Part shown: positions 1 to 64,000 of the stretch, one piece after another
Numbering within the stretch: position 1 is the stretch's first letter
Layout of the letters: every line of letters begins with the position of its first letter
Assembly: GCA_030456445.1 (NCBI GenBank)
Contig: JAKDNM010000003.1
Span: forward strand, 4,981-68,980
Direction of reading: 5' to 3'
From: Hyphomicrobiales bacterium
GTDB taxonomy: Bacteria > Pseudomonadota > Alphaproteobacteria > Rhizobiales > Rhizobiaceae
Length of the DNA stretch: 64,000 bases
Made by a program: the position numbers and the translations under genes
The notes under the pieces: model-generated
Database searches by the model: none
What the model saw: only the letters and a program-made list of their open reading frames with translations
Told to the model about the DNA's origin: nothing

Positions 1-95
1 CGATCTTCGTCAGCCTGCCGATGAACTCGCTCGATAGGCTGGCTCTGCAAAGGCGGCTTAACGAGATCGGCCGCCACCTGCCCGAAACCGGTTGA
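1..95 (+). CDS. arsC: Arsenate reductase (LMW-PTP/thioredoxin type), C-terminal fragment cut by window edge
   Basis: Frame from base 3 reads IFVSLPMNSLDRLALQRRLNEIGRHLPETG*, the typical C-terminus of alphaproteobacterial ArsC; stop TGA 93-95; lies directly upstream of an AqpS-like channel. Confidence 0.7.
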   Translation, partial: IFVSLPMNSLDRLALQRRLNEIGRHLPETG

Positions 96-100
96 CCGAA

Positions 101-802
101 ATGGTGTTCGATCTGCCGCGCCGCATGGCGGCCGAAGCCCTCGGCACGGGCATTCTCGTGGCAGCCGTCGTCGGCTCCGGCATCATGGCCGACCGACTGA
201 CGGACGATGTCGCCCTGGCCTTGCTCGCCAACACATTGCCGACAGGCGCGGTCCTCGTGGTGCTGATTTCGATCCTCGAACCGATCTCCGGAGCGCACTT
301 CAACCCGGCGGTCACCCTTGTCTTCGCGCTCCGTCGCGAGATGGCAGTGAACGCCGCCCTTGCCTACGTCGCGATGCAGGTGTTCGGCGGCATTGGCGGA
401 GTGTTCCTCGCGCACGCGATGTTCGAGCTGCCGCTCCTGCAAGTCTCGCAGACCATCAGGACGGGATCGGGACAGTGGATCGCCGAGGTGGTGGCCGCCT
501 TCGGTCTCGTCTTCACGATCCTTGCGGGCCTGCGCTTCCGGCCGGACGCCGTTCCTTGGCTGGTCGGGCTCTTCATCACCGCCGCCTATTGGTTCACGGC
601 ATCGACGTCATTCGCCAACCCGGCCGTGGCGGTCGCCCGCGCTTTCACCGACACCTTCGCGGGCATTCGCCCGATCGACGTGCCGGCCTTCATTGCCGCC
701 CAGCTTGCCGGTGCGAGCCTCGCGCTGGCCGTGGCGGGATGGCTCACCGCGGAGCAGAAGCCTGTCGGCAACCCAAGCCGTGAGCCGGAAGCAGCCGCAT
801 AA
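101..802 (+). CDS. aqpS: MIP/aquaporin family channel, AqpS-like (arsenite efflux context)
   Basis: Two NPA boxes (SGAHFNPAVT, SFANPAVA), six hydrophobic segments, between arsC-like sequences; ATG 101 chosen over TTG 92. Confidence 0.85.
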   Translation: MVFDLPRRMAAEALGTGILVAAVVGSGIMADRLTDDVALALLANTLPTGAVLVVLISILEPISGAHFNPAVTLVFALRREMAVNAALAYVAMQVFGGIGGVFLAHAMFELPLLQVSQTIRTGSGQWIAEVVAAFGLVFTILAGLRFRPDAVPWLVGLFITAAYWFTASTSFANPAVAVARAFTDTFAGIRPIDVPAFIAAQLAGASLALAVAGWLTAEQKPVGNPSREPEAAA

Positions 803-863
803 CGATCACGATCGACATAACCCCGACAGCAGCACGTCCCGCGACACGCCGGCCATGATCCGT
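799..863 (+). pseudogene. Decayed 5' remnant of glutaredoxin-type arsenate reductase (ArsC)
   Basis: Reads (ATA)-T-I-T-I, 1-nt frameshift, then HNPDSSTSRDTPAMIR versus the family N-terminus MTITIYHNPxCGTSRNTLAMIR; start codon lost, catalytic Cys changed to Ser, similarity ends at 863. Confidence 0.75.
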
Positions 864-970
864 CCGCCAGCGCAACTCCGCCGCCAAAGCGGAGAGGTCT
901 CCCCGCACGCAGCCGATGCTCCCTTGCCGGAACACACACCCGGTGTCCACATTCTGCTGGACCGAAGTGA

Positions 971-1002
971 TCCTCAATAGTATTAATAAATACCAATTAG
1001 AA
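971..1002. promoter_or_regulatory. Tandem operator pair (TACYnATnRGTA family)
   Basis: TCCTCAATAGTA 971-982 and TACCAATTAGAA 991-1002, 20 bp apart, in an AT-rich patch before the first island gene. Confidence 0.6.
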
Positions 1003-1025
1003 TTGATGCGCCGATCGATGGAGGC

Positions 1026-2690
1026 ATGATGAGGATTTTCGAGGCGGTGGCCGAGGCGCTCGCCGCGGAGCAGATACCGACGATCTTCGGCGTGATGGGC
1101 GACGGCAATATGTCCCTGTGGTCGACCATTGTAGCCCGCAATTCGGCACAGATGATTTCCGCGCGTAACGAAGCCGGCGCGGTCGCGATGGCGGACGGCT
1201 TCTTTCGCGCGACGGGAGATGTTGGCGTCGCGACAGTCACCTGCGGGCCCGGTCTGACGCAGATCGGCACGTCTTTGATGGCGGCGGCGCGCAACCGCTC
1301 CGCTATCGTCGTCATCTGCGGCGAGATTCCCCCAGGGGCGGTAAACAAGCTGCAATCGATGGATCAGCGGCGCTTCGTCGAGGCGTGTTGCGCGCGCTAT
1401 GTATCCATCACCGGGTCGCCCGATCTCGCTCGTGAACTTGTCCAGGCCTTCTATCTGGCCCGGCTGGAATCCTGTCCTGTCGTCCTCAACCTTCCCAACG
1501 ACATTCAGGAGCGTGTCCTTGAAGGCGACTGGCGCTACCTGCCGGCCGCGGATTTCCTGCCCGAACAGACACCTGCCGCATGTGAGAAGGATATAGAGGC
1601 ACTGGCGGACGCGCTCTCCAGTGCCCGCCGGCCCCTCCTCATTGCGGGCAAGGGCGCGCGTCTTTCCGGGGCGGCGGGCGAGGTGGTTTCCCTGGCGCAA
1701 CGCGTCGGCGCTCTCCTGGGGACATCCCTCCAGGCGAAGGGTATGTTCTCCGATGAAGACTGGTCGCTTGGAATCGTCGGCGGCTACTCCTGTGCCGCGA
1801 CGGAGGAATTGTGCCGCCAGGCCGATCTCGTCATCGGTATCGGGGCAGAGATCGGTCACTATACGAGTTGGGGCGGGACGTTGTTTCCGCAAGCGACGGT
1901 GATGCGGATAGATGTGGCTGCGCCGTCGACGGACATACAGGCTGCCGCCGGTCGGCATGTGCGAGCAGATGCCTGCACGACGCTTGCGCGAGTCAACCGG
2001 GAGTTGGAGCACAGACAGGTGCGTGCCGAGGGTTTCCGTAGTGCCCTGACGCGCGGGACGATGGCGCTCATGCCCGAGCCGTTGCCGGAGGCGGCGGACG
2101 GCATCGATCCGCGCACGCTGGCAAGGGCATTGGGCCCGCTCATGTCCGAGAACGCCATGCTTACCTGCGGGGTCGGGCATTTCCAGGGTTTCGTCGCCAC
2201 CTATACCCGTCTCCGGCCGGGAACCCAGGTTGAATTCTCCAGCCAGTTCGGCGCTGTCGGGCAGACGCTCCCGATCGCCATCGGCATTGGTGCCGCGCAT
2301 CCGGGGCGCCCCCATCTGGTGATCGAAGGCGACGGCAGCCTCATGATGAACATGCAGGAACTCGACACCGCCGCGCGTTGCCGACAGCCGATGGTTCTCC
2401 TGGTCTGGAACGATCGCGGCTATGGCGCAGAGGCACAGCGCCTTCCGCTCAAGGGCTTTTCGCCCGCTCCCGCGCAATGGGAGACACCGGATTTCGGCGC
2501 CTTGGCGCGCGCCGTAGGAGGAGATGGCGTGATGCTGCACCATCTCGATGATCTCGAGGATGCCGTGCGGCGGGGGTTTGCCGCCGGAGGACTGTTCGTC
2601 ATCGACGCTCGCGTTTCTCCCACGGAAACGAGCGACAGTTATCGCAAGCTCTATATGGGCCAGCCCAACTTCGCGCCGCTTACGGCCTGA
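1026..2690 (+). CDS. Thiamine pyrophosphate-dependent enzyme (acetolactate synthase/decarboxylase/lyase superfamily)
   Basis: ARNEAGAVAMADG catalytic Glu region, TCGPG motif, TPP motif EGDGSLMM...VWND; RBS GGAGG before ATG. Confidence 0.9.
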   Translation: MMRIFEAVAEALAAEQIPTIFGVMGDGNMSLWSTIVARNSAQMISARNEAGAVAMADGFFRATGDVGVATVTCGPGLTQIGTSLMAAARNRSAIVVICGEIPPGAVNKLQSMDQRRFVEACCARYVSITGSPDLARELVQAFYLARLESCPVVLNLPNDIQERVLEGDWRYLPAADFLPEQTPAACEKDIEALADALSSARRPLLIAGKGARLSGAAGEVVSLAQRVGALLGTSLQAKGMFSDEDWSLGIVGGYSCAATEELCRQADLVIGIGAEIGHYTSWGGTLFPQATVMRIDVAAPSTDIQAAAGRHVRADACTTLARVNRELEHRQVRAEGFRSALTRGTMALMPEPLPEAADGIDPRTLARALGPLMSENAMLTCGVGHFQGFVATYTRLRPGTQVEFSSQFGAVGQTLPIAIGIGAAHPGRPHLVIEGDGSLMMNMQELDTAARCRQPMVLLVWNDRGYGAEAQRLPLKGFSPAPAQWETPDFGALARAVGGDGVMLHHLDDLEDAVRRGFAAGGLFVIDARVSPTETSDSYRKLYMGQPNFAPLTA

Positions 2691-2723
2691 CCGCGCTTAC
2701 GCTCGCTCGAAAGCGGCTATTGA

Positions 2724-2755
2724 TTCCGATTGGTAGTTTGAGATACTGAATGGAA
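2724..2755. promoter_or_regulatory. Tandem operator pair (TACYnATnRGTA family)
   Basis: TTCCGATTGGTA 2724-2735 and TACTGAATGGAA 2744-2755, 20 bp apart. Confidence 0.65.
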
Positions 2756-2807
2756 TATATTGCACATCCCGCTGGATGCGCTTCATTCTGGTGAGACCAT
2801 CGCTACA

Positions 2808-4985
2808 ATGCCTTCAGTTTCCGCAACCGAACGGACGAATTCCCCCGCGACTTATGGCGAGGCCGGGCTCGCACGACTACTTTCGCCGGCCTCGATCGCG
2901 ATCATCGGAGCTTCGGACCGCTCACGCTGGTCGACGACGATCGTACAGAATCTCGATAGCTGCGGTTACCGGGGCAGGCTCTCCCTAATCAACCCGCGCG
3001 GTGGGATGGTGCATGGCCGCCAAGCGCTATCGTCCTGCGCCGAGGTCGAAGGCGGCATCGACATGGGCGTCGTACTGGTGCCCGGCGAAGCCGTGCCCGG
3101 CGTCGTGGCCGATCTCGCCGATGCCGGCGCGCGTTCGGCCATGATCCTCACATCGGGCTTCGCCGAAACCGGCGAAGATGGCGCCCGACGGCAGATGCAA
3201 GTGCTTGAATTGGCCCGCTCGCGTAATCTCAGGCTTCTTGGCCCCAACAGTCTCGGTTACCTCAACTTCGCAGACAGGGTCTGGGCCTGGGCGACGCCGA
3301 TCAAGGCTCCTTCTCGCAGCGAGGGTGTCGGGATCCTGTCGCAGAGCGGAGCAACCGCCCTATTCATGGCCAATCTCGCTTATGAGCAGGATATCGGCTT
3401 GAGCCATGTGATCGCCACCGGCAATGAGGCCGACACCGGTATCACCGACTTTCTTGATCATCTGATCGACATGCCGTCCGTGCGCTCGCTCGCTCTTTTC
3501 ATCGAGACTGTCCGCGACCCAGAAGGTTTCATCCGTGCGGCGGAAAAGGCGTTGCGCATGGCCAAGCCGATTGTCGTCCTGAAAGTCGGCGCCAGCGAGG
3601 TGACGGCGCGTTCGGCCGAGGCCCATACCGGCGCACTGGTCGGCGACGATCGCGTCTTCGACGGCATCTGCCGCCAGTACGGCATTATCCGCGTCGGTGC
3701 GATCGAAGAATTGCTGGCCACCGCCGACATTGCCGCTCGAACGGGCGTATTGCGTCCAGGCGGCATTGCCGTGCTGTCGAACTCCGGCGGTATCTGCGAA
3801 ATAGCTGCCGACCGGGCGGAAGAACACGGCATAGCATTGCCGGAATTGTCGGAAGCGGCCGAAGCGACGCTTCGCGAGCTCATTCCGGGCTATGGTACGC
3901 CGCATAATCCGCTTGACCTGACCGGCGGCATAGATCCGGCTAATTGCGAACGGATCGTGCGTGTGCTGGGCCAGGAGGGAGTTTATTCCGCGATCCTTTG
4001 TCCCTATTATCCGGTGCCGGCGCGAGAGGACCAGATCAGCGAAAGGCTGACGGCGCTGCACCATGGGATCGCGCGCGGCATGGCCGGCAATGATGTGCCC
4101 GGGTTGCTGGTCAGTTACACGAGCACTCATGTGACCGACCTGACAAGGGAGATCGTGGCGCGGGATGCGCTTCCCTACCACGCCTGCGGCCTGGATCGCG
4201 CCGTCGCCGCCCTGGCCGGCATAATGCGCTGGTCGGAACGTCAGCGAAACCCGCCCTCTATTCCGTCGGCCGCTGCGGCCATACATCCCTCGCGGGAAGG
4301 AGCAAGGCCAGGGACGGAGCACGAGGCATTGTCATTCCTGGCGTCCTTCGGGGTTCCGGTAGTCCCGGCGCGTCTCGTGACCACGGCCGCCGATGCTGCC
4401 GCGGCAGCCTTGGAGATGGACGGTGCGGTCGCGGTCAAGATTGCGTCGCCGGATATCGCCCATAAAAGCGACATCGGCGGCGTGATCCTCAACGTCGAGG
4501 GCCGTGCGGCGGTGGAGCAGGCATTCCTTCGTGTGGTGGAAGCGGCCCGCCGACACAAGCCTGGTGCCCGCATCGATGGCGCGGTCGTCTCGCCGATGCG
4601 CCAGGGCGGCCTGGAGCTTTTTGTCGGCTGCACGCGCGATCCGCAATGGGGACCCGTCCTGGCGGTTGGCCTTGGCGGCATATGGGTGGAAATCCTCAAG
4701 GATGTCTCGCTGCGGCTGCTGCCCGTCGATGGGAGGGAGGTCAGGCGGATGCTGAACGAGTTGCGTGGAGCCGGGCTGCTTGCCGGGCAGCGGGGCGTTC
4801 CAGGCGCGGATCAGGACGCCGTCGCGGAAGCGATCGTGCGCATAGGAGATGCGGCCGCGGCATGCGGCTCCGATCTACGTGCGCTCGATGTCAATCCGCT
4901 ATGGGTTCGGGGCAGCCGGGTGGAGGCGCTGGATGCGCTGTTCGACTGGCAGCCGGAGAAGGTCGAATCCGGCGCTGAGCGCTAA
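2808..4985 (+). CDS. ADP-forming acyl-CoA synthetase (acetate-CoA ligase family, CoA-binding + ATP-grasp)
   Basis: IIGAS CoA-binding start, LLGPNSLG, SQSG, phospho-His AHTGAL, NPLDLTG, C-terminal ATP-grasp HKSDIGGV; ATG 2808 preferred to TTG 2760. Confidence 0.9.
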   Translation: MPSVSATERTNSPATYGEAGLARLLSPASIAIIGASDRSRWSTTIVQNLDSCGYRGRLSLINPRGGMVHGRQALSSCAEVEGGIDMGVVLVPGEAVPGVVADLADAGARSAMILTSGFAETGEDGARRQMQVLELARSRNLRLLGPNSLGYLNFADRVWAWATPIKAPSRSEGVGILSQSGATALFMANLAYEQDIGLSHVIATGNEADTGITDFLDHLIDMPSVRSLALFIETVRDPEGFIRAAEKALRMAKPIVVLKVGASEVTARSAEAHTGALVGDDRVFDGICRQYGIIRVGAIEELLATADIAARTGVLRPGGIAVLSNSGGICEIAADRAEEHGIALPELSEAAEATLRELIPGYGTPHNPLDLTGGIDPANCERIVRVLGQEGVYSAILCPYYPVPAREDQISERLTALHHGIARGMAGNDVPGLLVSYTSTHVTDLTREIVARDALPYHACGLDRAVAALAGIMRWSERQRNPPSIPSAAAAIHPSREGARPGTEHEALSFLASFGVPVVPARLVTTAADAAAAALEMDGAVAVKIASPDIAHKSDIGGVILNVEGRAAVEQAFLRVVEAARRHKPGARIDGAVVSPMRQGGLELFVGCTRDPQWGPVLAVGLGGIWVEILKDVSLRLLPVDGREVRRMLNELRGAGLLAGQRGVPGADQDAVAEAIVRIGDAAAACGSDLRALDVNPLWVRGSRVEALDALFDWQPEKVESGAER

Positions 4986-5019
4986 AATCCCCGCGCGAGA
5001 ATCGGTTCGAGGAGAAATC

Positions 5020-6171
5020 ATGTCATTGAACGGTAAGGGCGCTGTCACCGGTATCGGAGAGACGCAATATATGCGGGGCTCGCCGAAGAGCGCGTTCAGG
5101 CTCCAGATCGAGGCTTCGCTCAAGGCGATCGAGGACGCCGGTCTGACGCCGAAGGACATAGACGGCATTATCCCGATTGGCATTACCGGTGCGCCGGCGG
5201 AAGCTTTCGCCACCAATTTCGGCATAGAGGATTTGCGCTTTTCGGCTGTGGCGCCCCTCGGCGGAGCGAGCGGGATAGCCTCCGTCCAGGCGGCGGTCGC
5301 GGCGATCGCGGCCGGCATTTGCAACCACGTCCTTATCCCGTCCGGCCGCAACGTCACCTCGGGTGCGCGCGCTGGCGTGCGCATTCACCAGATGCCGCAG
5401 TTTCATCTGGTGACCGAGTTCGAATATCCGCTTGGGGCCATCGCGCCCGCGCAGCTCTATGCGCCGATGGCGCGGCGCCATATGGAACTCTACGGAACCA
5501 GCAGCCGGCAGTTCGCCGAGGTTGCAGTCGCGATGCGCGAGCATGCCGTGATGCACGGCAACGCGGTCATGAAAAAGCCGATCACCATAGAAGACCATCA
5601 GAATTCGCGGATGATCGCCGATCCGTTCCGGCTGCTCGATTGCAGCCTGGAAAGCGACGGCGGAGCGGCGCTGGTGATAAGCGCGGCCGAGCGCGTGCGC
5701 GACATGCGCCAGCCCGGCGTCGTCATAGCCGGGATAGCCGAAGGGCACCCCGACTCGCCAAGCTCGATCACGCAGCGGCCGGACATGACCAGGCTCGGCA
5801 TTGCCAAGGCCGCGCCGCGTGCATTCGCGATGGCGGGCGTATCGCCCGCGGAAATCCAGGTGGCCGAGATCTACGACTGCTTTACCTACATCGTGATCTG
5901 CCAGCTCGAGGACATGGGCTTCTGCAAGAAGGGCGAGGGCGGCGCCTTCGTCGAAAACGGGAGGCTCCGGCTCGGCGGCGGGCTTCCCACAAACACGCAT
6001 GGAGGTCTCCTGTCGCAGGCTCACATGCTCGGCATGAATCACGTCGTCGAACTGGTGCGCCAACTCCGCGGACAGGGAGGCGCGACGCAAGTCGAGGGCG
6101 CCGAGATCGGCCTGGCCACCGGCTATGGCGACCTGGGCGACGGCGCAATGGTCATCATGCGGCGCGCATAG
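5020..6171 (+). CDS. Thiolase-fold protein lacking catalytic Cys (Ltp2/SCP-x-like, probable aldolase)
   Basis: GIGET start, PLGGASG where thiolases have Cys, YDCFT, NTHGGLLS; RBS GGAG before ATG 5020; followed by DUF35 gene. Confidence 0.85.
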   Translation: MSLNGKGAVTGIGETQYMRGSPKSAFRLQIEASLKAIEDAGLTPKDIDGIIPIGITGAPAEAFATNFGIEDLRFSAVAPLGGASGIASVQAAVAAIAAGICNHVLIPSGRNVTSGARAGVRIHQMPQFHLVTEFEYPLGAIAPAQLYAPMARRHMELYGTSSRQFAEVAVAMREHAVMHGNAVMKKPITIEDHQNSRMIADPFRLLDCSLESDGGAALVISAAERVRDMRQPGVVIAGIAEGHPDSPSSITQRPDMTRLGIAKAAPRAFAMAGVSPAEIQVAEIYDCFTYIVICQLEDMGFCKKGEGGAFVENGRLRLGGGLPTNTHGGLLSQAHMLGMNHVVELVRQLRGQGGATQVEGAEIGLATGYGDLGDGAMVIMRRA

Positions 6172-6180
6172 GAGGACGAC

Positions 6181-6588
6181 ATGGCCACGACCGACAAGCC
6201 CCTTCCGCACGAAACAGAAGACAGCCAGCCATATTGGGCCAAGGCGAAGGGCGGTGTGCTGGCGATCCAGCGCTGCGCCGATTGCGGCAGGCTACGCCAT
6301 TATCCTCGTCTCGTCTGCGACAATTGCCATTCGCTAGAGGCCGATTGGATCGATGCCAGCGGGCGCGCCGTGCTGCATTCCTGGACTGTCGCGCACCATG
6401 CCTTCCATCCGGGCTTTGCAGGCGATGTTCCTTACGTCCTCGCCACGGTGGAACTGGAGGAAGGTCCGCGCGCGCTTGGCATTCTCGATTGCCCGGCGGA
6501 CGCCGGACTGAAGCCCGGGATGGCGGTCACGGCCCGGTTCGAGCAACGCGCCGACGGTGCGAGCGAGCTTCATTTCGCTCCGGCCTGA
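6181..6588 (+). CDS. Zn-ribbon/OB-fold DUF35 protein
   Basis: CADCG...CDNCHS zinc ribbon, PYVLATVELEEG OB-fold, adjacent to thiolase-like gene. Confidence 0.9.
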   Translation: MATTDKPLPHETEDSQPYWAKAKGGVLAIQRCADCGRLRHYPRLVCDNCHSLEADWIDASGRAVLHSWTVAHHAFHPGFAGDVPYVLATVELEEGPRALGILDCPADAGLKPGMAVTARFEQRADGASELHFAPA

Positions 6589-6594
6589 CAGGCT

Positions 6595-6660
6595 ATCATA
6601 TTGTTTTACGCAATTCCGGATGGAAAACCGGTTCCCGTTCTTCCTGGAATTGCTCTAAAC
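6595..6660 (-). repeat. Rhizobiales intergenic palindromic repeat (RIME-like)
   Basis: Reverse complement GTTTAGAGCAATTCCAGGAAGAACGGGAACCGGTTTTCCATCCGGAATTGCGTAAAACAATATGAT closely matches 54503-54584. Confidence 0.8.
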
Positions 6661-6686
6661 GAATCCCACGAGGGAGTACGACAGCG

Positions 6687-7820
6687 ATGCTGACAAAAAT
6701 ATGCGAAAAGCTCGGCTGCGACGTGCCGATCTTCGCCTTCTCGCACTGCCGCGACGTGGTCGTGGAGGTGTCGAAGGCCGGAGGTTTTGGCGTGCTCGGC
6801 GCAGCCACTTTCGGCCCGGAGCAACTCGAGGCGGAATTGCGCTGGATCGACGATCACGTCGAGGGTCGACCCTACGGCGTCGATGTCATCATCCCGACGA
6901 AATACGATACGGAAGCGGAAGCCGAAACGGGCAAGACCGATCTTCATGACCTGATCCCGCCGGAACATAAGGCGTTCATGGAGCGCATACTGACGGATGC
7001 CGGGGTGCCGGAGCTTCCTGACGACGAGCGCCGGCGCGTGCATCGCGAGATCATGGAAGGCCGGGGCGCCATGACGCCTGATGGCGCCCGTCGCCTGGTG
7101 CGAACGGCGCTTGACCATCCGCAGGTGAAGCTTGTGGTGAGCGCGCTTGGCGCCCCGCCGCCCGACATCGTGGAGGAATTGCGCGCAAGAAGCGTCATGC
7201 TCGGCGCGCTCTGCGGCAAGCCCGCCCACGCCGTCCGGCAGAAGAAGGCCGGCGTCGAGTTGATCATAGCGCAGGGGACCGAGGCCGGCGGCCATACGGG
7301 CGATATCTCGACATTGGTGCTGGTGCCCCAGATCATCGATGCGATCGACAACACGATACCGGTGCTGGCGGCTGGAGGCATCTCGCGCGGCAGCCAGGTC
7401 GCGGCCGCCATCGCCATGGGCGCGGAAGGCGTGTGGTGCGGGTCGATCTGGCTCGGCACGCAGGAAAGCGAGCTCAACACCTTCGAAAAGGAAGCCTTGT
7501 TCAAGGCACGCACCGAGGACGCCGTGCGCCGTCGAGCGCGCACGGGTAAGCCCGTACGCATGCTCAGGAGCAGGCTTTCCGAGGCCTGGGAAGAGGAGGG
7601 CGCGCCGCCTTACCTGCTGCCGCCGCTGCAAGGCATTCTCTACAACGAGGCACATGCGCGCGTCGTGCGCGCCCAGCGCGGCGACCTATTTTCCTTCCCC
7701 GTTGGCCAGGTGGTGGGAACGATGACGAGCGAGACGACGGTCAAGCAGGTCATGTACCAGATGCAGGTGGAATATATCGAAGCGCTGGAGCGGGTCTCGG
7801 CGCTGATACCTTCGGATTGA
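6687..7820 (+). CDS. Nitronate monooxygenase / FabK-like FMN oxidoreductase
   Basis: MLTKICEKLGCDVPIFAFSH start, IAQGTEAGGHTG, VLAAGGI; RBS GGGAG before ATG 6687. Confidence 0.85.
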   Translation: MLTKICEKLGCDVPIFAFSHCRDVVVEVSKAGGFGVLGAATFGPEQLEAELRWIDDHVEGRPYGVDVIIPTKYDTEAEAETGKTDLHDLIPPEHKAFMERILTDAGVPELPDDERRRVHREIMEGRGAMTPDGARRLVRTALDHPQVKLVVSALGAPPPDIVEELRARSVMLGALCGKPAHAVRQKKAGVELIIAQGTEAGGHTGDISTLVLVPQIIDAIDNTIPVLAAGGISRGSQVAAAIAMGAEGVWCGSIWLGTQESELNTFEKEALFKARTEDAVRRRARTGKPVRMLRSRLSEAWEEEGAPPYLLPPLQGILYNEAHARVVRAQRGDLFSFPVGQVVGTMTSETTVKQVMYQMQVEYIEALERVSALIPSD

Positions 7821-7829
7821 GAGGGCGGC

Positions 7830-8594
7830 ATGAGCGACGAGGTACTGGTCGAACGCGCAGACGGCATCATCATCATCACCATCAATCGTCCGGAAGCACG
7901 CAACGCCGTCAACCGCGCCGTGTCGTACGGCGTATGCGCGGCGGTGGACGAACTCGATGCCGACGACAATCTGAGGGTAGGCATCCTGACCGGCGCGGGC
8001 GGCACGTTCTGCGCGGGAATGGACCTGAAGGCCTATCTGAAAGGGGAGGTGACCCGGGTCGAAGGGCGAGGCATTCTCGGGATCGCTCAGACTCCACCGA
8101 AGAAGCCCCTCATTGCGGCGGTAGAAGGCTACGCGCTCGCAGGCGGCTTCGAAGCCGTCCTCGCCTGTGATCTCGTCGTGGCGGCGAGCAACGCGAAATT
8201 CGGTATCCCGGAAGTCAAACGAGGCCTGGCCGCCGCCGCTGGCGGACTCATGCGCCTTCCACGCGCCGTACCCCCCCGCGTTGCCATGGAGATGGCGCTC
8301 ACCGGAGAAATGGTAGACGCCGAACGGCTCCATGCGCTCGGCCTGGTCAACCGGCTGACGACGCCGGGCGGCGCGCTCGACGAGGCTCGCCGGCTGGCAC
8401 GCAGCATCTGCGCCAATGCTCCGTTGGCTGTTGCCGCAAGCAAGCGTGTCATCGTGGAGCAGGTGGACTGGCCGCTAGCAGAACTGTTCGATCGCCAGCA
8501 ACCCATCACCGGCCATCTCCTTTCTTCGGATGATGCGCGGGAGGGAGCCACCGCATTCGCAGAAAAACGCCAGCCCGTGTGGAAAGGTAGCTAG
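7830..8594 (+). CDS. Enoyl-CoA hydratase/isomerase (crotonase)
   Basis: ITINRPEARNA, FCAGMDL, GYALAGGFE, FGIPEVKRG (both catalytic Glu present). Confidence 0.95.
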   Translation: MSDEVLVERADGIIIITINRPEARNAVNRAVSYGVCAAVDELDADDNLRVGILTGAGGTFCAGMDLKAYLKGEVTRVEGRGILGIAQTPPKKPLIAAVEGYALAGGFEAVLACDLVVAASNAKFGIPEVKRGLAAAAGGLMRLPRAVPPRVAMEMALTGEMVDAERLHALGLVNRLTTPGGALDEARRLARSICANAPLAVAASKRVIVEQVDWPLAELFDRQQPITGHLLSSDDAREGATAFAEKRQPVWKGS

Positions 8595-8656
8595 AACCGA
8601 TTGATACCTTGCCGAATGCCTTTTTATCACACAGAATAAACTTGTACTTGTCAGTA
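8595..8656. promoter_or_regulatory. Operator sites (TACYnATnRGTA family)
   Basis: AACCGATTGATA 8595-8606 and TACTTGTCAGTA 8645-8656 upstream of dctP1. Confidence 0.6.
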
Positions 8657-8744
8657 TAAGCGCCTGCCGAGGCGACCCGGCGGCGCGGCGATAATCCAGT
8701 CAGGGTCGGTCGGCCCTTGGGGCCTGGTTTCACGGGAGGTTGGA

Positions 8745-9794
8745 ATGGAACGGCTTTTGAAGCGGCTTGGCGGGGCGATGCTCGGCTTGGCGATAGCCTC
8801 GTTCACGGGCTTTGCAGGCGTTTCCGCGGCATCGGCGGAAACCGTGTTGAAATATTCTCCGTGGTTGCCGCCGCAGCATGCGGTCCATGTCGGCTTGCTC
8901 CGCCCGTGGGGCGAGGAGGTCGAGCGGGTGACGGACGGCCGCGTCAAGCTTGAATTCCTGCCCAAGGCGGTCGGCAAGCCGGCGGAGCAGTTCGATGTCG
9001 TGCGCGACGGGCTTGCCGATATGGGCGTCATCCTGCCCGGCTATACGCCCGGCAGGTTTCCGTTGCTCGAAATCGGCGAACTGCCCCTTCTTTCCAGCGA
9101 CGCCGCCGTGATCGCGCCGGCATTCTATCGCATCTACACGAAGTACCTTGAGCCGCTTCAGCCGCTCAAAGGCACCCACGTCATTACCATCTTCTCGACT
9201 ACGCCCAACCAGATCGTCACCAAGGGCTCGATCGTCAGGAAGGTGGCCGACTTGAACGGTTTGAAGCTCCGTGCGCCGACCGTGACCAGCATTCCGATCA
9301 TCAATGCGCTGGGGGCCGTTCCCGTGCAGAAGCCGGTGTCGGAGATGTACGAACTCGCCTCGAGCGGGATCGTCGACGGCACGTTCTTCGCGGCGACCGC
9401 CGTGGTCGACTGGAAACTCGGCAAGCTTCTTCCCTACATGACCAAGGTGCCCGGCGGCATCGGCCAGCCTGTCATGGCATTCCTGATCAATGAGGCGAAA
9501 TGGGATTCCATTTCCGAGGCCGATCGGAAGGCGATCACGGCCATTTCCGGCGAGGCCCTGGCGGCGAAGGCGGGGGAAAATTATGCTGCCTCCGAGAACG
9601 AAGCCTACGGCAAGCTGAAGGCCGACGGCGTGACCATTGAAGACGCGAACCCCGAACTGACCTCGCAACTCGAGAAGACGCTCGCTCCTATTGACGAAAA
9701 ATGGGTCGAGACAGCCAAGCAGGACGGTCTCGACAATGCCGAGACCATCCTGGGTGAGTTCCGCGCGGAGCTCAAGAAGGCTTCGGCCAACTGA
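8745..9794 (+). CDS. dctP: TRAP transporter substrate-binding protein (DctP family), stand-alone copy
   Basis: Signal peptide, LKYSPWLPP, DGLADM, GLKLRAP, SGIVDG; near paralog of 19923-20975. Confidence 0.9.
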   Translation: MERLLKRLGGAMLGLAIASFTGFAGVSAASAETVLKYSPWLPPQHAVHVGLLRPWGEEVERVTDGRVKLEFLPKAVGKPAEQFDVVRDGLADMGVILPGYTPGRFPLLEIGELPLLSSDAAVIAPAFYRIYTKYLEPLQPLKGTHVITIFSTTPNQIVTKGSIVRKVADLNGLKLRAPTVTSIPIINALGAVPVQKPVSEMYELASSGIVDGTFFAATAVVDWKLGKLLPYMTKVPGGIGQPVMAFLINEAKWDSISEADRKAITAISGEALAAKAGENYAASENEAYGKLKADGVTIEDANPELTSQLEKTLAPIDEKWVETAKQDGLDNAETILGEFRAELKKASAN

Positions 9795-9813
9795 GTATGC
9801 AATTGCCGACCCC

Positions 9814-9859
9814 GAGCATCGGACCGGAGATGGATTCCGTTTTCGGTCCGATGCCGCTC
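9814..9859 (+). repeat. Hairpin variant of the RIME-like repeat family
   Basis: 11-bp stem GCATCGGACCG (9816-9826)/CGGTCCGATGC (9844-9854), same GAGCA...CCG-TTTT...TGC layout as 6595 and 54503. Confidence 0.55.
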
Positions 9860-10001
9860 AGAGACCGTTTGAGAATGCGTGAGGCCGGGCTGCAAACGGG
9901 GTTCGGCTGCGCGCCGATGCTCACGTACTTAAAGTACGCTCCGCTTCGGTGCTCGCCAAACACCGTTTTCGCCTCGGCCTGACGAATTTCAAACGGTCTC
10001 T
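9860..10001. mobile_element. 142-bp MITE/REP-like palindromic element
   Basis: Perfect 13-bp terminal inverted repeats AGAGACCGTTTGA (9860-9872)/TCAAACGGTCTCT (9989-10001), imperfect palindromy throughout, central CGTAC-TTAAA-GTACG hairpin, no coding capacity. Confidence 0.7.
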
Positions 10002-10104
10002 CGGGGCGCGAGGTTGGCGGTTGTGCGTAACGACGCACGCATGATGCTCGGGTAGCGCCATAGCCATGGACAACAATGTTGCTTAACGTCCCAAGATGGT
10101 TGCG

Positions 10105-10136
10105 TACCCATAAGAATGGCGATATACCGATTGGTA
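10105..10136. promoter_or_regulatory. Tandem operator pair (TACYnATnRGTA family)
   Basis: TACCCATAAGAA 10105-10116 and TACCGATTGGTA 10125-10136, 20 bp apart. Confidence 0.7.
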
Positions 10137-10184
10137 TGAGTAAACGGAAACCACCGTTTCCGCGAGATATCCGAGACCACCGCG

Positions 10185-11771
10185 ATGAACCCGCCCTTCA
10201 GCAGAACGTTGCCCGATCTTCTTCGCGAGAAGGCCGAAGGCACCCCTGATGCGGTTGCCGCCGTCAGTGGCGACAGGCGAGCCACCTATCGCGAACTCGC
10301 GCACCGCGCCCAGGCGGTTGCGGCGGAGATAAGACGGCGTGGCGTACGGCGTGGCGATCGGGTCGGCTTGATCCTGGGCAACGGCATCGAATGGCTCGAA
10401 ATCGCCTTCGGCGCCATGACGGCGGGAGCGGTGGCGGTTCCTTTCAGTACCTGGTCGACGAGGAAGGAACTCGAATTCCTCATACCGGATTCGAAGGTGA
10501 AGCTGCTGTTTGCCGTAACCTCCTTCGGCGACCGTAATTTCAGCGCCGATCTGGAGGCGCTCGATGTTGCCGATCTACCCGTCATCGTGCTGGGCGATGG
10601 CGAAGGTGGCCGATTCGAGAATTACGACGGTTTCGTCAGCGATCCGGACGCCGTTTGCGCGTTGCCTCCGGGCGAAGGACCGAGTGCCTGCGACGACGCC
10701 TATGTCCTTTACACGTCCGGCTCCACAAGCGCGCCCAAAGGCGTGAGGCTTAAACATTACGGCGTGGTGGAGAACGGCTACAATATTGGTGAGCGCCAGG
10801 GACTTGGGATGTCCGACCGGGTTCTGCTCTCTGCTCCGCTCTTCTGGTCGTACGGAGGAGCGAATGCCTTGCCCGCCGCCTTCTCCCACGGCGCGCGGCT
10901 CGTGCTGATGGAAAAGTTCGACCCGGCACGCGCTTTGGAGGTGATCGAGCGGGAGAAATGCACCTCGATCTACACCCTGCCGGCCATTACAAACGCTCTT
11001 CTGCGGGAGCCCGGCTTCAACAAGCAACGAATGGCCAGTCTCCGTACGGGGCTAACGATCGGTGCGCCCAAGGATTTTCTCGCTGCCGCGGAATCGCTCG
11101 GCATTTCCGAATTGTGCAACATCTACGGGGCAACCGAGACCTATGGCAATTGCGCCGTCGCTTGGCATCACTGGCCGATCGAGACGCGGGCAAAATGCCA
11201 GGGCCAACCCTTGCCCGGCCAGGAATTTCGCATCCGTGACGAGGGCACGGGGGAGATCGTCGGCCGGGACAAAGCGGGTTTCGTCGAGGTTCGCGGCTAT
11301 GTGACGCCCGGATATACGGGGGCGAGTTCGGCACTGAACACGGACGCATTCACCGATGACGGGTATTACCGCACCGGCGATATCGGAATGATCGACGAGA
11401 ATGGAGCTTTCGTATTCGTCGGCAGAAGCGTGGAGATGATCAAGCGAGCGGGCATCAATGTTTCGCCCGCGGAGATCGAGGACGTACTTCTTGAGCATGG
11501 GAGCATCGAGGCGGCTGCCGTCGTTGGCGTCCCCGACCATGATCGCGGCGAAGCGATCGTGGCGTTCGTTGTGACCGTCAAGGCAAGCGGGCTCGCCCGG
11601 GAAGACATCATCGCGCATTGCCGGGCCGCACTTTCGAAATACAAGATTCCTGACTTTGTCGAGATTCGCGGCGCATTGCCTCTGACGCCGACAGGCAAGC
11701 TCGCGCGCAAGGAGCTCAAGCAGGAAGCCCTGGAAGCGGTAGGCGCTTCATCTCCGGACAATGCGCAATGA
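10185..11771 (+). CDS. AMP-forming acyl-CoA synthetase (class I adenylate-forming)
   Basis: YTSGSTSAPKG, YGATE, YRTGD, PTGKLARK motifs. Confidence 0.95.
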   Translation: MNPPFSRTLPDLLREKAEGTPDAVAAVSGDRRATYRELAHRAQAVAAEIRRRGVRRGDRVGLILGNGIEWLEIAFGAMTAGAVAVPFSTWSTRKELEFLIPDSKVKLLFAVTSFGDRNFSADLEALDVADLPVIVLGDGEGGRFENYDGFVSDPDAVCALPPGEGPSACDDAYVLYTSGSTSAPKGVRLKHYGVVENGYNIGERQGLGMSDRVLLSAPLFWSYGGANALPAAFSHGARLVLMEKFDPARALEVIEREKCTSIYTLPAITNALLREPGFNKQRMASLRTGLTIGAPKDFLAAAESLGISELCNIYGATETYGNCAVAWHHWPIETRAKCQGQPLPGQEFRIRDEGTGEIVGRDKAGFVEVRGYVTPGYTGASSALNTDAFTDDGYYRTGDIGMIDENGAFVFVGRSVEMIKRAGINVSPAEIEDVLLEHGSIEAAAVVGVPDHDRGEAIVAFVVTVKASGLAREDIIAHCRAALSKYKIPDFVEIRGALPLTPTGKLARKELKQEALEAVGASSPDNAQ

Positions 11772-12634
11772 AGGAGGCATGGCACCGCTGGGGGGAAGCT
11801 GACGAGGTCGGCGCTCTCAATGCGATCGGCCCCGCCGAAGTGGTGGCTGCGGCCAGGCTCGTAAGCGAAGGCAGGGTCCTGTCTCTCGCGCAACCCGTCT
11901 CGCCCGGCATGATGATTCCGGAGCACAGGCCCGGGATGATGCATTTCATGGGCCGTGACGGTGGCGATTATGCCGCCGGCGGGCGGCGGCCCGGCGGTTT
12001 CCAGTTCTCGGAAGATACCATAGTCATGCCCATGCATGGGGGCACGCATCTCGATGCGCTCTGCCACTGCTGGTACGACGACGCGCTTTATAACGGCTTC
12101 TCCGCAACCGAAGTGCGCAGTGACGGTGCCCGGCGTTGTGGCGTGGACAAAATGCCGCCGATCGTGACGCGAGGCGTCCTGATCGACTTCGTTGCGCTGA
12201 CGGGGGCACCGCTCGCGGACGGCCATGTGATCGGTGCCGACCTGCTTGGTCAGGCGATATCGGCTGCCGGCGTTTCCCCACGCAAGGGCGACGCGGTGCT
12301 CCTGCGCACCGGCTGGCAGGAAAGACAGGTGCCGGGACAGGCCGACTTCAATGCCGAGCCGGGCCTTGATGTGGAGGCCGCTCTTCAACTGGCGCAAGCA
12401 GAGGTCGCCCTGATCGGCGCGGATAATTTCGCCGTCGAAGTCCTGCCCTTCCCCGAAGGCCAGGTCTTTCCTGTGCATCAGCGCCTCATCCGCGACTACG
12501 GCATTCCCCTTCTGGAAGGCCTTATGCTGGAGGAACTCGGGCGTGTGAAGCCTGGTCCGTTCCTGTTCCTCACTGCGCCTCTCAGCATCGTCGGCGGCAC
12601 GGCAAGCCCCGTAAATCCCGTGGCGGTCCTGTGA
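11768..12634 (+). CDS. Cyclase family metal hydrolase (kynurenine formamidase-like)
   Basis: HGGTHLDALCH (HxGTHxD) motif, LLRTGW, GADN; ATGA overlap with ligase stop. Confidence 0.9.
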   Translation: MKEAWHRWGEADEVGALNAIGPAEVVAAARLVSEGRVLSLAQPVSPGMMIPEHRPGMMHFMGRDGGDYAAGGRRPGGFQFSEDTIVMPMHGGTHLDALCHCWYDDALYNGFSATEVRSDGARRCGVDKMPPIVTRGVLIDFVALTGAPLADGHVIGADLLGQAISAAGVSPRKGDAVLLRTGWQERQVPGQADFNAEPGLDVEAALQLAQAEVALIGADNFAVEVLPFPEGQVFPVHQRLIRDYGIPLLEGLMLEELGRVKPGPFLFLTAPLSIVGGTASPVNPVAVL

Positions 12635-12664
12635 TGACCGGCGATATCAGACGGAGTCCGGCTC

Positions 12665-13837
12665 GTGGCTGATCTCGGTAGTTTCCTGACCGGGGTCCGC
12701 GTCCTCGATCTATCGCAATATATCCCCGGCCCGATGGCCTCGCTCTTCCTGTCCGACATGGGGGCCGAAGTCATCAAGATCGAGCCGCCGCAGGGCGACG
12801 AGATGCGCAAGCTGGGCCCGCGTGACGCGCAAGGACGTCCAGTCTTCTACCGCTCCATGAATGCGGGGAAGACAGTGCGGCGAATGAACCTGAAGGATGA
12901 CGCGGAGCGGCAGGAGTTCCTTTCGCTGGTCGCCTCGGCCGATATCGTGCTGGAGGGTTTCCGTCCGGGGGTAATGCGGCGCCTCGGCATCGACTATCCG
13001 GTGCTCAGGAAGGCAAACCCGGCCATCATCCTCTGCTCCATCAGCGGTTACGGAAAAAACGCCACGCTGAGCCCGATGGCGGGCCACGACGCGAACTACC
13101 TGGCTCTGATGGGAATGCTCGACCGTAACGGCATCGATCAGCCCGCCTTCTTCGATCCGCCCGTCTCCGATGTGGCCGGGTCGCTCTTTGCCGCAACGGT
13201 AATGCTTGGAGCGCTGCACGGCCGCGACCGCACCGGCGAGGGCTGCGAGATCGATCTCGCCCTAGCCGATACGATCATGCCGTTGCAGATGATGCAAGTC
13301 GCCGATTATGGCGCCAATGGCACGGTGCCGCGCCGCGGGACGACCTATCTGAACGGTGCTGCGGCCTATTACCAGGTCTATCGCACGCGCGATGACTGTT
13401 TCGTGGTGCTGGGTGCCGTCGAGCCGAAATTCTGGAAAACCTTCTGCGAAACAGCCGGGCGCGAGGACTGGATCGCTCGCCATGATGACGAATTTCCCCA
13501 GCACGCCCTGATGGCGGAGGTCGCGGCGTGGTTCCGCGACATGACACGCTCGCAGGCGATGGAGCGTTTCCGGCAGGCGGATTGCTGCATTACGGTCGTG
13601 AACGACCTCGGCACCGCGCTCGATCAGCAGCATCTGTGCGAGCGGCAACTCGTTCGCACCGGCCCTTCGGGCGAAATCCAGGCGCTGTTTCCGGCCTGGA
13701 TCGATGGTACCCCGCCGAAAAGCCGCCCCCCGCCTCTCGACTACGAATCCATGCATCGCGGGCGCGCGATACGTGAGCCTGCGGGCAATTCCACTGAAAC
13801 CAAGCAATACGAACAAGGAGGTAAGTCATGGGCCTGA
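12665..13837 (+). CDS. CaiB/BaiF family protein, 2-methylacyl-CoA racemase-like
   Basis: VRVLDLSQYIPGP, EGFRPGVMRRLG, GHDANY (racemase-type His), PVSDVAG (catalytic Asp); GTG start with GGAG RBS. Confidence 0.85.
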   Translation: MADLGSFLTGVRVLDLSQYIPGPMASLFLSDMGAEVIKIEPPQGDEMRKLGPRDAQGRPVFYRSMNAGKTVRRMNLKDDAERQEFLSLVASADIVLEGFRPGVMRRLGIDYPVLRKANPAIILCSISGYGKNATLSPMAGHDANYLALMGMLDRNGIDQPAFFDPPVSDVAGSLFAATVMLGALHGRDRTGEGCEIDLALADTIMPLQMMQVADYGANGTVPRRGTTYLNGAAAYYQVYRTRDDCFVVLGAVEPKFWKTFCETAGREDWIARHDDEFPQHALMAEVAAWFRDMTRSQAMERFRQADCCITVVNDLGTALDQQHLCERQLVRTGPSGEIQALFPAWIDGTPPKSRPPPLDYESMHRGRAIREPAGNSTETKQYEQGGKSWA

Positions 13838-14985
13838 ACCGCAAGACGGCGGTGATCGGCAGCGCCATCCTTGCACCTATAGCCGGCGACGGACAGTCGC
13901 TGGAAGAGGTGCTTTACGAGGTGTCGCAACGAGCGCTGAAAGACGCGGGGCTGTCGATGGACGACATCGACGGCATCGTCGTAGGCTCCAACGACCAGTT
14001 CGATGGCCGCGCCATATCGATCATGGCTGCATCGGGTTCGGTGGGCGGTGTCGACCGGGACATTCTTTCCACACCATCGGCCGGTGAGCACGCCTTCGTC
14101 ATGGGTGTCCTGCGCATCGCCTCGGGCCAGTACGAGACCCATCTGATCGTTTCATGGAGCCCGCTCGAAGTCTCTTCCCTGTCGGAAGCGCAGCGACTCG
14201 GTGCCGACCCTTATTTCCATCGCCGTTTGCCGCTCGATGAGGCCTCTGCCTATGCCCTTCAAGCCGCGGCACTTGGCGCAGCAGCGCCCGTCGCGCATCA
14301 ACTCGCCATGCCGATCGTCGAGCGTTCGCGCGAAAGCGGCGCTGTCGCGGGACATGATCCATCCGCATTGCCCGAGGACGAATCTGCAGGCAATGCGCGC
14401 TGGCCACTGCGCGACGGCATGATCGCAAAGGCGACCAGCGGCGCCGTCGCGCTCGTCATCGCTTCGGAAGACTATGTCCGCGAACACGCCGTCGATAATC
14501 CAGCCTGGGTACGCGGGATGGGATGGGCGACGGAAGCCGCCTTCCTCGGTGATCGCGACCTTTCGACGGCGCCTGCACTGGAGGAGGCCGCGCGGCGCGC
14601 CTACGAAGAAGCCGGCATCGGCGATCCGGGCAGCGCGTTCGATCTCGTCGAAATCACCGGCGTGACGCCTTACCAGGAGTTAATCGCCTATGACGCGCTC
14701 GGCCTCTCGCGACGTGATGCGTGGAAAGAGGACGTCGAGAAGGGGCGCTTTACAAGGACCGGCCAACTGCCAGTCAACCCGTCGGGGGGTGCTGTCGCGC
14801 TCAATCCGGTCTTCTGCACTGGGCTCATGCGCATCGCCGAGGCGGCACGCCAGATCCGCGGAACCGCGGGCAAGCATCAGATCGAGAACGCGAAACTTGC
14901 GCTCGCTCACGCCGCCAGCGGCATGGCTATGATGTACCAGACGGTCCTCATCTTCGGAAACCAGCAGGAAGGAGGCCGGTCATGA
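13828..14985 (+). CDS. Thiolase-fold protein, Ltp4-like (no catalytic Cys)
   Basis: GSNDQFDGRAIS, DPY, NPAWV, VNPSGG, LAHAASG resemble actinobacterial Ltp4 as remembered. Confidence 0.8.
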   Translation: MGLNRKTAVIGSAILAPIAGDGQSLEEVLYEVSQRALKDAGLSMDDIDGIVVGSNDQFDGRAISIMAASGSVGGVDRDILSTPSAGEHAFVMGVLRIASGQYETHLIVSWSPLEVSSLSEAQRLGADPYFHRRLPLDEASAYALQAAALGAAAPVAHQLAMPIVERSRESGAVAGHDPSALPEDESAGNARWPLRDGMIAKATSGAVALVIASEDYVREHAVDNPAWVRGMGWATEAAFLGDRDLSTAPALEEAARRAYEEAGIGDPGSAFDLVEITGVTPYQELIAYDALGLSRRDAWKEDVEKGRFTRTGQLPVNPSGGAVALNPVFCTGLMRIAEAARQIRGTAGKHQIENAKLALAHAASGMAMMYQTVLIFGNQQEGGRS

Positions 14986-16160
14986 ACGCTCCCCGCGTCG
15001 GAATCATCGGCATCGGCCAGTCGGCGTTCAAATCGCGCCGGGACGATGCGAGTTATCCTGACCTCGTCAGGGAAGCGGTCAATATCGCCCTGGCGCAATC
15101 GTCGCTGGACCTGGATGCGATCGAGGCGATCGTCTACTCGCTTTCGCCCGACGCCATGGTCGGCATCGGTAATGCCGAGCGTCTCGGTGTCGATGCGGTG
15201 GGCGGGCGCAACAAGCGCTTCCTGCGCATAAACACCGGCGGTTCGACGGGCATCTCAAGCGTTGCGGCGGCCTATTACCATGTCGCTGCCGGCGCCTGCG
15301 ACGTCGTCATGACGGCCGGCGCTGACAAGGTCGGCGAGTGCGGCGATTCACAGACCGTTTTGAACAAGATCTGGGACCCGATCTACGAGCGTCCGCTACC
15401 GCAGGGGACGATCACCATGCTTGCCATGTCGGGCATTCGCTATGCCAACAAATACGGCATGAGCGAAGAGGACATGGCACGCGTCGTCGTCAAGAACCGC
15501 AAGCACGCCTCCCTCAATACGAACGCCCATTTGCGCAAGGAAACCACGGTCGAGGAGGTTATGGCCTCGCGCTATATTTCCTGGCCTATCAAGCTGATGG
15601 ACTGCTGCCCGCAGTCAAGCGGCGGCGGGGCGATGGTCCTGGCTTCCGAGCGCTTCATCAAGGAGAACCGGCTTGATGCCGTGTGGATCACGGGCGTGGG
15701 CCACTGCTCCGAGACCTATTATATCGGCGACCGCATGGGGACCGGCTATACCGCCGACCATGGCGATGCCTACGCGCTGGGCAACTCCTTCAAGCGCGCG
15801 TTCAAGATGGCGGGCATCACGGACCCGCGCAAGCAGGTCGACGTCGCGGAACTCTACGCGCCCTTCAGCAATACCGAATTCCACGCGATCGAAGCGGCGG
15901 GCCTCGCTGGCCACGGCGAAGCCGTCCAGGGTGTCAAAGAAGGGCGCTTCGGTATCGGTGGCGACATTCCGGTCAATCCATCGGGCGGAACATTGTGCAC
16001 CAATGCCATCGCGGTCACGGCCATGATCCGCGTTGCCGAAGTTGCGCTGCAGGTCTCGGGCAGGGCCGGAGGCCACCAGGTCAAGGATGCGAAGCTGGGC
16101 ATCGCCAGCGGTAATGGAGGCGATCACCAGTTCTTCGGAACGATGGTCGTCGAAGCTTGA
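14982..16160 (+). CDS. Thiolase-fold protein, Ltp3-like (no catalytic Cys)
   Basis: GIGQS, LVREAV, INTGGSTG in place of Cys loop, ELYAPFS, VNPSGG; RBS GGAGG, ATGA overlap. Confidence 0.8.
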   Translation: MNAPRVGIIGIGQSAFKSRRDDASYPDLVREAVNIALAQSSLDLDAIEAIVYSLSPDAMVGIGNAERLGVDAVGGRNKRFLRINTGGSTGISSVAAAYYHVAAGACDVVMTAGADKVGECGDSQTVLNKIWDPIYERPLPQGTITMLAMSGIRYANKYGMSEEDMARVVVKNRKHASLNTNAHLRKETTVEEVMASRYISWPIKLMDCCPQSSGGGAMVLASERFIKENRLDAVWITGVGHCSETYYIGDRMGTGYTADHGDAYALGNSFKRAFKMAGITDPRKQVDVAELYAPFSNTEFHAIEAAGLAGHGEAVQGVKEGRFGIGGDIPVNPSGGTLCTNAIAVTAMIRVAEVALQVSGRAGGHQVKDAKLGIASGNGGDHQFFGTMVVEA

Positions 16161-16173
16161 GAGGATAGGAAAA

Positions 16174-16626
16174 ATGGAACTTCTGAAACGCCAGGAAAAG
16201 TGGGACATCACGTACACGCACGCATTGGGTGAGGTGGCGAGTTGGTTCTTCGTGCAGATTCGCGACAATGCGAAGATCTACGGTCGTCGCTGCGCCAAGA
16301 CGGGCCGCGTGCTGGTTCCGCCGAGAGCCTTTTCGGACCAGACGCTTGAGCCGACGACCGAATGGGTCGAGGTCGGGCCGGGCGGCAGGATCGAGACATT
16401 CACGATGGTCTACGAGCCTTTCCAGCACCTTCCGGAACCGCCCTACGCTTTCGGTTTCGTGCAGTTGGACGGTGCGGATACGGCGATCGGCGGCTTCTTC
16501 AAGGGCGTGGATCTCTCCGACCCCGCCAAGGCTGCCGAGAAGCTCGCGATCGGCACGAGGGTGAAGACCGTGTTTGCCGACAAGCGGGTCGGCGACCTGA
16601 TCGACTTCTGGTTCGAACTGGCCTGA
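16174..16626 (+). CDS. DUF35 OB-fold protein with degenerate Zn ribbon
   Basis: DITYT...GRVLVPP...QLDGADT...GTRV; only one Cys in the ribbon region. Confidence 0.85.
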   Translation: MELLKRQEKWDITYTHALGEVASWFFVQIRDNAKIYGRRCAKTGRVLVPPRAFSDQTLEPTTEWVEVGPGGRIETFTMVYEPFQHLPEPPYAFGFVQLDGADTAIGGFFKGVDLSDPAKAAEKLAIGTRVKTVFADKRVGDLIDFWFELA

Positions 16627-16636
16627 CCGGATCGCT

Positions 16637-16662
16637 CGCGGCGGCGGTTATGCGCCGCCGCG
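16637..16662 (+). terminator. GC-rich stem-loop (terminator or mRNA-stabilising hairpin)
   Basis: Perfect 10-bp stem CGCGGCGGCG/CGCCGCCGCG, loop GTTATG, no U-tract. Confidence 0.4.
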
Positions 16663-16713
16663 TGGTCCTTGCGTCACCCGCTTCGGCTGGAGCGGATCAC
16701 ACATATACGGAGA

Positions 16714-17889
16714 ATGAGCCTTCCAATGATCCCGCGTACGATCTTTTCCGAGGAACACGAGATTTTCCGGCAGTCGGTACAGCGGTTCATCGCCGACGAG
16801 ATCACGCCGTTCCATGGTGAATGGGAAAAGGCTGGTATCGTGCCGCGTGAGGCATGGCTCAAGGCTGGACGCGAGGGCTTCCTGTGCATGACCATGCCGG
16901 AGGAATATGGCGGCGCCGGCGGCGATTTCCTCCTGAGCGCGATCATGGTGGAGGAGATGGCGCGCGCCGGCGCGACCGGCCCCACTTTCTATCTGCATTC
17001 CGACATCGTCGCTCCCTATATCCTTCATCACGGGACGGAGGAGCAGAAGCTTAAATGGCTTCCGAAAATGGCCACCGGGGAAGTGGTGACCGCAATCGGC
17101 ATGAGCGAGCCGTCCGGGGGGAGTGACCTTCAAAATATCAAGACCACGGCTCGGCGCGAAGGCGACGAGTATGTGATCAACGGGCAGAAGGTATTCATCA
17201 CCTCGGGGCATGCGGCGGATCTGCTGGTCCTGGCGTGCAAGACGGACCCTGACGCCGGCTCCAAGGGAGTGAGCCTCGTCCTTGTCGAGACCGATCGTCC
17301 CGGCTTCCAGCGAGGGCGGATGCTGGAGAAGATCGGCTGCAAGGCCCAGGACACGGCGGAACTCTTCTTCTCCGACCTTCGCGTGCCCGTCACGAACCTC
17401 CTCGGGGAGGAAAATCGCGGCTTTTATGTGCTGATGAAGGAACTGGCTCAGGAGAGGCTGATACAGGCGATCCGCGCGATCGGGTCTTCTGAAGCGGCCC
17501 TGGAATGGACGATTGCCTACGCGCAAGACCGCAAGATGTTCGGTCATACGCTTGCCGATTTCCAGAACACGCAATTCAAGCTGGCAGAGATGCGCGCGGA
17601 CCTGACGATGCAGCGGGTTTTCATCGACCGTTGTCTGGATCTCCATGTGCGGGGCGAGCTGGATTCGGTCGATGCAGCCATGGCGAAGCTCGTCTCCACC
17701 GAATTGCAGGGCAAGGTGATGGATCAGTGCCTGCAACTGTTCGGCGGCTGGGGCTACATGTGGGAATATCCGATAGCGCGGGCATTCGTGGATGCCCGCA
17801 TGGGACGGATCGGCGGCGGCAGCGTCGAGGTGATGAAGCAGATCATCGCGCGCAGCATGCTTGGCTCCTCCGCGAAGAAGAAGGGCTGA
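16714..17889 (+). CDS. Acyl-CoA dehydrogenase (LCAD-type catalytic Glu position)
   Basis: AIGMSEPSGGSD, NGQKVFITSG, LAQERL, QLFGGWGY, RIGGGS; start 16714 or 16726. Confidence 0.95.
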   Translation: MSLPMIPRTIFSEEHEIFRQSVQRFIADEITPFHGEWEKAGIVPREAWLKAGREGFLCMTMPEEYGGAGGDFLLSAIMVEEMARAGATGPTFYLHSDIVAPYILHHGTEEQKLKWLPKMATGEVVTAIGMSEPSGGSDLQNIKTTARREGDEYVINGQKVFITSGHAADLLVLACKTDPDAGSKGVSLVLVETDRPGFQRGRMLEKIGCKAQDTAELFFSDLRVPVTNLLGEENRGFYVLMKELAQERLIQAIRAIGSSEAALEWTIAYAQDRKMFGHTLADFQNTQFKLAEMRADLTMQRVFIDRCLDLHVRGELDSVDAAMAKLVSTELQGKVMDQCLQLFGGWGYMWEYPIARAFVDARMGRIGGGSVEVMKQIIARSMLGSSAKKKG

Positions 17890-17945
17890 AATGGTCGTGC
17901 GCACTGGTTCAATTCCGACCAGTGCTATAAGCCGGTAGCATTGGA

Positions 17946-17957
17946 TACCAATCGGCT
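17946..17957. promoter_or_regulatory. Operator site before tetR (possible autoregulation)
   Basis: TACCAATCGGCT, 2 mismatches to TACYnATnRGTA. Confidence 0.5.
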
Positions 17958-17970
17958 TGAGGACATACTT

Positions 17971-18600
17971 ATGACACTCGACAATGACGAACACCGGATG
18001 GGCATCCGCGATGAGGTCGCGGCGCTCAAGAGGGCCCGGACCATCGCGGCTGCAGTGGAGCTGTTTTACGAAAACGGCTACGAGAATACGACGCTCGATG
18101 CGGTCGCCGAAAGGCTGGGGGTGACCAAGCCGTTCATTTACGCGCATTTCCACTCGAAATCACAATTGCTCGCGGAGATATGCTCGCGTGGCATCGCCGC
18201 CTCGCTGGAGGCGATGGACAGCGTGATCCCAATGCAGGCGTCTCCGACTGAAAAGCTGCGAGTGCTGGGGCAGCGCTTCGTGACGGCCGTGCTCGAAAGC
18301 CAGATGCACATCGCCATCTTCTCCCGCGAAGAAAAGAATCTTGCGCCTGACGATTTCGTTCGAATCAACGACATGCGCCGGGATTTCGACAAGAAACTCA
18401 CAGCGCTTCTGCGCGAGGGCAGGGATAATGGCGAATTCTCGCTCAACGACGCGCATGTCGCCGCGCTCTCGATCGGCGGGATGGTGAGTTGGGCCTATGT
18501 CTGGTTCCGCCCGGCAGGCCGCTTGAAGGTGGAGCAGGTCGCCGGGGAAATGTCCCGCCTGATCCTGCATATGGTGAATGCGAAAGCGGCAAAGTCCTGA
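17971..18600 (+). CDS. TetR/AcrR family transcriptional regulator
   Basis: AAVELFYENGYENTTLDAVAERLGVTKPFIYAHF HTH; RBS GAGGA before ATG 17971. Confidence 0.95.
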   Translation: MTLDNDEHRMGIRDEVAALKRARTIAAAVELFYENGYENTTLDAVAERLGVTKPFIYAHFHSKSQLLAEICSRGIAASLEAMDSVIPMQASPTEKLRVLGQRFVTAVLESQMHIAIFSREEKNLAPDDFVRINDMRRDFDKKLTALLREGRDNGEFSLNDAHVAALSIGGMVSWAYVWFRPAGRLKVEQVAGEMSRLILHMVNAKAAKS

Positions 18601-18633
18601 AGGGATCCGCCGCGGGCTGAACAGGAAGACAAG

Positions 18634-19815
18634 ATGGCAGAGCCGTTGGCGACCGAAAGGTGCGGGCCACTCGAAGGGATAAGGGTCCTGGATCTGTCGA
18701 CCGTCGTTCTCGGCCCGATGACGGGACAATATCTTGGCGACATGGGCGCCGACGTCATCAAGGTCGAAGCCCCCGACGGCGACATCACACGTTCCATCGG
18801 GCCGCGCCGCTCCGAACGGATGGGCGCCCTGTTTCTTGCCAACAACCGCAACAAGCGAAGCATCGTACTCGACTTGAAGGTGGCCGCCGACCGGCAGGCG
18901 CTCGACCGCCTTGTCGAGAAGAGCGACGTGGTGCTGCATTCGATCCGCAGTTCCGCGGCCGAAAGGCTCGGCCTGTCTCACGAACGGCTTTCTTCCCTGA
19001 ACCCGACATTGATCTATTGCCATTTGCTGGGCTTTTCGGATCGCGGGCCCTATGCCGGAAACCCGGCCTATGACGACATCGTCCAGTCTCTATCGGGACT
19101 TGCTATGCTGCAGAAGATTGCGGCGGGCGAACCGCGTTACGTGCCCTCGATCATCGCCGACAAGATAACGGCGGTGCACGCCGCCTACGCGATCGCGCTT
19201 GGCCTTTTCCACCGTGCCAGGACGGGCCGGGGCCAGAAGGTTTCCGTGCCGATGCTGGAAACCATGGTGGCGTTTAACTCGGCGGAGCATCTGGGAGGCT
19301 GCATCTTCGAGCCAGCCGAGGGTGCGATGGGCTACGAGCCCATCCGTCACGGCATGCGTCGCCCTTTTCAGACCCGTGACGGGTTCATCTGCTTCCTGCC
19401 TTACAACGATGCGAACTGGCGTCGCTTCCTCATGATCGCTGAACGGACGGATCTGCTCGCCGATCAGCGGTTCTCGACCCAGGTCGGGCGGCAGGCGAAC
19501 CTCGCGCTGATCTGGAAGGAAGTAGCCGAAATATTGCGGCTGCGCAGCACGGCGGAATGGATGGGCCTCCTGGAAGGTTCCGACATTCCTCACGCCGTCG
19601 TGAATGATCTCGAGGATTTGCTGGACGATCCGCATCTGGAAGCAACGGGTTTCTGGGAGATGCGGACCCATCCGACGGAAGGCTTGATGCGGCTGCCCGC
19701 CAACCCGCTGCAATTTTCCGATTCGCCCGCGTCGATCCGCCGGCTTCCGCCGAGGCTCGGAGAGCATGGTGCGGAAATCCTGGAAGAGTTCGGGCTTGCG
19801 CGTCCCGCCGCGTGA
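18634..19815 (+). CDS. CaiB/BaiF family III CoA-transferase
   Basis: IRVLDLS, NRNKRS, AYDD, IADKITA catalytic Asp. Confidence 0.9.
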   Translation: MAEPLATERCGPLEGIRVLDLSTVVLGPMTGQYLGDMGADVIKVEAPDGDITRSIGPRRSERMGALFLANNRNKRSIVLDLKVAADRQALDRLVEKSDVVLHSIRSSAAERLGLSHERLSSLNPTLIYCHLLGFSDRGPYAGNPAYDDIVQSLSGLAMLQKIAAGEPRYVPSIIADKITAVHAAYAIALGLFHRARTGRGQKVSVPMLETMVAFNSAEHLGGCIFEPAEGAMGYEPIRHGMRRPFQTRDGFICFLPYNDANWRRFLMIAERTDLLADQRFSTQVGRQANLALIWKEVAEILRLRSTAEWMGLLEGSDIPHAVVNDLEDLLDDPHLEATGFWEMRTHPTEGLMRLPANPLQFSDSPASIRRLPPRLGEHGAEILEEFGLARPAA

Positions 19816-19835
19816 ATGACGCGGATGCGATTTCT

Positions 19836-19888
19836 TACTGATAAGAAGCAGTTGCTACTATAGGATAGTTGTTGTATACGCATGAGTA
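19836..19888. promoter_or_regulatory. Operator sites (TACYnATnRGTA family)
   Basis: TACTGATAAGAA 19836-19847 and TACGCATGAGTA 19877-19888, weak third copy at 19856. Confidence 0.65.
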
Positions 19889-19922
19889 TATTCTTGCGTC
19901 GACAGGAAGGGGAGGAGCTCAG

Positions 19923-20975
19923 ATGAATGCGATTTTTAGAAGCTATGCCAAGGCTGTCGCCGCCGCGGCCATGACGGGCATCGTTCTCGGTACGACGATG
20001 CCGGGCGCCTTGGCCCAGACTATCCTGAAATATTCGCCCTGGTTGCCGCCGGGCTATGTCCTGAACGGCCCGGTCTTGAAGCCCTGGATGGCCGAGATCG
20101 AGAAAGTGACCGAGGGCCGCGTCAAGGTCGAATGGCTGCCCAAGGCCGTTGGCTCCGCCGCCGCCCAGTTCGACGTCATTCGCGACGGCCTCGCTGATAT
20201 GAGCATAATCCTGCCCGGCTATACGCCGGGACGCTTTCCTCTGATGGAAATCGGCGAACTGCCACTGCTCGCCGACGATCCGGCGGTGCTCTCGCCCGTT
20301 TTCGAGCGGATCTACGAGAAGCATCTGGAGAAGCTGGAGCCGTTCAAAGGCACCCGTCTGCTCACGATATGGGCCAGCACACCGACGCAGATCGTGACCA
20401 GCAAGGGGATCGTTCAGGATGTGAGCGAACTGGCGGGCCTCAAAATGCGCGCGCCGAGCAATACGGCGGTGGAGGAGATGGAAAAGCTCGGCATAGTGCC
20501 CGTGCAGAAGCCGGTCTCGGAGATGTACGAGCTTGCCTCGTCGGGCATCGTCGACGGCACCTTCTTTCCGCTCAGCCCGATCGTCGACTGGAAGGTCGAC
20601 AAGATTCTCAAATACGTGACCAAGGTCCCGGGCGGGATGGGCCAGTCCGTCCTGGCCATTCTCGTCAATCAGGCGAAATGGGATTCCATCGACGAGAAGG
20701 ACCGACAGGCCATCATGGCCATTTCGGGCGAGAAGCTGTCGCGGCAGGTGGGCGAGGAATATGCCAAGGGCGAGATCGCGGCGCGTGAGACGCTTCTTGC
20801 CGAAGGCGTGAAGATCGAGGACGCGTCTCCTCAACTGCGCCAGCAGATCAAGGACGCGCTGGCGCCCGTAGATCAGGCCTGGATCGAAAAGGCGAAGTCG
20901 AAAGGCCTTGACGACGCGGCGGCCGTTCTCGACGACTTCCGCGCGCAGCTCGATGCCGGATCGGACGGAAAATAG
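19923..20975 (+). CDS. dctP: TRAP transporter substrate-binding protein
   Basis: Signal peptide, LKYSPWLPP, GLKMRAP; RBS GGAGG; followed by dctQ and dctM. Confidence 0.95.
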   Translation: MNAIFRSYAKAVAAAAMTGIVLGTTMPGALAQTILKYSPWLPPGYVLNGPVLKPWMAEIEKVTEGRVKVEWLPKAVGSAAAQFDVIRDGLADMSIILPGYTPGRFPLMEIGELPLLADDPAVLSPVFERIYEKHLEKLEPFKGTRLLTIWASTPTQIVTSKGIVQDVSELAGLKMRAPSNTAVEEMEKLGIVPVQKPVSEMYELASSGIVDGTFFPLSPIVDWKVDKILKYVTKVPGGMGQSVLAILVNQAKWDSIDEKDRQAIMAISGEKLSRQVGEEYAKGEIAARETLLAEGVKIEDASPQLRQQIKDALAPVDQAWIEKAKSKGLDDAAAVLDDFRAQLDAGSDGK

Positions 20976-21002
20976 GCTGCTGGCCGGCCGAAGCGGAGGA
21001 CA

Positions 21003-21506
21003 GTGAGCATGCTCGACCGTATCGAGAGCGCCATCAGCGCGATCGCAGGAATTATTCTTCTTGGCCTCGCCCTTCTCACGCTCGGCGATGTGCTTGGCCG
21101 CAACTTTCTCAATCATCCGCTTCCCGGAGCTACCGAGCTGACCGAATTGGGGTTGGTCGGTATAACTTTCCTGCTTTACCCCCAGGTCGCGCTCCGCCGG
21201 CATCATATCGTGATCGACCTTCTGGACGACTTTACGGCCGGATGGTTCAAGGTTCTCCAGAACGTGCTGGCGGGTCTTCTCGGCGGGCTCTTCTTCGCCG
21301 CGTTGGCATGGCGGATGACGGTGCAAGGGCAACGGATTGCCTCTTACGGCGATGTCACGCCCTATCTGCAGTTGCCGCTTTCGCCCGCCTATTATTTCAT
21401 GGCTTTCCTGTCGGCCCTCACCGCCTTGGCCTTCTTCCTCACCATTTTCATCGCCCCGCGCGAAGAAGCGGGTGAAGGGCACGCTCCGACCATGGGTCTA
21501 GAATAA
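21003..21506 (+). CDS. dctQ: TRAP transporter small permease
   Basis: DVLGRNFLNHPLPGATELT, HIVIDLL, 4 TM segments. Confidence 0.9.
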   Translation: MSMLDRIESAISAIAGIILLGLALLTLGDVLGRNFLNHPLPGATELTELGLVGITFLLYPQVALRRHHIVIDLLDDFTAGWFKVLQNVLAGLLGGLFFAALAWRMTVQGQRIASYGDVTPYLQLPLSPAYYFMAFLSALTALAFFLTIFIAPREEAGEGHAPTMGLE

Positions 21507-21507
21507 G

Positions 21508-22797
21508 ATGCTCGTCGCTTCTGTCGGTTTTTTGTGCGCCTTTGCGCTGATCTTCCTGCGTGTGCCGGTGGCGATTGCGCTGGCGGTCGTCGGCTTCGGC
21601 GGATTCGCCATCGTCAACGGTTTCACGCCTGCATTGAGCATGATCACGCTAGTGACCAGCGGATCCACCATGTCCTACCCGCTGGCGGTCATCCCCCTGT
21701 TCATTCTCATGGGCAATTTCGTGGCAGGCGGAGGCATATCCGCACAGCTTTATCGCGCAGCACAGGCATTCATCGGCCATTGGCGCGGCGGCCTTGCGCT
21801 GGCAACCATCGTCTCCTGCGGCGGCTTTGCCGCGGTATGCGGATCGAGCGTCGCGACCGCGGTCACGATGGGTAAGGTATGCATCCCGTCCATGCGGCGG
21901 TACGGCTATTCCGAAAGCCTGAGCACAGCGACCGTGGCGGCCGGCGGTACCTTGGGCATTCTCATTCCGCCCAGCGTCATCATGGTGGTCTACGGCGTCC
22001 AGACGCAAACCCATATAGGCAAGCTTTTTGCCGCCGGCCTGCTTCCCGGGCTCATCGGCATCATCGGCTATTCGCTGGCGATCCGCTGGACGGTATTCCG
22101 GAAGCCTCAATCCGCTCCGGCCGCCGAGCGTTCGACGCGGGCGGAGAAGATGAGCGCGTTGATGAATGTCTGGCCGGTCGCCGCATTGTTCGTGCTCGTT
22201 CTTGGCGGGATCTATACAGGCTACTTCACCGCCACCGAGGCGGGCGGCATCGGCGCGATCGGCGCGCTGGCATTCGCGCTCTTCCGCGGTCTTAGCCTGA
22301 CTGCCCTGCTGGATATCCTCAAGGATTCCGTCCAGACGACCGCAGTCTTGTTCGCCCTCATCCTGGGCGCGACGATCTTTGGCGAATTCATCAATCTGAC
22401 GGGAGCCGATCGTGCCGTGCTGGCCCTTGTCAGCAATTCCAGTTTCCCGCCCTGGCTCGTGGTCCTCATCATCATGCTGATCTATGTGCTGCTCGGCTGC
22501 GTGCTGGACAGCCTGGCGATGATATTGCTGACGCTGCCGATGTTCTTTCCGATCATTATCGGTCTCGGGTACGATCCGGTCTGGTTCGGTATCTTCGTCG
22601 TCATGCTGGTCGAACTCGGCCTGATCACGCCGCCGATCGGAATGAACCTGTTCGTCCTGAGTTCCGTCGCGCCGGACATCAGGCTGAAGACGATTATCAG
22701 CGGCATCCTTCCTTTCATCGTGTCGGACATTTGCCGCATCCTCCTGGTGGCCTTTTTCCCTATTATCGCGCTCGTGCTCCCAAACCTCTTTTTCTAG
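21508..22797 (+). CDS. dctM: TRAP transporter large permease
   Basis: IPLFILMG, GGTLGILIPPS, ITPPIGMNLFV. Confidence 0.95.
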   Translation: MLVASVGFLCAFALIFLRVPVAIALAVVGFGGFAIVNGFTPALSMITLVTSGSTMSYPLAVIPLFILMGNFVAGGGISAQLYRAAQAFIGHWRGGLALATIVSCGGFAAVCGSSVATAVTMGKVCIPSMRRYGYSESLSTATVAAGGTLGILIPPSVIMVVYGVQTQTHIGKLFAAGLLPGLIGIIGYSLAIRWTVFRKPQSAPAAERSTRAEKMSALMNVWPVAALFVLVLGGIYTGYFTATEAGGIGAIGALAFALFRGLSLTALLDILKDSVQTTAVLFALILGATIFGEFINLTGADRAVLALVSNSSFPPWLVVLIIMLIYVLLGCVLDSLAMILLTLPMFFPIIIGLGYDPVWFGIFVVMLVELGLITPPIGMNLFVLSSVAPDIRLKTIISGILPFIVSDICRILLVAFFPIIALVLPNLFF

Positions 22798-22860
22798 AGC
22801 CTGGGACTGGAAGCCTCCGCAAGTGCCAGGTGCGCTTGTAAATTCCGTGCGGCTGTGTGA

Positions 22861-22892
22861 TACTGATGAGTAATTTTAAATTCCTATCAGTT
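22861..22892. promoter_or_regulatory. Tandem operator pair (TACYnATnRGTA family)
   Basis: TACTGATGAGTA 22861-22872 and TTCCTATCAGTT 22881-22892, 20 bp apart. Confidence 0.7.
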
Positions 22893-22929
22893 ATGTAACG
22901 CAAGGTAGAACAGAGGCTGGAGGAAAGAG

Positions 22930-22962
22930 ATGAGACCAAGTGCGGAAGGTCGGAAATGGTGA
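22930..22962 (+). other. Possible 10-codon leader ORF (MRPSAEGRKW) coupled to the FMO start
   Basis: GGAGG at 22919-22923, ATG 22930, TGA 22960-22962 overlapping GTG 22959 of the FMO frame. Confidence 0.35.
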
Positions 22963-24323
22963 AGCGGTATGCCGTCATCGGCGCTGGCGCCGGCGGACTA
23001 TGCGCAGCAAAGAACCTGCTGTCCCAAGGCATCGAGCCTGCCATCTTCGAGATCGGCAGCCGCATCGGCGGTCTGTGGGTCTACAATAATGACAGCGGAC
23101 GCAGCCCCGCCTATCGCAGCCTGCACATCAATTCGGAAGCCAAGGTCAGCTCGTATATCGATTTTCCGTTTCTGCCTGACACGCCGCTTTATCCGGATAC
23201 GGCGCAGATGGAACGTTATTTCCTCGACTACGCCGAACATTTCGACCTCATCGACCGCATTCGCTTCAACAGCGAAGTCAAGTCGATTGAGCCGGTCGGC
23301 GAGCGATACCGCGTCACAACCGCAAGCGGGCAGGAGGAAGAGTTCGACGGCGTCGTCGTCGCCTCCGGACACCAAAGCATTCCGCGGCATCCGCCGCAGA
23401 TAGAGGGGTTCACGGGGGAGTATCTTCACTCCCACGGCTACAGGGAGCCGGAACCGTTTGCCGGAAAGAGGGTGCTCGTCATAGGTCCCGGCAATAGCGG
23501 CGTCGATGTCGCCGCCGACATATGCACCGTAACGGAGAAGACGTTCCTCGCGGCGCGCTCGCCTGTGTTGATCATGCCCCGATTGATGTTTGGGGTCCCA
23601 CAATCCCGCGTTCTCGTGAAGCTCGAAAAACCCTGGGTTCCCTGGAGCTTGCGGATATGGATGCGCATCATGCTCACGCGCGTCTTTCACGGACGGATGG
23701 AGCAATGGGGTTTTCGGACGCCGCACACGCGCACGCACCCCATCAGCCATCCGACGCTGATTTCCCATATCGCGTGGGAACGCATCAAGGTGAAGCCGGG
23801 GATCGAGCGCGCGGAAGGCAACGCCGTCTTCTTCACCGACGGCTCGCAGGAAACGGTTGACAGCATCATCGCCGCGACGGGCTACCTCACGGATCTGCCT
23901 TTCCTGCCGCAGGGAACCTCCCCTCTCGATGGCACGCGCCTCAGCCTCTACAACCGCGTCGTCCATCCGTCGTTGCCCAACGTTTTCTTCATCGGCTTCT
24001 TCGACGCATCGGGAGGAAGCAACATCCGCATGATGGACGATCAGGCCGAATATCTGTCGACCATTGCATCGGGCAAGATCACACTGCCGCCACATGATGA
24101 GATGCTGCGGGCCATCCAGGCGGATCATGATTTCCAGGAACGCCAGTTTCCCGACCGCCCGCGCTACGGGCTTGAGCTCGATCCTTTCCGGTACCGCAAA
24201 GCGCTCGCCCGCGATTATGCCCGCAGCGGCGTGGCCAGGCCTCGCGCGATACCTGCAACAACGCGCGCCTCTCGCCAGTCTGCACCAGAGTCAGAGGAAA
24301 AGCGCTTCGCGACACCGCAATGA
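22956..24323 (+). CDS. Class B flavin-containing monooxygenase (FMO type)
   Basis: VIGAGAGG FAD motif, FTGEYLHSHGY FMO fingerprint, VIGPGNSG NADPH motif, IIAATGY. Confidence 0.92.
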   Translation: MVKRYAVIGAGAGGLCAAKNLLSQGIEPAIFEIGSRIGGLWVYNNDSGRSPAYRSLHINSEAKVSSYIDFPFLPDTPLYPDTAQMERYFLDYAEHFDLIDRIRFNSEVKSIEPVGERYRVTTASGQEEEFDGVVVASGHQSIPRHPPQIEGFTGEYLHSHGYREPEPFAGKRVLVIGPGNSGVDVAADICTVTEKTFLAARSPVLIMPRLMFGVPQSRVLVKLEKPWVPWSLRIWMRIMLTRVFHGRMEQWGFRTPHTRTHPISHPTLISHIAWERIKVKPGIERAEGNAVFFTDGSQETVDSIIAATGYLTDLPFLPQGTSPLDGTRLSLYNRVVHPSLPNVFFIGFFDASGGSNIRMMDDQAEYLSTIASGKITLPPHDEMLRAIQADHDFQERQFPDRPRYGLELDPFRYRKALARDYARSGVARPRAIPATTRASRQSAPESEEKRFATPQ

Positions 24324-24370
24324 ACCGGCCCGGGTGATATCCGGCCCGGTCGCCTGGCTGGGAGGCAAGC

Positions 24371-25432
24371 ATGAGAGCGATCGTCATTCGTGAACCGGGC
24401 CCGCCGGAGCAGTCGCTGCTTCTGGAGACGGTTCCCGATCCTGTGCCGGGACCAGGGCAGGTGGTGATCCGTGTCGAAGCCTGCGGAGTCTGTGCACATG
24501 ACGTGGCCAAGCGAAGCGGCATTCTGCGCCGCGGAATTGAGATGCCGCTCATTCCGGGCCATGAGGTTGCCGGCACGATCGCCGGCATCGGCGAGGATGT
24601 TCGCGGCTACCAGATCGGCCAGCGCGTGGCGACGACGCAACGCAGCCACATCTGCCTCGAATGCCGTTACTGCCGCGCAGGGCGCGAACCGTTGTGCGAC
24701 GAGGCCGTGTTCATGGGCGACCGGGGGCTCAACGGCGGCTATGCCGAATATGTCGCCACGGACGCAAGCACCATCGCCGCAATACCCGACGGAGTGTCGT
24801 TCGCCCAGGCTGCCATTGCGGCCTGTGCGATCGGCACGGTCTATCACGCAGCCTTTCCGGTCGGTCGTATCCGGCCGGGCGAGACTGTTTTGGTCACCGG
24901 CGCGTCGGGCGGGCTCGGGATCCACGCGCTCCAGATGGGTCGCCTGGGCGGCGCCCGCGTGATTGCCGCCACCTCTTCGCCGGGCGCCGCGGACATGCTG
25001 CGTAGCCAGGGCGCGGACGTGGTGATTGCGACGGAACGCGGCGGGGATTTCTCCGCCGCCATCCTGGCGGAGACGTCCGGCGCTGGCGCCGACATCGTCA
25101 TCGACACGGTGGGTACGCCTGTTTTCAACGCGGTCCGGAAATCGCTGGCCAAGGCCGGGCGCTGGGTCATGGTCGGCCAGGTCACCGGAACTTTCGTGCA
25201 GTTCAATCCCGCGCAACTCTTTTTGCGCGACATTTCAATGCTGAGCGCTACGAGCACGACGCGAAGCGAACTGCAACGCTGTCTCTCGCTTATCGCGCGC
25301 GATCTGATCCGGCCCGTCGTCTCCGACATCCTTCCGCTGGAGGCCGCATGCAAGGCTCATGCGCTGATGGAGGAAGGAGCGCTAGCCGGCCGCATCGTGC
25401 TGGCTCCGCATGCATCCGGTGTGGCCGCTTAG
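24371..25432 (+). CDS. Zn-dependent alcohol dehydrogenase (MDR family)
   Basis: CGVCAHD, GHEVAG, CLECRYCRAGREPLC structural Zn, VLVTGASGGLG. Confidence 0.92.
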   Translation: MRAIVIREPGPPEQSLLLETVPDPVPGPGQVVIRVEACGVCAHDVAKRSGILRRGIEMPLIPGHEVAGTIAGIGEDVRGYQIGQRVATTQRSHICLECRYCRAGREPLCDEAVFMGDRGLNGGYAEYVATDASTIAAIPDGVSFAQAAIAACAIGTVYHAAFPVGRIRPGETVLVTGASGGLGIHALQMGRLGGARVIAATSSPGAADMLRSQGADVVIATERGGDFSAAILAETSGAGADIVIDTVGTPVFNAVRKSLAKAGRWVMVGQVTGTFVQFNPAQLFLRDISMLSATSTTRSELQRCLSLIARDLIRPVVSDILPLEAACKAHALMEEGALAGRIVLAPHASGVAA

Positions 25433-25443
25433 AGCCAATGAGA

Positions 25444-25509
25444 TCGCATATGTGAAAATTCATTCGCAAATGTGAGTATCTCAGCCAAACAATCTCTTAC
25501 TTATGAGTA
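25444..25509. promoter_or_regulatory. Composite control region: two TCGCAwATGTGA boxes plus one TACYnATnRGTA site
   Basis: TCGCATATGTGA 25444-25455, TCGCAAATGTGA 25464-25475 (20-bp period), TACTTATGAGTA 25498-25509. Confidence 0.55.
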
Positions 25510-25667
25510 GTAAAACCTTGCCAGTGGTTTGAATATGTGTAACGTAGTAGCCAACATGAGCGAGACGGCTGCGGCAGGACGAACGGCGCGACCCTTTTCG
25601 CGTCCTTCCGGAGATCGATCCGGATTTCGAAATGAGAAAGTCGCCGTCGCAAGGGAGGAGAAGCGGC

Positions 25668-26048
25668 ATGGCCGCAGATGCCTACGAACAGGGACTGGTC
25701 GTCCGAAAGGAAGTCGTCGGGCGGGAGTATGTCGAAAAGTCCATCCGTGAGGCCGACGATTTCACGCGCCCCCTTCAGGAACTCGTCACGTCCTATTGTT
25801 GGGGGTCGGTATGGACCCGGAAGGAATTGCCGCGAGCGACGCGCAGCCTCCTCAACATCGCGATGTTGGCCGCAATGAACCGTCCGCACGAGCTTCGGCT
25901 TCATCTGCGTGGCGCGTTGCGCAACGGGTGCTCCGCGGTGGAGATTCGCGAGGTGCTTCTGCAGGTGGCGGTCTATGCCGGCGTTCCCGCGTCAGTCGAC
26001 GGATTCCGGATAGCCAAGGAAGTGCTGGAGGAGGCCGGGAAAGGCTGA
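25668..26048 (+). CDS. Carboxymuconolactone decarboxylase family protein
   Basis: GLVVRKEVVG, YCWGSVW, HLRGALRNG, VYAGVPA; RBS GGAGGAG. Confidence 0.9.
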   Translation: MAADAYEQGLVVRKEVVGREYVEKSIREADDFTRPLQELVTSYCWGSVWTRKELPRATRSLLNIAMLAAMNRPHELRLHLRGALRNGCSAVEIREVLLQVAVYAGVPASVDGFRIAKEVLEEAGKG

Positions 26049-26093
26049 ATCGGGAACTAACCGGTTCCGACAGACTGTTTTGGGAGGAGCAGC

Positions 26094-27572
26094 GTGCACA
26101 AATACCCGCATTACATCGATGGCGCAGTGCGCGAACCGCAGGGCGGCGACTATTACGAATCCTTCAACCCGTTCACGGCCAGGCCCTGGGCGCTGGTCGC
26201 GAAGGGAGGAGCGGACGATGTGGAGGTGGCGGTGCAGGCCGCCCATCGCGCGTTCCGCTCGCCCGAATGGCGCAATCTGACCGCAACGGCCCGTGGCCAT
26301 CTCCTGCGTAAATTCGGCGACCTGGTGGCGGTCAACGCCGAGCATCTCGGTCACATCGAAACCACAGACAACGGCAAGCTGCTTGCCGAGATGCTCGGCC
26401 AGGTCCGCTATATTCCGCAGTGGTTCCACTATTTCGGCGGGCTCGCCGACAAGCTCGAAGGCGCCGTAATCCCGATCGACAAGCCGAACATGTTCACCTT
26501 CACCCGCCCTGAGCCCCTTGGCGTGGTGGCTGCGATCACGCCGTGGAATTCGCCGCTTCTCCTGGCGGTGTGGAAGATCGCCCCGGCACTCGCCGCCGGC
26601 AACACCATCGTCTGGAAACCCTCCGAATTCGCGTCGGTCTCCGCTCTGGAATTCGTCAAGCTGTTCGAGCAGGCGGGATTCCCGCCCGGCGTCGTCAATG
26701 TCGTGACAGGAGACGGGGCGGATGTCGGCGAGCCTCTGGTCACGCATCCGCTGGTAGCCAAGGTAGCGTTTACCGGCGGTGAGCGAGGCGGCCAGCGGGT
26801 CTACGAACTGGCGGCGCGCGGGCTGAAGCCGGTGACGCTCGAACTCGGCGGCAAGTCGCCGAACATCGTGTTCGACGATGCCAATATCGACAACGCCGTC
26901 AAAGGAGTCATCTCCGGCATCTTCGCGGCGTCGGGCCAGACCTGCATCGCCGGCAGCCGCTTGCTTGTGCAGAAGTCCATCCACGACGAATTCGTGAAGA
27001 AGGTCGTCGACTTTGCTGCCACAGCGCGCATCGGCAATCCGATCGAACTGGACACGCAGGTGGGGCCTGTGACCACGGAGCCTCAATACCGCAAGGTGCT
27101 GAGCTTCATCGAAGGCGCCAAGGAGGAAGGTGCGACCTGCAGGCTCGGGGGCGTTGCGTCGAGCCGGCCCGAATGCGGCGACGGCTGGTTTGTCGAGCCG
27201 ACCATATTTTCCGATGTGCGCCCGGACATGCAGATCGCACGTCAGGAAGTTTTCGGGCCCGTTCTCGCCGTACTTCCCTTCGAGGACGACGAAGAGGCGG
27301 TGGCCATCGCCAACGACACGCCCTACGGGCTCGCTTCCGGCGTATGGACGGAGAACATGGGCCGTGCGCTCACCATGTCGCAGAGGCTCGAGGCAGGAAC
27401 CGTGTGGGTCAATACCTATCGTGCGGTCAGCTTCATGGCGCCCTTCGGTGGATACAAGAGGTCGGGCCTGGGACGCGAGAACGGCATGGGGATGATCCAC
27501 GAATACCTGCAGACCAAGGCGGTGTGGATCGACATGGGCAACGAGGTGCCGAACCCGTTCGTCCTGAGATAG
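26094..27572 (+). CDS. NAD(P)-dependent aldehyde dehydrogenase
   Basis: ITPWNSP, KPSE, FTGG, LELGGKSP, GQTCIAG, EVFGP; GTG start after GGAGGAG. Confidence 0.95.
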   Translation: MHKYPHYIDGAVREPQGGDYYESFNPFTARPWALVAKGGADDVEVAVQAAHRAFRSPEWRNLTATARGHLLRKFGDLVAVNAEHLGHIETTDNGKLLAEMLGQVRYIPQWFHYFGGLADKLEGAVIPIDKPNMFTFTRPEPLGVVAAITPWNSPLLLAVWKIAPALAAGNTIVWKPSEFASVSALEFVKLFEQAGFPPGVVNVVTGDGADVGEPLVTHPLVAKVAFTGGERGGQRVYELAARGLKPVTLELGGKSPNIVFDDANIDNAVKGVISGIFAASGQTCIAGSRLLVQKSIHDEFVKKVVDFAATARIGNPIELDTQVGPVTTEPQYRKVLSFIEGAKEEGATCRLGGVASSRPECGDGWFVEPTIFSDVRPDMQIARQEVFGPVLAVLPFEDDEEAVAIANDTPYGLASGVWTENMGRALTMSQRLEAGTVWVNTYRAVSFMAPFGGYKRSGLGRENGMGMIHEYLQTKAVWIDMGNEVPNPFVLR

Positions 27573-27642
27573 CCGAGTGCCGCCGCGATCCGTCGCAGCT
27601 TCGAGAACGGATGCCAATCGAGCCAACCGAAAGAGAGATCGC

Positions 27643-28533
27643 ATGCCGCAGGTGGGATTTATCGGCGTCGGAAGTATCGGCTACTGGATGGCCAATCGCC
27701 TCCAGGAGGCGGGCAATGCCCTTGTCGTCCACGACATCGACGTGGACAGGGCGCGCCGGCTCCTCAATTCCGAAGGGCAGCTTGTCTCCAGCGCGAAGGC
27801 TGTGGCCGACAGCGTGGAAATCGTCTTCCTCAGCCTGCCCACGCCGGGCGCCCTGAAGGAAGTCGTGTCCGGCCCCGAGGGGCTTGCGGCCGCCGTCGGC
27901 GCCAAACTGATCGTAGACCTGTCGACGGTAGGACCGGCAGCCGCCGCGGAAGCCGCCGCCATGCTGGCAAGTCGCGGCGTGGATTATCTCGACGCGCCGG
28001 TGAGCGGCGGCGTTCCCGGCGCGAAAAAGGGGACGGTTGCCGTCATGGCGGCCGGAACGGACGCCGCGTACGAGGCGGCGTTGCCTTTTCTCGAGACGAT
28101 AGGGCGGCCGATCCGCGTGGGCGACGCGCCGGGGAGAGGCCAGGCGCTCAAGCTCCTGAACAACTATCTTTCCGCCACAGCCATGGCTGCCACGGCCGAG
28201 GCCATGGTGGCGGGTGTACGGGCCGGCCTCGATCCGGCCGTGATGCTGGAAGTGTTCAACGCAAGCAGCGGCCGCAACACCGCGACCAGCGACAAGTTTC
28301 CGCGCTCCGTTCTCGATCGCAGTTTCGACTACGGCTTCCGCACCGCGCTGTTCCACAAGGATGTGCACCTCTGCAAGACCTTCGCCGACGGGTTCCAGGC
28401 GCCCTTTCCAGTGATGGAGGCGGTGGACCGCGTCTGGGAGCATGCGGCGGCGGAACTGGGGGACGAGGATTTCACACGCATCGTCGAGTTGCTCGAACGG
28501 CCGCTCGACGTGGTCGTCGGCTCGGCCCGATAG
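27643..28533 (+). CDS. 3-hydroxyisobutyrate dehydrogenase family NAD(P)-dependent oxidoreductase
   Basis: VGFIGVGSIG, YLDAPVSGG, KLLNN, FHKD. Confidence 0.9.
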   Translation: MPQVGFIGVGSIGYWMANRLQEAGNALVVHDIDVDRARRLLNSEGQLVSSAKAVADSVEIVFLSLPTPGALKEVVSGPEGLAAAVGAKLIVDLSTVGPAAAAEAAAMLASRGVDYLDAPVSGGVPGAKKGTVAVMAAGTDAAYEAALPFLETIGRPIRVGDAPGRGQALKLLNNYLSATAMAATAEAMVAGVRAGLDPAVMLEVFNASSGRNTATSDKFPRSVLDRSFDYGFRTALFHKDVHLCKTFADGFQAPFPVMEAVDRVWEHAAAELGDEDFTRIVELLERPLDVVVGSAR

Positions 28534-28552
28534 AGAGCAGGCAGGAACGGCA

Positions 28553-31500
28553 ATGCCCATGACAGGGACCCGTTACAGGATCGGCGTCGACACGGGCGGT
28601 ACCTTCACCGACCTCATTGCGATTGGCGACGATGGAAGGCTGCTGCGCAGGAAATCCCTGTCCACCCCAAAGGACTTCTCGGCCGGAATCGTAGAGACCA
28701 TATCGGCTCTGCTCGACGAGAACGGCATTGCCGGCGCTGAAATCGAGACCGTCGTGCACGGTACGACGGTTGCGACCAATGCCCTGCTCGAGGCGAGCGG
28801 CCCTCAGGTCGGACTGCTGACGACCAAGGGGTTTGCCGACGTTCTCGAGATCGGCCGCGGACGCTGGGGCGACGATGTTCACGACCTGAACTGGATCAAG
28901 CCCACGCCGCTTGTGGCGCGCCAGCACCGCCTCGAACTCGACGAGCGTATCGATGCGAAGGGCGCGGTGCTGAAGTCGGTCGACCCGGACGAGATACGCG
29001 CTGCGCTGAAGATGCTGCGGCAGGCAGGCATCCAGACCGTCGCGGTTTGCCTCATTAATTCCTATGCGAATCCGGAGCACGAAAAAATCGTCAGCGAGGT
29101 CGCGCGCCGCGAATTTCCCGGCATGACGGTTTGCGCCTCCACGGAGGTGCTCGGCGATATCCGCGAATTCGAACGAACCAGCACGGCGGTCGTCAACGCC
29201 TACCTCATCCCGGTCGTGGAAGACTATCTTCTGCGTCTGCAGAAGAAGCTGGCCGAGCTCGGCTATGGCGGGCCGGTCATGGTGATGCAATCGAATGGCG
29301 GCGTCACCTCGGCTTCCGTCGCCCGGCGTCAGCCGGTCAACATCGTCGAATCCGGGCCGGCTGCGGGCGTGCTGGCCTGTTGTTATCTCTCTGCACAGAC
29401 CGGTGAAAAGAACCTGATCGCCTTCGATATGGGCGGAACGACGGCCAAGGCCTCTCTGATCGAGAATGGCCAACCCTTCGAGGCGGCGGAATACCATGTC
29501 GGCGGCGGCATGAACTTTTCCGGCGGCTCGGGCGGCGGCCAGGTCATACGCGTGCCTTCCATCGAAATCGCCGAAGTGGGCGCGGGCGGCGGCAGCATCG
29601 CGAGCCTCGATGCTGGCGGAGCGCTTCGCGTCGGCCCCCGTAGTGCCGGGGCATTGCCCGGACCGGCTTGCTATGGCCTTGGCGGAAACGAGCCGACCGT
29701 GACCGACGCTTTCGCCGTCCTCGGCTATCTCAACCCTTCCGCGATTGCCGGCGGGGCCAGGCGGATCGATCTCGACCTGGCGAGGACGGCGATCGGCAAC
29801 CGGATCGCCGATCCCGCGGGACTCAGCCTCGAGGACGCGGCATACGGCATTTATTCCGTCGCCACCTCGACAATGATACGCGCTGTGCGTGCCGTCACGG
29901 TCGAGCGCGGCCGTGACGCGCGGGACTACACGCTCGTCGCCTTTGGCGGGGCAGGTCCGTTGCATGCGGCCGAGCTGGCGCGCGCCATGGGTCTGGCACG
30001 CGTGCTGGTGCCCAGTTCACCCGGTCTCTTCAGCGCGCTTGGCCTTTTGATGGCCGATGTCCAGCGCAGCTATATGCGAACCGTCGTTCGTATGGTTGCC
30101 GATATCGGAGCCGCCGAGGCCGCCGCGCTATCGGCCGTTTGGGACGCGCTCGAGGCGGAGGCACGCACCGATCTGCGCAAGGAAGGCTTCTCCGACGACG
30201 CAATCGAACTCGAGCGCAGCGTCGCCATGCAGTTTCTCGGACAGTCGGACGAATTGGTCGTGCCGGCGCCCTCGGGTGTGCTCGACGCAGCCGGGTTTGC
30301 GCAACTCGCCGACGCCTTTTCGCAACAGCATCTCCAGACCTACGGCTACAGCGAAGACATGGCGCGCGCGCAGATCATGGGGCTCAGGATCAAGAGCCGC
30401 GGCGTAAGGCCAAAGGGCTCCTACGCCGAGATCGGACGCCAGTCCAGCCGCGTGACCGGTGGCCAGGCTTCCCGCCGCGCCTATTTCGGGCCGGCCTTTG
30501 GTTGGCATGACGCGCCGATCCGCGATCGGGCATCCATATCGGGCCAGGGCATGCAGGGTCCGGCGATCATCGAAGAACTCGACACGACCATCGTCGTGCC
30601 CCCGGATTGCCGCGCATCCGTCGACGATCATGGCAATCTCGTGGTGTCGATCGGCGAAGCCGCCGAGATCGTCATTGCCGACGATGGAGCGGAGGCGATC
30701 AATCCAATGACGTTGGAGCTTGTGAAGAACCGGTTGAGCTCCGTCACCGACGAGATGGCGGTCACGCTGGCTCGAACGGCACGCTCGCTCATCATGAAGG
30801 ATTCGCACGATTTCTCGGTGGCGCTCTGCAATGCGCGTGGCGAACTCGTCACGGGCGGTGTCGGCATCGCGGTCCATCTCGGCGCGATCCCCAACGCCAT
30901 GCAGGCGGTCATGGACCTCTTCGGCGACGATTTCGAAGAAGGCGATATCGTCTTCACCAACGACCCCTATTCGGGCGGCATGCATCTGCCGGATATTTTC
31001 GTCTTCAAGCCGATCTTTTCATTGGGGGAACTCATCGGCTTTGCCGCTGCGGTCGCACACATGGCCGACATTGGCGGGAGGGTGCCCGGGGGGAACGCCG
31101 CGGATTCCACCGAGATATTCCAGGAAGGCATCCGCATTCCGCCGATGAAGCTCTATTCCGCGGGCGTCCTCGACAGGCGCTGGCTCGACCTGCTGCGCGC
31201 GAATGTCCGCCAGCCCGATATGGTGCTGGGCGACCTGCACGCGGAGATCGCCTCTTGCAACACGGCCGAGAGGGAACTGAAGGCGATCTCGGCACGCTAC
31301 GGCAACGCCAATCTCGGCCGCTATATGGACGAGCTTATCGCCTATGGCGAACGCATGTCGCGCGCCGCGCTCAAGGGCATCGCCAAGGGCCGCTACACCT
31401 TCACGGATCATCTCGATGATGACGGATCCGGCGGTGAACCGGTGCGGATCCAAGTGGCCATCGAGATTGATGACGACCGCATCAACGTCGATTTCACAGG

Positions 31501-32458
31501 CTCCTCTCCGCAGGTGCGCAGCGCGATAAACGCGCCGCTGTCGATCGCCAAATCGTCGGTCGCTTTCGTGGTCAAGGCGGTGATCGGGGCGGAGATACCC
31601 AACAATGCCGGTTTCCTGCGGCTCCTGAACGTGACGGCGCCCGAGGGTACGGTTGTCAATATGGCCTTCCCCGCGGCCTGTGCGGCGAGGGCCGTGACCG
31701 CTTATCGCATGACCGATGCGCTGTTTGGCGCCCTTGCCGATATCCTGCCCGAAAAAGTGCCCGCGGCCGGTGATGGCGGACCGGCAGTGATCAGCGTCGG
31801 CGGCGAGGATGCGGATGGAACGGGCTTCGTCTTCATGGAGCTCATATCGGGTGCATTCGGCGCCAGACCGTCCGCGGACGGCCTGGAAGGCGTTGCTTCG
31901 CCAATCGTGAACGCGAAAAACACGAGCTGCGAACTGATCGAGGCGAATTTTCCCCTGCGGGTGGAGCATTACGGCTTCGTGCCGGACACGGGCGGCGCGG
32001 GATGCTTTCGCGGCGGCAACGCCGTGCGGCGTGACGTCCGATTCCTTGGCAAGCGCGCCGTTCTGCAAATCCGTTCCGACCGTTCGAGAGTGTCTCCATG
32101 GGGATTGCGTGGCGGCGAAGGGGGATCGACTTCGCATAACACGCTGTACGACCGCGCCGGAAAGGCATCGCCCATGCCCTCCAAGATCGTGCGGGATATT
32201 CACGAAGGCGACATGTGGAGCCATGTCACGGCAGCCGGAGGCGGTTGGGGCGAGCCGCATACCCGCAGCCACCGCCTGATCGAGGCCGAAATCCTTTCAG
32301 GCAAGCTGACCGAAGCGGGTGCGCGACGGAAATACGGCTACGAACCACAGTGCGACGAGCAGCAGCCTTTGGCTGCACGGCAAGCCAAGGGCAGCAAAAC
32401 CCGGCGGCTGGAAGGCGACGATCGCAACATCGTCCCTCCAACGGATCTGGAGACCTGA
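28553..32458 (+). CDS. Single-chain hydantoinase/5-oxoprolinase (A+B domains fused), ATP-dependent lactamase-like
   Basis: GVDTGGTFTD, HGTTVATNALL, DMGGTTAK, FGGAGPLH (A); NDPYSGGMHLPD, AHMADIGG, AGGGWG (B); ~1300 aa. Confidence 0.92.
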   Translation: MPMTGTRYRIGVDTGGTFTDLIAIGDDGRLLRRKSLSTPKDFSAGIVETISALLDENGIAGAEIETVVHGTTVATNALLEASGPQVGLLTTKGFADVLEIGRGRWGDDVHDLNWIKPTPLVARQHRLELDERIDAKGAVLKSVDPDEIRAALKMLRQAGIQTVAVCLINSYANPEHEKIVSEVARREFPGMTVCASTEVLGDIREFERTSTAVVNAYLIPVVEDYLLRLQKKLAELGYGGPVMVMQSNGGVTSASVARRQPVNIVESGPAAGVLACCYLSAQTGEKNLIAFDMGGTTAKASLIENGQPFEAAEYHVGGGMNFSGGSGGGQVIRVPSIEIAEVGAGGGSIASLDAGGALRVGPRSAGALPGPACYGLGGNEPTVTDAFAVLGYLNPSAIAGGARRIDLDLARTAIGNRIADPAGLSLEDAAYGIYSVATSTMIRAVRAVTVERGRDARDYTLVAFGGAGPLHAAELARAMGLARVLVPSSPGLFSALGLLMADVQRSYMRTVVRMVADIGAAEAAALSAVWDALEAEARTDLRKEGFSDDAIELERSVAMQFLGQSDELVVPAPSGVLDAAGFAQLADAFSQQHLQTYGYSEDMARAQIMGLRIKSRGVRPKGSYAEIGRQSSRVTGGQASRRAYFGPAFGWHDAPIRDRASISGQGMQGPAIIEELDTTIVVPPDCRASVDDHGNLVVSIGEAAEIVIADDGAEAINPMTLELVKNRLSSVTDEMAVTLARTARSLIMKDSHDFSVALCNARGELVTGGVGIAVHLGAIPNAMQAVMDLFGDDFEEGDIVFTNDPYSGGMHLPDIFVFKPIFSLGELIGFAAAVAHMADIGGRVPGGNAADSTEIFQEGIRIPPMKLYSAGVLDRRWLDLLRANVRQPDMVLGDLHAEIASCNTAERELKAISARYGNANLGRYMDELIAYGERMSRAALKGIAKGRYTFTDHLDDDGSGGEPVRIQVAIEIDDDRINVDFTGSSPQVRSAINAPLSIAKSSVAFVVKAVIGAEIPNNAGFLRLLNVTAPEGTVVNMAFPAACAARAVTAYRMTDALFGALADILPEKVPAAGDGGPAVISVGGEDADGTGFVFMELISGAFGARPSADGLEGVASPIVNAKNTSCELIEANFPLRVEHYGFVPDTGGAGCFRGGNAVRRDVRFLGKRAVLQIRSDRSRVSPWGLRGGEGGSTSHNTLYDRAGKASPMPSKIVRDIHEGDMWSHVTAAGGGWGEPHTRSHRLIEAEILSGKLTEAGARRKYGYEPQCDEQQPLAARQAKGSKTRRLEGDDRNIVPPTDLET

Positions 32459-32461
32459 GAA

Positions 32462-33403
32462 TTGGGCCCGACGGTCGAACATCTCCTTCAAACCCTGTCG
32501 ACCGGCATCCTTGTAGGGTGCCTTTACGGCCTGCTATGCGTTGGCCTTGCCTTCATCTTCGGCATCATGCGTGTCATCAACTTCGCTCAAGGCGATTTCA
32601 TGATGCTGGGCATGTATATCGCCGTAGGAGTGACACTGTCGTTCCTCGGGTTTCTTGGCGCATCCGCACCTTTCGTCGCTGCCCTCATCGCCGGCATCGT
32701 GATGTTCCTGCTGGGATATCTGCTTCACCTGCTGCTCATTTCGCGCACCACGGGCATGCGCATGAGCACAGAACTCGACAGTCACCAGTCACAACTGATC
32801 CTTACGCTCGGCGTCGCCCTCTTCCTTCAGAACGGAATGTTGTTCCTCGTCGGATCGGCTCCGCTCGCGCAGATCAGCAGCCTGTCCTATTCCGCCTGGC
32901 AGATTCCGCTGCTCTATGACGACGTCAGCGCGGTCTTCATCAACAAGGCCCGTTTCCTGGACGCGCTCGCCGCCGTTCTCATTTCGGTCTGCCTGTTCGC
33001 GCTCATGCGCTATACGCGCATGGGCAAGTCGCTGCGGGCGGCCGCGGAAGACCCGGAAGCCGCCCTCTATATGGGCATCGACGTCGACAAGGCGCATCGG
33101 ATCGCATTCGGCCTCGGGGCCGCGATTGCCGGCATCGCGGGCGGTCTTATCGTCCTTTATTATCCGGCTCAGCCCTATGTCGGTCTCGATTTCATCATCA
33201 TAATGTATGCCGGAGTGGTCCTCGGCGGGATGGGAAGCGTCGAGGGCGCGTTCTGGGGTGGCATGACAATCGGCCTGGTGCAGCAGCTTGCCACCCTGGT
33301 CATACCGTTACAGTTGCAGAACGCGGCCATCTTCGTCGTCTTCGTCCTGATCCTGCTCGTGCGCCCCAACGGCCTGTTCGGCCGAAGCGTGGAGCGTGCC
33401 TGA
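32462..33403 (+). CDS. Branched-chain amino acid-type ABC permease (LivH-like)
   Basis: GIMRVINFAQGDF, TRMGKSLRA, VVLGGMGS; TTG start. Confidence 0.9.
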   Translation: MGPTVEHLLQTLSTGILVGCLYGLLCVGLAFIFGIMRVINFAQGDFMMLGMYIAVGVTLSFLGFLGASAPFVAALIAGIVMFLLGYLLHLLLISRTTGMRMSTELDSHQSQLILTLGVALFLQNGMLFLVGSAPLAQISSLSYSAWQIPLLYDDVSAVFINKARFLDALAAVLISVCLFALMRYTRMGKSLRAAAEDPEAALYMGIDVDKAHRIAFGLGAAIAGIAGGLIVLYYPAQPYVGLDFIIIMYAGVVLGGMGSVEGAFWGGMTIGLVQQLATLVIPLQLQNAAIFVVFVLILLVRPNGLFGRSVERA

Positions 33404-35181
33404 TGGAAAAGAAGCGCGCTGCCCTTTACCGTTCGCTGCTGATCATATTCGCGCTCGTTGCGCTGTGCCTGCTGCTGAGTTTCGCTACCAACAACAACTA
33501 TTACCGCCTGATGCTGGCCGTCATCCCGATCTGGGCGGTCCTGGGGATCTCCTGGAACGTGTTTTCGGGATATAGCGGCCTGATCTCATTCGGCCATGCG
33601 GCATTCTTCGGCGTCGGCGCCTACACGGTGACGCTCGGCCTGGTGAATTTCGGGCTTACGCCGTGGATTGGCGTACCACTCGGAGCGATCGTCGGCGCGC
33701 TTACGGCCGGCCTGATCGGCATCCCGACATTCAGGCTGCGCGGCGTCTATTTCGCGCTCGCAATGCTCGCCTATCCGTTATCGATGGTCTACGTCTTCGA
33801 TTGGCTAGGGTTGCAGGAAATCACTCTGCCGATGATGCGGGAGAATGGTCCCGCCTACATGCAGTTTACCGACAATCGCTGGTATCAGGTCGTCTCCCTC
33901 TCGCTGTTCATCGTCGCGATCCTGACATGCCTCTTCATCGAGCGCTCCCGCTTCGGCCGCAGTCTTCTGGCGATCAAGCAGAACGAACTGGCGGCGGAGG
34001 CCTGCGGTGTCGACACGTTCAAGTGGAAACTCTACGCAATCCTGATAAGCGGTGCGATGGCCGGTGCTGCCGGCGGTCTGTTCGCGGTGATCCAACTCGT
34101 GGTCACGCCCGCATCCGTCTTCGGGCTCGTCATCTCCGCCCAGGCGATGATACTGACCTTGTTCGGGGGGGCCGGGATCATCTGGGGGCCGGTGATCGGC
34201 GCGGCGGTCCTGCTTCCCTTGTCGGAAACGCTGCATGCCGAACTCGGCCATCTTGTCCCCGGCATTACGGGAATGGTCTACGGCGCGGCGATCATCCTCG
34301 TCATGGTGCTCGCCCCGGAAGGCATCTACTGGCGGATCAACGATTTACTGAAGCGGCGAAAGGTCTCCGAAACCGGCGACGCGCCCGCTCCCGTTGCGGT
34401 GTCGTCGCGTGCGCCGGCTATGCACGAAACGCGCCGCGCGCGTTCCGGTGAAGTTCTTCTGGGCGTCGACAACATCTCGAAATTCTACGGCGGACTCGGT
34501 GCGGTCAAGGAGGTCGGCTTCGAGATCCATACCGGTGAGATCGTCGGCGTCATCGGCCCCAACGGTGCCGGAAAAACGACGCTGTTCAATATCCTGAACG
34601 GGCTCATTCAGCCGAGCAGCGGCAGGGTTGTATTCAATGGAATCGACATCACGTCGCTCAAGCCGAACCGGCGCTGCGCTGCGGGGATCGGGCGGACGTT
34701 CCAGGTCGTCAGGTCATTTCCGCGCATGACGGTCGAGGAAAATGTTCTCATTGGCGCCTATGTCCGCGCAGAGAATGAAGGCGATGCGTGGCGCCGCGCC
34801 GCGGAGGCTTTAGGCACGGTCGGGCTGACAGGTCGGGCGCACGCCCTCGCCGGATCCATAAGCACCAAGGAATTGAGGTTGATGGAACTCGCCCGCGCGC
34901 TGGCGGGGGATCCCCGATTGCTTCTGCTCGACGAGCCGCTTGCAGGCCTTGGCGCAGACGAGGCGAGCGAACTGACCGACATATTGAAGCGGCTTGCGAG
35001 CGGCGGCCTGACGATCGCCATCATCGAGCACACGATGCAGGCAATGGTCGATCTTGCCGACCGGATGATCGTGCTCGACCACGGGGTCCTCCTGACCGAA
35101 GGCGCACCCGAGCAGGTCACGCGCGACCCTCATGTCATAGAGGCATATCTCGGCCGCAAATGGGCTGCCAAACATGCTTAA
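33403..35181 (+). CDS. Liv-type ABC permease-ATPase fusion (LivM-LivG-like)
   Basis: GYSGLISFGHAAFFG permease, then GPNGAGKTT Walker A and LLLLDEP Walker B. Confidence 0.9.
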   Translation: MEKKRAALYRSLLIIFALVALCLLLSFATNNNYYRLMLAVIPIWAVLGISWNVFSGYSGLISFGHAAFFGVGAYTVTLGLVNFGLTPWIGVPLGAIVGALTAGLIGIPTFRLRGVYFALAMLAYPLSMVYVFDWLGLQEITLPMMRENGPAYMQFTDNRWYQVVSLSLFIVAILTCLFIERSRFGRSLLAIKQNELAAEACGVDTFKWKLYAILISGAMAGAAGGLFAVIQLVVTPASVFGLVISAQAMILTLFGGAGIIWGPVIGAAVLLPLSETLHAELGHLVPGITGMVYGAAIILVMVLAPEGIYWRINDLLKRRKVSETGDAPAPVAVSSRAPAMHETRRARSGEVLLGVDNISKFYGGLGAVKEVGFEIHTGEIVGVIGPNGAGKTTLFNILNGLIQPSSGRVVFNGIDITSLKPNRRCAAGIGRTFQVVRSFPRMTVEENVLIGAYVRAENEGDAWRRAAEALGTVGLTGRAHALAGSISTKELRLMELARALAGDPRLLLLDEPLAGLGADEASELTDILKRLASGGLTIAIIEHTMQAMVDLADRMIVLDHGVLLTEGAPEQVTRDPHVIEAYLGRKWAAKHA

Positions 35182-35881
35182 GGTCGATCATCTCTCCGTC
35201 GCCTATGGCGGCCTGACGGCCCTGTCCGACATCTGCCTGGAAGTCCGGGCAGGCGAACTCGTCTCGGTGGTCGGTCCCAACGGTGCCGGGAAATCGACAC
35301 TGTTCAAAGCGATCTCCGGTGTTGTGCGGGCCGGCTCGGGTTCGGTCACTTTCGAGGGTGAAGACATCCTGCAGACGCGGCCGTTCCAACGGGCGCATGC
35401 CGGCATCGCCCACGTCCCCGAGGGCCGGCATGTCTTCCCCGCCATGAGCGTGCAGGAAAACCTGGAGATGGGCGCCTATGCCCTTGCGGATGCAAGGAAG
35501 CGCGAGGAGCTCTTCGAGCGGATATTCGCACTGTTTCCGATCCTTGCCGAACGCCGCCGACAGTATGCCGGGACCCTTTCGGGCGGCGAACAGCAAATGC
35601 TCGCCATCGGACGCGGGCTGGCCTCGGCGCCGAAGCTGATGATGTTCGACGAGCCGTCCATGGGGCTGGCGCCCGCCGTCGCCGACACGATCTTCGAGCG
35701 CATCGCCCAACTCCACAAGGAGGACGGCATGACGATCCTGCTCGTGGAGCAGCGGGTCGCCGAGGCGATGGAGAATTGCGACCGCGGTTATGTCCTGCAG
35801 ACCGGTCGCATCGTGATGAGCGGGACTTATGAGGAATTGTCGTCCGACGACAATGTTCGCCGAGCCTACCTCGGCATGTAA
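35174..35881 (+). CDS. Liv-type ABC ATPase (LivF-like)
   Basis: GPNGAGKST, LSGGEQQM, MFDEPSMG. Confidence 0.92.
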   Translation: MLKVDHLSVAYGGLTALSDICLEVRAGELVSVVGPNGAGKSTLFKAISGVVRAGSGSVTFEGEDILQTRPFQRAHAGIAHVPEGRHVFPAMSVQENLEMGAYALADARKREELFERIFALFPILAERRRQYAGTLSGGEQQMLAIGRGLASAPKLMMFDEPSMGLAPAVADTIFERIAQLHKEDGMTILLVEQRVAEAMENCDRGYVLQTGRIVMSGTYEELSSDDNVRRAYLGM

Positions 35882-35898
35882 CCAAGGGAGGAATACGC

Positions 35899-37125
35899 AT
35901 GAACCGGAAAACAGGGTTGCTGGCAGCAGTCTTCGGCACCGCAATGCTCATCTCGATGGCGGGAGCGTCAGCTCAGGATGCCAAAGAGATCGAGATCGCG
36001 GCCGTCATGCCATTGAGCGGGCCGTGGGCGCGCCTCGGCGAAGAATCGAAAATTGGCGCCGAACTCGCAGTTAAGCAGATCAACGAGAATGGAGGCATCA
36101 AGGCGCTCGGCGGCGCCAAGCTGAAACTCGTCGTCGTCGACGGCGGCGATTCTCCCGACAAGTTCAAGAACGCCACGCAACGTCTCGTCTCCGAGCATCC
36201 GGATCTCGCCGGCGGCATGGGAGCCTACGTGTCCTCGTTCACGCTGGCCGTTACCGAGGTGACTGAGCGGGCCGGTATTCCGTGGCTGACGCTGTCCTAT
36301 TCGCCCAAAATTACGGATCGCGGCTTCAAGCACGTATTCGCGACTTCGCCGACCGCGGTCAAGCAGGCAGACGACGGCATGCCGGCCATCATCGATATGG
36401 CCAAGCAGGCGACCGGCAAGGCGCCGACGACAGTCGGCATCGTCATGGACAACACCCCTTCGCCGGTGGGCTTCACGAAGAACATGCATGGAGACGGTCT
36501 GAAGAAATACGGTCTCGACCTCGTGGTCGACGAGCAGTTCACGCCGCCGCTTTCCGATTGCGGACCGCTGATGCAGAAGGTACGCGCCGCTCGCCCGGAT
36601 TTTCTCCTCCTGCTTCTGACCGCCACGCCCGACATCAAGCTTTGCCTGGAGAAGCTGACCGAAATCGGCCTTCCGCGCACGCGGCTGCCGATCGTCAACA
36701 ATGGCGGCGTACTGGGTTCGCCAGACCTGCTTAAGGTGATGGGCAAGGACCTGCTCGAAGGATCGATCTTCATCACGGCCAACTGGGGCGCCAAGGGCCA
36801 GGAGGATTTCATCAAGAAATTCGAAGACGAGACCGGCGAGAAATGGGTCACGCAGGACAGCATCTCCAATTACGGACACGTGATGCTGCTGGCCGCCGCG
36901 ATGGAGATGGCCAAGTCGGCCGATCCGGAGAAGGTCAACGAGGCTCTGCATTCCATGGACATCTCCGATGGCGCCGCCACGTTTTTTCCGGGTGGCCATG
37001 TCAAGTTCGCGGAGAACGGTTTGCGCGAGGAGGCGCCTCTCGTGATCGTGCAATGGCAGAACGGTGTGCCCGTCACTGTCTGGCCCAAGGAATCAGCGCA
37101 GGCCGAGCCTGTCTGGCCGCAGTAA
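35899..37125 (+). CDS. Liv-type ABC substrate-binding protein
   Basis: Signal peptide, VMPLSG, INENGGIKALGG. Confidence 0.9.
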   Translation: MNRKTGLLAAVFGTAMLISMAGASAQDAKEIEIAAVMPLSGPWARLGEESKIGAELAVKQINENGGIKALGGAKLKLVVVDGGDSPDKFKNATQRLVSEHPDLAGGMGAYVSSFTLAVTEVTERAGIPWLTLSYSPKITDRGFKHVFATSPTAVKQADDGMPAIIDMAKQATGKAPTTVGIVMDNTPSPVGFTKNMHGDGLKKYGLDLVVDEQFTPPLSDCGPLMQKVRAARPDFLLLLLTATPDIKLCLEKLTEIGLPRTRLPIVNNGGVLGSPDLLKVMGKDLLEGSIFITANWGAKGQEDFIKKFEDETGEKWVTQDSISNYGHVMLLAAAMEMAKSADPEKVNEALHSMDISDGAATFFPGGHVKFAENGLREEAPLVIVQWQNGVPVTVWPKESAQAEPVWPQ

Positions 37126-37131
37126 GGATTG

Positions 37132-37168
37132 GACGGCAGGTGGTGGAACTCCTCCACCGCCTGCCGTC
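37132..37168 (+). terminator. Stem-loop after the ABC operon
   Basis: GACGGCAGGTGGTGGA/TCCACCGCCTGCCGTC 16-bp stem with one G-U pair, loop ACTCC. Confidence 0.55.
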
Positions 37169-37277
37169 ACAACCGGGAACATATGGATTGCGGCCGTGAA
37201 CAGCTTGATATCCCCGCCTTTTTTTGATCTTCACTCCCGGAATTGTTCCGAATTAGGCAAATGGTGCGAAACACCCC

Positions 37278-38072
37278 ATGTCCTCGCATGATCCCGTCAA
37301 GACTGCGGCACGCACGTTGGACCTCTTCGAGATCTTCGCGCGCGAAAGGCGACCTCTATCGCTTACCGAGATCGCGCACTACCTGAATTCGCCCGTATCG
37401 AGCTGCCATGCACTTGTGCGCACATTCCAACTCCGCGGCTATGTTTATGTGCTGGACGCACGAAAGCGTGTTTACCCTACGAAACGTCTCGCCACGATGG
37501 CAGAATCCATACTCAAGCATGATCCCGTGCTGGAGCGCGTCTCGCCGATGTTGCACGATCTGCGGGATCTGACCCGTGAAACAGTTCTGCTCGGCAAACG
37601 GCAATCGGATTGGGTCGTCTATCTTGATGTGGTCGAAGGTGGTCAAACGATCCGCTACATGGCCACGCCGGGAGATACGAAGCCTCTCCATTCGAGTGCA
37701 ATTGGCAAGTCGCTGCTTGGCAGCCTGGATTCCCCTGAACTGAACCGGCTGCTGGCGCGGCTGGATATGCCGCGGGTGACACCGCGCACGATTACCGAGC
37801 GCGAAGCACTGAGGGAAGCCATCGCTTCGGGTCGCCAGAAAGGTTATTTCGTCACGCGCGGCGAGAATGTGACCGATGTGATGGCCATAGCAGCCGCCCG
37901 GTCGATAGGCGGAGAATTTTACGGCCTTGCGCTTGCAGGGCCGATGGCCCGGATGGAAGCCAGGTTTGAGCAATGCGTCGATGCCCTGACAAGCGCTGCC
38001 CGCAGGTTGGAAGGGCTTGACAGCGCAGTCCGCGGTCTAACAGCGCGTTCCAGCGGGTCGATTCCGTTATGA
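37278..38072 (+). CDS. IclR family regulator 1
   Basis: N-terminal HTH RTLDLFEIF, PLHSSAIGK, TRGEN. Confidence 0.92.
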   Translation: MSSHDPVKTAARTLDLFEIFARERRPLSLTEIAHYLNSPVSSCHALVRTFQLRGYVYVLDARKRVYPTKRLATMAESILKHDPVLERVSPMLHDLRDLTRETVLLGKRQSDWVVYLDVVEGGQTIRYMATPGDTKPLHSSAIGKSLLGSLDSPELNRLLARLDMPRVTPRTITEREALREAIASGRQKGYFVTRGENVTDVMAIAAARSIGGEFYGLALAGPMARMEARFEQCVDALTSAARRLEGLDSAVRGLTARSSGSIPL

Positions 38073-38073
38073 T

Positions 38074-38092
38074 GCGTCAGCCCGTCTGACGC
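38074..38092 (+). terminator. Short stem-loop after iclR1
   Basis: GCGTCAG/CTGACGC stem with 5-nt loop. Confidence 0.35.
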
Positions 38093-38122
38093 CGCGGCGT
38101 CGACTCGGAAGAGCCTTAAGGC

Positions 38123-38151
38123 TTGACGCTAATGTTTCGATATGTGAGAAT
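38123..38151 (+). promoter_or_regulatory. Sigma70-like promoter of the mutase module with overlapping TTCGATATGTGA box
   Basis: TTGACG 38123-38128, 17-bp spacer, TG-n-GAGAAT 38143-38151. Confidence 0.5.
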
Positions 38152-38177
38152 AAGTTTCAGTATATTGAAAGATAGAC

Positions 38178-38915
38178 ATGGCAAACGCACGATCCGCCTC
38201 CCGCGCGCTCAGCATGTTCGAAACGTTCGGTGCCGAAGGGCGGCCGCTGCTGCTGACCGAGCTCGCGCCGTTGATCGACGTGCCGCTCTCGAGCTGTCAC
38301 GGGCTTGTCAGGACGCTGCTCGACCGGGGTTATCTCTACGCCTTGAGCCGCCGGCGCGGCTTCTATCCGACGCGCAAGCTCTACACGCTGGCCCAGACAA
38401 TCGCCGCCAAGGACAGCTATCTGCAGCGTCTGGCGCCCTTTTTGGAGAGGCTGCGCGACGATAGCGGCGAGACCGTCATCGTCGGCACGTTGCAGGGCGA
38501 GGCGGTGCTCTATCTCGAGGTGCTGGAGGGGCCGAAGACGATCCGCTACTCGGCGCGACCCGGCGATTTCAAACCCCTGCATTCGAGCGCGATCGGCAAG
38601 GCCCTGCTTTCGGCCGGCGGCGAGGCGCTGTGGAAGAAGCTGGCCGCCCGGCCACTGTCTGATGTGACGGTCAACACCATCACCGATCCGGCGCATCTGC
38701 GCGACAATCTGGAGGAGGGCGCGCGGCGCGGCTACTTCGTCACGCGCGGCGAGAACGTGTCCGACGTGACGGCGATCGCTACGGCGCTGGAGGTCGAGGG
38801 GATGACGCTGGGCATCGCGATCGCCGGCCCGAGCTATCGCATGGCCGAGACGATCGAGGCGCAAACCGGCAGGCTGCTGCAGGCCCGCTCCGAGATCGAG
38901 GAGAGGCTCGGTTGA
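38178..38915 (+). CDS. IclR family regulator 2
   Basis: RALSMFETF HTH, PLHSSAIGK, TRGEN; paralog of iclR1. Confidence 0.92.
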   Translation: MANARSASRALSMFETFGAEGRPLLLTELAPLIDVPLSSCHGLVRTLLDRGYLYALSRRRGFYPTRKLYTLAQTIAAKDSYLQRLAPFLERLRDDSGETVIVGTLQGEAVLYLEVLEGPKTIRYSARPGDFKPLHSSAIGKALLSAGGEALWKKLAARPLSDVTVNTITDPAHLRDNLEEGARRGYFVTRGENVSDVTAIATALEVEGMTLGIAIAGPSYRMAETIEAQTGRLLQARSEIEERLG

Positions 38916-39691
38916 CGATCGCCATGGAACATCTGCGGATATCGTCTTTGGAAGGCCGCCTCGACGTGGTGATCGACCGGCCGCATGCGCGCAATGCGCT
39001 GAGCATCGGCACGCTGGAGGAGGTCGCCGCGGTTTTCACCGAGTATGCCGCGGACGAAAGCGTCAAGGTCGCCGTGATTTCCGGCGCCGGCGACAAGGCC
39101 TTCGCGGCGGGAGGCGACATCAAGGAACTGAGCACGCGTCGCTCCGCCGAGGACGCGGCGGCGCTCTTCGATCTGGGCAGCAGGGCGACGGAAGCGGTCC
39201 GCCGGTTTCCCGTGCCCGTCGTGGCGGCGCTCAACGGCGTGGCGCTCGGAGGTGCTGCGGAACTTGCCGTCTCCTGCGACTTCCGTCTCGCCGCGCGCCA
39301 TGCCGCGATCGGCTTCGTCCAGGCGCAACTGGCGCTGACGACGGGGTTCGGCGGCATCGCCAGCCTGCAGGACCTGATCGGGGTCCGCCGCGCGCTGCGG
39401 ATGCTCCTCGACGGCACGATCCTGCCCGCCGAGGAGGGGCGCGAGGCGGGGCTCGTGGATGCGGTGGCCGGCGAGGGCGAGGCGCTCGAGGATCTGGTCG
39501 CGCGCTTCATCGAGCCGATGCTGAAACGGCCGGTCGCGCTGCTGCGCGACATGAAGGCGGTTGCGCTGGCTGGCGAGGACGCGGCGGGCCGGGCGGCTGT
39601 GGCGAAGGTCGAACGCGAGCGCTTCGTCCGCGCCTGGGTCAGCGAGGAACATTGGGCGGCGGCCGAGAAGGTGCTGTCGCGCGGCAGATGA
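38912..39691 (+). CDS. Enoyl-CoA hydratase/isomerase family protein
   Basis: IDRPHARNAL, FAAGGDI, NGVALGGAAE; second catalytic Glu replaced (GFVQAQL). Confidence 0.9.
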   Translation: MTIAMEHLRISSLEGRLDVVIDRPHARNALSIGTLEEVAAVFTEYAADESVKVAVISGAGDKAFAAGGDIKELSTRRSAEDAAALFDLGSRATEAVRRFPVPVVAALNGVALGGAAELAVSCDFRLAARHAAIGFVQAQLALTTGFGGIASLQDLIGVRRALRMLLDGTILPAEEGREAGLVDAVAGEGEALEDLVARFIEPMLKRPVALLRDMKAVALAGEDAAGRAAVAKVERERFVRAWVSEEHWAAAEKVLSRGR

Positions 39692-39701
39692 GGACACATC
39701 G

Positions 39702-41339
39702 ATGGTAGCGGTCAGGAAGGTCGAGGAGAAGGCAAAAGCCGTACAGCCGGAGCCGGCAGGCATTGCGACAACGACGCCGTCCGGCATCAAGGCGCCGCGG
39801 GTCGCGACGCCCGACATGGTGGGCGCGGCCATAGCCGAATTGCCCGGCCAATATCCCTTCACGCGCGGCATCTTCCCGGACGGGTTCCGCGGCCGCACCT
39901 GGACGATGCGGCAATATTCGGGCTTCGGCACGGCCGAGGAATCGAACGAGCGTTACGCATTTCTGCTGCGCCAGGGCCAGACGGGCCTTTCGGTCGCTCT
40001 CGACCTGCCGACGCAATGCGGCTACGATCCGACCGATCCGATGGCGCGCTCGGAAATCGGCAAGGTCGGCGTCTCGCTGTCGAATCTGTCGGAAATGGAG
40101 ATCCTGTTCGACGGCATCGACCTGTCGAAGATCTCGACCTCCTTCACCATCAACGGCACGGCCGCGCTGATCTATGCGATGTATGTGGCCTGCGCGGAAC
40201 GGCGTGGCCTGGACCCTTCCGTGCTGACCGGGACGATCCAGAACGACATCCTGAAGGAATATGTCGCGCGCGGCACGTGGATCTTCCCGGTGCGGCCTTC
40301 GATGCGGCTGACGGCCGATTCCATCCTCTACGCCAACCGCGCGACGCCACGCTTCAACCCGATCTCGATCGCCGGCGCGCATATGCGCGATGCGGGCTGC
40401 AACGCGGTCGAGGAGATGGCCTATACGCTCGCCAACGGGCTTGCCTATGTGGACGAGCTCATTCGGCGCGGCGGCGATGCGGAGAAATTCGCTAAACGTC
40501 TGTCTTTCTTCTTCTACGTGCATATGGATTTGTTCGAGGAGGTGGCGAAGTTCCGCGCCGGCCGTCGCATCTGGGCCCGGCTGATGAAGGAGCGCTATGG
40601 CGTGACCGACCCGAAAGCGCAGATGTTCCGCTTCGGCGTGGTCTGCGGCGGGTCTTCGCTGGTCGCGCCGCAGCCGCAGAACAACATCGTGCGTGTCGCT
40701 GTCGAGACGATGGCGGCGGTGCTTTCGGGCGCCCAATCGATATTTACCTGCGCATATGACGAGGCGTTCCAGATACCGACCGAGCATTCGGCCGAAATCG
40801 CGTTGCGCACACAGCAGATCATCGCGCTGGAGAGCGGCATCGCGCGCAGCGTCGATGCACTCGGAGGCTCGCACTATGTCGAGTGGCTGACCGACGAGAC
40901 TGAGAAGCGCATCCTCGAGAAGATGGAGGAGCTCGACAGCCATGGCGGCGCGGTGGCCGCCATCGAGGAAGGCTGGCTGCAGATGCGCATCGCCCAGCGC
41001 GCCCATGAGCGCAAGCGCGACATCGACTCCGGCGCCTTTCCGATCGTCGGTCTCAATGTCCATACCGACGACGACGCCGACAAGGGCCCGAGCGAGGTCT
41101 TTCGCGTCGACCCGCAGGCGAGCCGGCGCGTCCTCGAGAAATTCCAGAAGACGATGGATTCCCGTGACAACCGCGCGGTGGAGCGCTCGCTGGAACGGCT
41201 AGGCAAGGCTGCCGCCGACGATGGCGAGAACCTGATGCCGTATCTCGTCGAATGCTGCCACGCCTACGCGACGATCGGAGAGATGGTCGCGTGCCTGAAA
41301 GAGAACTGGGGCGAATTCCAGGAGCCGATCCGCCTATGA
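39702..41339 (+). CDS. B12-dependent acyl-CoA mutase, large (substrate-binding) subunit, non-canonical specificity residues
   Basis: PGQYPFTRG, WTMRQYSGFG, DLPTQCGYD, GTIQNDILKEY, YDEA; lacks fused B12 domain. Confidence 0.92.
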   Translation: MVAVRKVEEKAKAVQPEPAGIATTTPSGIKAPRVATPDMVGAAIAELPGQYPFTRGIFPDGFRGRTWTMRQYSGFGTAEESNERYAFLLRQGQTGLSVALDLPTQCGYDPTDPMARSEIGKVGVSLSNLSEMEILFDGIDLSKISTSFTINGTAALIYAMYVACAERRGLDPSVLTGTIQNDILKEYVARGTWIFPVRPSMRLTADSILYANRATPRFNPISIAGAHMRDAGCNAVEEMAYTLANGLAYVDELIRRGGDAEKFAKRLSFFFYVHMDLFEEVAKFRAGRRIWARLMKERYGVTDPKAQMFRFGVVCGGSSLVAPQPQNNIVRVAVETMAAVLSGAQSIFTCAYDEAFQIPTEHSAEIALRTQQIIALESGIARSVDALGGSHYVEWLTDETEKRILEKMEELDSHGGAVAAIEEGWLQMRIAQRAHERKRDIDSGAFPIVGLNVHTDDDADKGPSEVFRVDPQASRRVLEKFQKTMDSRDNRAVERSLERLGKAAADDGENLMPYLVECCHAYATIGEMVACLKENWGEFQEPIRL

Positions 41340-41767
41340 TGATCGAAACAGCAACCGAGCCGCGCGCGGCTTCGCCCCTTCGCGGCAAGCGCATCCTGGT
41401 GGCGAAGCCCGGCCTCGACGGCCACGACGCCGGCGCCAAGGTGGTGGCGCTCGCCATGCGCGACGCCGGCGCGGAGGTGATCTATACCGGTCTGCGCAAA
41501 AGCCCCGCCTATATCGCGCGTGTCGCGATCGACGAGGATGTCGACGCGGTCGGCCTCTCGATCTTGTCGGGCAGCCACAAGGAACTCGTCGCCGAAACGA
41601 TCGCGGCCCTCAAGGAAGAGGACGCGGGCGACATCGCTCTCTTCGTCGGCGGCACGATACCGGCCGAGGACATCGATGCGCTCATCGAAATGGGCGTCAG
41701 GACGGTGTTCACCGCCGACATGAAGCTCGACGACGTGGTCGACGCGGTGGCGAAGGCGCTCGCATGA
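41336..41767 (+). CDS. Cobalamin-binding small subunit of acyl-CoA mutase
   Basis: KPGLDGHDAG (DxHxxG), GLSILSGSH, VGGTIP. Confidence 0.95.
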   Translation: MMIETATEPRAASPLRGKRILVAKPGLDGHDAGAKVVALAMRDAGAEVIYTGLRKSPAYIARVAIDEDVDAVGLSILSGSHKELVAETIAALKEEDAGDIALFVGGTIPAEDIDALIEMGVRTVFTADMKLDDVVDAVAKALA

Positions 41768-42885
41768 CAGGTCCGCTCGCCGGCATCCGCGTCATCGAGA
41801 TCGGCCACATGCTGATGGGGCCGTATTGCGGCATGCTGCTTGCCGATCTCGGCGCGGAAGTCATCAAGGTCGAGCCGCCCGACGGCGACATCGCAAGGCG
41901 CGTCAGCCCACATATGGTGGGCGAGCACAACGCCTATTTCGCAAGCCTCAACCGCAACAAGAAGAGCGTCGTCATCGACCTGGCGAGCGAGATGGGAAGG
42001 ACGGAACTTGGCCGGCTCATCTCTAGCGCTCGCGCCTTGCTGACCAATTTGCGGCCGTCGGCCATCCGCAAGCTCGGCCTCACCTATGATGATCTGAAAA
42101 GCTGGAACCCCAAGCTCGTCTGCGTGGCGCTGACCGGCTACGGGTTGGAGAGCCCCTACAGCGAGCGCCCGGCCTACGACTACGTGATCCAGGCGCTGAC
42201 CGGCGTCATGAACCTGACGGGCGATCCGGACGGGCCGCCGACCAAGACCGGCTATTCCGCCGTCGACAATTCCGCCGGCATCATGGGCGCCGTGGGTTTG
42301 CTCGCCAAGCTTGTCGAGGGCAAGGGCGGGCAGGTCGACATCGCCATGTACGACGTCATGCTCTCGCAACTGAACTACCTCGCAGGCGCATGGCTGAATG
42401 CCGGCGAGACCGCGCGGCGCATCGAGCGTTCGTCGCATCCCTATATCGTGCCGGCGCAGATATTCCCGACGCGCGACGGCTGGGTGACGCTCTTCATCAC
42501 GCACGACGATTTCTGGCGCCGCTTCGCCGGAGAGGTGGGCGAAGGGCACTGGCTCACCGATCCGCGCTTCGCCACCATGGCCGGCCGCCGCTCCAATCGT
42601 GCGCTGGTGCTGGGTGAGATCGAAGCGGCGCTCGCAAACCATGGCACGGATGAACTCGTGGCGCGGCTGACGCCTCTCGGCGTAGTCGTCGCGGGGGTGG
42701 AGACGATGGAGCAGGCGCTTGCGAGCGAGCATGTGCGGGCGCGCGGCATGGTGGCGGAGATCGCGGGCGAGGTGCCGCTGCGCGTGGTCGGCAATCCGAT
42801 CAAGATCTCCGGCATGGAGGAAGGGTTCGCCCCGCCGCCGGCGCTTGGCCAGCACGGCGCGCTGGTGAAGGAAGGCGGCGGATGA
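41764..42885 (+). CDS. CaiB/BaiF family III CoA-transferase
   Basis: IRVIEIG, NRNKKS, AYDY, AVDNSAG catalytic Asp. Confidence 0.9.
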   Translation: MTGPLAGIRVIEIGHMLMGPYCGMLLADLGAEVIKVEPPDGDIARRVSPHMVGEHNAYFASLNRNKKSVVIDLASEMGRTELGRLISSARALLTNLRPSAIRKLGLTYDDLKSWNPKLVCVALTGYGLESPYSERPAYDYVIQALTGVMNLTGDPDGPPTKTGYSAVDNSAGIMGAVGLLAKLVEGKGGQVDIAMYDVMLSQLNYLAGAWLNAGETARRIERSSHPYIVPAQIFPTRDGWVTLFITHDDFWRRFAGEVGEGHWLTDPRFATMAGRRSNRALVLGEIEAALANHGTDELVARLTPLGVVVAGVETMEQALASEHVRARGMVAEIAGEVPLRVVGNPIKISGMEEGFAPPPALGQHGALVKEGGG

Positions 42886-43778
42886 ACGCGCGGGCGCAGA
42901 TGACGCTCGACAGGCGCGCGCTCGGACGGGCTCTGTCGCGCGCGGCCAATGCCAGCGTGGAGGAGATATTGGCGGCCGACGCGGGCGAGGCTGCGACACG
43001 CGCGCGCCGCATCGGCGTGACCGGGCCGCCCGGCGCCGGCAAGAGCACCCTAATCGCCGCGCTCGCCCGTTATCGTCTGGAGCACGCCGGGCGTGTCGCT
43101 ATCATCGCCGTCGATCCGTCGAGCTCGAAAACGCATGGTTCGGTGCTTGGGGACCGCATCCGCATGGACCGCCTCGTCGACGATCCGCGGGTCTACATCC
43201 GCTCGCTGGCGAGCCGTGGCGCCAGTGACGGGCTGGCGGAGAACCTGCCCGAGATCCTGGCCGTGCTCGATGATTTCGGCTTCGACGAGATCATCCTCGA
43301 GACGGTCGGCGTCGGCCAGTCGGAATTCGCCGTGCGCGACCTTGTCGATATCGAGCTTCTGGTGATGGCGCCGGGCGCGGGCGATCAGATCCAGGCCATG
43401 AAGGCGGGCATCATCGAGACGGCCGACATCTATGTGGTCAACAAGGCCGACCAGCCCGGCGCGGCGCGCGCCGAAACCGAATTGCGCGCAATCCTGACGA
43501 TGACAGCCGGCTCCGCGCCCGTGCCGCCGATCATCAGGGTTCAGGCGGACACCGGTGAGAAGATGGATGAACTCGATGCAGCGATCGAGGATTGCGTGCG
43601 CCGCCGCAAGGAGGGGGACGCCGATGCGGTGAGGCGCGGGCGCCATCGCGTCAAGGGTCTCATCGTGCGCCGCCTGAACGAAGTTCTCTTGGATATGCCT
43701 GTCGCCTTGGAGGGCCGGCCGATCCGGGAAGTCTACGACGCGGTCATGGACACGCTGTCGCAACGCACGGGGCCGTGA
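42882..43778 (+). CDS. meaB: MeaB/ArgK-type G3E GTPase, mutase chaperone
   Basis: GPPGAGKST, VDPSS, GDRIRM, ETVGVGQSE, VNKAD. Confidence 0.92.
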   Translation: MNARAQMTLDRRALGRALSRAANASVEEILAADAGEAATRARRIGVTGPPGAGKSTLIAALARYRLEHAGRVAIIAVDPSSSKTHGSVLGDRIRMDRLVDDPRVYIRSLASRGASDGLAENLPEILAVLDDFGFDEIILETVGVGQSEFAVRDLVDIELLVMAPGAGDQIQAMKAGIIETADIYVVNKADQPGAARAETELRAILTMTAGSAPVPPIIRVQADTGEKMDELDAAIEDCVRRRKEGDADAVRRGRHRVKGLIVRRLNEVLLDMPVALEGRPIREVYDAVMDTLSQRTGP

Positions 43779-43797
43779 GGCTCCGCGTCAACGGGCG

Positions 43798-43890
43798 CTT
43801 TGTCGCCAGTTCCAAGATTGTCCTCTCGCCGCGGATCGCCTCAAGCGCAACCTTAGAGCCGGGCGGGAGTCCATCTGTCCGGCCACCGCA
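43798..43890 (-). mobile_element. IS3-family remnant (terminal IR plus OrfA fragment)
   Basis: Minus strand 43854-43798 encodes KVALEAIRGERTILELATK (IS3 OrfA N-terminal helix); 43890-43865 TGCGGTGGCCGGACAGATGGACTCCC begins with TG like an IS3 left end. Confidence 0.7.
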
Positions 43891-44024
43891 CACTCTACTC
43901 CGTTCCAAATATCCAAGAGGTGGTCAGCACACGGGTCCGGCCTTTGGCCGGCCCAAGGACAGGCTCCGCTGATCGGATTGGGGGTCGAACTTCATAGGCA
44001 ATTATCCTTCCCGGAGGGTAGGGT

Positions 44025-45164
44025 TCAGCGCTTCGCAAGCAGCCCCTTCGCGGCCTTGATGTCAAGCGCAGCCGGCCGCTCGCAACGCGTCCGCATAGGC
44101 ACGAACCTTCCTGTCTCGCCCGATTTCAGTATGCCGGTCATCACCTCGACCGCGTGCAGGGCCAATTCCATGGAGCAGCGGTGCGGCCGGCCTTCGGCGA
44201 TGGCGAGCGCCATGTCGGCCAATCCCGCCGCGCGGTAATCGGCGAGCGGTCCGTCCGGCGAATCCTGGTTGGGCACGGCGAAGGGATGGTCCCAGCGCGG
44301 CAGTTTCCTCACCGGCTTGTCCCGGTTGGAAATCGCCACTTCTCCGCCGAAGAAATTCGGATCGGGAACGTAGAGCGTTCCTTCCTCGCCGTAGAGCTCC
44401 ATCGGGGCGTGGTTGTGCAGCCACACGTCCCAGCTCGCATTCAAGGTGACGACCGCGCCGCTTTGGAATTCAAGCAGTGCGTGGATCGTCGTCGGCGTCT
44501 CCACCGTGATGGTCTGGCCCGCGCGCGGCTTGGAGGTGATGGTGCGCTCGCGCGCCGGAATGGCGGTCAGCGCCGCCACGCGCTTCACTGGCCCGATCAA
44601 CTGGACGAGGTTGGAGATGTAATACGGGCCGAGATCGAGGATCGGGCCGCCGCCGGGCTTGAAGAAGAAATCGGGGTTCGGATGCCAGCCTTCCATGCCG
44701 TGGCTCATGACATGGCAGGTGCCGCTGGTGATTTTTCCGACCTTGCCTTCGTCTAGGAGGCTGCGCGCCAATTGGTGCGCGCCGCCGAGGAAAGTGTCGG
44801 GCGCGGAGCCGATGCGCAACCCGCGCCTTTCCGCTCGCCGCTTCAGGTCTAGCCCTTCGCGCACGGAAAGCACGAAGGGCTTTTCCGAATAGACATGCTT
44901 GCCGGCATCGAGGATCGCCTTCGAGACGCTGTAGTGCGCCGCCGGTATGGTCAAATTGACGATGATATCGATTGCCGGATCGGTGAGGATCTGGTCCGCC
45001 GTCTTCGCACGCAGCGAAAATTCCTTCGCGCGCGCCCGCGCCGCCTTCATGTCGATGTCGGCGCAGGCGCGCATTTCGATGCCGCGAAAGAGCGGCGCAT
45101 GCCGCATATAGGCGGCCGAGATAGTGCCGCTGCCGATGATTCCAATGCCCAGCTTCTTTGCCAC
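44025..45164 (-). CDS. Gfo/Idh/MocA family oxidoreductase
   Basis: LGIGIIGSGTIS, HVYSEKP, GGPILDLGPYY; GTG start 45164. Confidence 0.92.
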   Translation of the reverse strand: MAKKLGIGIIGSGTISAAYMRHAPLFRGIEMRACADIDMKAARARAKEFSLRAKTADQILTDPAIDIIVNLTIPAAHYSVSKAILDAGKHVYSEKPFVLSVREGLDLKRRAERRGLRIGSAPDTFLGGAHQLARSLLDEGKVGKITSGTCHVMSHGMEGWHPNPDFFFKPGGGPILDLGPYYISNLVQLIGPVKRVAALTAIPARERTITSKPRAGQTITVETPTTIHALLEFQSGAVVTLNASWDVWLHNHAPMELYGEEGTLYVPDPNFFGGEVAISNRDKPVRKLPRWDHPFAVPNQDSPDGPLADYRAAGLADMALAIAEGRPHRCSMELALHAVEVMTGILKSGETGRFVPMRTRCERPAALDIKAAKGLLAKR

Positions 45165-45172
45165 GCCCGTAC

Positions 45173-45937
45173 TCAGAGCCTGTTTGCCGTTTCGATGGAG
45201 CGGCGGGCGAAACGCCCGATATCGCTCGGATTGTCGTGCTCCATGACGAAAATTTTCGCCGGCGTCTTCTCGCGAAGCGCCTTCATCATCGCCTTCCAGT
45301 CGATGGTGCCGTGGCCGACATCGGCCCAGCCGTCTTCCTTGGTATTCTCGCCCGCAGGCGCGAGGTCCTTGACGTGGACGGCGGCGATGCGCTTGCCGTA
45401 GCGGTCGATCCATCCGAGCGGATCGGCCCCGCTGCGCAAGACCCACGCCACATCGATTTCCCAGCCGATCGCGGGCGCCGCTTCGAGGATCGCCGTCATG
45501 GGTACGGAACCGTCCGGCAGTTTCCCGAACGCGTAATCGTGCCCGAATTCGTAGTCGTGATTGTGCCAGCCGAACTCGAAGCCGGCCTTCTTCGCCGCTT
45601 CGCCGATCTTCGCCAGCCGCCCGCCGAAGGCGCGCCAGCCGGCAATGTCCTTCGGGCGTTGGGCCGGCATCAGGAAGGGGCAGATGATGTTTGCCACGCC
45701 AAGTGTCCCGGCGATCTCGGCGGCCCGGGCAAAATCGCCTTCCAGCATGTCGATGCCGAAATGGCCGGTCGGCATGGAAAGCCCGTTCGCCTCCATCTTC
45801 TTGCGGAAGGAACGCGGATCGCCATAGACGCCGTCGAAGCCTTCGACCTCGCTGTAGCCGGCCTCCGAAACCATCTCGAGGATGCCGTCCCAGGGCTGGA
45901 AGTCGCGTGCGCTGTATAGCTGGAAGGACCAGTTCAT
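45173..45937 (-). CDS. Sugar phosphate isomerase/epimerase (AP endonuclease 2 TIM barrel)
   Basis: SFQLYSAR, WHNHDYEF, EIDVAW, HVKD, MEHD. Confidence 0.9.
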   Translation of the reverse strand: MNWSFQLYSARDFQPWDGILEMVSEAGYSEVEGFDGVYGDPRSFRKKMEANGLSMPTGHFGIDMLEGDFARAAEIAGTLGVANIICPFLMPAQRPKDIAGWRAFGGRLAKIGEAAKKAGFEFGWHNHDYEFGHDYAFGKLPDGSVPMTAILEAAPAIGWEIDVAWVLRSGADPLGWIDRYGKRIAAVHVKDLAPAGENTKEDGWADVGHGTIDWKAMMKALREKTPAKIFVMEHDNPSDIGRFARRSIETANRL

Positions 45938-45977
45938 CGCGTTTCCCGAGTTCGGCCGAGAGGAAGAAGCGGGAGTG

Positions 45978-47390
45978 TTACCCGTGCCCGCCCCAGGGGC
46001 CGTGCTGTTCGCCTTTCATGTCGATCCGCTCGAAGCCGTGGGCGCCGAAGAAATCGCGTTGGCCCTGGATGAGGTTGGCGGTGCCGCGGCCCTGCCGATA
46101 GCCGTCGAAATAGGCAAGTGCGGAGGAGAGCGCCGGCACCGGCAGCCCGGCCTCGGCCGCCCACGCGACGGTCCGGCGCAGCGACGGGTGTGCCTCGGTC
46201 ATCATCTTGACGAAACTCGGCGCGACCAGGAGGTTGGTGACTGGCCCGGCCTTGTAGGCTTCCGCGATCGTGTCGAGGAACTGCGAGCGGATGATGCAGC
46301 CGGCCCGCCAGATTTTGGCGATGGTCGGCATGGGCAGTTTCCATTTGAATTCCCGCGAGGCGGCTTCCATCACCGCGAAGCCCTGCGCGTAGGCGGCGAT
46401 CTTGCCTGCGAAGAGCGCGAGTTCGAGATCATCGGCCGGTAGCGGTTTCTGCTCGGGCAGGGTGATCTTGCGGCGGTAGAGTTTTTCGGCGGCTTCACGC
46501 TCGTCCTTCATCGCCGACAGGCTGCGCGCCGCGACCGCCGCCTCGATGGCGGTTGCCGGCACGCCCATCTGCTGCGCCTCGATGACCGACCAGCGGCCGG
46601 TTCCCTTCTGCCCGGCGCGGTCGAGGATGAGGTCGACCATCGGCTTGCCGGTCTTGGGGTCGGCGGTGTCCAGCACCGAAGCCGTGATCTCGATCAGGTA
46701 GGAATTGAGCCGTCCCTCGTTCCATTTGGCGAAAACGGAACCGATGTCCTTCGGCTTCATCTTCAGCCCGTCGCGGAAGATGCCGTAAATCTCCGCGATC
46801 ATCTGCATGTCGGCATATTCAATGCCGTTATGGATGGTCTTGACGAAATGGCCGGCGCCGCCCGCACCGAGCCAGGCGCAGCAGGGCTCCCCGTCGAACT
46901 TCGCGGCAATGGCGTTCAAAACGCCCTTGACGCGGCCATAGGCCTTCTTGTCGCCGCCCGGCATGATCGACGGGCCGTGCCGCGCACCTTCCTCGCCGCC
47001 GGAGACGCCCATGCCGATGAAGGAAAGGCCCGAGCCTTCAAGCTGGCTAAAGCGGCGCACCGTGTCGTGGAAATTGGCGTTGCCGGCATCGATGATGATG
47101 TCGCCTTCAGACAGGAACGGCCGCAGCTTGGCAATCTCCTCGTCCACCGCCTGGCCGGCTGAGACCATCAGAATGATGGGGCGCGGCGGCCGGATGGCCT
47201 TCACCAGCCCTTCGAGCCGGGTGCACGGCACGACGCGTTCGCGCAACCCGCCGGCCGATTCGAAGAAGGCGCCTGTCTTGGAGGTGGTGCGGTTATAGAC
47301 GGCGATCGCGTAGCCCTTCTCGGCGATATTGAGAGCGAGGTTCGAGCCCATCACCCCAAGGCCGATCAGGCCGATTTCCGCTTGCGCCAT
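45978..47390 (-). CDS. gndA: NADP-dependent 6-phosphogluconate dehydrogenase
   Basis: IGLIGLGVMG, VSGGEEGA, VKTIHNGIEY, QKGTG, QRDFFGAH. Confidence 0.97.
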   Translation of the reverse strand: MAQAEIGLIGLGVMGSNLALNIAEKGYAIAVYNRTTSKTGAFFESAGGLRERVVPCTRLEGLVKAIRPPRPIILMVSAGQAVDEEIAKLRPFLSEGDIIIDAGNANFHDTVRRFSQLEGSGLSFIGMGVSGGEEGARHGPSIMPGGDKKAYGRVKGVLNAIAAKFDGEPCCAWLGAGGAGHFVKTIHNGIEYADMQMIAEIYGIFRDGLKMKPKDIGSVFAKWNEGRLNSYLIEITASVLDTADPKTGKPMVDLILDRAGQKGTGRWSVIEAQQMGVPATAIEAAVAARSLSAMKDEREAAEKLYRRKITLPEQKPLPADDLELALFAGKIAAYAQGFAVMEAASREFKWKLPMPTIAKIWRAGCIIRSQFLDTIAEAYKAGPVTNLLVAPSFVKMMTEAHPSLRRTVAWAAEAGLPVPALSSALAYFDGYRQGRGTANLIQGQRDFFGAHGFERIDMKGEQHGPWGGHG

Positions 47391-47570
47391 ATTTCCATCC
47401 CAAATCATTGTCTCGGTACCGCCGCCACCCGCGACGGTACCTGGATGCAACGATGATGGGCACCGTCAAGCCCCGCCGTCAACCGGCGCAATCGCAAGGC
47501 AGGCATGCAATGAGGGCGGGTAAAGTCGCCGCCTACACCTTAATAGGAGGCTGCTCCGCTAAGCTGGAGC

Positions 47571-47780
47571 ACCCCTCATCCGACCTCCCCTCCGCTTCGC
47601 TTCGGCTCGGCCACCTTCTCCCACAGGGGGAGAAGGGGAATTCGGCATTACCGGTCCCGCAAATCATCGATGTTGAAAATTGGCGAAAGGAGCAATGCAA
47701 CTCCTCCTCGCCCCTTGTGGGAGAGGATAGGGAGCCCCGGTGAGGCGGAGCCGAACCGTCGGGCGAACTTGGTGAGGGGT
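47571..47780. repeat. Inverted pair of Rhizobiales REP-like units
   Basis: CCCCTCATCC...CCTTCTCCCACAGGGGGAGAAGG (47571-47639) and inverted CTCGCCCCTTGTGGGAGAGG...GGTGAGGGGT (47701-47780) around a 60-bp spacer. Confidence 0.7.
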
Positions 47781-47812
47781 GGGGGTGGCTACCCTATGCG
47801 GCGACCTCTCCT

Positions 47813-48613
47813 CTACCCGTTCGCCTTCGCGACCGCGCGCTTTGCCATCACCACGACAAGCGCGGCGCGGTAGTCGGAGGAGGCGTGGATGTCCGCCATC
47901 AGGTTCTTCGCGGGGACGGTTACGCCTTCCAGCGCGGAGGCGTCGAACTTCTTCGACAAAGCCGCCTCGATCTCCTTGGAGCGGAAGACGCCGTCTTCGC
48001 CGGCGCCCGTCACCGCGACGCGCACATCGTCCTTGCCCTTGGCGACGAAGACGCCCGTCATCGCGTAGCGCGAAGCGGGGTTGCGGAACTTCTCGTAGCC
48101 GGCCTTGGCGGGCGCCGTGAATTTCACCGCCGTGACGATCTCGTCGTCTTTCAGCGCCGTCTCGAAAAGGCCGGTGAAGAATTTCGCCGCAGCGATCTCG
48201 CGCTTGTTGGTGACCACCGTCGCGTCGAGCGCGATAAGCGCCGCCGGGTAGTCCGCCGCCGGGTCGTTGTTGGCGATCGAGCCGCCGATCGTGCCTTTGT
48301 GGCGGACGGCCGGGTCGCCGATATGGGCGGCGAGATCGGAGAACGCCGCGCAGACGGCCTTGAGTTTTTCATTCGAGGCCACTTCGCCATGGGTGGTACC
48401 GGCGCCGATGGTGACGTTCTTGCCGGACACCTTGATGCCCTTCATGTCGGCGATGTGGCAGAGATCGACCAGGTCGCTTGGCGCGGCGAGCCTCGTCTTC
48501 ATGGCCGGCAGGAGCGTCATGCCCCCGGAGAGGAATTTTGCGTCCTCGCCCTTCTTGACCAGCTTGACGGCATCGGCGACGGAAGAGGCGCGGTGGTACG
48601 TGACGGAATACAT
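47813..48613 (-). CDS. coxM: CoxM-like FAD-binding subunit (form II)
   Basis: [37 protein letters not shown]. Confidence 0.92.
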
Positions 48614-48642
48614 GGGTCGGTCTCCCTTTGGGATACGGTCTT

Positions 48643-48707
48643 GGGCAATCGGCATTCGGCAGACGGTAGATTCTTTCCTACTGCCGACTGCCTACTCCCG
48701 ATTGCCC
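48643..48707. repeat. Inverted heptamer-repeat hairpin (GGCAGTC/GGCAATC units)
   Basis: GGGCAATCGGCATTCGGCAGACGGTAG ... CTACTGCCGACTGCCTACTCCCGATTGCCC. Confidence 0.65.
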
Positions 48708-48709
48708 CC

Positions 48710-51064
48710 TCAATGCCTTGTCATCGCCTTCAACGACGCCCACACCTTCAGCGGCGTCGCGGGCATGGTCAAATCGTTATCGCCGATGGCGTCGGTGATG
48801 GCGTTCATGACCGCCGGCGGCGAGCCGATCGCGCCGGCCTCGCCGCAGCCCTTCATGCCGAGCGGATTGCCGGGGCAGGGCGTGTTGGAGGTCGACACCT
48901 TGAAGGACGGCAAATCGTCGGCGCGCGGCATGGTGTAGTCCATGTAGCTGGCGGTGACGAGCTGGCCGGAATCCGCGTCGTAGCGGCAGCCTTCGAGCAG
49001 CGCCTGGCCGATGCCCTGCGCGACGCCGCCATGGACCTGGCCCTCGACGATCATCGGGTTGATGATGTTGCCGAAATCGTCGGCGGCGACGAACTGGACG
49101 ATCTCGGTCACGCCCGTATCGGGATCGATTTCGACCTCGCAGATGTAGCAGCCGGCGGGGAAGGTGAAGTTCGACGGATCGTAGAACGCCGTCTCCTTCA
49201 GGCCGGGCTCCATGCCGTCGGGCAAATTGTGCGCGGTGTAGGAGGCAAGCGCCACCTGAAACCAGGGCAGGCTCTTGTCGGTGCCGGCGACCTTCAGTTC
49301 GCCGTTCTCGATGACGATGTCGGCCTCGTCGGCTTCCATCAGATGCGCGGCGATCTTCTTGGCCTTGGCCTCGACCTTGTCGAGTGCCTTGGAGATGGCG
49401 CTCATGCCGACCGCGCCGGAGCGCGAGCCGTAGGTGCCCATGCCCATCTGCACCTTGTCGGTGTCGCCATGGACGATGGAAACGCTGTCGATCGGCACGC
49501 CGAGGCGCTGGTTGACCAGTTGCGCGAACGTCGTCTCGTGGCCCTGGCCGTGGCTGTGCGAGCCGGTCAAGACCTCGATCGTGCCGACGGCGTTGACGCG
49601 GACCTCGGCCGATTCCCAAAGCCCGACGCCGGCGCCGAGCGAGCCGACCGCCTTCGACGGCGCGATGCCGCAGGCCTCGATGTAGCAGGAAAAGCCGATG
49701 CCCCTCAGCTTGCCGCGCTTCTTCGCCGCCTCGCGGCGCTTCGGGAAGCCGGCATAATCGGCCTCCTTCATCGCGGCATTGAGCGATGCGCCGAAATCGC
49801 CGGTGTCGTAGTTCATGATGACCGGCGTCTGGTGCGGGAACTGCGTGATGAAGTTGATGCGGCGGAACTCGGCCGGGCTCATGCCGAGTTCGCGCGCCGC
49901 CGTTTCCATCGTGCGCTCGATCAGATAGCACGCCTCGGGCCGGCCTGCGCCGCGATAGGCGTCCACCGGCGCGGTGTTGGTGTAGACGGTGCGTACATTG
50001 GCATGGATCGCCGGGATGTCGTACTGGCCCGACAGAAGCGTCGCGTAGAGATAGGTGGGCACCGAGGAGGAGAAGAGCGACATGTAGGCGCCGAGATTGG
50101 CGATCGTGTCGACCTTGAGCCCGATCACCTTGTTGTTCTTGTCGAGCGCCAGTTGCACTTCCGAGACATGGTCGCGGCCATGCGCGTCGGTGAGGAAGCT
50201 TTCGGTGCGGTCGGCCACCCATTTCACCGGCACGCCGGTGCGCTTGGACGCCCACAGGCAGACGATCTCTTCGGGATAGATGTAGATCTTGGAGCCGAAG
50301 CCGCCGCCGACATCCGGCGCGATGACTCTCAGCTTGTTTTCCGGCGCGACATTGTAGAACGCGCTCATGACGAGGCGGGCGACATGCGGGTTCTGGCTGG
50401 TGGTCCAGCAGGTGTAGTGGTCCTCGGCCTTGTTGTAATGGCCAAGCGCCGCGCGCGGCTCCATCGCGTTGGGGATGAGCCGGTTGTTGACGATATGCAC
50501 CTTCGTAACGTGGGCGGCCTTGGCGATCGCCTCGTCCGTCGCCTTGGCGTCGCCGATCTCCCAGTCGAAGATCAAATTGTTTTCAGCCTCGGGGTGAAGC
50601 TGCGGGGCGCCCTTCTTCAGCGCCTGCACCGCGTCGGTGACGGCCTTCTTCTCCTTGTAGACGACCTCGACGGCCTCGGCGGCGTCGCGCGCCTGTCCCT
50701 TGGTCTCGGCCACGACAATCGCCACCGCGTCGCCGACATAGCGCACTCGGTCGACCGCCAGCGGCGACCACGCGCCCATCTTCATCGGCGAGCCGTCCTT
50801 GGAGTGGATCATCCAGCCGCAGATCAGATTGCCGATGCCGTCGCCCTTGAGCTGCTTGCCGGTAAGCACTCCGATGACGCCGGGCATCGCTTCCGCCGCC
50901 TTCACGTCGATCTTCTTTATGTCCGCATGCGCGTAGGGGCTGCGCACGAACGCCGCATGCTTCATGCCCGGAACGACCATGTCGTCGACATAGCGGCCGG
51001 CGCCGGTGATGAAACGCCTGTCTTCCTTGCGCGCAACGCGTGCGCCAATGCCTTCAACGCCCAT
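48710..51064 (-). CDS. coxL: CoxL-like molybdopterin subunit, form II
   Basis: [19 protein letters not shown], active-site AYRGAGR, GQGHET, KGCGEAG. Confidence 0.93.
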
Positions 51065-51085
51065 CTGAATTCTCCTCCGTGGTGA

Positions 51086-51190
51086 GGCAGTCGGCAATTG
51101 GCAGTCGGCAGTCGAAAAATCTTCGCGCCGAACCCGCTTCCCGATCTCCTCGCGTCAATCCGATTGCCGACCGCCTAATGCCGATTGCCG
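51086..51190. repeat. Inverted heptamer-repeat hairpin (GGCAGTC/GGCAATC units)
   Basis: GGCAGTCGGCAATTGGCAGTCGGCAGTCG ... CGATTGCCGACCGCCTAATGCCGATTGCCG. Confidence 0.65.
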
Positions 51191-51191
51191 G

Positions 51192-51692
51192 TCACGCCGC
51201 CTTCTTCGCCTTGCCCTTGGATCCCTTCGCCATCGTCTTCGATGCCGCCAGCACCGATTTGACGATGTTGTGGTAGCCCGTGCAGCGGCAGATATTGCCT
51301 TCCAGCTCGTGGCGTACCGTCGTCTCGTCGAGCCCTTCGGGGTGGCGCGTGATCATGTCCACCGTGGTCATGATCATGCCCGGCGTGCAGAAGCCGCACT
51401 GCAGCCCGTGATTCTCCTTGAAGGCCACCTGGACCGGGTGCAAATCCGCGCCGTTCGCCAAGCCCTCGATGGTGGTCACCTCCGAGCCGGAGGCCTGCAC
51501 GGCCAGCATGGTGCAGGACTTCACCGCCTTGCCGTCGACATGCACCACGCATGCGCCGCACTGCGAGGTGTCGCAGCCGACATGCGTACCGGTGAGTTCG
51601 AGGTTCTCGCGCAGGAAATGTACCAGGAGCGTCCGGTCCTCGACCGTGCCCGATACTTTCCGGCCATTCACTACCAGCGATACGTCCGACAT
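51192..51692 (-). CDS. coxS: CoxS-like 2x[2Fe-2S] subunit
   Basis: [26 protein letters not shown]. Confidence 0.95.
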
Positions 51693-51872
51693 ATGTCCTC
51701 CCTAAATTTCGGGCCCAAAATTTCAGGCCTGAATTTCAAGATGCGCCGATCCCGGATCGAGACGCATCCGCATATTGGCGATTGCCGCGCCCGGCCGAAA
51801 CTATCACGACAATGCAGTCCGGCTTGAACACGTCATATTGTACTTTCGGCCGAATAAGGCTTCCGACGCAAG

Positions 51873-53135
51873 TTGCCAAATGTCGAATTGCCGACGATGA
51901 TGGAAAATATCCGGTCTGGGAGGGCCGGTCATCAGGGAGATGGTCACGTGGTGACCGAGCGTACCCAATATGATTGCGGCATCGTCGCCCTCACGGCGCC
52001 CGGCATCGGCGCCGACGGTTTCGCGCGAATGGTCGCCGGGGAGGCCGAAAAGCACGGCGCGGGCTTCGCCTTCATTTTCCATTCGCCGTCTCTCTTCACT
52101 TCAAAGGCCATCGAGGCGGCGATGCGCAAGCACGCGCCGCAACTGGCGCATGCCGGCTGCACGACGGCGGGCGAGATCACGCCCGAAGGCATCGGCGACG
52201 GAGAGGCGCTGGCGCTGATCCTGCCGGCGGCGCATTTCACCGTGCGGTCGGCGCTGATCGAGGACATTTCGACGTCCGGCATGCACATTGTCGCCGACGA
52301 GGTCGAACGGCTCATCCGCGAGCTTGACGATTGCGGCGACGGCGGGCCGGGCCGCCACCGCTTCGCCATGTGCCTGATCGACGGCATGTCGTTTGCCGAG
52401 GAGGCGGTGACCGCCGCCATCCATTGGGCGCTGGACGACATCCCGCTGGTCGGCGGTTCGGCCGGTGACGATCTGAGATGGCAAAAGCCGGTGCTCTTCC
52501 ATAACGGCACGGTCCGTTCCGGCAGCGCCGTCATTCTTCTCGTCGCGACCGACGTCCCCTTCAATATCTTCAAGACCGACAATTTCATCCCGACCGACGC
52601 GAAATTCGTCGTCACCGCGTCCGATGCCGACCGGCGCATCGTATCGGAGTTCAACGCGCGGCCGGCGGCGGTCGAATATGCCGAGGCGCTCGGCAAGGAT
52701 ATCGGCTCGCTGTCGCAGATGAGCTTCGCTTCCTCGCCTGTCGTCGTTCGCGTCGGCGGCGAATATTTCTGCCGCGCCATCCGCGGCGCCGGCGAGGACG
52801 GGTCGCTGGCCTTCGCCTGCGCCATCGACGACGGCGTCGTGCTGACGCTTGCCGAGGCGCGCGGCATGGTGGAATCGACGCGCACCGCGCTCGACGATCT
52901 CGACCGGCGGCTGGGCGGCATCGACATGGTGCTGGGCTTCGACTGCTGCTACCGCCGCGTCGACGCCGCCAACCGCCAGATCATGCGTCCGATGGCCGAG
53001 CTTTACCGCAAATACAATGTCGTCGGCTTCGGCACCTATGGCGAGCAGTACCAGTCCATGCATCTGAACCAGACGCTGACCGGCATCGCCTTCGGGAAGC
53101 GGCCTGCGGCCGCGCGCGCCGAGGCCGCCGAATAG
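51873..53135 (+). CDS. FIST N/C domain sensor, NosP-like
   Basis: GCTTAGEI, GGSAGDD, FACAIDDG, FDCCYRR, GFGTYGEQYQSMHLNQTLTG; true start probably a GTG near 51948-51951. Confidence 0.85.
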   Translation: MPNVELPTMMENIRSGRAGHQGDGHVVTERTQYDCGIVALTAPGIGADGFARMVAGEAEKHGAGFAFIFHSPSLFTSKAIEAAMRKHAPQLAHAGCTTAGEITPEGIGDGEALALILPAAHFTVRSALIEDISTSGMHIVADEVERLIRELDDCGDGGPGRHRFAMCLIDGMSFAEEAVTAAIHWALDDIPLVGGSAGDDLRWQKPVLFHNGTVRSGSAVILLVATDVPFNIFKTDNFIPTDAKFVVTASDADRRIVSEFNARPAAVEYAEALGKDIGSLSQMSFASSPVVVRVGGEYFCRAIRGAGEDGSLAFACAIDDGVVLTLAEARGMVESTRTALDDLDRRLGGIDMVLGFDCCYRRVDAANRQIMRPMAELYRKYNVVGFGTYGEQYQSMHLNQTLTGIAFGKRPAAARAEAAE

Positions 53136-53143
53136 GCCCTGAC

Positions 53144-54484
53144 ATGGCTCTCAACGAGATTGCCGATATCGAGCGCCTCAGGCGTATCAACCAGGCGCTG
53201 ATCGGCCGCGTCGAGCGCTCGATGGACCAGCAAGCCAATGCGTTTTCGCTGTTCCAGACCGCGATCAACCTCGAAAGCCGTATCCGCGAGCGCACCGACG
53301 AGTTGCGTTCGACGCTGCGCCGGCTGGAACAGTCCAACCACGAACTGGCGCTGGCCAAGGAGGCCGCCGAACAGGCCAATCTGTCGAAGACGCGCTTCCT
53401 TGCCGCCGCCAGCCACGACGTGCTGCAACCGCTCAATGCGGCGCATCTTTCGATCTCCGCGCTGACCGACCTGCAGATATCGGAGGACGGGCGACGGCTT
53501 GCCGGGCAGGTCTCGCGCGCGCTGGAGACGATGGAGGATGTGTTGCGCACGCTGCTCGACATCTCCAAGCTGGATGCCGGCGTGGTGAAGCCGGAAATCT
53601 CCGATGTCGAGTTGCAGACGCTTTTCCGCTCGCTGATGTCGGACTTTGCGCCGCTTGCCGCCAAGAAGGGCCTGGAATTGCGTTTCCGCGCCACCGATGC
53701 GGTCATCCGCACCGACCGCATGCTCTACCGGCGCGTCTTGCAGAACATCATTTCCAACGCGCTCCGCTATACGGTGAAGGGCGGCGTGATCGTCGGCGTG
53801 CGGCGCAAGGCCGGCCGGATCGTGGTCGCCATTGCCGATACCGGCATCGGTATCCCGCAGGAACAGTACGAAGCGGTCTACGAGGAGTTCCAGCGCGGCC
53901 GCAATGCCGGCGAGGCGGAGCGGTCGAGCGGCGGGCTGGGTCTCGGCCTTGCCATCGTCCGGCGGCTGATCTCGGCGCTCAGCCACGACATCTCCTTCAC
54001 GTCCAGGCTCGGCAAGGGCACGGTCTTCCAAGTGGCGGCCATGCCGGCCGAGGCGCGCTCGATCCGCGCCGCGCCGCCGATACGCGCGCTTGAAACGCCC
54101 CGATTCTACGGGCTCTACGGTGCCCGCGTTCTGCTCGTGGAAAACGACGCGGCAGTGCTGGAAGCGATGGCTGCGCTGCTCGATCGCTGGCATTGCTCGA
54201 TCCGCATGGCCTCGTCCACCCGTGAAGCGCTCCAATGTCTGGGCGATACGGACTGGGTGCCGGATCTCGTCATCGCCGACCAGCATCTGGACGATGGCGA
54301 TCTCGGCTCGACCACCATCGGCGAGGCCAGGCAATATCTGGGCCGCGCCTTGCCGGCCCTGATCATAACCGCCGACCCCTCCGACGCGCTGTCGATCACC
54401 GCGCGCCGGTCCGGCATCGAACTGATGCACAAGCCGGTCAAACCCGCCGAACTCCGCGCGCTGATGGCGCACCTGCTTGCTTGA
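53144..54484 (+). CDS. Soluble hybrid histidine kinase/receiver (NahK/ErcS'-like, no PAS or TM)
   Basis: FLAAASHDVLQPL H-box, NIISNA, DTGIGI, GLGLGL, receiver LLVEND...IADQHL...HKPV. Confidence 0.92.
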   Translation: MALNEIADIERLRRINQALIGRVERSMDQQANAFSLFQTAINLESRIRERTDELRSTLRRLEQSNHELALAKEAAEQANLSKTRFLAAASHDVLQPLNAAHLSISALTDLQISEDGRRLAGQVSRALETMEDVLRTLLDISKLDAGVVKPEISDVELQTLFRSLMSDFAPLAAKKGLELRFRATDAVIRTDRMLYRRVLQNIISNALRYTVKGGVIVGVRRKAGRIVVAIADTGIGIPQEQYEAVYEEFQRGRNAGEAERSSGGLGLGLAIVRRLISALSHDISFTSRLGKGTVFQVAAMPAEARSIRAAPPIRALETPRFYGLYGARVLLVENDAAVLEAMAALLDRWHCSIRMASSTREALQCLGDTDWVPDLVIADQHLDDGDLGSTTIGEARQYLGRALPALIITADPSDALSITARRSGIELMHKPVKPAELRALMAHLLA

Positions 54485-54502
54485 TTGGGACGTGACGTGT
54501 CG

Positions 54503-54584
54503 GTTTGGAGCAATTTCAGGAAAAGTGGAAACCGGTTTTCCGTCCGCAATTGCGTGAAAAAAATTTGCGTGAAAACAATACGAT
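54503..54584 (+). repeat. Rhizobiales intergenic palindromic repeat (RIME-like)
   Basis: GTTTGGAGCAATTTCAGGAAAAGTGGAAACCGGTTTTCCGTCCGCAATTGCGTGAAAA with internal TGCGTGAAAA duplication; matches 6595-6660 inverted; between convergent genes. Confidence 0.8.
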
Positions 54585-54626
54585 AGGGCAGAGCGAGGGC
54601 TTTATGCCAACCTGAACCCGGCACCC

Positions 54627-55742
54627 TCACCTCGGCGCGTTGCCGGCATTGTGCTTTTCCGGGAAGAGATCGGCCAATCCTTCGACCGAGGCTTTGCAGA
54701 CCCCGCGTTCGGTGATCAGTCCGGTGACGAGCCTCGCCGGCGTGACGTCGAAGGCCGGGTTGGCGGCCGGCGTCGTTTCCGGCGATATCCTGACGCGCGT
54801 CGTGCGCCCGTCCTCGCCGCGCCCCTGCACGAAGGACACCTCGTCGGCGGAGCGCTCCTCGATCGGGATTTCCTTCAAGCCGTCGCGCACCGTCCAGTCG
54901 ATGGTCGGAGAGGGCAGGCCGACATAGAAGGGCACGTGGTTGTCGTGGGCGGCGAGCGCCTTCAGATAGGTGCCGATCTTGTTACAGACATCGCCGTTCG
55001 CCGTGGTGCGGTCGGTGCCGACGATGACCATGTCGACCATGCCGCGCTGCATCAGGTGCCCGCCGGCATTGTCGACGATCAGCGTGTGCGGCACGCCGTG
55101 ACAGCCGAGTTCCCACGCGGTGAGATGCGCGCCTTGATTGCGCGGCCGCGTCTCGTCGACATAGACATGGACCGGCACGCCCTCCTCGGTGGCCAGATAG
55201 ATCGGCGCCGTCGCCGTGCCGTAATCGACGGTCGCGACCCATCCGGCATTGCAGTGGGTGAGGATATTGACCGGTTCGCCCGGTTTCTTGCGCGAGGCGA
55301 TCTCGCGGATGAGCGCCAGCCCGTTGCGGCCGATGGCGCGGTTGATCTCGACATCCTCGTCGGCGATTTCGGCGGCGCGCCGGTAGGCGGCGTCGGCGCG
55401 TTCCGAAACCGGCAGCGGCTTCAGTGTCCCGCGCATGTCGTCCAGCGCCCAGCGCAGATTGATGGCGGTGGGCCGCGTGGCGTACAGCGTCTCCCATGCC
55501 GCGTCGAGCGCTTCGTCGGAGGGGTCGCGGCGCATTTCCAGCGCCATGCCGTAGGCCGCCGTCGCTCCGATCAGCGGCGCGCCGCGCACCCACATGTCGC
55601 GGATGGCGACCGCGGCGGCATCCAGCGTGTGCAGTGTCTCGACGCGGAATTCATGCGGCAGCCAGCGCTGGTCGATGATGTCGACGCCGTGCCCGTCCTC
55701 GTTCATCCAGATCGAGCGATAATGGTGTTCTCCGACTCTCAT
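54627..55742 (-). CDS. mtnA: S-methyl-5-thioribose-1-phosphate isomerase
   Basis: [36 protein letters not shown]. Confidence 0.95.
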
Positions 55743-57007
55743 GCGTGGCTTGCCTTCTCGATCCGTACCGCGAGCGCGTTGACCTCTTCGATCGAATGAA
55801 TATGCCGGCGGTTTACCGCAAGGTGCCGGCCAAGCTCGATCGCGCCCGTCTCGCATCTGGCGCGCAGGCCCGTATCCTCAATGGTCTCGAAATCGGCGTT
55901 GTGTGCGAGACCGAGCACGCGCCGGTGCATTTCCACCCCGGCGAAGCCAAGCGTATCGGCCCAGAGGTCGGCGAGGAAATGATCGAGCGCCTGCTCGGCG
56001 CCGAGCCAGTCGCCCTGATCCTCAAACAACGCGCGCTGGTAGAGGATGCCGTTGCGCTCCTCGCGCCAGAGCCGGGCAAACTCCTCGCGGAAGACCGCCC
56101 ATGCTTCGATGATGGTGGCGAAGAGCCATTGCCGCATCGCTTCGCGGCTGCCCTGCGCTTCGTGGCCGCGCTGGGAAAAGTACGCCATCCAGAGATTGGA
56201 GAAATACATGCCCGTGTCGAGCGCCATCGGCCCGTAGAAGGCGAATTCCGGGTCGATCACCTTCGTCTCGCTGTCGGTGACCATGATCGAGCCGGAATGC
56301 AGATCGCCATGCACCATGGTCTGCGCGTTGGCGCAGAAGAGGTGCTTCATGTGCTGGGCGGCGACCTTCAAATCGCGGTCGGCCCGCAGCCGCGCCACGA
56401 TGCCATCCAGTTCCGGCGAAGTGTGCCGGTTACGCGGCGCGTCGAAATAGGGATCGGAGAAGACGAGGCCTTCGGTGATGTCGCAAAGTTCGATATTGCC
56501 GGCGAAGAGCGCGAGGTCGGCCTTGCGTTCGGGCGCTTCCATGGCGAGGTCGGAGCCGCGGAAGAGCGTGCGCGCCATGAACAGGCCCATATGCCGGGCA
56601 AGATCCGGCAATTGCCTGCCCTCGATCAGGGCGCGCCTGAGGATCACATGCGGCGACAGAAAATCCATGACGATCAGCGCCTGCGTCTCGTCGAAATGAT
56701 GGATCGCCGGCACCATGCCCGGATCGCGCGCATTCTGGCGGGTGAGCGCGTGATATTCGAAGAAGGAGCGCTTGAGCGGCAGCGGCCATGAATCGCCTAC
56801 AAGCCGCACATAAGGCAGCGCCTGCTTGACCACGACCGAGCCGCGATCGCCCTCGACGATGAAGACGAGGTTCAGATTGCCGTCGCCGACCTCGCGCACC
56901 TTCCAACTCTTGCCGTCAGGCCCGACACGCTCCTTGAGCGCGGCAATGCCCGCCAGCCGCGCGGGCAATGTCTCGACCGTCAGCGGTTCGAACACAAGCT
57001 TGTCCAT
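55739..57007 (-). CDS. mtnK: S-methyl-5-thioribose kinase
   Basis: [38 protein letters not shown]. Confidence 0.95.
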
Positions 57008-57027
57008 TCGACCTCCCGCCAGTTTAT

Positions 57028-59079
57028 CTATCGCAACGCCGCCGCGATATTCCCGCCGTCCACCGTGGTCACATCCGCCGTCGTGCGCTCCGCCAGCGCC
57101 TGATGCAAAAAAGCCTGGGCGACATGCCCGGCCTTCACCTCCTCGTGCAGAAGATTGCCGGCCATGTAGTCCTTTTCCGAGACGCCGCGCGCCTTCGACC
57201 GGCTGGCGATCATGGCGTCGTCAAGCAAGCCGGAGCGGATGCGGTCGGCGTTGACGGCGTTGGAGCGGACGCCGATCGCGCCATATTCCAGCGCGTATTG
57301 CCTAGACAGGAACAATGTCGCTGCCTTGGGCAGGCCGTAGGCGCCGAAATTGGCGCCCGGATTGACTGCCTGTTTCGACGTGTTGAAGAGAAGCACGCCA
57401 CCCGTGCCCTGCTCCTTGAAGATGCGGACCGCGTTCTGCGCCACGCTTTGATGCGAGAAGAAATTCAGCTCGAAACTCTTGCGCAACAGCGCGTCATCGA
57501 TGTCCCCGATCTTGCCTTCGAAGGCTGCACCGGCATTCGAGACGACGAGATCGACACCGCCGAAATTCTTCACCGCCGCGTCGAAGGCGGCGCGGACGGA
57601 TTTCGGATCGGTCACGTCGCAGGCGACGCCGATGGAACCGTTGCCGGCAGCCTTGGCGGCGGCTTCGGCCCTGCCGCCGTCGAGATCGGCCACGACGACA
57701 TGCGCTCCGGTGTCGGCAAAGAGTTTCGCGGCCGCCGCACCGATTGCGCCGCCGCCGCCGGTGACGAGCAGCACCTGCCCGGTGAGCGGCTTGGGCTTGT
57801 TTCCAGCAAGCTTCGCCTGCTCCAGCGACCAGTATTCCAGCTCGAACAGGTCGGACATGGGCAACGGATGGAAAGTACCGGCCGCTTCCGCGCCCCAGAC
57901 CGCCTCGATCCACATCTCGCCGATATCGGACGCGATGCGCGCGTCCTTCAACGTGCGGCCGAAGCCGAACATGCCGAGCCCCGGCACCAGCGCCAGCCTC
58001 GGCATCGGATCGAGCATGGTGCGGGCGACGTCGTCGCGGGCGTTATTGGTGGCAAAGTAGTCGATGTAGTCGGCGACGTATTTCGCCACGCGCGCCTTCA
58101 CCTTCGCCGCATAACCGGCGGCGTCGCCGCCTTCGGGCGCATCGAGGACCAGCGGCCCGGTCTTGATGCGGATCGACAGGTCGGGCGTGCTGACGCCCGA
58201 TGCCGCCAGCCGCTCGAGGTCGGCATTGGACAGGAACTCCACGATCTTCGGCGAGGTGCGGAAATCGGTGACGAAGCGGTCGAAACCGCCCTCGCCGCGT
58301 GGGAAGGCGACAGCGCCGCGCAGCATCGGCGCGATTTCTTCCGGCCGCGCCAGTTTCGCCGGCAGGGCGGCCTTCTTGCCTGGCCTGGCCTTGGAAGCGA
58401 TATATTGTTCCGCTACCGTAACGTAGTGGATCATGCGGTCGTAGGCCTGCCGCGCATCGTCGCCGAAGGTGAAGATGCCATGCTTGTCGAGGATCAGCCC
58501 TTCGACGCCCGTATCCTGCTCGTAGATATCGGCGGCGGCCCTGGCGAGGTCGAAGCCCGGCTTGATATAGGGCACGAAGCCCATCTTCGGCCCGAAGACC
58601 TCGCGGCAGAGCGGTTCGCTGTCTTCCTGGTCGACGATGCCGAGGATGGCGGTCGAATGCGTATGGTCGACGAATTTGTGCGGCAGGAAGGCGTGAAGCA
58701 GCGTCTCGACCGAAGGGTTCGGGGAGGACGGGTCGATCAAATTGGCGCGTTGCAGCGCCACCATGTCCTCGTCGGAGAGTTTTTCCAGCGCGCGCGCCTT
58801 CAAAAGCGGCTTCAGCTTGACGGCGGGCAGGCCGGCAGGCTCGATGACACCCATGTCCCAGCCGCTGCCCTTGACGCAGAGCACGTCCCATTCGTCGCCG
58901 ATGAGATCCGCCATCCGAAGCTTGACCGATGTATTGCCGCCGCCATGCAGGACCAGCCTCGACTCGCCGCCCAGCAGCCTGGTCGTATAGACACGCAGCG
59001 CCAGGTCACGCCCGATGCCCTTTGCCGCATAAGCCGCAACGAGCGCCTCGGCCTCTTCGTCCTTCCACAGATTGAGCAT
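57028..59079 (-). CDS. Bifunctional class II aldolase / short-chain dehydrogenase
   Basis: HGGGNTSVK, KGSGWD, PSVETLLH, DHTHS, HG metal motifs; SDR TGGGGAIG, SNAG, YGLPK. Confidence 0.9.
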   Translation of the reverse strand: MLNLWKDEEAEALVAAYAAKGIGRDLALRVYTTRLLGGESRLVLHGGGNTSVKLRMADLIGDEWDVLCVKGSGWDMGVIEPAGLPAVKLKPLLKARALEKLSDEDMVALQRANLIDPSSPNPSVETLLHAFLPHKFVDHTHSTAILGIVDQEDSEPLCREVFGPKMGFVPYIKPGFDLARAAADIYEQDTGVEGLILDKHGIFTFGDDARQAYDRMIHYVTVAEQYIASKARPGKKAALPAKLARPEEIAPMLRGAVAFPRGEGGFDRFVTDFRTSPKIVEFLSNADLERLAASGVSTPDLSIRIKTGPLVLDAPEGGDAAGYAAKVKARVAKYVADYIDYFATNNARDDVARTMLDPMPRLALVPGLGMFGFGRTLKDARIASDIGEMWIEAVWGAEAAGTFHPLPMSDLFELEYWSLEQAKLAGNKPKPLTGQVLLVTGGGGAIGAAAAKLFADTGAHVVVADLDGGRAEAAAKAAGNGSIGVACDVTDPKSVRAAFDAAVKNFGGVDLVVSNAGAAFEGKIGDIDDALLRKSFELNFFSHQSVAQNAVRIFKEQGTGGVLLFNTSKQAVNPGANFGAYGLPKAATLFLSRQYALEYGAIGVRSNAVNADRIRSGLLDDAMIASRSKARGVSEKDYMAGNLLHEEVKAGHVAQAFLHQALAERTTADVTTVDGGNIAAALR

Positions 59080-59179
59080 TCCAGCCTTTCCCCCGCCGGC
59101 GTGCGGCGGCATCTCTTCTTCCTGATCGGAATAGGGGGCTCGGGCCTTTCATTCAAGCCGGATGTGTTTGGCGGCGAAC

Positions 59180-59716
59180 CTACCTTATCAACGCAGCGAT
59201 CTCGCGGAAGTGGGAATCGGCCGCCGTGCCCAGCCATTCGAACAGGGCCATTTCGGTGGTCACGATCTCGGCGCCATGGCGGCGCATGCGCTCGATAGCG
59301 GCCTCCTTGCTTTCCGCCCGGCGCGAGCCGATCGCGTCGCGAACCACGTAAACGGCATGGCCGGCGTCGATCAGGCCGAGCACCGTCTGCAGCACGCAGA
59401 CATGCGCCTCGCAGCCGGCAACGAGGATATCGGGGCGATCCTTCGGCAGAAGCTCGAAGAAGCCGTCGGCGCGGGCGGCGTCGAACTCCATCTTGGCAAG
59501 CGTCGGCAGGCCTTCGACGGCGAGTTCCGGCACGGTCGGGCCAAGCCCCTTCGGGTTCTGCTCTGTGACGACCGCCGGCACGCCGAGTCTTTTCGCGGCC
59601 TCGATCAGCCTTCCGGCATTGACAAGCACGCCGCTCGCGCCGTCGATCGCCGGCATCAGCCTCTGCTGGAAGTCGATCACCAGAAGCGTGGTGCGGTCGC
59701 GGTCGATCGTCCTCAT
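59180..59716 (-). CDS. Isochorismatase family hydrolase (YcaC-like)
   Basis: LVIDFQ, TEQNPKGLG, GCEAHVCVLQT. Confidence 0.9.
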   Translation of the reverse strand: MRTIDRDRTTLLVIDFQQRLMPAIDGASGVLVNAGRLIEAAKRLGVPAVVTEQNPKGLGPTVPELAVEGLPTLAKMEFDAARADGFFELLPKDRPDILVAGCEAHVCVLQTVLGLIDAGHAVYVVRDAIGSRRAESKEAAIERMRRHGAEIVTTEMALFEWLGTAADSHFREIAALIR

Positions 59717-60354
59717 CGTGCATCTCCCTTGGCGAGCAACGCCGCCCGCCGCGCAATCGCTTCTACCATCAATTCGCGCGCCGAGGCGCCGAACATGCGA
59801 ATGCGGCCGGTATGGGCGAGGAGAAGCAGGCCGGTCGCATGGGCGAAGAGGTCGGCGACCGTGAGGTTGGCGGCCGTCTCGTCGCAGCCCAGCGCGCGCG
59901 CGGCCTCGCCGATCGGCGAAAGGGCGGCCTGAAGCGCGGCGTTCAGCGCCTTGTCGCGCTCGCGGCCGACGCCTTTCGGGCGCATGCCGCCGCGAAACAG
60001 ATAGAAGCCGAGATCGAGATCGCGCGGGTTCTCGGCATAGAAGTCGAAAAAGGCAAGGGCCGCCGCCGAAAGCTTCGCCCCCGGTTCTTTCGGCTTCGAC
60101 GCAGCGGCTCCGATCGCTTCGGCGAGCCGTGCAACCGAGGCGGAAAGCACTTCGGCATAGAGCGCCTCCTTCGAATCGAAATGGAAATAAAGCGCGGCCG
60201 GCGTGTAGCCGGCCGCCGCCGCGATACCCCGCAAGGACGCCGTCTCCAGCCCATCCGCCTCGAAGATCTGCCGCGCAGCATCGAGGATGCGCTCGCGCTT
60301 GGCTTCGGTGGCGGCCTGTCTTCGAGGCACTGTCGGGCTTGCGGCCAATACCAT
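59713..60354 (-). CDS. TetR/AcrR family regulator
   Basis: ILDAARQIF...SLRGIAAAAGYTPAALYFHF HTH; only the last 213 codons of the 688-aa track ORF are real. Confidence 0.9.
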   Translation of the reverse strand: MVLAASPTVPRRQAATEAKRERILDAARQIFEADGLETASLRGIAAAAGYTPAALYFHFDSKEALYAEVLSASVARLAEAIGAAASKPKEPGAKLSAAALAFFDFYAENPRDLDLGFYLFRGGMRPKGVGRERDKALNAALQAALSPIGEAARALGCDETAANLTVADLFAHATGLLLLAHTGRIRMFGASARELMVEAIARRAALLAKGDAR

Positions 60355-60400
60355 TCTAACGCCGTTAAAGTTTTCGCTTGACGTTTTTCTAACGCTGTTC
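60354..60400. promoter_or_regulatory. Divergent promoter with repeated operator
   Basis: TTCTAACGCCGTTA 60354-60367 and TTCTAACGCTGTTC 60387-60400 flank TTGACG 60378-60383. Confidence 0.55.
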
Positions 60401-60444
60401 GATTTTATCCGCAAGCCGTGAAACGGACAATCGGAGATCACGCC

Positions 60445-62001
60445 ATGCTGATGACCGCCGCCGACTATCGAGAGTCGCTTCGCGCCTATAAGCCGCGCGT
60501 CTTCGTCGAGGGCGAGCGCATCGAAAGCGTGGCGGATTCGGCCATCCTGAGGCCGGGTATCAACGCCATCGGCGTCACCTACGACCTCGCCCATGTCGCC
60601 GAGCACGCGGAGGTGATGACCGCGCGCCAGCATACGTCCGGCAAGATCGTGAACCGCATGGTGCATGTCGACCGGGATTCGGCGGATCTTCTGGCCAAGC
60701 TCGAAGCCGTGCGCCTTGCCTGCAAGATTTCGGGCTGCGCCCAGCGCTACCTCACCCATGATGCCTTCTGCGGCATCTTCCAGGCCACGCGCCTTGCCGA
60801 CGACGTGCATAAAACCGATTACCACCAGCGCTTCCTCGCCTATATGCACGACGTTCAGGATCGCGACCTGACCCTTGGCGTCGCCATGACCGACGCCAAG
60901 GGCGACCGCGCGAAACGGCCGGGCCAGCAGGCCAACCGCGACGCCTATGTCCACATCAAGGAGCGGCGGAAGGACGGCATCGTCATCTCCGGCGCCAAGG
61001 CGATCGTCACCGGCGCGCCCTACATGCACGAGTTCCTCGTCATGCCGTGCCGCACGCACACGAAGGAAGACGCCGATTTCGCCGTGTGCTGCGCCGTGCC
61101 GGTCGATGCGGAGGGCGTCACGATCGTCGCGCGCAAGGCCGGAAGGCCGGGCGAGCCGGCGGCGAAATTCTCCGGCAAATACGGCCAGTCCACCGGCGTG
61201 GTGCTGTTCGAGAACGTGTTCGTGCCGTGGGAGCGCGTCTTCATGGCCGGCGAGACCGAGGAGGCGGGGTATCTCACCACCTCCTACGCCACCCATCACC
61301 GGCAGACCTGCATCGGCGCGCGGGCCGGCTTCGGCGATCTCCTGATCGGCGCCGGCGCGCTGATGATCGAGGCAAATGGCCTCGATCCCGACAAGCACGG
61401 CCATATCCGCGAACAGATGGTGGAACTGATCAAGATCGTCGAGGGCTTTTACGCCTGCGGCATCGCCGCTTCCGTTCATGCCACGCGCGAGACGGCCGGC
61501 AATGTCATGCCGGATGTCGTCTTCTCCAATATCGGCAAGCTTCTGCTCGCCACCCAGATATACGACATGCATCGGCTCGCCCATACCGTCTCGGGCGGGC
61601 TGATCGTCACACTGCCGGGGCCGGCGGAAGATCACAATCCCGAGACCGCCGGCTCGCTCGCCGCCGTGCTCGGAGCACGCGCGGACATTCCCTATGCCAG
61701 CCGCATGGAGGCGGCGCGCTTCGTGGAAGATTTGACCGTCTCCGACCAGGCCGGCTGGTATTCGGTGATCTCGCTGCATGGCGGCGGCTCGCCGGAGGCG
61801 ATGAAACGCGAGATCTGGCGCAACTACCCCGTAATGGAGAAGGTCGAACTGGTCGAGGCGCTTCTGGAGCGCGGCGTACTCGACGATGGCAGGCGCGTGT
61901 CCAGACAGCCCGGCCGCTGCTGCGTTTCGGGATGCACCGTGCGCGACCTTCCGGGCGTGGAAGCCAAGCCGACGCTTGCGGTTTCCGAGGCCGCGGAATA
62001 G
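60445..62001 (+). CDS. 4-hydroxybutyryl-CoA dehydratase / HpaB-fold flavoprotein with atypical ligands
   Basis: MLMTAADYRESL, AMTDAKGDR, SGAKAIVTG, FENVFVPWERVF, HRQ, SLHGGGSP. Confidence 0.85.
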   Translation: MLMTAADYRESLRAYKPRVFVEGERIESVADSAILRPGINAIGVTYDLAHVAEHAEVMTARQHTSGKIVNRMVHVDRDSADLLAKLEAVRLACKISGCAQRYLTHDAFCGIFQATRLADDVHKTDYHQRFLAYMHDVQDRDLTLGVAMTDAKGDRAKRPGQQANRDAYVHIKERRKDGIVISGAKAIVTGAPYMHEFLVMPCRTHTKEDADFAVCCAVPVDAEGVTIVARKAGRPGEPAAKFSGKYGQSTGVVLFENVFVPWERVFMAGETEEAGYLTTSYATHHRQTCIGARAGFGDLLIGAGALMIEANGLDPDKHGHIREQMVELIKIVEGFYACGIAASVHATRETAGNVMPDVVFSNIGKLLLATQIYDMHRLAHTVSGGLIVTLPGPAEDHNPETAGSLAAVLGARADIPYASRMEAARFVEDLTVSDQAGWYSVISLHGGGSPEAMKREIWRNYPVMEKVELVEALLERGVLDDGRRVSRQPGRCCVSGCTVRDLPGVEAKPTLAVSEAAE

Positions 62002-62038
62002 ACCTCTCCCGGTTTGTCAGTCTGGGGCAGGAACGACT

Positions 62039-62710
62039 ATGGACGAGAGCGCGAGCAATCAAGGAACGACCACGGTCGACTGGTATTTCGATCTGGTATC
62101 GCCCTTCGCCTTCCTGCAGCTAAATTCGCTTGACCGCCTCCCGAAAGGGCTGAAGATCGTGCCGAAGCCGGTGCTTCTCGGCGCCATCCTCGGCCATTGG
62201 GGGCAGCTTGGCCCCGCCGAGATCGGTCCGAAGCGGCTCCACACCTACCGGCTGGCGCAGTGGATCGCCTCGGAGCGAGGCATCCGCTTCACCATGCCCG
62301 AGCGCCACCCGTTCAACCCGCTGAAGGCGTTGCGCATGCTCGCCGCGCTCGGCCCCGATTTGCAGACGGTGCGGCGCGCCTTCGATTTCGTCTTCGTGGA
62401 GGGCCGCGCGCCGGACACCGACGAGGCGATAGAGGATTTCGGCCGCTATCTCATGGTCTCCGGTGCCCCTATCGAGCTTGCCGGCGAGCAATCGGCTAAG
62501 GACAGGCTGAGGCAACTGACCGACGAGGCGATCGACCGGGGGGTGTTCGGCGTTCCGACCTTCCATGTCGACGGCGAATTGTTCTGGGGTGACGACGCCA
62601 CGGGCATGCTTGCCGCCTACCTGAACGACCGATCCTTTTTCAAGAAAGGCGAGATGGCCCGCATCGCCACGCTGCCGGTGGGCATCCAGCGGAACACGGG
62701 GCGTTCGTAG
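62039..62710 (+). CDS. 2-hydroxychromene-2-carboxylate isomerase / GST-kappa (DsbA family)
   Basis: WYFDLVSPFAFL, RGVFGVPTF, LFWGDD. Confidence 0.88.
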   Translation: MDESASNQGTTTVDWYFDLVSPFAFLQLNSLDRLPKGLKIVPKPVLLGAILGHWGQLGPAEIGPKRLHTYRLAQWIASERGIRFTMPERHPFNPLKALRMLAALGPDLQTVRRAFDFVFVEGRAPDTDEAIEDFGRYLMVSGAPIELAGEQSAKDRLRQLTDEAIDRGVFGVPTFHVDGELFWGDDATGMLAAYLNDRSFFKKGEMARIATLPVGIQRNTGRS

Positions 62711-62738
62711 AGGTCGCCTCTCAAACGGTCCGATGGCG

Positions 62739-63428
62739 TTATTCCGGCTTGCCGCCGCCGATGCCGAACTCCTCCGCGTCGCGGAAAAGTTCGCCATGGT
62801 CCAGCCGCGAAACCTCGATCACGGCCTGCGTGCGGCTATAGACGTGAAGCTTGCGCAATATCTCCGACACATGCGCCTTCACCGTCGTCTCGCCCACCTG
62901 CAACTCGTAGGCGATCTGCTTGTTGAGCAGCCCCTGCCTGAGCATGCCGAGCACCCGCATCTGCTGGGGCGTCAGCGTGGCCAAACGACGCGCAAGCTCG
63001 GCGCGATCTTCGCGCCCCGGATCGTCCGGCTGCTCGGCGAAATCGCGCGGCACGCAGACTTCGCCTTCCATCACCTCGCGGATGGCCCTGACAAGATCGT
63101 CCTTGCGGGCGGATTTCGGGATGAAGCCCGCCGCGCCGTAGGAAAGCGTTTCCGACACGACACGCGGGTCCTCATGGCCCGACACGACGACGACCGGCAG
63201 GCGCGGATAGCGCGTGCGGATGGTCAACAGCCCCTCGAAGCCCTGGACGCCGGGGATCGACAGATCGAGCAGCGCGAGATCGAAATCCTGTCCCTCTTCG
63301 AGCACATCGAGTGCTTCCTCGATCAGCCGCGCCTCGACCGTCTCGGCATCCGGATAGGCAAGCTGCAACGCGCTCTGGAGGGCTTCGCGGAACAGAGGGT
63401 GGTCGTCGACGATGAGGAAACGCAGCAT
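62739..63428 (-). CDS. NarL/LuxR family response regulator, ErbR/AgmR-like
   Basis: LIVDDHPLFREA, LLDLSIPG, GFIPKS, LTPQQ...NKQIAYEL...ETTVKAHVSEILRKL. Confidence 0.92.
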   Translation of the reverse strand: MLRFLIVDDHPLFREALQSALQLAYPDAETVEARLIEEALDVLEEGQDFDLALLDLSIPGVQGFEGLLTIRTRYPRLPVVVVSGHEDPRVVSETLSYGAAGFIPKSARKDDLVRAIREVMEGEVCVPRDFAEQPDDPGREDRAELARRLATLTPQQMRVLGMLRQGLLNKQIAYELQVGETTVKAHVSEILRKLHVYSRTQAVIEVSRLDHGELFRDAEEFGIGGGKPE

Positions 63429-63488
63429 GACCCCTCATACACCATTGTGGCGGGACCGTCTTTTGGCATCAAGTACACATTCGGCGGC

Positions 63489-64000
63489 TCAGCCGACGAA
63501 GGCGCGCTCCACCACGAAATCGGCGGGCTGGCTATGCGAGCCTTCGGTAAAGCCGGCCTTCTCCACCAGTGCCTTGACGTCGTGCAGCATGGCCATCGAG
63601 CCGCAGATCATGACGCGGTCGCCGGCGGGATCGAACGGCGCCGCGCCGATATCCGTAAAGAGCCGGCCTTCCTCGATCAGCGCCGTGATACGGCCCATGC
63701 GCGGGAACTTCCCCCTGGTCGTCGAAGCGTAATAGGTGAGCCGGCCATTGGTCAGTTCGCCGATCAGCGGGTCCTCGACGCTCTGCCGGTAGAGCCCGGC
63801 GCCATATTCGAGTTCGGCGACATCGCGGCAGGTATGGGTAAGCACGATCTGGCCGAATTTTTCGTAGGTCTCGGGATCGCGGATGAGGCTGGCGAAGGGC
63901 GCGATGCCGGTGCCGGTCGAGATCATGTAGAGGCGCTTGCCCGGCGTCAGCGCGTCGAGCACCAGCGTGCCCGTCGCTTTCTGGCGCAGAAGCACCGTAT
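63489..64000 (-). CDS. fpr: Ferredoxin-NADP+ reductase, 3' part (cut by window edge)
   Basis: KATGTLVLDAL, STGTGIAPF, MICGS, C-terminal VVERAFVG. Confidence 0.92.
   Translation of the reverse strand, partial: TVLLRQKATGTLVLDALTPGKRLYMISTGTGIAPFASLIRDPETYEKFGQIVLTHTCRDVAELEYGAGLYRQSVEDPLIGELTNGRLTYYASTTRGKFPRMGRITALIEEGRLFTDIGAAPFDPAGDRVMICGSMAMLHDVKALVEKAGFTEGSHSQPADFVVERAFVG

Follow-up and report, generated by a model that had tools for sequence, protein, structure and literature searches.

A co-oriented island of three conserved catabolic modules, probably for branched or ring-bearing organic acids, in a Rhizobiaceae bacterium

The window analysed here (64,000 nucleotides from a Hyphomicrobiales bacterium of the Rhizobiaceae) contains, between positions 1026 and 43778, 36 consecutive plus-strand genes (g01–g36), as an initial annotation had noticed. 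They were delimited by GC3-based ORF selection and Pfam, and each minus-strand ORF of the interval overlaps a plus-strand gene with a strong Pfam match (Table 1). On the left, the island adjoins an ars operon: blastn aligned this flank, only as far as about position 750, with aqpS or "MIP + ArsC" regions from replicons of Sinorhizobium and Rhizobium. The ORFs separating aqpS from g01 (360–980 and 586–996) gave no match to ArsC, so that the "broken arsC" previously placed here is not confirmed; the operon is simply cut. On the right, the IS3 remnant was indeed found.

Table 1. Features of the island and its boundaries.
Feature	Position	Strand	Basis
Left boundary, aqpS-type aquaglyceroporin gene of ars operon, operon cut after aqpS	1–802	+	Pfam MIP match
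Operator-like site ATACCAATTAGAAT, 23 bp upstream of g01	990–1003	.	motif search
g01 TPP-dependent enzyme, acetolactate-synthase-like	1026–2690	+	Pfam TPP_enzyme N/M/C
g02 ADP-forming acyl-CoA synthetase	2808–4985	+	Pfam CoA_binding_2, Succ_CoA_lig, ATP-grasp_5
g03 thlA, predicted Sal-type Cys-less thiolase-fold retro-aldolase	5020–6171	+	PDB matches, alignment
g04 DUF35 partner of thlA	6181–6588	+	Pfam zf-ChsH2, OB_ChsH2_C; CxxC...CxxC zinc ribbon
g05 NMO/FabK-family FMN oxidoreductase	6687–7820	+	Pfam NMO
g06 ECHa, enoyl-CoA hydratase, EchA19-like	7830–8594	+	Pfam ECH_1
g07 orphan TRAP solute-binding protein, DctP family	8745–9794	+	Pfam DctP
Operator-like site, exact query motif ATACCGATTGGTAT, 47 bp upstream of g08	10124–10137	.	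motif search
g08–g10 AMP-forming acyl-CoA ligase, PF04199 cyclase-family metal hydrolase, family-III CoA-transferase 1	10185–13837	+	Pfam
AMP-forming CoA ligase	10185–11771	+	Pfam
Family-III (CaiB) protein 1	12665–13837	+	Pfam
g11–g13 thlB, thlC (Cys-less thiolase-fold) and zinc-less DUF35	13828–16626	+	Pfam
Second and third Cys-less thiolase-fold proteins	13828–14985, 14982–16160	+	alignment
Second DUF35 partner	16174–16626	+
g14 LCAD/IVD-type acyl-CoA dehydrogenase	16669–17889	+	PDB
g15 TetR regulator (TetR_C_24)	17941–18600	+	Pfam
Operator-like site over g15 TetR start	17945–17958	.	motif search
g16–g19 family-III CoA-transferase 2 and complete TRAP transporter (DctPQM)	18634–22797	+	Pfam
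Family-III (CaiB) protein 2	18634–19815	+	Pfam
g20 class-B flavin-containing monooxygenase (FMO), last Module I gene	22956–24323	+	Pfam FMO-like
g21–g24 Zn-ADH, CMD (PcaC-like), ALDH, HIBADH-like beta-hydroxyacid dehydrogenase	24371–28533	+	Pfam
g25 fused hydantoinase A/B-oxoprolinase-family ATP-dependent enzyme (OPLAH), 1299 aa	28559–32458	+	Pfam
g26–g30 Liv-type ABC transporter and IclR regulator 1	32462–38072	+	Pfam
g31–g32 IclR regulator 2 and ECHb crotonase	38178–39691	+	Pfam
g33–g34 split adenosylcobalamin acyl-CoA mutase (545-aa substrate subunit, 143-aa B12 subunit)	39702–41767	+	PDB
g35–g36 family-III CoA-transferase 3 and MeaB-type G-protein chaperone	41764–43778	+	Pfam
Family-III (CaiB) protein 3	41764–42885	+	Pfam
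Right boundary, ~58-nt IS3-family fragment	43797–43854	.	blastn, 86–90% to sequence within annotated IS3-family transposase genes

The gene content first listed for this island was recovered: two CoA ligases, three CaiB/BaiF proteins, an LCAD-type dehydrogenase, two crotonases, an FMO, a Zn-ADH, an ALDH, a lactamase-like oxoprolinase, a split B12 mutase with its MeaB, two DctP proteins and one Liv-type binding protein. The three thiolase-fold proteins indeed lack the nucleophilic Cys, and their DUF35 partners number two, not three; nothing marks any of the CaiB proteins as the racemase once suggested. Missing from that list were the TPP enzyme, the NMO-family flavoprotein, the PF04199 cyclase-family protein, the CMD-family protein, the HIBADH-like dehydrogenase, and the TetR and two IclR regulators. 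The island was taken from the start for a CoA-thioester catabolic island without a described pathway, and this view held: none of its enzymes reached an NCBIfam equivalog cut-off, and no described pathway matching it was found, including in the literature. Comparison with 12 related loci showed three conserved modules (I, g01–g20, 1026–24323; II, g21–g30; III, g31–g36); the island is not one operon, and we read it as a catabolic mosaic of these modules.

Module I opens with a TPP enzyme whose best PDB matches are ALS (139 bits) and an actinobacterial 2-hydroxyacyl-CoA lyase (133 bits); it reached no NCBIfam cut-off, and its ortholog in locus L085 (71%) adjoins the FMO gene. The same locus holds orthologs of g02 (65%), of g05 (75–86%, also in L006) and of g07 (73%, located after ECHa). 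ECHa has both catalytic Glu and conserved GGFE and PE motifs, with NCBIfam matches to PRK08252 (406 bits, above cut-off) and EchA19 (293 bits, below). The order of the g08–g10 triad is fixed, being found also in L087, L088 and L104; g14, closest among solved structures to human LCAD (E 7e-126), has orthologs in seven loci (66–89%), the TetR regulator has them in L008, L084, L085 and L088, and g16–g19 are colinear with Mesorhizobium sp. J18 (L084; 72–86%). The thiolase-fold protein thlA matched 4u4e, TcLtp2 (6ok1, E 6e-74) and CtSal (9myr) in the PDB; Gly occupies its nucleophile position (GGASG), this Gly and a YDCF motif are conserved in five orthologs, and g04 orthologs always adjoin those of thlA. 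By alignment thlB is degenerate and thlC retains the Tyr only, and the g11–g13 orthologs in L084 and L088 (59–92%) have conserved motifs. Since Module I contains neither a 3-hydroxyacyl-CoA dehydrogenase nor a Cys-thiolase, we infer a retro-aldol cleavage.

The FMO (g20) carries the motif FTGEYLHSHGYR and is closest in the PDB to 8z12-17 and ancestral FMO5; its orthologs (51–86%) lie within the cluster in L007, L008, L084, L085, L087 and L088. Its motif is of the FMO type (FxGxxxHxxxY[KR]), unlike that of type-I BVMOs, so that S- or N-oxygenation is equally possible from the sequence; Baeyer-Villiger oxidation is nevertheless within reach of FMO-motif enzymes (PMC10028610). In relatives an SDR and an esterase adjoin the FMO gene, which fits alcohol-to-ketone-to-ester chemistry.

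Module I also carries a 14-bp operator-like motif (query ATACCGATTGGTAT, inverted arms ATACC/GGTAT), with eight matches against 1.66 expected and none of 100 shuffles reaching eight. Sites lie upstream of g01, g02, g07 (a half site at 8596 precedes this gene) and g08, and at the TetR start. With up to two mismatches, the motif was found in intergenic positions in L084, L085 (9323), L087 and L008 (6052), with two more matches that are not intergenic; it was not found in L088 or L104, and 1.34 Mb of unrelated loci gave one match.

In Module II, all NCBIfam matches of g21–g24 were below cut-off, and the order CMD-ALDH-HIBADH-OPLAH is preserved in L104, L105 and L107, which also hold orthologs of g26–g30 (two permeases, two ATPase domains and one binding protein for the transporter). 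The orthologs of g25 are 62–83% identical, and its NCBIfam matches are caprolactamase CapA (567 bits) and CapB (311 bits), both with a cut-off of 1000. Oxoprolinase-family enzymes usually open lactams, a reaction that would yield an amine; no amine-handling Pfam family occurs among the 36 genes.

The six-gene order of Module III was found in six genomes and recurs in loci L001, L002, L104, L105 and L109. The best PDB match of its mutase is HcmA (4r3u, E 1e-147), followed by human MCM (1e-124); the motifs RQYSGF, YVARGTW and IAGAHM are identical in four orthologs, and the B12 subunit carries DxHxxG. The mutase is real and atypical. The adjoining chaperone g36 scored 230.2 bits against the MeaB cut-off of 240.75. 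ECHb keeps the first catalytic Glu and has Gln in place of the second, which is missing in four of four orthologs.

The co-orientation of the island is real in this genome and is not conserved: relatives carry the same genes on both strands. Each of the three modules occurs alone elsewhere, and the island is not the single unit proposed earlier. Module I genes were found in shuffled order in seven loci of three classes or phyla (Alpha- and Betaproteobacteria, Actinomycetota). Mesorhizobium sp. J18 is colinear over g10–g20 (72–92%), one MAG contig has the order ACAD-TetR-CaiB2-TRAP-FMO-TPP-ACS-NMO-ECH-DctP, and a Janthinobacterium MAG holds 13 orthologs (56–83%) on both strands, with the esterase and SDR beside its FMO. 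In a Comamonadaceae MAG, genes for a luciferase-like monooxygenase and a flavin reductase lead into a compact cyclase-CaiB2-ACAD-FMO-thlA-DUF35-TetR operon, and a Sporichthyaceae MAG has FMO-thlA-DUF35-ECH and CaiB2-ACAD. All three modules were found within about 50 kb of one other MAG contig, in a different module order; this sole other genome with the whole set may be a fairly close relative.

We give a probability of about one half to the reading in which three catabolic modules were brought together, and co-oriented here by happenstance, between the cut ars operon and the IS3 scar. The modules probably degrade organic acids with a branch or a ring, in the form of their CoA esters: a beta-branched or alicyclic acyl-CoA would be shortened aldolytically, the released carbonyl compound oxygenated, and a carboxylated acyl-CoA rearranged via B12. 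In Module I, under TetR control, a carboxylic acid would enter by the TRAP system and be converted to its CoA ester by the ligases or family-III transferases; the LCAD-type dehydrogenase would desaturate the ester, ECHa would hydrate it, and thlA with its DUF35 partner would cleave the 3-hydroxyacyl-CoA into a carbonyl compound and either acetyl- or propionyl-CoA. The carbonyl product would be a ketone if the beta-carbon is branched or in a ring; the lack of an ALDH gene alongside Module I in L007, L008 and L088 fits a ketone rather than an aldehyde. The FMO would then perform a Baeyer-Villiger oxygenation, and the cyclase-family hydrolase would open the ester or lactone formed. Module II would import a compound by its ABC system and convert it to a dicarboxylate through the ATP-dependent oxoprolinase-family enzyme, the beta-hydroxyacid dehydrogenase and the aldehyde dehydrogenase; in Module III the CoA-transferase would activate the dicarboxylate, the mutase would rearrange its carbon skeleton, and the single-Glu crotonase ECHb may act last. 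For thlB/thlC, the TPP enzyme, NMO, CMD and ECHb, any role is guesswork. The best-fitting substrate is a branched or alicyclic (terpenoid-like) acid, although uptake by TRAP and ABC systems points to something small and polar rather than a long isoprenoid; the quaternary carbon invoked earlier was overstated, being a possibility only.

Since each module occurs alone elsewhere, the three need not share one substrate, and it is possible, albeit rather unlikely, that unrelated operons for different acids were gathered by IS-mediated rearrangement, the 43-kb co-orientation having no pathway meaning. Consistent with this are the four regulators (TetR, two IclR and a LysR in relatives) and three transport systems, the restriction of the operator-like motif to Module I within the island, and the IS elements inside or beside the cluster of relatives, together with the IS3 scar here. 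Diaphorobacter, Paraburkholderia and Sulfitobacter carry Module III by itself, next to a transporter of its own, in three plasmid or chromid records; Module II is found alone in L107, and in L007, L008 and L088 neither II nor III lies within ±10 kb of Module I. However, an alphaproteobacterial MAG, the window and the betaproteobacterium Paralcaligenes all have Module II next to Module III, despite identities of only 38–75% between their Module III proteins, and the second genome holds all three modules in another order; weak CMD and HIBADH homologues lie beside thlA in L006, and a Rokubacteria locus combines OPLAH, HIBADH, thiolase-DUF35 and mutase.

It seems improbable that the substrate bears a heteroatom (thioether, amine or lactam), with the FMO as S-/N-oxygenase and g25 as ATP-dependent lactamase. 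The FMO-type motif and the FMOs as best solved relatives of g20 would agree with it, as would the caprolactamase subunits as nearest NCBIfam models for g25, the Liv/amino-acid type of the Module II binding protein, and PF04199, a family that includes amidohydrolases such as kynurenine formamidase. Yet g25 reaches about half the caprolactamase cut-off, the SDR and esterase neighbours of the FMO in relatives fit ketone and ester chemistry, and the 36 genes gave no Pfam match to aminotransferase, deaminase, amine oxidase, desulfinase or sulfite-handling families. The "N-heterocyclic or xenobiotic" compound considered at first thus found no support, and the wide distribution of these enzyme families in soil and water bacteria suggests a natural substrate. 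The heteroatom reading resembles the anaerobic indoleacetate route (lactam opening, substituted succinate, CoA transfer, mutase), in which a family-III CoA-transferase and a split mutase act on substituted succinyl-CoA (PMC8360864), but Module III lacks an IaaF-type decarboxylating dehydrogenase.

That Module I belongs to steroid or bile-acid side-chain degradation (Sal/Ltp2-type cleavage, EchA19-like hydratase, FadD-like ligase) is very improbable. In its favour, thlA has its nearest characterised relatives in the steroid aldolases TcLtp2 and CtSal, ECHa most resembles EchA19, the ligase weakly matches FadD3 and steroid-24-oyl-CoA synthetase models, and the thiolase pair with DUF35 resembles the Rv3521-ltp4-ltp3 genes. 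Against it, all steroid-specific NCBIfam models were matched far below cut-off, no ring-degradation genes (KshA, KstD, Hsa/Tes-type) occur in the 64-kb window or any related locus, and TRAP/ABC uptake points to soluble acids.

ECHb shares only 25% identity with E. coli ScpB, and what we take to be the catalytic His and Tyr positions of MMCD are Lys and Thr/Gly in it. Compared with methylmalonyl-CoA mutase, the Module III mutase keeps the carboxylate-binding Tyr and Arg, whereas MCM Tyr243 is replaced by Ala, implying a larger pocket. In thlA, the YDCF motif corresponds to CtSal Y302-D-C304, and the nucleophile position is Gly, as in CtSal. In a Sphingobium locus, an Ltp2-type protein (YDHF and Tyr) holds the thlA position beside a Shy-like MaoC-DUF35 hydratase; this replacement and the CtSal pattern strengthen the Ltp-type retro-aldolase originally proposed.

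Thirty-six plus-strand genes (g01 to g36) follow one another in an unbroken row when open reading frames are selected by third-position G+C and then scanned against Pfam, and wherever a sizeable minus-strand frame occurs in this interval, it is overlapped by a plus-strand gene that Pfam matches strongly. This confirmed the co-directional run reported in the initial annotation, together with the content it had listed, including an LCAD-like dehydrogenase (human LCAD is the best solved relative of g14, E 7e-126) and three thiolase-fold proteins that lack the nucleophilic Cys in alignment; the DUF35 proteins number two, not three. The IS3 remnant on the right was also recovered, as about 58 nt matching at 86-90% a stretch inside annotated IS3-family transposase genes. 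The left flank is an aqpS aquaglyceroporin gene, part of an ars operon, and the broken arsC that had been placed there was not found, no ArsC domain being detected between aqpS and g01. The window has a G+C content of 63%; it lies at 0.59-0.61 in segments 16001-24000 and 32001-38000 versus 0.63-0.67 elsewhere, which is compatible with separate histories for parts of the island.

Features of the 36-gene island, copies of the 14-bp motif and gene sets in the remainder of the window
Feature	Position	Strand	Assignment or context
Gene run g01-g36	1026-43778	+	the island
g01		+	TPP enzyme
g02		+	ADP-forming acyl-CoA synthetase (ACS)
g03 (thlA)		+	thiolase-fold protein
g04		+	DUF35
g05		+	NMO-family flavoprotein
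g06 (ECHa)		+	crotonase
g07		+	DctP
g08		+	AMP-forming ligase
g09		+	PF04199 'cyclase'
g10 (CaiB1)		+	family-III CoA-transferase
g11 (thlB), g12 (thlC)	13828-14985 (thlB)	+	thiolase-fold proteins
g13		+	DUF35
g14 (ACAD)		+	acyl-CoA dehydrogenase
g15		+	TetR
g16 (CaiB2)		+	family-III CoA-transferase
g17-g19		+	DctPQM
g20		+	FMO
g21		+	Zn-ADH
g22		+	CMD
g23		+	ALDH
g24		+	HIBADH-like dehydrogenase
g25 (OPLAH)		+	fused hydantoinase A/B-oxoprolinase, 1299 aa
g26-g29		+	Liv-type ABC transporter
g30, g31		+	two IclR regulators
g32 (ECHb)		+	crotonase
g33, g34		+	mutase large subunit, B12 subunit
g35		+	family-III CoA-transferase
g36		+	MeaB
Motif copy	990		upstream of g01
Motif copies	2723, 2743		upstream of g02
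Motif copy	5170		thlA 5' end
Motif copy	8596		half-site upstream of g07
Motif copy	10124		upstream of g08 (query)
Motif copy	17945		over TetR start
IS3 remnant	43797-43854		right flank of the island
Genes next to the IS3 scar	44025-47450	-	GFO/IDH/MocA oxidoreductase, xylose-isomerase-like TIM-barrel protein, 6-phosphogluconate dehydrogenase; directly beyond the IS3 scar
CoxSML-type molybdenum hydroxylase	47813-51692	-	three genes: 2Fe-2S subunit, MoCo large subunit, FAD subunit
Sensor genes	51873-54484	+	FIST-domain sensor, then hybrid histidine kinase with receiver domain
IF-2B-family set	54627-59112	-	IF-2B-family (methylthioribose-1-phosphate isomerase-like) gene, APH-family kinase, class-II aldolase-SDR fusion protein
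HpaB-type set	59180-62710		isochorismatase-family hydrolase (-), HpaB-type two-component flavin monooxygenase large subunit, DSBA-like protein
Response regulator	62739-63428	-	LuxR-type

Among the gene sets outside the island, the IF-2B-family set looks like a sugar/thiosugar salvage or catabolic group, and the HpaB-type set is a separate aromatic-type oxygenase cluster. The nearest models of the molybdenum hydroxylase large subunit are glyceraldehyde dehydrogenase and aerobic CO dehydrogenase, both matched below their cut-offs. Since a molybdenum hydroxylase of such type acts before the hydantoinase-like step in the anaerobic indoleacetate pathway, a tie of this enzyme to Modules II and III of the island is conceivable.

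The island is a mosaic of three modules (Module I, g01-g20; Module II, g21-g30; Module III, g31-g36) rather than one demonstrated pathway. Ortholog neighbourhoods were gathered and scored by tblastn with all 36 proteins. In Mesorhizobium sp. J18, Module I is colinear with the window from CaiB1 to FMO (72-92% amino-acid identity) until the contig enters IS sequence, while a metagenome-assembled genome (MAG) has the order ACAD-TetR-CaiB2-[IS]-DctPQM-FMO-TPP-ACS-NMO-ECHa-DctP. In a Janthinobacterium MAG the 13 orthologs found (56-83%) are spread over the two strands, and an esterase and SDR have been added; a Comamonadaceae MAG has a compact operon, Cupin-luciferase-like monooxygenase-flavin reductase-cyclase-CaiB2-ACAD-FMO-thlA-DUF35-TetR. 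FMO-thlA-DUF35-ECHa and CaiB2-ACAD occur in a Sporichthyaceae (Actinomycetota) MAG, and Sphingobium has ligase-cyclase-CaiB1 followed by a Shy-like MaoC-DUF35, a MaoC, a thiolase-fold protein, ACAD, FMO and SDR. Genes that the window separates by as much as 20 kb thus adjoin one another elsewhere, a classic indication that the genes of Module I are functionally linked.

The Module I region in relatives is a hot spot of IS-driven rearrangement. Four transposase genes separate CaiB2 from the TRAP genes in one related locus (L085, 2156-6098), in Mesorhizobium sp. J18 an IclR fragment and then an IS240-type transposase come after the FMO (L084, 12016-13162), and in a MAG the AMP-ligase gene is broken into two (L104, 2311-3950). 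Three versions of Module I include a ChrR-like Cupin_7 protein that the window does not have (L008, 6153-9121; L087, 14751-15906; L088, 747-1235). The flavin reductase of the Comamonadaceae version, to which the luciferase-like monooxygenase has also been added, is fused to an IclR ligand-binding domain.

The Module II order CMD-ALDH-HIBADH-OPLAH with a Liv ABC transporter is found in the MAG with the CaiB2-[IS]-DctPQM order (61-91%) and in Paralcaligenes sp. KSB-10 (53-79%), and Module II stands alone under a LysR regulator in another MAG (L107). In some variants ALDH-HIBADH-OPLAH is accompanied by an ACAD, a CoA-transferase and a mesaconyl-CoA-hydratase-like protein; in another, OPLAH-HIBADH occurs alongside a ligase, a mutase, thiolase-DUF35 and PrpD-family proteins. 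The Module III order IclR-ECH-mutase L-mutase S-CaiB-MeaB is identical in Diaphorobacter, Paraburkholderia and Sulfitobacter replicons, where a TTT, TRAP or TAXI-TRAP carboxylate transporter follows and the remaining neighbours are unrelated. In the window and in the MAG with CaiB2-[IS]-DctPQM, Module II adjoins Module III, as it does, convergently, in Paralcaligenes. A contig of that MAG holds all three modules inside about 50 kb (148-197 kb), so that the sub-blocks do co-occur elsewhere; there Module I lies on the other strand with its gene order permuted. The single co-oriented unit is a property not conserved in relatives.

In Module I, thlA aligns with TcLtp2 (6ok1, E 6e-74) and CtSal (9myr). 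The nucleophile position is occupied by Gly in thlA (GGASG, versus CASG in archaeal thiolases), as in CtSal, for which a Y302-D-C304 catalytic dyad has been established through mutagenesis (PMC12329534). The thlA segment IYDCFT provides the matching Sal-type Tyr-Asp-Cys, and both the Gly and the YDC motif are kept in five thlA orthologs. A DUF35 gene with a Cys4 ribbon lies 10 bp downstream and is adjacent to thlA in all orthologous loci. The Sphingobium counterpart is Ltp2-type (YDHF and a second Tyr) and stands beside the Shy-like hydratase; this non-orthologous replacement by the other aldolase type strongly supports an aldolase role. The predicted reaction of thlA is retro-aldol cleavage of a 3-hydroxyacyl-CoA. 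A steroid pathway was rejected for lack of steroid gene context, no steroid ring-degradation family being present in the window or in the related loci.

Of the other two thiolase-fold proteins, thlC retains the Tyr alone and thlB has neither the Sal nor the Ltp2 motif. Although thlB has lost all thiolase, Sal and Ltp2 catalytic residues, it is conserved (59-81%) beside thlC and a zinc-less DUF35 protein. Its role in a heteromeric complex may be structural only, as for inactive partners known from other complexes with DUF35.

ECHa is EchA19-like and has both catalytic Glu residues. Since Module I contains neither a 3-hydroxyacyl-CoA dehydrogenase nor a Cys-thiolase, the order dehydrogenase, hydratase, aldolase is a natural one, and ACAD, ECHa and thlA would perform an 'aldolytic beta-oxidation' as known for bile-acid side chains. 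We favour a ketone, arising from a tertiary beta-carbon, as the aldolase product; it would then be oxygenated by the FMO in a Baeyer-Villiger reaction, and the resulting ester hydrolysed. This ketone route is suggested by the Module I loci of other genomes, which carry FMO, SDR, and esterase or cyclase-family hydrolase, without an ALDH. Its weak point is the fingerprint of g20: the protein (Pfam FMO-like match, 213.6 bits) has two Rossmann GxGxxG motifs (GAGAGG and GPGNSG) and the segment FTGEYLHSHGYR, which fits the FMO-type motif FxGxxxHxxxY[K/R]. Type-I BVMO identity was rejected, given the absence of the FxGxxxHxxxW[P/D] fingerprint and the far lower scores of BVMO structures compared with FMOs. 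Enzymes with the FMO motif catalyse both sulfoxidations and Baeyer-Villiger reactions (PMC10028610). As for g01, a 2-hydroxyacyl-CoA lyase ortholog was rejected (HdaclCoAlyACT, 165 bits versus a cut-off of 600); the protein is ALS-like, with ALS models outscoring HdaclCoAlyACT but staying below their own cut-offs.

A 14-bp inverted repeat, ATACCGATTGGTAT, is common to intergenic regions of Module I. The copy upstream of g08 served as the query and matches exactly by construction. Allowing up to three mismatches, eight matches were obtained versus 1.66 expected, a number reached in none of 100 shuffles; at up to two mismatches, unrelated loci gave a single match in 1.34 Mb. With the latter threshold, intergenic copies were found in related loci upstream of DctP (L084), upstream of FMO (L085 and L087) and in the divergent promoter of the Comamonadaceae operon (L008), along with two non-intergenic matches, inside an IS gene (L085, 5571) and inside thlA (L008, 13878); L088 and L104 had none. 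Most simply, this motif would be a candidate operator of the TetR protein g15, a suggestive assignment only, which would likewise join the sub-blocks at 1-9.8 kb and 10.2-18.6 kb as one regulon. A second palindrome candidate, CTTACTGATAAG, was not enriched, the operator relaxed to an 11-mer gave no overall enrichment, and a generic promoter and terminator scan returned sites at chance level.

In Module II, g25 reached 567 bits with the NCBIfam CapA model and 311 bits with CapB, each with a cut-off of 1000, about half of the caprolactamase cut-off. Its A and B parts form one chain, as in the eukaryote-type 5-oxoprolinase. A beta-hydroxyacid dehydrogenase and an ALDH constantly accompany g25, which suggests a route to a dicarboxylate. 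Such a dicarboxylate might pass to Module III, or to the ACAD/hydratase pair found in a related locus (L106).

The best PDB match of the Module III mutase large subunit is HcmA (4r3u, E 1e-147). In its RQYSGF and YVARGTW segments, which in the alignment face RQYAGF and MVRNTY in human MCM, the Tyr and Arg correspond to the MCM carboxylate ligands Tyr89 and Arg207 (P. shermanii numbering). The segment IAGAHM, aligned with ISGYHM, places Ala at Tyr243 of the Tyr243-His244 pair (GYH in MCM and HCM), which lines the MCM substrate pocket. Retention of Tyr and Arg together with Tyr243 to Ala was common to five of five family members. The HCM large subunit is marked by Ile90, Asp117 and a Gln replacing the MCM Arg; the mutase has Tyr, Ala and Arg at these positions, and HCM identity was rejected on the absence of the HcmA Ile and Asp, even though HcmA is closest overall. 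A plain MCM was also rejected (Tyr243 to Ala; PRK09426, 532 bits versus a cut-off of 876). Since Tyr and Arg are kept and Tyr243 is replaced by Ala, the substrate should, judging from these residues, be an acyl-CoA bulkier than methylmalonyl-CoA whose carboxylate is free, as it is in succinyl- and alkylmalonyl-CoA. The reaction could be ECM-like, the comparison having covered MCM, HCM and ICM/IcmF.

The remainder of Module III has Pfam B12-binding and MeaB matches, with DGHDAG (the B12-binding DxHxxG) in g34 and, for g36, 230.2 bits with MeaB TIGR00750, just below the cut-off of 240.75. ECHb keeps the first catalytic Glu and never the second, which is Gln or His in all orthologs. It was rejected as a methylmalonyl-CoA decarboxylase (ScpB/YgfG) at 25% identity, with Lys and Thr/Gly at the positions of the presumed catalytic His66 (in DIHEL of ScpB) and Tyr140.

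None of the island enzymes reached an equivalog cut-off in the NCBIfam scan; the models above cut-off were generic only (the ECHa subfamily PRK08252, two mutase domain models and a TRAP_S1 model), and the family-III proteins matched CoA-transferase models alone, all below cut-off. No close public relative of the whole window was found, the only matches being a Logan contig of 10 kb and a run from a food metagenome. Plasmids contained no near-identical DNA, Module III alone being matched (75-79%), and a plasmid tblastn with thlC and OPLAH gave distant matches only; a metagenome scan with g25 was uninformative (relatives of 31-46% only). A literature search covering DUF35/Baeyer-Villiger, Ltp3/4, iaa-like, isoprenoid-ketone, oxoprolinase plus mutase, PDB 8Z12 and ECM active-site residues yielded no gene-level match and no described pathway that corresponds to the island.

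The idea of one 43-kb catabolic island for branched or quaternary carbon skeletons thus stands in part: the CoA-dependent catabolic modules are real and conserved, with tools fitting branched or alicyclic skeletons, but they form a mosaic, and the suggestions of racemases and of an N-heterocyclic or xenobiotic substrate were without support. Each enzyme family involved is a known one, and the novelty lies in the conserved combinations. On sequence grounds, these would be a non-steroid Sal-type aldolase supercluster with FMO, and a mutase family with fixed partners that appears distinct in a comparison with MCM, HCM and ICM/IcmF. We consider it unlikely, at roughly one chance in five, that the three modules make up a single pathway, so far undescribed, whose substrate is a beta-branched or alicyclic (terpenoid-like) acid; in it, Module I would be a widespread non-steroid route of aldolytic beta-oxidation plus flavin oxygenation, and the Module III mutase, of new specificity (HCM-like backbone, MCM-like carboxylate ligands, Tyr243 to Ala), would have a bulkier alkyl- or dialkyl-malonyl or substituted succinyl-CoA as its substrate and might resolve a quaternary carbon.

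If this were true, Sal/Ltp2-type aldolases would reach beyond steroid side chains and be a common bacterial means of getting past the beta-branches and ring carbons that stop ordinary beta-oxidation, and the few acyl-CoA mutase specificities known so far would be joined by that of the mutase with Ala for Tyr243 and fixed partner genes. Acyl-CoA mutases are of interest for producing branched building blocks. Handles are provided by the candidate TetR operator, by three binding proteins and by carriers available in culture: Module I is present in Mesorhizobium sp. J18, Modules II and III in Paralcaligenes sp. KSB-10.

Among known systems, Module I is close to those for bile-acid and sterol side chains (Scd/Shy/Sal-Sad in Comamonas and Pseudomonas; ChsE/ChsH1-H2/Ltp2 in actinobacteria), which likewise run from an ACAD through a hydratase to a DUF35-bound Cys-less aldolase and, like Module I, have no need of a 3-hydroxyacyl-CoA dehydrogenase or thiolase. 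It differs from them in its hydratase, the crotonase ECHa instead of a MaoC-DUF35 fusion, in its free-standing DUF35 and in the absence of steroid ring genes nearby, and it adds FMO, a cyclase-family hydrolase, a TPP enzyme, family-III transferases and TRAP uptake. Baeyer-Villiger ketone-to-ester routes are known for cyclohexanone (chnBCDE), camphor (DKCMO/OTEMO) and cyclohexylacetate, via (1-hydroxycyclohexyl)acetyl-CoA lyase. Similarly to these, a class-B flavin monooxygenase stands beside ADH and ALDH in the window and beside SDR and esterase in relatives, a luciferase-like monooxygenase with its reductase is present in the Comamonadaceae version, and CoA-dependent side-chain removal would free a ring ketone as in the cyclohexylacetate-type route. 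Unlike in the BVMO routes, the island oxygenase has the FMO motif, and the hydrolase candidate is PF04199 and not a ChnC-type esterase.

The Module III mutase has in common with MCM (1req, 2xij), HCM (4r3u), ICM/IcmF (4xc6) and ECM the adenosylcobalamin fold, a DxHxxG B12 subunit and a MeaB chaperone, and with HCM and ICM the split into large and small subunits; in contrast to the known mutases, it is always accompanied by a family-III CoA-transferase, a single-Glu crotonase and an IclR regulator. The E. coli sbm/scp operon (scpA-argK-scpB-scpC) also unites a mutase, a G-protein chaperone, a crotonase-fold enzyme and a CoA-transferase, and ScpB, like ECHb, is without the second catalytic Glu, whereas in Module III the CoA-transferase belongs to family III and not to the ScpC family, and the mutase is split and has Ala for Tyr243. 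In the anaerobic indoleacetate (iaa) pathway, a hydantoinase-like ring-opening enzyme acts upstream. There, in Aromatoleum, the B12 mutase has two subunits and receives its substituted succinyl-CoA from a family-III CoA-transferase (PMC8360864). Module III shares this pairing with IaaL and IaaGH, and differs in having no IaaF-type decarboxylating benzylmalonyl-CoA dehydrogenase and no indole-related genes. By analogy, Module III resembles the sbm operon and the IaaL/IaaGH step in its working, and appears to be a member of neither.

Follow-up and report, generated by a model that had tools for sequence, protein, structure and literature searches.

Which regulator reads the palindrome that recurs between the genes of the first 25.5 kb of this DNA, and what does it control there? 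The window, i.e., the whole stretch analysed, covers 64,000 nt of the forward strand from a Hyphomicrobiales bacterium (Rhizobiaceae; GCA_030456445.1, JAKDNM010000003.1, positions 4,981-68,980). The core motif is a 12-bp palindrome, TACY-N4-RGTA, with a longer 14-bp form, ATACY-N4-RGTAT. The first-pass annotation had listed 14 sites in eight intergenic regions, each upstream of a likely operon start, under a consensus with a central AT. All 14 were present, nine with at most one mismatch and five (971, 2744, 8595, 17946, and 22881) with two, and all were located in eight gaps ahead of plus-strand genes. The central AT proved dispensable; in high-GC relatives, the centre is GC instead.

The window was scanned with TACYNATNRGTA. 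Three exact matches were found (10125, 22861, and 25498; 0.01 expected), and nine were found at up to one mismatch (0.61 expected), a number reached in none of 100 shuffles. All nine were intergenic and confined to 991-25509. The intergenic DNA of this acyl-CoA catabolic gene island (1700 bp, 44.9% AT) contained 3, 9, and 15 sites at 0, ≤1, and ≤2 mismatches, respectively, vs. about 0.002, 0.1, and 1.2-1.5 expected from AT-matched backgrounds, i.e., within-region permutations or a Markov-1 model, and the observed counts were reached in 0 of 2000 replicates. This comparison had been set beforehand as one that could refute the proposal, and enrichment was found (about 1.3 expected at ≤2 mismatches). 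Intergenic DNA past 25.6 kb (2242 bp) gave 0, 0, and 1 sites in the same classes. In agreement with the annotation, which saw no convincing copies past 25.5 kb, just isolated two-mismatch or low-scoring matches were detected there, at 35824, 38151, 51587, and 59120; a partner was looked for at two of these four, 38151 and 59120, and none was found.

It is hardly credible that chance or base composition in AT-rich promoters, or else a dispersed repeat, accounts for the matches. The window-wide excess in the two-mismatch class is modest (25 vs. 14.7 expected, a weak enrichment), as such a reading would have it. However, it was ruled out by the AT-matched tests, by the palindromic form and fixed spacing of the motif, and by sites that are kept at orthologous positions though their flanks diverge.

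Table 1. Candidate operator sites and the proposed repressor gene (positions in the window; mismatches to the 12-bp motif).
Feature	Sequence	Position	Strand	Mismatches	Context
Distal candidate operator	TCCTCAATAGTA	971..982		2	20 bp from 991; upstream of ThDP-enzyme gene 1026-2690
Proximal candidate operator	TACCAATTAGAA	991..1002		1	
Candidate operator	TTCCGATTGGTA	2724..2735		1	Overlaps -35-like TTGATT 2720-2725; upstream of operon 2760-8594
Candidate operator	TACTGAATGGAA	2744..2755		2	20 bp from 2724; overlaps -10-like GATACT 2742-2747
Site of the first-pass annotation	AACCGATTGATA	8595..8606		2	Out of phase with the conserved triplet; function doubtful
Weak site	TACCTTGCCGAA	8605..8616		4	Same position as TACGTTTCGGAA in L008 and TACCTTCCGGAA in L001
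Weak site	TATCACACAGAA	8625..8636		4	Same position as TATCCATCAGAA in L008
Strong site	TACTTGTCAGTA	8645..8656		1	Upstream of orphan TRAP binding-protein gene 8745-9794
Distal site	TACCCATAAGAA	10105..10116		1	First T is the final base of -35-like TTGCGT (10100-10105)
Proximal site	TACCGATTGGTA	10125..10136		0	Overlaps -10-like TATACC (10123-10128); upstream of main operon
Candidate autoregulatory site	TACCAATCGGCT	17946..17957		2	Immediately 5' of tetR ribosome-binding site GAGGA 17959-17963
Weak partner	TACTTATGACAC	17966..17977		3	20 bp downstream of 17946; spans tetR start codon
tetR, proposed repressor, 209 aa, TetR_N and TetR_C_24		17971..18600	+		
Site	TACTGATAAGAA	19836..19847		1	Opens triplet upstream of TRAP transporter operon 19923-22797
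Weak middle site	TACTATAGGATA	19856..19867		3	Counterpart in L008 (11877) and L001 (11884)
Site	TACGCATGAGTA	19877..19888		1	21 bp from 19856, 41 bp from 19836
Exact site	TACTGATGAGTA	22861..22872		0	Overlaps -10-like GATACT (22859-22864); upstream of genes 22956-25432
Partner site	TTCCTATCAGTT	22881..22892		2	20 bp downstream of 22861
Lone exact site	TACTTATGAGTA	25498..25509		0	123 bp upstream of gene at 25632

The genes behind the sites are listed with them in Table 1. The operon at 2760-8594 encodes an ADP-forming acyl-CoA synthetase, an SCPx-type thiolase, an NMO-like protein, and an enoyl-CoA hydratase. The main operon, 10185-17889, encodes an AMP-ligase, a cyclase-family hydrolase, a family III CoA-transferase, two thiolase-like proteins, a DUF35 protein, and an acyl-CoA dehydrogenase; in front of it, positions 10124-10137 (ATACCGATTGGTAT) form a perfect palindrome of 14 bp. 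The genes at 22956-25432 encode a flavin monooxygenase and a Zn alcohol dehydrogenase. The gene at 25632 heads a tightly packed plus-strand run ending at 37125, and the site at 25498 probably extends control to genes past 25.5 kb.

The earlier site list was corrected in part. In the DctP1 region, 8645 was retained, whereas 8595 was probably mis-registered: it overlaps 8605, and the conserved triplet is 8605/8625/8645, a 20-bp-phased array with two weak members whose positions are kept in orthologous regions. The other listed sites stood, but the list was incomplete, as the weak site 17966, covering the tetR ATG, and the middle site 19856 had been missed. Both are kept in Mesorhizobium sp. J18 and Propylenella, and 19836/19856/19877 becomes a 20/21-bp triplet once 19856 is counted. 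With 3-4 mismatches, several of the partner sites gain credence solely from where they lie and from being kept in orthologous regions.

The tetR gene is the sole regulator gene in 1-25.5 kb, and site 17946 precedes its ribosome-binding site; the annotation had noted one site in front of the gene. The product showed PF00440 (5.5e-17) and PF17932 (TetR_C_24, 1.3e-30) domains. Its AF2 model has nine helices (pLDDT 89), and all top Foldseek matches of the model were TetR regulators, which places it in the TetR family. The Foldseek top 50 included PfmR, AibR, KstR2, BkaR, and FadR, and also DarR and uncharacterised regulators; phmmer hits were 3vpr (3e-21), 5k7f (1.6e-16), KstR2 (5e-12), and FadR (3e-10). 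Its nearest relatives in sequence and predicted fold belong to the acyl-CoA-sensing TetR clade. In helix 3, T52-K53-x3-Y57-x-H59-x3-K63 matches T46-K47-Y51-H53-K57 of AibR: K53 and Y57 align with the base-contacting Lys47 and Tyr51, and T52, H59, and K63 with the backbone contacts T46, H53, and K57. Such residues occur widely among TetR regulators, and the match has low discriminating power.

It is very likely that TACY-N4-RGTA is the operator of this TetR, with one homodimer per palindrome and an autoregulated regulon across the cluster. The earlier assignment of the regulon to this protein is strongly supported at the sequence level: tetR is the lone regulator gene of the island, the base-contacting residues are conserved, and the homologues AibR, DarR, and PfmR recognise closely similar DNA in vitro or in crystals. 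In addition, 80 loci from other genomes were chosen solely for their TetR orthologue, and they contained 34 exact sites (about 1.3 expected). At ≤1 mismatch, just 8 of 107 matches fell within orthologous coding sequence; the remaining ones were located upstream of tetR (13 sites in 11 loci) and of orthologues of the AMP-ligase (~25 loci), both CoA-transferases (1 and 2), DctP1, DctP2, the SCPx thiolase, the acyl-CoA dehydrogenase, and the monooxygenase. Copies at several promoters, including that of the regulator itself, occur in the eight window regions and likewise in Mesorhizobium sp. J18, Propylenella, and a Lautropia MAG. The orthologue group is ~70% identical across Hyphomicrobiales, Acetobacteraceae, Sphingomonadales, Rhodobacterales, and the Lautropia MAG; the loci of the Falsiroseomonas group (66-67% identical) had neither the cluster nor the motif. 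A metagenome scan used the motif alone, i.e., two perfect sites 20 bp apart, with no TetR criterion. A TetR ORF was present in 36 of the 120 stretches recovered, and in ~25 the ORF started ~10-30 bp from the site.

The motif could also be read mainly by a regulator encoded elsewhere, e.g., a paralogous TetR with the same recognition helix, so that the island TetR is one of several. TetR paralogues at 50-60% identity adjoin the same motif in other clusters, two paralogues are present on one contig (L035 and L067), and distant TetR subfamilies use the same double site. Cross-regulation is possible because these paralogous TetRs use the same motif. As the principal reader, however, such a regulator is improbable: motif and orthologue co-occur tightly, including the autoregulatory pair on the regulator's own start codon in many genomes, and the island encodes no further regulator.

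The half-sites TAC(C/T) and (G/A)GTA, 4 bp apart, correspond to the operator type of AibR and DarR (TAC-N6-GTA). AibR of Myxococcus xanthus (PDB 5K7F, 5K7H, 5K7Z) is homologous to the window protein (E 1.6e-16, Foldseek TM about 0.76-0.85). The core of its operator, TACCGGTCGGTA / ACCTACCGGTCGGTAGGT, crystallised as TACCGATCGGTA, essentially equals the window motif; Lys47 contacts G12 and G13, and Tyr51 contacts T14 (PMC5389471). The window TetR retains the helix 3 residues with which AibR contacts bases (Lys and Tyr) and backbone (Thr, His, and Lys), and the W-x-Y...K/R loop motif that holds the acyl-CoA ligand of AibR is present too. In contrast, AibR acts at one 18-bp operator of a biosynthetic operon, whereas the window has eight promoter regions, paired sites, and catabolic genes. 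AibR also binds DNA only with isovaleryl-CoA bound (PMC5389471), it is 25-29% identical to the window TetR, and its His114 is not conserved.

DarR of mycobacteria and Rhodococcus (PDB 8SVA, 8SVD) has the operator ATACT-N4-AGTAT, with the same outer half-sites and 4-bp centre, and cAMP or c-di-AMP raises its DNA affinity (PMC10636190). Each operator is served by two dimers, and among the targets are the regulator's own gene and one of the acyl-CoA ligase type. However, it is ~20% identical to the window TetR, and its dimers sit on overlapping palindromes in one 20-bp site, touching via residues 116-125. Such a DarR/QacR-type dimer-of-dimers within one 20-28-bp operator was rejected for the window, where the palindromes are complete and 8-9 bp apart.

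In fold, PfmR (TTHB023, Thermus thermophilus, PDB 3VPR) matched best, and in sequence it ranked second (E 3e-21). It acts as a repressor of its own gene and of fatty-acid and phenylacetate genes, and its palindromes are of the (T/G)ACCG-N2-CGGT(A/C) type, with two sites in each of two promoters. PfmR binds sites such as CCTACCGACCGGTCGG (PMC7022988). Its optimal site CTGACCGATCGGTCAG has other outer bases, a fixed 20-bp phasing is not described for it, and its host is a thermophile with a different regulon.

In architecture, the regulon resembles the cluster-wide catabolic regulons of MbdR, KstR2, and PaaR, with operators at several promoters and at the regulator's own gene. In MbdR (Azoarcus sp. 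CIB) and KstR2 (Mycobacterium), a single TetR gene inside a catabolic cluster acts on palindromic operators at several promoters, including an internal one and its own, and these overlap -35, -10, or +1. Both are induced by the first CoA thioester of the pathway, which would also apply to the window. They differ from the window TetR in operator and pathway, i.e., ATAC-N10-GTAT and 3-methylbenzoate for MbdR, and AnCAAG-N2-CTTGnT and steroid rings C/D for KstR2, and similarity is lower (E 6e-7 and 5e-12, respectively).

The sites are spaced strictly. The four exact 20-bp pairs of the first-pass annotation (971/991, 2724/2744, 10105/10125, and 22861/22881) were confirmed; in these pairs and in the triplets, whole 12-bp palindromes are set 8-9 bp apart, with centres 20-21 bp from each other. 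In other genomes, partners were 20 bp away in 17 of 27 cases, 21 bp in 2, and 41 bp in 2, vs. 0-2 partners at any other offset of 6-80 bp. In 17 independent AMP-ligase promoters, gathered by position alone, the bases 20 bp upstream of the anchor were TACC..G...GGRA, plus TT at -25/-24. Invariant spacing of this kind, found in many genomes and in several promoter contexts, fits a cooperative binding of neighbouring dimers, roughly on one helix face.

Next to the sites, or overlapping with them, lie conserved TTGC-type and taTACY elements separated by a 17-bp spacer; for example, TTGTAA (22836-22841) is followed by a 17-bp spacer and the -10-like element at 22859. A strict E. coli-type sigma-70 scan called no promoter at any site, so promoter overlap is judged solely from TTG and TAnnnT-like elements that are conserved. 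At promoters of the main type, the distal site would begin on the final base of the TTGC-type -35 element, and the left half of the proximal site would be shared with the taTACY -10 element. Because the sites share these elements, bound repressor should exclude RNA polymerase.

This geometry also offers another explanation of the spacing. The same repressor may bind the paired sites independently with no dimer-dimer contacts, and the 20 bp would reflect the covering of -35/spacer and -10/+1 of a 17-bp-spacer promoter. Where promoters are of the commonest type, the distal site lies directly against the TTGC-type -35, and a taTACY -10 exactly 17 bp on has bases in common with the proximal site; this geometry by itself gives 20 bp. 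Independent binding deserves consideration but is unlikely, since the 20-bp distance also holds away from promoters, over the tetR ribosome-binding site and ATG (17946/17966), an arrangement kept in L008, L001, L002, and L060. The distance likewise holds at 22861/22881, with the second site downstream of the -10 element. Moreover, triplets occur at 0/20/41 bp, and weak sites with 2-4 mismatches hold their position, as expected if they rely on an adjacent dimer. As a tentative proposal, less likely than not, the 20/21/41-bp phasing could represent an array in which two or three TetR dimers stand side by side in helical phase and bind cooperatively, strong sites recruiting dimers onto weak ...GGAA sites. 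Such an array would be distinct from the overlapping QacR/DarR dimer-of-dimers and common to several otherwise unrelated TetR subfamilies, because the identical double site precedes their genes in metagenomes. Here, it would govern a widespread, biochemically uncharacterised alphaproteobacterial pathway.

Release of the TetR by an acyl-CoA is plausible by family. CoA thioesters release KstR2, PaaR, and FadR-type repressors. In MbdR, cluster-wide TetR repression is lifted by the first CoA thioester, 3-methylbenzoyl-CoA (PMC4424350). By pairwise alignment at 25-29% identity, five of six AibR CoA-contact positions are kept in kind: W169, Y171, K175, K131, and K132 align with W174, Y176, R180, R136, and R137, which are invariant in 18 orthologues, and Lys172 is replaced by V177. 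Homology does not tell in which direction the ligand acts, because AibR needs acyl-CoA to bind DNA and DarR binding rises with cyclic nucleotides. It is therefore conceivable, if rather improbable, that the TetR binds these sites with a ligand that acts inversely or is no acyl-CoA, i.e., a co-repressor like isovaleryl-CoA, a cyclic nucleotide, or the free acid substrate. AibR, with the most similar operator, and DarR are both precedents, and His114, central to the AibR switch, is Arg119 here. However, the targets are catabolic and transport genes, and intermediate-dependent repression would shut the pathway when substrate is present. The kept CoA-contact positions and the thioester-released relatives (KstR2, MbdR, PaaR, and FadR-type) also argue for release by an acyl-CoA.

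A circuit can be proposed on the observed enrichment, positions, spacing, cross-genome conservation, and homology to regulators with the same operator. A TetR homodimer would occupy each palindrome. At most target promoters, the palindromes come in twos or threes, with centres a constant 20 bp (now and then 21 bp) apart. A typical promoter has one strong and one weak site, the latter ending ...GGAA/AGAA, with adjacent dimers presumably side by side, and a further pair over the tetR ribosome-binding site and start codon would provide autoregulation. The sites would act in repression of the target operons. The regulon would comprise at least seven or eight transcription units, with two CoA ligases, two family III CoA-transferases, thiolase-like/DUF35 proteins, an acyl-CoA dehydrogenase, a hydratase, a ThDP enzyme, a flavin monooxygenase, an alcohol dehydrogenase, and a TRAP transporter with two binding proteins. 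Induction would be by a CoA thioester that the pathway itself generates; the likeliest candidate is the product of the AMP-ligase encoded first in the main operon.

The circuit is well supported as one of a familiar and fairly ordinary type, acting on an uncharacterised pathway. For a TetR orthologue group that is likewise uncharacterised, it supplies an operator and a regulon ready for testing, and the operator marks the bounds of a conserved catabolic gene set. The operator-promoter modules could act as reporters to find the pathway substrate, and the strict 20-bp phasing in many genomes and other TetR subfamilies makes a clean system for probing the cooperation of adjacent TetR dimers. None of the proteins checked, i.e., ten from 10185-19815 and the monooxygenase at 22956, reached a curated NCBIfam equivalog cut-off. 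The thiolase-like subunit of the pathway is 75-92% identical across orders.

The reading of this region as a catabolic cluster under its own local TetR, a proposed repressor with predicted palindromic operators at the cluster's promoters, holds up. The cluster is an island of approximately 25 kb, and its genes all lie on the plus strand. None of ten island proteins reached a curated NCBIfam cut-off, and the island pathway is therefore considered undescribed. No description of such a pathway emerged when the literature was searched for this combination of genes.

Coordinates of features in the window and of GC-centred operators at loci (L numbers) from other genomes
Feature	Position	Strand	Remark
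ThDP enzyme	1026-2690	+	
ADP-forming acyl-CoA synthetase, SCPx-type thiolase, NMO-like flavoprotein, enoyl-CoA hydratase	2760-8594	+	
Orphan TRAP binding protein (DctP1)	8745-9794	+	
-35-like TTGCGT	10100-10105		
-10-like TATACC	10123-10128		
AMP-ligase, cyclase-family hydrolase, family III CoA-transferase, two thiolase-like proteins, DUF35 protein, acyl-CoA dehydrogenase	10185-17889	+	
TetR	17971-18600	+	RBS GAGGA 7 nt upstream of ATG
Second CoA-transferase	ends at 19815	+	after TetR
DctPQM	19923-22797	+	
FMO-type monooxygenase, Zn alcohol dehydrogenase	22956-25432	+	
CMD-like protein, aldehyde dehydrogenase, 3-hydroxyisobutyrate-dehydrogenase-like protein, fused hydantoinase A/B, Liv-type ABC transporter	25632-37125	+	gene run
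1338-aa fused hydantoinase/oxoprolinase A+B, two IclR regulators, enoyl-CoA hydratase, B12-dependent acyl-CoA mutase (large and small subunits), family III CoA-transferase, MeaB	25632-43778	+	also in second catabolic block
GC-centred operators	L010 10799, L026 2438, L032 2467, L071 364, L074 8847, L080 9928		

The motif TACYNATNRGTA was matched exactly three times in the 64-kb window (10125, 22861, and 25498), against 0.01 expected. At up to one mismatch, nine matches were found against 0.61 expected, a number reached in none of 100 dinucleotide-preserving shuffles, and all nine fall inside 991-25509. The first-pass annotation had listed 14 sites in eight intergenic regions. All are present, i.e., nine at up to one mismatch and five at two, and by ORF listing and Pfam scans they occupy eight gaps preceding plus-strand genes. 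Because the two-mismatch class is modestly enriched window-wide (25 vs. 14.7 expected), those five need context. Enrichment over an AT-matched intergenic background, a comparison that the annotation had named as a possible refutation, was also found. Island intergenic DNA (1700 bp, 44.9% AT) contained 3, 9, and 15 sites at zero, up to one, and up to two mismatches. Within-region permutation and a first-order Markov model predict approximately 0.002, 0.1, and 1.2-1.5, and counts as high as those observed did not occur in any of 2000 replicates. Intergenic DNA past 25.6 kb (2242 bp) held 0, 0, and 1, respectively. Iterative PWM refinement from the nine best sites was abandoned because it drifted to generic, ATC-rich coding DNA; the analysis relied on mismatch counts and on statistics by position alone. 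The candidates 38151 and 59120, both without partner or supporting context, were rejected on inspection.

Some details of the proposed sites were revised. The site placed at 8595 is probably mis-registered, the conserved triplet before DctP1 being 8605/8625/8645. The list missed the weak partners at 17966, which includes the tetR start codon, and 19856. The core of the consensus is TACY-N4-RGTA. In genomes of approximately 62-74% GC, the centre of the operator has GC in place of AT (TACYnGCnRGTA), so the central AT is a dispensable lineage preference. At several sites the palindrome extends to 14 bp, e.g., ATACCGATTGGTAT at 10124-10137.

Homologues of the TetR numbered more than 1,200 at E<1e-20, and orthologues (approximately 60-80% identity) were found in Mesorhizobium, Propylenella, Roseomonas/Falsiroseomonas, Sphingomonadales, Rhodobiaceae, and a Lautropia MAG. 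By TetR protein alone, 80 genomic loci (1.35 Mb) were collected. Many of them keep the order AMP-ligase, cyclase, CoA-transferase, thlA, thlB, DUF35, (ACAD), TetR, (CoA-transferase 2, DctPQM, FMO). The loci contain 34 exact motif matches, against approximately 1.3 expected from composition. At up to one mismatch, 8 of 107 matches lie within orthologous coding sequence, and the remaining ones precede orthologues of the AMP-ligase (approximately 25 loci), CoA-transferase 1, DctP1, DctP2, SCPx thiolase, monooxygenase, dehydrogenase, and CoA-transferase 2. Upstream of tetR itself, 13 such sites were found in 11 loci. Site for site, the window layout recurs in the corresponding intergenic regions of L008 (Mesorhizobium sp. 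J18), L001 (Propylenella), and L004 (the Lautropia MAG): the AMP-ligase is preceded by a pair, DctP1 and DctP2 each by a triplet, and a further pair covers the RBS and ATG of tetR.

In the Roseomonas/Falsiroseomonas loci L016-L019 and L025 (TetR 66-67% identical), cluster and motif are both absent within 10 kb, and a conserved inverted repeat, CTGTATGGGCTATACAG, with opposite half-site order lies upstream of tetR. A paralogous TetR group (L058-L080; 50-60% identity) has the same motif near tetR, upstream or just downstream, and a different cluster, with AMP-ligase approximately 28-30%, ACAD approximately 28%, and ECH approximately 58% identical to those of the window. Two TetR paralogues, at L035 and L067, share one contig, so cross-talk is possible.

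The assignment of the motif to the TetR is strongly supported: the TetR is the sole regulator gene of the island, the motif travels with its orthologues, and the operators of its homologues are alike. The next regulators, two IclR genes at 37-39 kb, are part of another block. A PDB sequence search with the TetR returned 3dcf (uncharacterised), PfmR (3e-21), AibR (1.6e-16), KstR2, DarR, and FadR. The top Foldseek matches of its AF2 model (pLDDT 89) include PfmR, AibR, DarR, KstR2, BkaR, and FadR, with the uncharacterised 3him and 3dcf. In a literal literature search with six 12-mer variants, the AibR paper was the sole relevant match. The AibR operator is ACCTACCGGTCGGTAGGT, and the protein was crystallised on CCTACCGATCGGTAGG, where Lys47 contacts G12 and G13 and Tyr51 contacts T14 (PMC5389471). 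DarR binds ATACT-N4-AGTAT (PMC10636190), and PfmR sites include CCTACCGACCGGTCGG (PMC7022988). T52-K53-x3-Y57-x-H59-x3-K63 of the TetR aligns with T46, K47, Y51, H53, and K57 of AibR. Operators of this type were thus already known from homologues; the more interesting aspects are the strict 20-bp phasing and the highly conserved, undescribed pathway.

In a reverse test, metagenome contigs were scanned, without protein information, for pairs of perfect sites at 20-bp spacing. A TetR-profile ORF was found in 36 of 120 stretches with the double site, and in approximately 25 of the 120 a TetR ORF starts approximately 10-30 bp from it. The other stretches were mostly tandem repeats or AT-rich DNA. 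The TetRs belong to other subfamilies, i.e., without a Pfam C-terminal domain, with TetR_C_13, or with TetR_C_24 adjoining a DctP gene, so the double operator is a widespread TetR design. The double sites recur, immediately upstream of these TetR genes, in a few conserved sequence families (L081-L200; e.g., L178 13210, L165 5020, and L120 1447). The recognition helix is GISKPSLYKHFKSK in the TetRs that lack a Pfam C-terminal domain and ESTKMTLYRHFASK in those with TetR_C_13.

The 20-bp pair spacing, pointed out in the first-pass annotation, recurs elsewhere. With anchors at up to one mismatch and partners at up to two within 6-80 bp, 17 of 27 partners in the 80 loci are spaced by exactly 20 bp, two by 21 bp, two by 41 bp, and at most one by each other offset. 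When partners at up to three mismatches were oriented by the downstream gene, 18 were at -20 and 18 at +20, with at most four at other offsets. In 17 independent AMP-ligase promoters, collected by position alone, the bases 20 bp upstream of the anchor are T10 A13 C13 C15 ... G11 G13 R15 A15 (of 17). The distal site is a degenerate TACC-N4-GGRA, with TT at -25/-24 in 13-14 of 17. A typical module thus reads cTTGCa-TACCnnnnGGAA-N8-TACYnnnnRGTA. The first base of its distal site is the end of a TTG-type -35 element, followed after a 17-bp spacer by a taTACY -10-like hexamer sharing bases with the proximal site. Alphaproteobacterial promoters deviate from the E. coli consensus. Since a strict E. 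coli-type sigma-70 scan called a promoter at none of the sites, we only infer that operator and promoter overlap. Terminators were no commoner than in shuffles.

Promoter geometry alone is an insufficient explanation for the spacing, because 20 bp is also kept outside the -35/-10 layout, i.e., in the pair over the tetR RBS and ATG, at 22861/22881, whose second site follows the -10 element, and in the 0/20/41 triplets. Since 20 bp spans 1.9 helical turns and 41 bp approximately four, adjacent TetR dimers would sit on the same helix side, in line with the first-pass annotation. Cooperative recruitment onto weak sites would fit their positional conservation. The arrangement would be unlike the overlapping dimer-of-dimers of DarR and QacR.

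Characterised members of the clade sense CoA thioesters. The CoA contacts W169, Y171, K175, K131, and K132 of AibR align with W174, Y176, R180, R136, and R137 of the TetR, which are invariant in 18 orthologues; the TetR does not keep Lys172 of AibR or its switch residue, His114. MbdR, one TetR repressing four promoters of its own cluster, responds to 3-methylbenzoyl-CoA (PMC4424350). By analogy, the inducer would most likely be an early-pathway CoA thioester, e.g., the AMP-ligase product. The ligand effect could run in either direction, because AibR binds DNA only with its ligand bound and DNA binding of DarR is enhanced by cyclic nucleotides. Release by ligand would be sensible logic for a catabolic regulon.

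One exact site, at 25498, stands alone 123 bp ahead of the tightly packed gene run beginning at 25632, so control may extend past 25.5 kb. At up to one mismatch, no further motif sites were found in the rest of the window, and the second catabolic block has none inside. That block resembles mutase/hydantoinase clusters such as anaerobic indoleacetate genes.

A KstR2/steroid pathway link, suggested by some database names, was rejected: KstR2 has a different operator, and Pfam scans, which covered the genes as far as 48.7 kb, showed no IpdAB-type (family I) CoA-transferase. The window has two paralogous TRAP binding proteins (the second at 19923-20975) and a single DctQM pair. For both, the closest PDB entry is 4p56 (E ~1e-60), then 5i5p/5iga. 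These entries probably have mandelate and adipate-type acids as ligands and could give a clue to the kind of substrate. The thlB protein (14982-16160 in the window; L001-L064) is 75-92% identical across Alphaproteobacteria orders and the Lautropia MAG, and its operon neighbours merely 55-70%. The constraint on thlB is unusually strong for an enzyme without assigned function.

The window DNA is from a food-metagenome assembly. One food-metagenome run holds 97% of sampled words of 9800-12800 and no RNA runs contained them; an assembly is therefore probably all that is known of the source organism. On the minus strand, the ORF at 47813-48655 has the FAD-binding domain of molybdopterin dehydrogenases and is adjoined by ORFs at 48710-51097 and 51192-51692. 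The three may be parts of one gene set of the CO-dehydrogenase/xanthine-dehydrogenase type, which would have no relation to the operators.

Follow-up and report, generated by a model that had tools for sequence, protein, structure and literature searches.

A split cobalamin-dependent acyl-CoA mutase with a distinctive predicted substrate pocket is encoded in a widely conserved operon

The ethylmalonyl-CoA mutase Ecm/MeaA (ECM) was reportedly described by Erb and colleagues in 2008. In Escherichia coli, the sbm operon (scpA-argK-scpB-scpC) encodes a methylmalonyl-CoA mutase (MCM), a MeaB-type GTPase, a crotonase-fold methylmalonyl-CoA decarboxylase, and a CoA-transferase. The anaerobic indoleacetate pathway contains the phenylsuccinyl-/benzylmalonyl-CoA mutase IaaGH together with the CoA-transferase IaaL and IaaF (PMC8360864), and the biosynthesis of hydroxamate warheads includes the hexylmalonyl-CoA mutase ActD/MatBQ (PMC5719088). 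Here we analyse an operon encoding a split mutase on the plus strand of a 64,000-nucleotide stretch of DNA from a Hyphomicrobiales bacterium (the whole stretch is referred to as the window), and compare it with these systems.

The operon consists of six genes (38178–43778) that are coupled by start and stop codons that either overlap or are spaced by 10 nt. The content of this span was as originally predicted, but its first gene encodes not an enzyme but an IclR-family regulator (IclR2, 38178–38915; Pfam), the stop codon of which overlaps the start of a gene for a crotonase-fold protein (38912–39691; Pfam ECH_1, 133 bits, with oxyanion-hole motifs and an alignment to 3KQF). There follow the large, substrate-binding subunit of an acyl-CoA mutase (39702–41339; PF01642, 630 bits; TIGR00641, 626 bits) and, joined to it by an ATGA overlap, the small cobalamin-binding subunit (41336–41767; TIGR00640, 138 bits; PF02310), in which the DxHxxG motif reads DGHDAG (residues 28–33). 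The last two genes encode a family III CoA-transferase (41764–42885; PF02515, 375 bits) and a MeaB-type G-protein chaperone for the mutase (42882–43778; PF03308, 242 bits; TIGR00750, 230 bits, below its cut-off of 240.75) with the P-loop GPPGAGKST and an NKAD motif. Profile matches and coordinates thus bear out the claim that the operon has its own B12 subunit, MeaB, and CoA-transferase, and, as also claimed, we found no VOC-type epimerase within it. A second IclR-family regulator (IclR1, 37278–38072; Pfam HTH_IclR and IclR_C, best NCBIfam matches far under cut-off) lies upstream, separate from the operon. Two overlapping sigma-70-like promoter matches (38123–38166, plus strand) just 5′ of IclR2 are weak evidence for a promoter, as two such sites were found and 1.1 ± 1.0 are expected in shuffled sequence.

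Numbered from the ATG at 39702, the mutase large subunit contains the predicted motifs RQYSGF (Y72), KEYVARG (R190), IAGAHM (A226 and H227), FRFGVVCGG (G312 and V314), and FTCAYDEA (C350). Alignment to P. shermanii MutB (1REQ_A) with HMMER, and to 1REQ, E. coli ScpA, and HcmA (4R3U) with MAFFT, put these motifs opposite MCM residues Y89, R207, Y243, H244, H328, Q330, and N366, the literature numbering being recovered after chain-index offsets of +1 for MutB and −11 for HcmA (I90/D117). The carboxylate clamp Y89/R207 (Y72/R190) is retained, as are the catalytic residues H244 (H227) and Q197, whereas A226, G312, V314, and C350 take the place of Y243, H328, Q330, and N366, so that the non-canonical residues do fall where they had been predicted to fall. 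At the same seven positions MCM reads Y R Y H H Q N, HCM reads I Q Y H H Q N, an ICM-like enzyme reads F Q F H H Q N, and the ECM type, represented by a Streptomyces gene for a fused mutase directly 3′ of ccr that was assigned by this gene context, reads Y R Y H G Q P; the last confirms that H328G occurs in ECM. The only PCM-like representative that we saw (P0138) reads A Q Y H H H C, and retains Y243 with an altered residue at the Y89 position. The reference alignments ruled out an identity as MCM, HCM, or ICM. As predicted, the signature fits none of the MCM, HCM, ICM-like, and ECM types, and as far as these alignments can tell, with ECM, auxin-pathway, and alkylmalonyl-CoA mutases represented by sequences assigned from gene context, it is unlike that of any characterised type.

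The signature is not due to chance. In 80 orthologous loci (69–86% identity) from alpha-, beta-, and gammaproteobacteria and Binatia, the Y/R/A/H/G/V positions are invariant; the sole variable one is position 350, at which, with the window sequence included, 81 sequences divide into 71 with C and 10 with A. An actinobacterial clade that is 52% identical to the window mutase has the same signature. We regard it as extremely unlikely that the enzyme is simply a methylmalonyl-CoA or ethylmalonyl-CoA mutase whose active site has drifted neutrally. Such a reading would agree with the public records, which say methylmalonyl-CoA mutase family, and with the retention of Y89, R207, and H244 and the H328G common to ECM, but the clade fixes different residues at seven otherwise conserved positions (F117L, S241A, Y243A, H328G, Q330V, T331C, and H364F), all of them changes to smaller or more hydrophobic residues, while the MCM representatives across our library read YAQRYHHQN with no variation. 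The large subunit also scores 532 against the NCBIfam MCM equivalog (cut-off 876), its clade stands apart in the tree, canonical scpA genes are found in the same genera, and the enzyme has neither the fused architecture nor the ccr context of ECM, nor its Y243, Q330, and N366P. PGAP names for family members are generic, with no specific annotation in existence, and our literature search found no paper describing the family, in keeping with the suggestion that it is undescribed.

N366C is common to two groups of mutases assigned by context to bulky substituents, the iaa-type (aryl) and NRPS-cluster (alkyl) enzymes, and comes in both with a small residue at 243 (Y243G in one of them) or at 328–332. 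Because of these parallels, and of the shift to small or hydrophobic residues in the pocket, a bulky substituted malonyl- or succinyl-CoA, as in the original prediction, is a reasonable candidate substrate; the signature itself proved less singular than had been thought, since a survey of the superfamily yielded dozens more signature classes in which Y89/R207 are retained and which are equally uncharacterised, the present family being one of their number. Since the predicted pocket differs from every characterised type, the substrate is probably a bulky branched dicarboxylic acid.

The operon is real and widely conserved. Of the complete loci in the set of 80, nearly all contain a core made up of the crotonase-fold protein and both mutase subunits. 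This core is usually accompanied by a family III CoA-transferase, MeaB, an IclR regulator (adjoining the cassette in most loci, and either IclR1-like or IclR2-like, an IclR1-type paralogue replacing IclR2 in some), and a carboxylate transporter. Beyond this cassette the majority of loci have no further conserved enzyme, and for that reason the whole route to central metabolism must be covered by three enzymes. We tentatively propose, with confidence a little short of even, that the enzyme is an AdoCbl-dependent, ECM-like mutase that interconverts a hydrophobic, probably branched, substituted succinyl-CoA and a 2-alkylmalonyl-CoA within an sbm-like catabolic module. A free substituted dicarboxylate would be imported and loaded with CoA by the family III CoA-transferase, and the mutase, cofactor-loaded through MeaB, would shift the thioester carbon to yield an alkylmalonyl-CoA; the crotonase-fold protein would decarboxylate this to an ordinary acyl-CoA destined for beta-oxidation or the leucine pathway, under control of the IclR regulator. 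That the substrate is carboxylated and hydrophobic is inferred, as are the way in which flux runs and the function of the crotonase-fold protein as a decarboxylase.

The CoA-transferase fits a dicarboxylate substrate, its nearest relatives by sequence being dicarboxylate:succinyl-CoA types. Its best NCBIfam matches (220–241 bits, all under cut-off) are of the succinate-glutarate, CoA:oxalate, and succinyl-CoA:mesaconate types, the first being the best; its PDB matches are 4ED9, YfdE, and SUGCT, with benzylsuccinate CoA-transferase at only 103 bits. Asp168 is a candidate catalytic residue from motif position only. In the crotonase-fold protein, said in the original prediction to miss one catalytic Glu, the first (E117) is indeed invariant and the second is replaced by Q137, a trait of all 40 aligned orthologues (Q, or H in three). 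We propose that it is an alkylmalonyl-CoA decarboxylase, with epimerase, isomerase, or hydratase as alternative roles; decarboxylation is unproven because identity to E. coli ScpB, which has the same Glu pattern, is only 25% and ScpB Tyr140 is replaced by T or P.

A quite improbable alternative is an HCM/ICM-type migration in which the second substituent is carboxymethyl and the crotonase-fold protein then (de)hydrates or isomerises what the mutase forms, as in the pairs methylsuccinyl-CoA and glutaryl-CoA, citramalyl(C1)-CoA and 3-hydroxyglutaryl-CoA, or 2,2-dimethylsuccinyl-CoA and 3-methylglutaryl-CoA. The succinate-glutarate match of the CoA-transferase would suit it, as would the link of these products to leucine or glutaryl-CoA routes, the split HCM-type architecture, the rank of HcmA as closest solved structure (497 bits against 360–421 for MCMs), and a Binatia operon in which the crotonase-fold protein occupies the place of LiuC. 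However, Y89/R207 are placed for a carboxylate on the rearranging carbon itself and not one carbon beyond, the hydroxyl-binding Asp117 of HCM is replaced by Ala, the second Glu required by hydratases is missing, and the strand motif is ECM-like rather than HCM-like.

Leucine-pathway genes neighbour the cassette in three lineages: the Binatia operon contains 3-methylcrotonyl-CoA carboxylase (MCC) beta and alpha subunits (761 bits to 3U9R), and isovaleryl-CoA dehydrogenase adjoins the cassette in loci L080 (a true one, 647 bits to 4O5M) and L026. These neighbours hint at 2,2-dimethylsuccinyl-CoA, and the most specific candidate for the proposed succinyl-to-malonyl route would be its conversion to isopropylmalonyl-CoA and then to isovaleryl-CoA. 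The Binatia MCC link is a single evolutionary event, and liu genes may lie nearby for other reasons; to our knowledge, 2,2-dimethylsuccinate has no abundant natural occurrence.

Upstream of the regulators, on the plus strand, a LivHMGF/K-type ABC transporter with a periplasmic binding protein (32462–37125; translations and SBP homologues) is a possible uptake system for the substrate or a precursor. The same block (77–89% identity) adjoins the cassette in locus L060; elsewhere the cassette is flanked by other transporters (DctPQM in at least 29 loci, and TAXI, TctC, other ABC, or MFS systems). Packed immediately upstream of the window transporter are plus-strand genes that may act as feeders (Pfam, NCBIfam): an aldehyde dehydrogenase (ALDH, 26094–27572), an HIBADH-like beta-hydroxyacid dehydrogenase (27577–28533), and a fused hydantoinase A/B of the ATP-dependent lactamase type (extending to 32458; its start is uncertain). 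Homologues adjoin the cassette in other loci (ALDH in 5, HIBADH-like in 4, hydantoinase in 5).

The HIBADH-like and ALDH neighbours could equally serve to make a substituted malonate. Flux would then be opposite to our proposal: a 2-substituted malonate, imported or derived from a 2-substituted 3-hydroxy acid by these two enzymes, would be activated with CoA, the crotonase-fold protein, in place of a VOC-type epimerase, would give the (2R)-isomer, and the mutase would produce a substituted succinyl-CoA for oxidation resembling the ethylmalonyl-CoA pathway. Known mutases have an equilibrium that favours the succinyl form. The reading would also account for the missing epimerase, the HIBADH-like, ALDH, or SDR genes that recur beside the cassette, and the malonate bound in the nearest solved DctP homologue (about 40% identity), an observation that also speaks for our own proposal; and locus L026, where MeaB is followed in the same operon by HIBADH-MFS-ALDH-MaoC hydratase-acyl-CoA dehydrogenase, fits it and counts against the direction that we propose. 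We nevertheless consider it unlikely: a dehydrogenase, hydratase, or lyase for a substituted succinyl-CoA is lacking from most loci, and we know of no crotonase-fold alkylmalonyl-CoA epimerase and of no use of the ethylmalonyl-CoA pathway in many host genera (Xanthobacter, Bradyrhizobium, Paraburkholderia).

The hydantoinase would suit an arylsuccinyl-CoA mutase, for instance one interconverting (2-aminophenyl)succinyl-CoA and (2-aminobenzyl)malonyl-CoA in aerobic or variant auxin/oxindole degradation, by analogy with the Aromatoleum iaa operon and its IaaL/IaaGH/IaaF logic (PMC8360864). The window also holds an XDH-family Mo enzyme, an acyl-CoA dehydrogenase with a GGG motif, an AMP ligase, several family III CoA-transferases, and a PF04199 cyclase-family protein, and in one of the five loci the hydantoinase is directly 5′ of the crotonase-fold gene. 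This strikes us as very improbable, however, as an IaaF-type dehydrogenase accompanies the cassette in none of the 80 loci, most loci have a TRAP transporter only, the Mo-enzyme genes of the window lie on the opposite strand past unrelated genes, and a genuine iaa-type cluster (L087, with hydantoinase B, GGG-motif dehydrogenase, mutase, Mo enzyme, CoA-transferase) encodes a different mutase and other proteins only 25–43% identical to their window counterparts.

Set against described enzymes, the window mutase shares with ECM, as represented by the ccr-adjacent gene, Y89, R207, H244, H328G, and the strand FR(Y/F)GV (FRFGVVC against FRYGVQV), and its predicted substrate likewise has a carboxylate and an alkyl group on the carbon receiving the migrating thioester. 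At 39% identity it differs from ECM, a fused polypeptide encoded next to ccr with Y243 and Q330 intact and N366P, in being split, in Y243A/Q330V/N366C, and in its CoA-transferase/crotonase/transporter cassette. HcmAB (4R3U; 46% identity) resembles it in having large and small subunits with MeaB; HCM, the substrate of which is hydroxylated and non-carboxylated, has I90, D117, and Q208, replaced by Y, A, and R in the window enzyme, and keeps intact Y243, H328, Q330, and N366, all four of which are altered here.

IaaGH and IaaL likewise combine a mutase for a succinyl-CoA bearing a bulky hydrophobic substituent with a family III CoA-transferase. The iaa-type mutase, for which cluster L087 stands in for the Aromatoleum IaaG sequence, falls in the same large clade and shares Y89, R207, and N366C, but is 42% identical, reads Y R Y H M G C with Y243 retained, and is accompanied, in place of the crotonase-fold protein, by an acyl-CoA dehydrogenase that is decarboxylating and has a GGG motif, together with a Mo-dehydrogenase. 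The ActD/MatBQ type, for which the R. fascians pFiD188 gene set (mutase, ccrA, B12 small subunit, meaB, and mce beside NRPS genes) stands in, is similarly a split enzyme of the HCM subclass proposed for 2-alkylmalonyl-CoA, with Gly at Y243 and N366C; at 43% identity, the stand-in differs in Y89L and H328Q/Q330N and in its biosynthetic setting among CCR, VOC epimerase, and NRPS genes.

The sbm operon unites the same four functions as the cassette, and ScpB, like the crotonase-fold protein, has the first crotonase Glu without the second. ScpA, however, is a canonical fused MCM and ScpC is a family I-type transferase, whereas that of the cassette belongs to family III; the resemblance is one of functional analogy rather than orthology.

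Six plus-strand genes within 38178–43778 are translationally coupled and encode, in order, an IclR regulator (38178–38915), a crotonase-fold protein (38912–39691; here the cassette crotonase), the large subunit of an acyl-CoA mutase (39702–41339; PF01642, TIGR00641), a small cobalamin-binding subunit joined to it by an ATGA overlap (41336–41767; TIGR00640), a family III CoA-transferase (41764–42885) and a MeaB G-protein (42882–43778), with all six assignments backed by Pfam and NCBIfam. Another IclR gene (37278–38072) is located shortly before these six, two weak promoter-like matches are found 5′ of the operon, and an Rfam scan of the window returned no cobalamin riboswitch and no other RNA family. 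The large subunit, which has the homologous TIM-barrel domain for substrate binding, covers the full length of the PF01642 profile (630 bits), scores 626 bits against TIGR00641 (cut-off 304) and matches HcmA with an E value of 1e-148. Its cobalamin-binding domain is a separate subunit of 143 aa (TIGR00640, 138 bits) that carries the base-off/His-on DxHxxG motif as DGHDAG (residues 28–33). H227 and Q180, which correspond to the catalytic His244 and Gln197, are invariant in orthologues, and the operon supplies a dedicated MeaB gene (42882–43778). By sequence criteria, the window enzyme is thus an AdoCbl-dependent acyl-CoA mutase of the MCM superfamily, for which 1,2-rearrangement activity is predicted.

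The original prediction had read this enzyme as a split B12 mutase of apparently new specificity, acting on a bulky substituted malonyl- or succinyl-CoA, and every motif and residue number on which it drew is right. We aligned the window enzyme with P. shermanii MutB, E. coli ScpA and HcmA, a mapping validated by its recovery, once the tag offset is taken into account, of I90 and D117 as numbered in the HcmA literature. Y72, R190, A226, H227, G312, V314 and C350 correspond to MCM Y89, R207, Y243, H244, H328, Q330 and N366, respectively, and in this alignment non-canonical residues indeed stand at positions 243, 328, 330 and 366 when compared to MutB, ScpA and HcmA. Across 80 orthologous loci from species-representative genomes the residues Y/R/A/H/G/V are invariant, while position 350 (counting the window as well) is C in 71 of 81 and A in the other 10. 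The signature is therefore a fixed trait of the family. Seven family-invariant substitutions, F117L, S241A, Y243A, H328G, Q330V, T331C and H364F, depart from residues common to MCM, HCM, ICM and ECM, and all seven are toward smaller or more hydrophobic residues.

We rebuilt reference signatures from sequences, in the order Y89/R207/Y243/H244/H328/Q330/N366. The window enzyme (Y R A H G V C) differs from 1REQ, ScpA and all MCM-type representatives (Y R Y H H Q N), and its score against the NCBIfam MCM equivalog is 532 bits (cut-off 876), which argues against MCM. As the ECM reference we used a 689-aa fused mutase from Streptomyces BHT-5-2, identified by synteny with ccr directly upstream (Y R Y H G Q P); a candidate reference, the mutase representative P0127, was found not to be ECM, and in two actinobacterial plasmids PKS clusters, and no mutase, were found near ccrA. 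The Streptomyces mutase, ECM by synteny, does have the G at position 328 that the original prediction gives for ECM. It is 39% identical to the window enzyme and shares with it only H328G and an FRxGV strand (FRYGVQV as opposed to FRFGVVC), and Y243, Q330, N366P, the fused B12 domain and the ccr context are all absent from the window enzyme. The possibility that the enzyme is an ordinary MCM or ECM is, on these grounds, highly improbable. It is not HCM, as it has Y72, A99 and R190 where HCM has I90, D117 and Q208 in place of Y89, A116 and R207 (HcmA, I Q Y H H Q N). In ICM/IcmF Y89 is replaced by Phe and in PCM by a smaller residue, with R207 replaced by Gln in both; an ICM-like representative reads F Q F H H Q N and a PCM-like one (P0138) A Q Y H H H C, whereas the window enzyme retains both Y and R.

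A further reference is the iaa-type mutase P0154 (Y R Y H M G C), which is encoded on a metagenomic contig (L087) within a compact iaa-like auxin-degradation cluster consisting of hydantoinase B, an ACAD, the mutase, a xanthine-dehydrogenase-type Mo enzyme and a family III CoA-transferase. Its B12 domain is fused N-terminally, and the cluster's dehydrogenase has the GGG motif described for the acyl-CoA dehydrogenase IaaF (PMC8360864). Orthology of the window enzyme to IaaGH is rejected, with the caveat that this reference is an iaa-like metagenomic cluster and not that of Aromatoleum, and none of the 80 loci has an IaaF-type ACAD beside the cassette. The presence of iaa-like parts in the window would fit an arylsuccinyl-CoA substrate and an auxin-related role, but P0154 is only 42% identical to the window enzyme and has a different signature, and we consider this explanation very improbable.

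Homologues of the window enzyme at 69–96% identity are plentiful in metagenomes and occur in Xanthobacter, Bradyrhizobium, Paraburkholderia, Roseovarius, Diaphorobacter (on a plasmid), Steroidobacteraceae, Rhodocyclaceae, marine gammaproteobacteria and Binatia, with identity of at least 69% maintained across three proteobacterial classes. A search of sequencing runs turned up DNA metagenomes only and no RNA data. The public names of the homologues are generic (e.g. ‘methylmalonyl-CoA mutase family protein’), as are those in clusters of other signature classes. Among the clusters of a 50%-identity library, the closest one outside the family is an actinobacterial clade with the same signature (52% identity), and all remaining ones are at most 48% identical. 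The best 150 large-subunit representatives from this library display dozens of signatures, only a handful of which belong to characterised enzymes; many of the other classes keep Y89 and R207 while positions 243, 328, 330 and 366 vary. A neighbour-joining tree places the family within an uncharacterised radiation, close to the iaa-type group. The proposed novelty of the signature thus holds with respect to characterised enzymes, yet the existence of dozens of further signature classes means that it is not a lone oddity. The genomic contexts of two other uncharacterised classes (P0125 and P0299) bear no relation to the cassette. Directly upstream of one orthologous cassette (locus L053, 4192–9203) are genes for a B12 subunit, two large-subunit paralogues and MeaB; the paralogues have the signatures V L Q H H Q D and L N Q H H Q D, without the carboxylate clamp, and this set is another uncharacterised specificity. 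A literature search, which did not reach several key subscription papers, found no paper on the family or on the candidate reactions.

The core of the cassette, invariant across loci, comprises the crotonase and the two mutase subunits, and most loci also have the IclR regulator, the family III CoA-transferase and MeaB. A carboxylate uptake system usually lies 3′. It is of the DctPQM TRAP type in at least 29 loci and of the TAXI-TRAP type in roseobacters and Marinobacter; TctC, MFS or LivK-type ABC systems occur in others, the window included. The closest solved DctP homologue is 4MCO (about 40% identity), which has malonate in its site. In some loci (L024 and L037) an acetyl-CoA-hydrolase-type transferase and an AMP ligase substitute for the family III transferase. 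Bradyrhizobium manausense has two copies of the cassette about 30 kb apart on one contig (L032 and L024), one with a family III CoA-transferase, a TRAP transporter and the C350A variant, the other with an ABC transporter, an acetyl-CoA-hydrolase-type transferase, an AMP ligase, an ALDH and an SDR instead. Recurrent neighbours include an aldehyde dehydrogenase (5 loci), an HIBADH-like dehydrogenase (4 loci) and a hydantoinase-type lactamase (5 loci; directly upstream of the crotonase in L009), all of which are present in the window. Methylcrotonyl-CoA carboxylase (MCC) subunits are part of the cassette operon in Binatia (761 bits to 3U9R), and true isovaleryl-CoA dehydrogenases adjoin the cassette in loci L080 and L026. 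The L026 operon continues after MeaB with genes for an HIBADH-like protein, an MFS transporter, an ALDH, a MaoC-type hydratase and an acyl-CoA dehydrogenase.

The oxyanion-hole motifs are intact in the cassette crotonase, as is E117, the first catalytic Glu, but at the position of the second Glu all 40 aligned orthologues, including those adjacent to MCC, have Q or, in three cases, H. Because the second Glu is absent, and because E. coli ScpB, a crotonase-fold methylmalonyl-CoA decarboxylase, has the same Glu pattern, the protein is unlikely to be a standard hydratase; decarboxylase, epimerase and isomerase are its candidate functions. The same absence, even beside MCC, excludes LiuC (3-methylglutaconyl-CoA hydratase). 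In gene content the operon matches the E. coli Sbm module, which converts succinate to propionate and is composed of mutase, MeaB/ArgK, crotonase-fold decarboxylase and CoA-transferase. It is not orthologous to ScpB/ScpC, as the crotonase is only 25% identical to ScpB and has T or P in place of Tyr140, and ScpC belongs to the acetyl-CoA hydrolase/transferase family whereas the window transferase belongs to family III.

In most loci the transferase, the mutase and the crotonase are the sole enzymes, so these three must convert the imported acid to a common metabolite. This limit, together with the precedent of sbm with its same four functions, leads us to favour a substituted-succinate route, to which we give a little less than an even chance. 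The CoA-transferase would convert a substituted succinate to the substituted succinyl-CoA, the mutase with MeaB would rearrange this to a 2-alkylmalonyl-CoA, and the crotonase would decarboxylate the latter to an acyl-CoA and CO2. The operon content of L026 and the HIBADH and ALDH neighbours speak instead for the reverse direction, with the crotonase as an epimerase, which we regard as unlikely. An HCM-like migration acting on a carboxymethyl-substituted substrate is improbable. Substrates of the tricarballylate type are unlikely because the pocket changes are hydrophobic without exception, and HMG-CoA and 3-methylglutaconyl-CoA are excluded on chemical reasoning, as they have no hydrogen on the beta-carbon. 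Within the substituted-succinate route, the resemblance of the strand to that of ECM, the predicted additional hydrophobic space and the recurrence of MCC and isovaleryl-CoA dehydrogenase genes beside the cassette suggest, as the most specific candidate, the interconversion of 2,2-dimethylsuccinyl-CoA and isopropylmalonyl-CoA followed by formation of isovaleryl-CoA, an assignment we infer and consider rather unlikely to be exactly right. It is similarly doubtful, though conceivable, that the family represents a third ‘quaternary-carbon-resolving’ B12 mutase after those for 2-hydroxyisobutyryl-CoA and pivalyl-CoA, and the crotonase a new crotonase-fold alkylmalonyl-CoA decarboxylase. If true, soil and marine proteobacteria would possess a widespread, self-contained path for gem-dimethyl diacids, terpenoid-derived or synthetic, into the leucine pathway.

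The window contains a second CoA-centred catabolic cluster (7830–19815, plus strand), which encodes a crotonase (7830–8594), DctP (8745–9794), an AMP ligase (10185–11771), a PF04199 ‘cyclase’ family protein (11768–12634), a family III CoA-transferase (12665–13837), an SCP-x-type thiolase-like protein (14721–16160), an acyl-CoA dehydrogenase (16669–17889), a TetR regulator (17941–18600) and another CoA-transferase (18634–19815). Kynurenine formamidase and isatin hydrolase are members of the PF04199 family. The dehydrogenase has GGG at the catalytic YEG motif, as in IaaF, but is only 30% identical to an iaa-type IaaF; it belongs to a very conserved unnamed family (more than 100 metagenome proteins at 75–90% identity), and a search with it matched only a highly conserved ACAD family distinct from Aromatoleum IaaF. 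The plus-strand block at 19869–28533 encodes a DctPQM TRAP system, an FMO-like flavin monooxygenase, a Zn alcohol dehydrogenase, a carboxymuconolactone-decarboxylase-family protein and, at its end, an aldehyde dehydrogenase and an HIBADH-like dehydrogenase. It looks like an alcohol/ketone-to-acid oxidation module and may feed the mutase cassette. A single 1338-aa hydantoinase A and B fusion (28442–32458, plus strand) is packed directly against ABC transporter genes; its best NCBIfam matches, caprolactamase CapA/CapB, are under the cut-off, and its start is probably later than 28442, since the open reading frame overlaps the preceding gene. On the minus strand, 47813–51692 encodes a three-subunit Mo enzyme of the xanthine dehydrogenase family (FAD, MoCo and probable 2Fe-2S subunits), separated from the cassette by genes for a GFO/IDH/MocA oxidoreductase and a 6-phosphogluconate dehydrogenase.

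To our knowledge, only about half a dozen B12 acyl-CoA mutase specificities have been characterised (MCM, ECM, ICM/IcmF, HCM/RCM and PCM); the aryl- and alkyl-succinyl types are proposed specificities. Each specificity added so far has led to a catabolic pathway or a reaction of biotechnological use. The family described here is sharply defined by an invariant signature and a compact cassette and is common in tractable cultured genera (Xanthobacter, Bradyrhizobium, Paraburkholderia and Roseovarius), so the question of its substrate is directly testable. An answer would reveal what the partner family of single-Glu crotonases and the linked TRAP, TAXI and TctC binding proteins do, and how positions 243, 328, 330 and 366 tune specificity.

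Set against known systems, the window enzyme shares its carboxylate clamp with MCM and ECM, and N366C with two bulky-substituent mutases, the iaa-type enzyme and the alkyl-type mutase located in an NRPS cluster on R. fascians pFiD188 (L R G H Q N C). The latter likewise has a small residue in place of Y243. The R. fascians gene adjoins ccrA, a B12 subunit gene, meaB and an epimerase gene, a set that matches the ActD/MatBQ alkylmalonyl-CoA mutase system (PMC5719088). The finding is real; what it adds is a specificity variant among the enzymes of a well-known family, not a system of a new kind.
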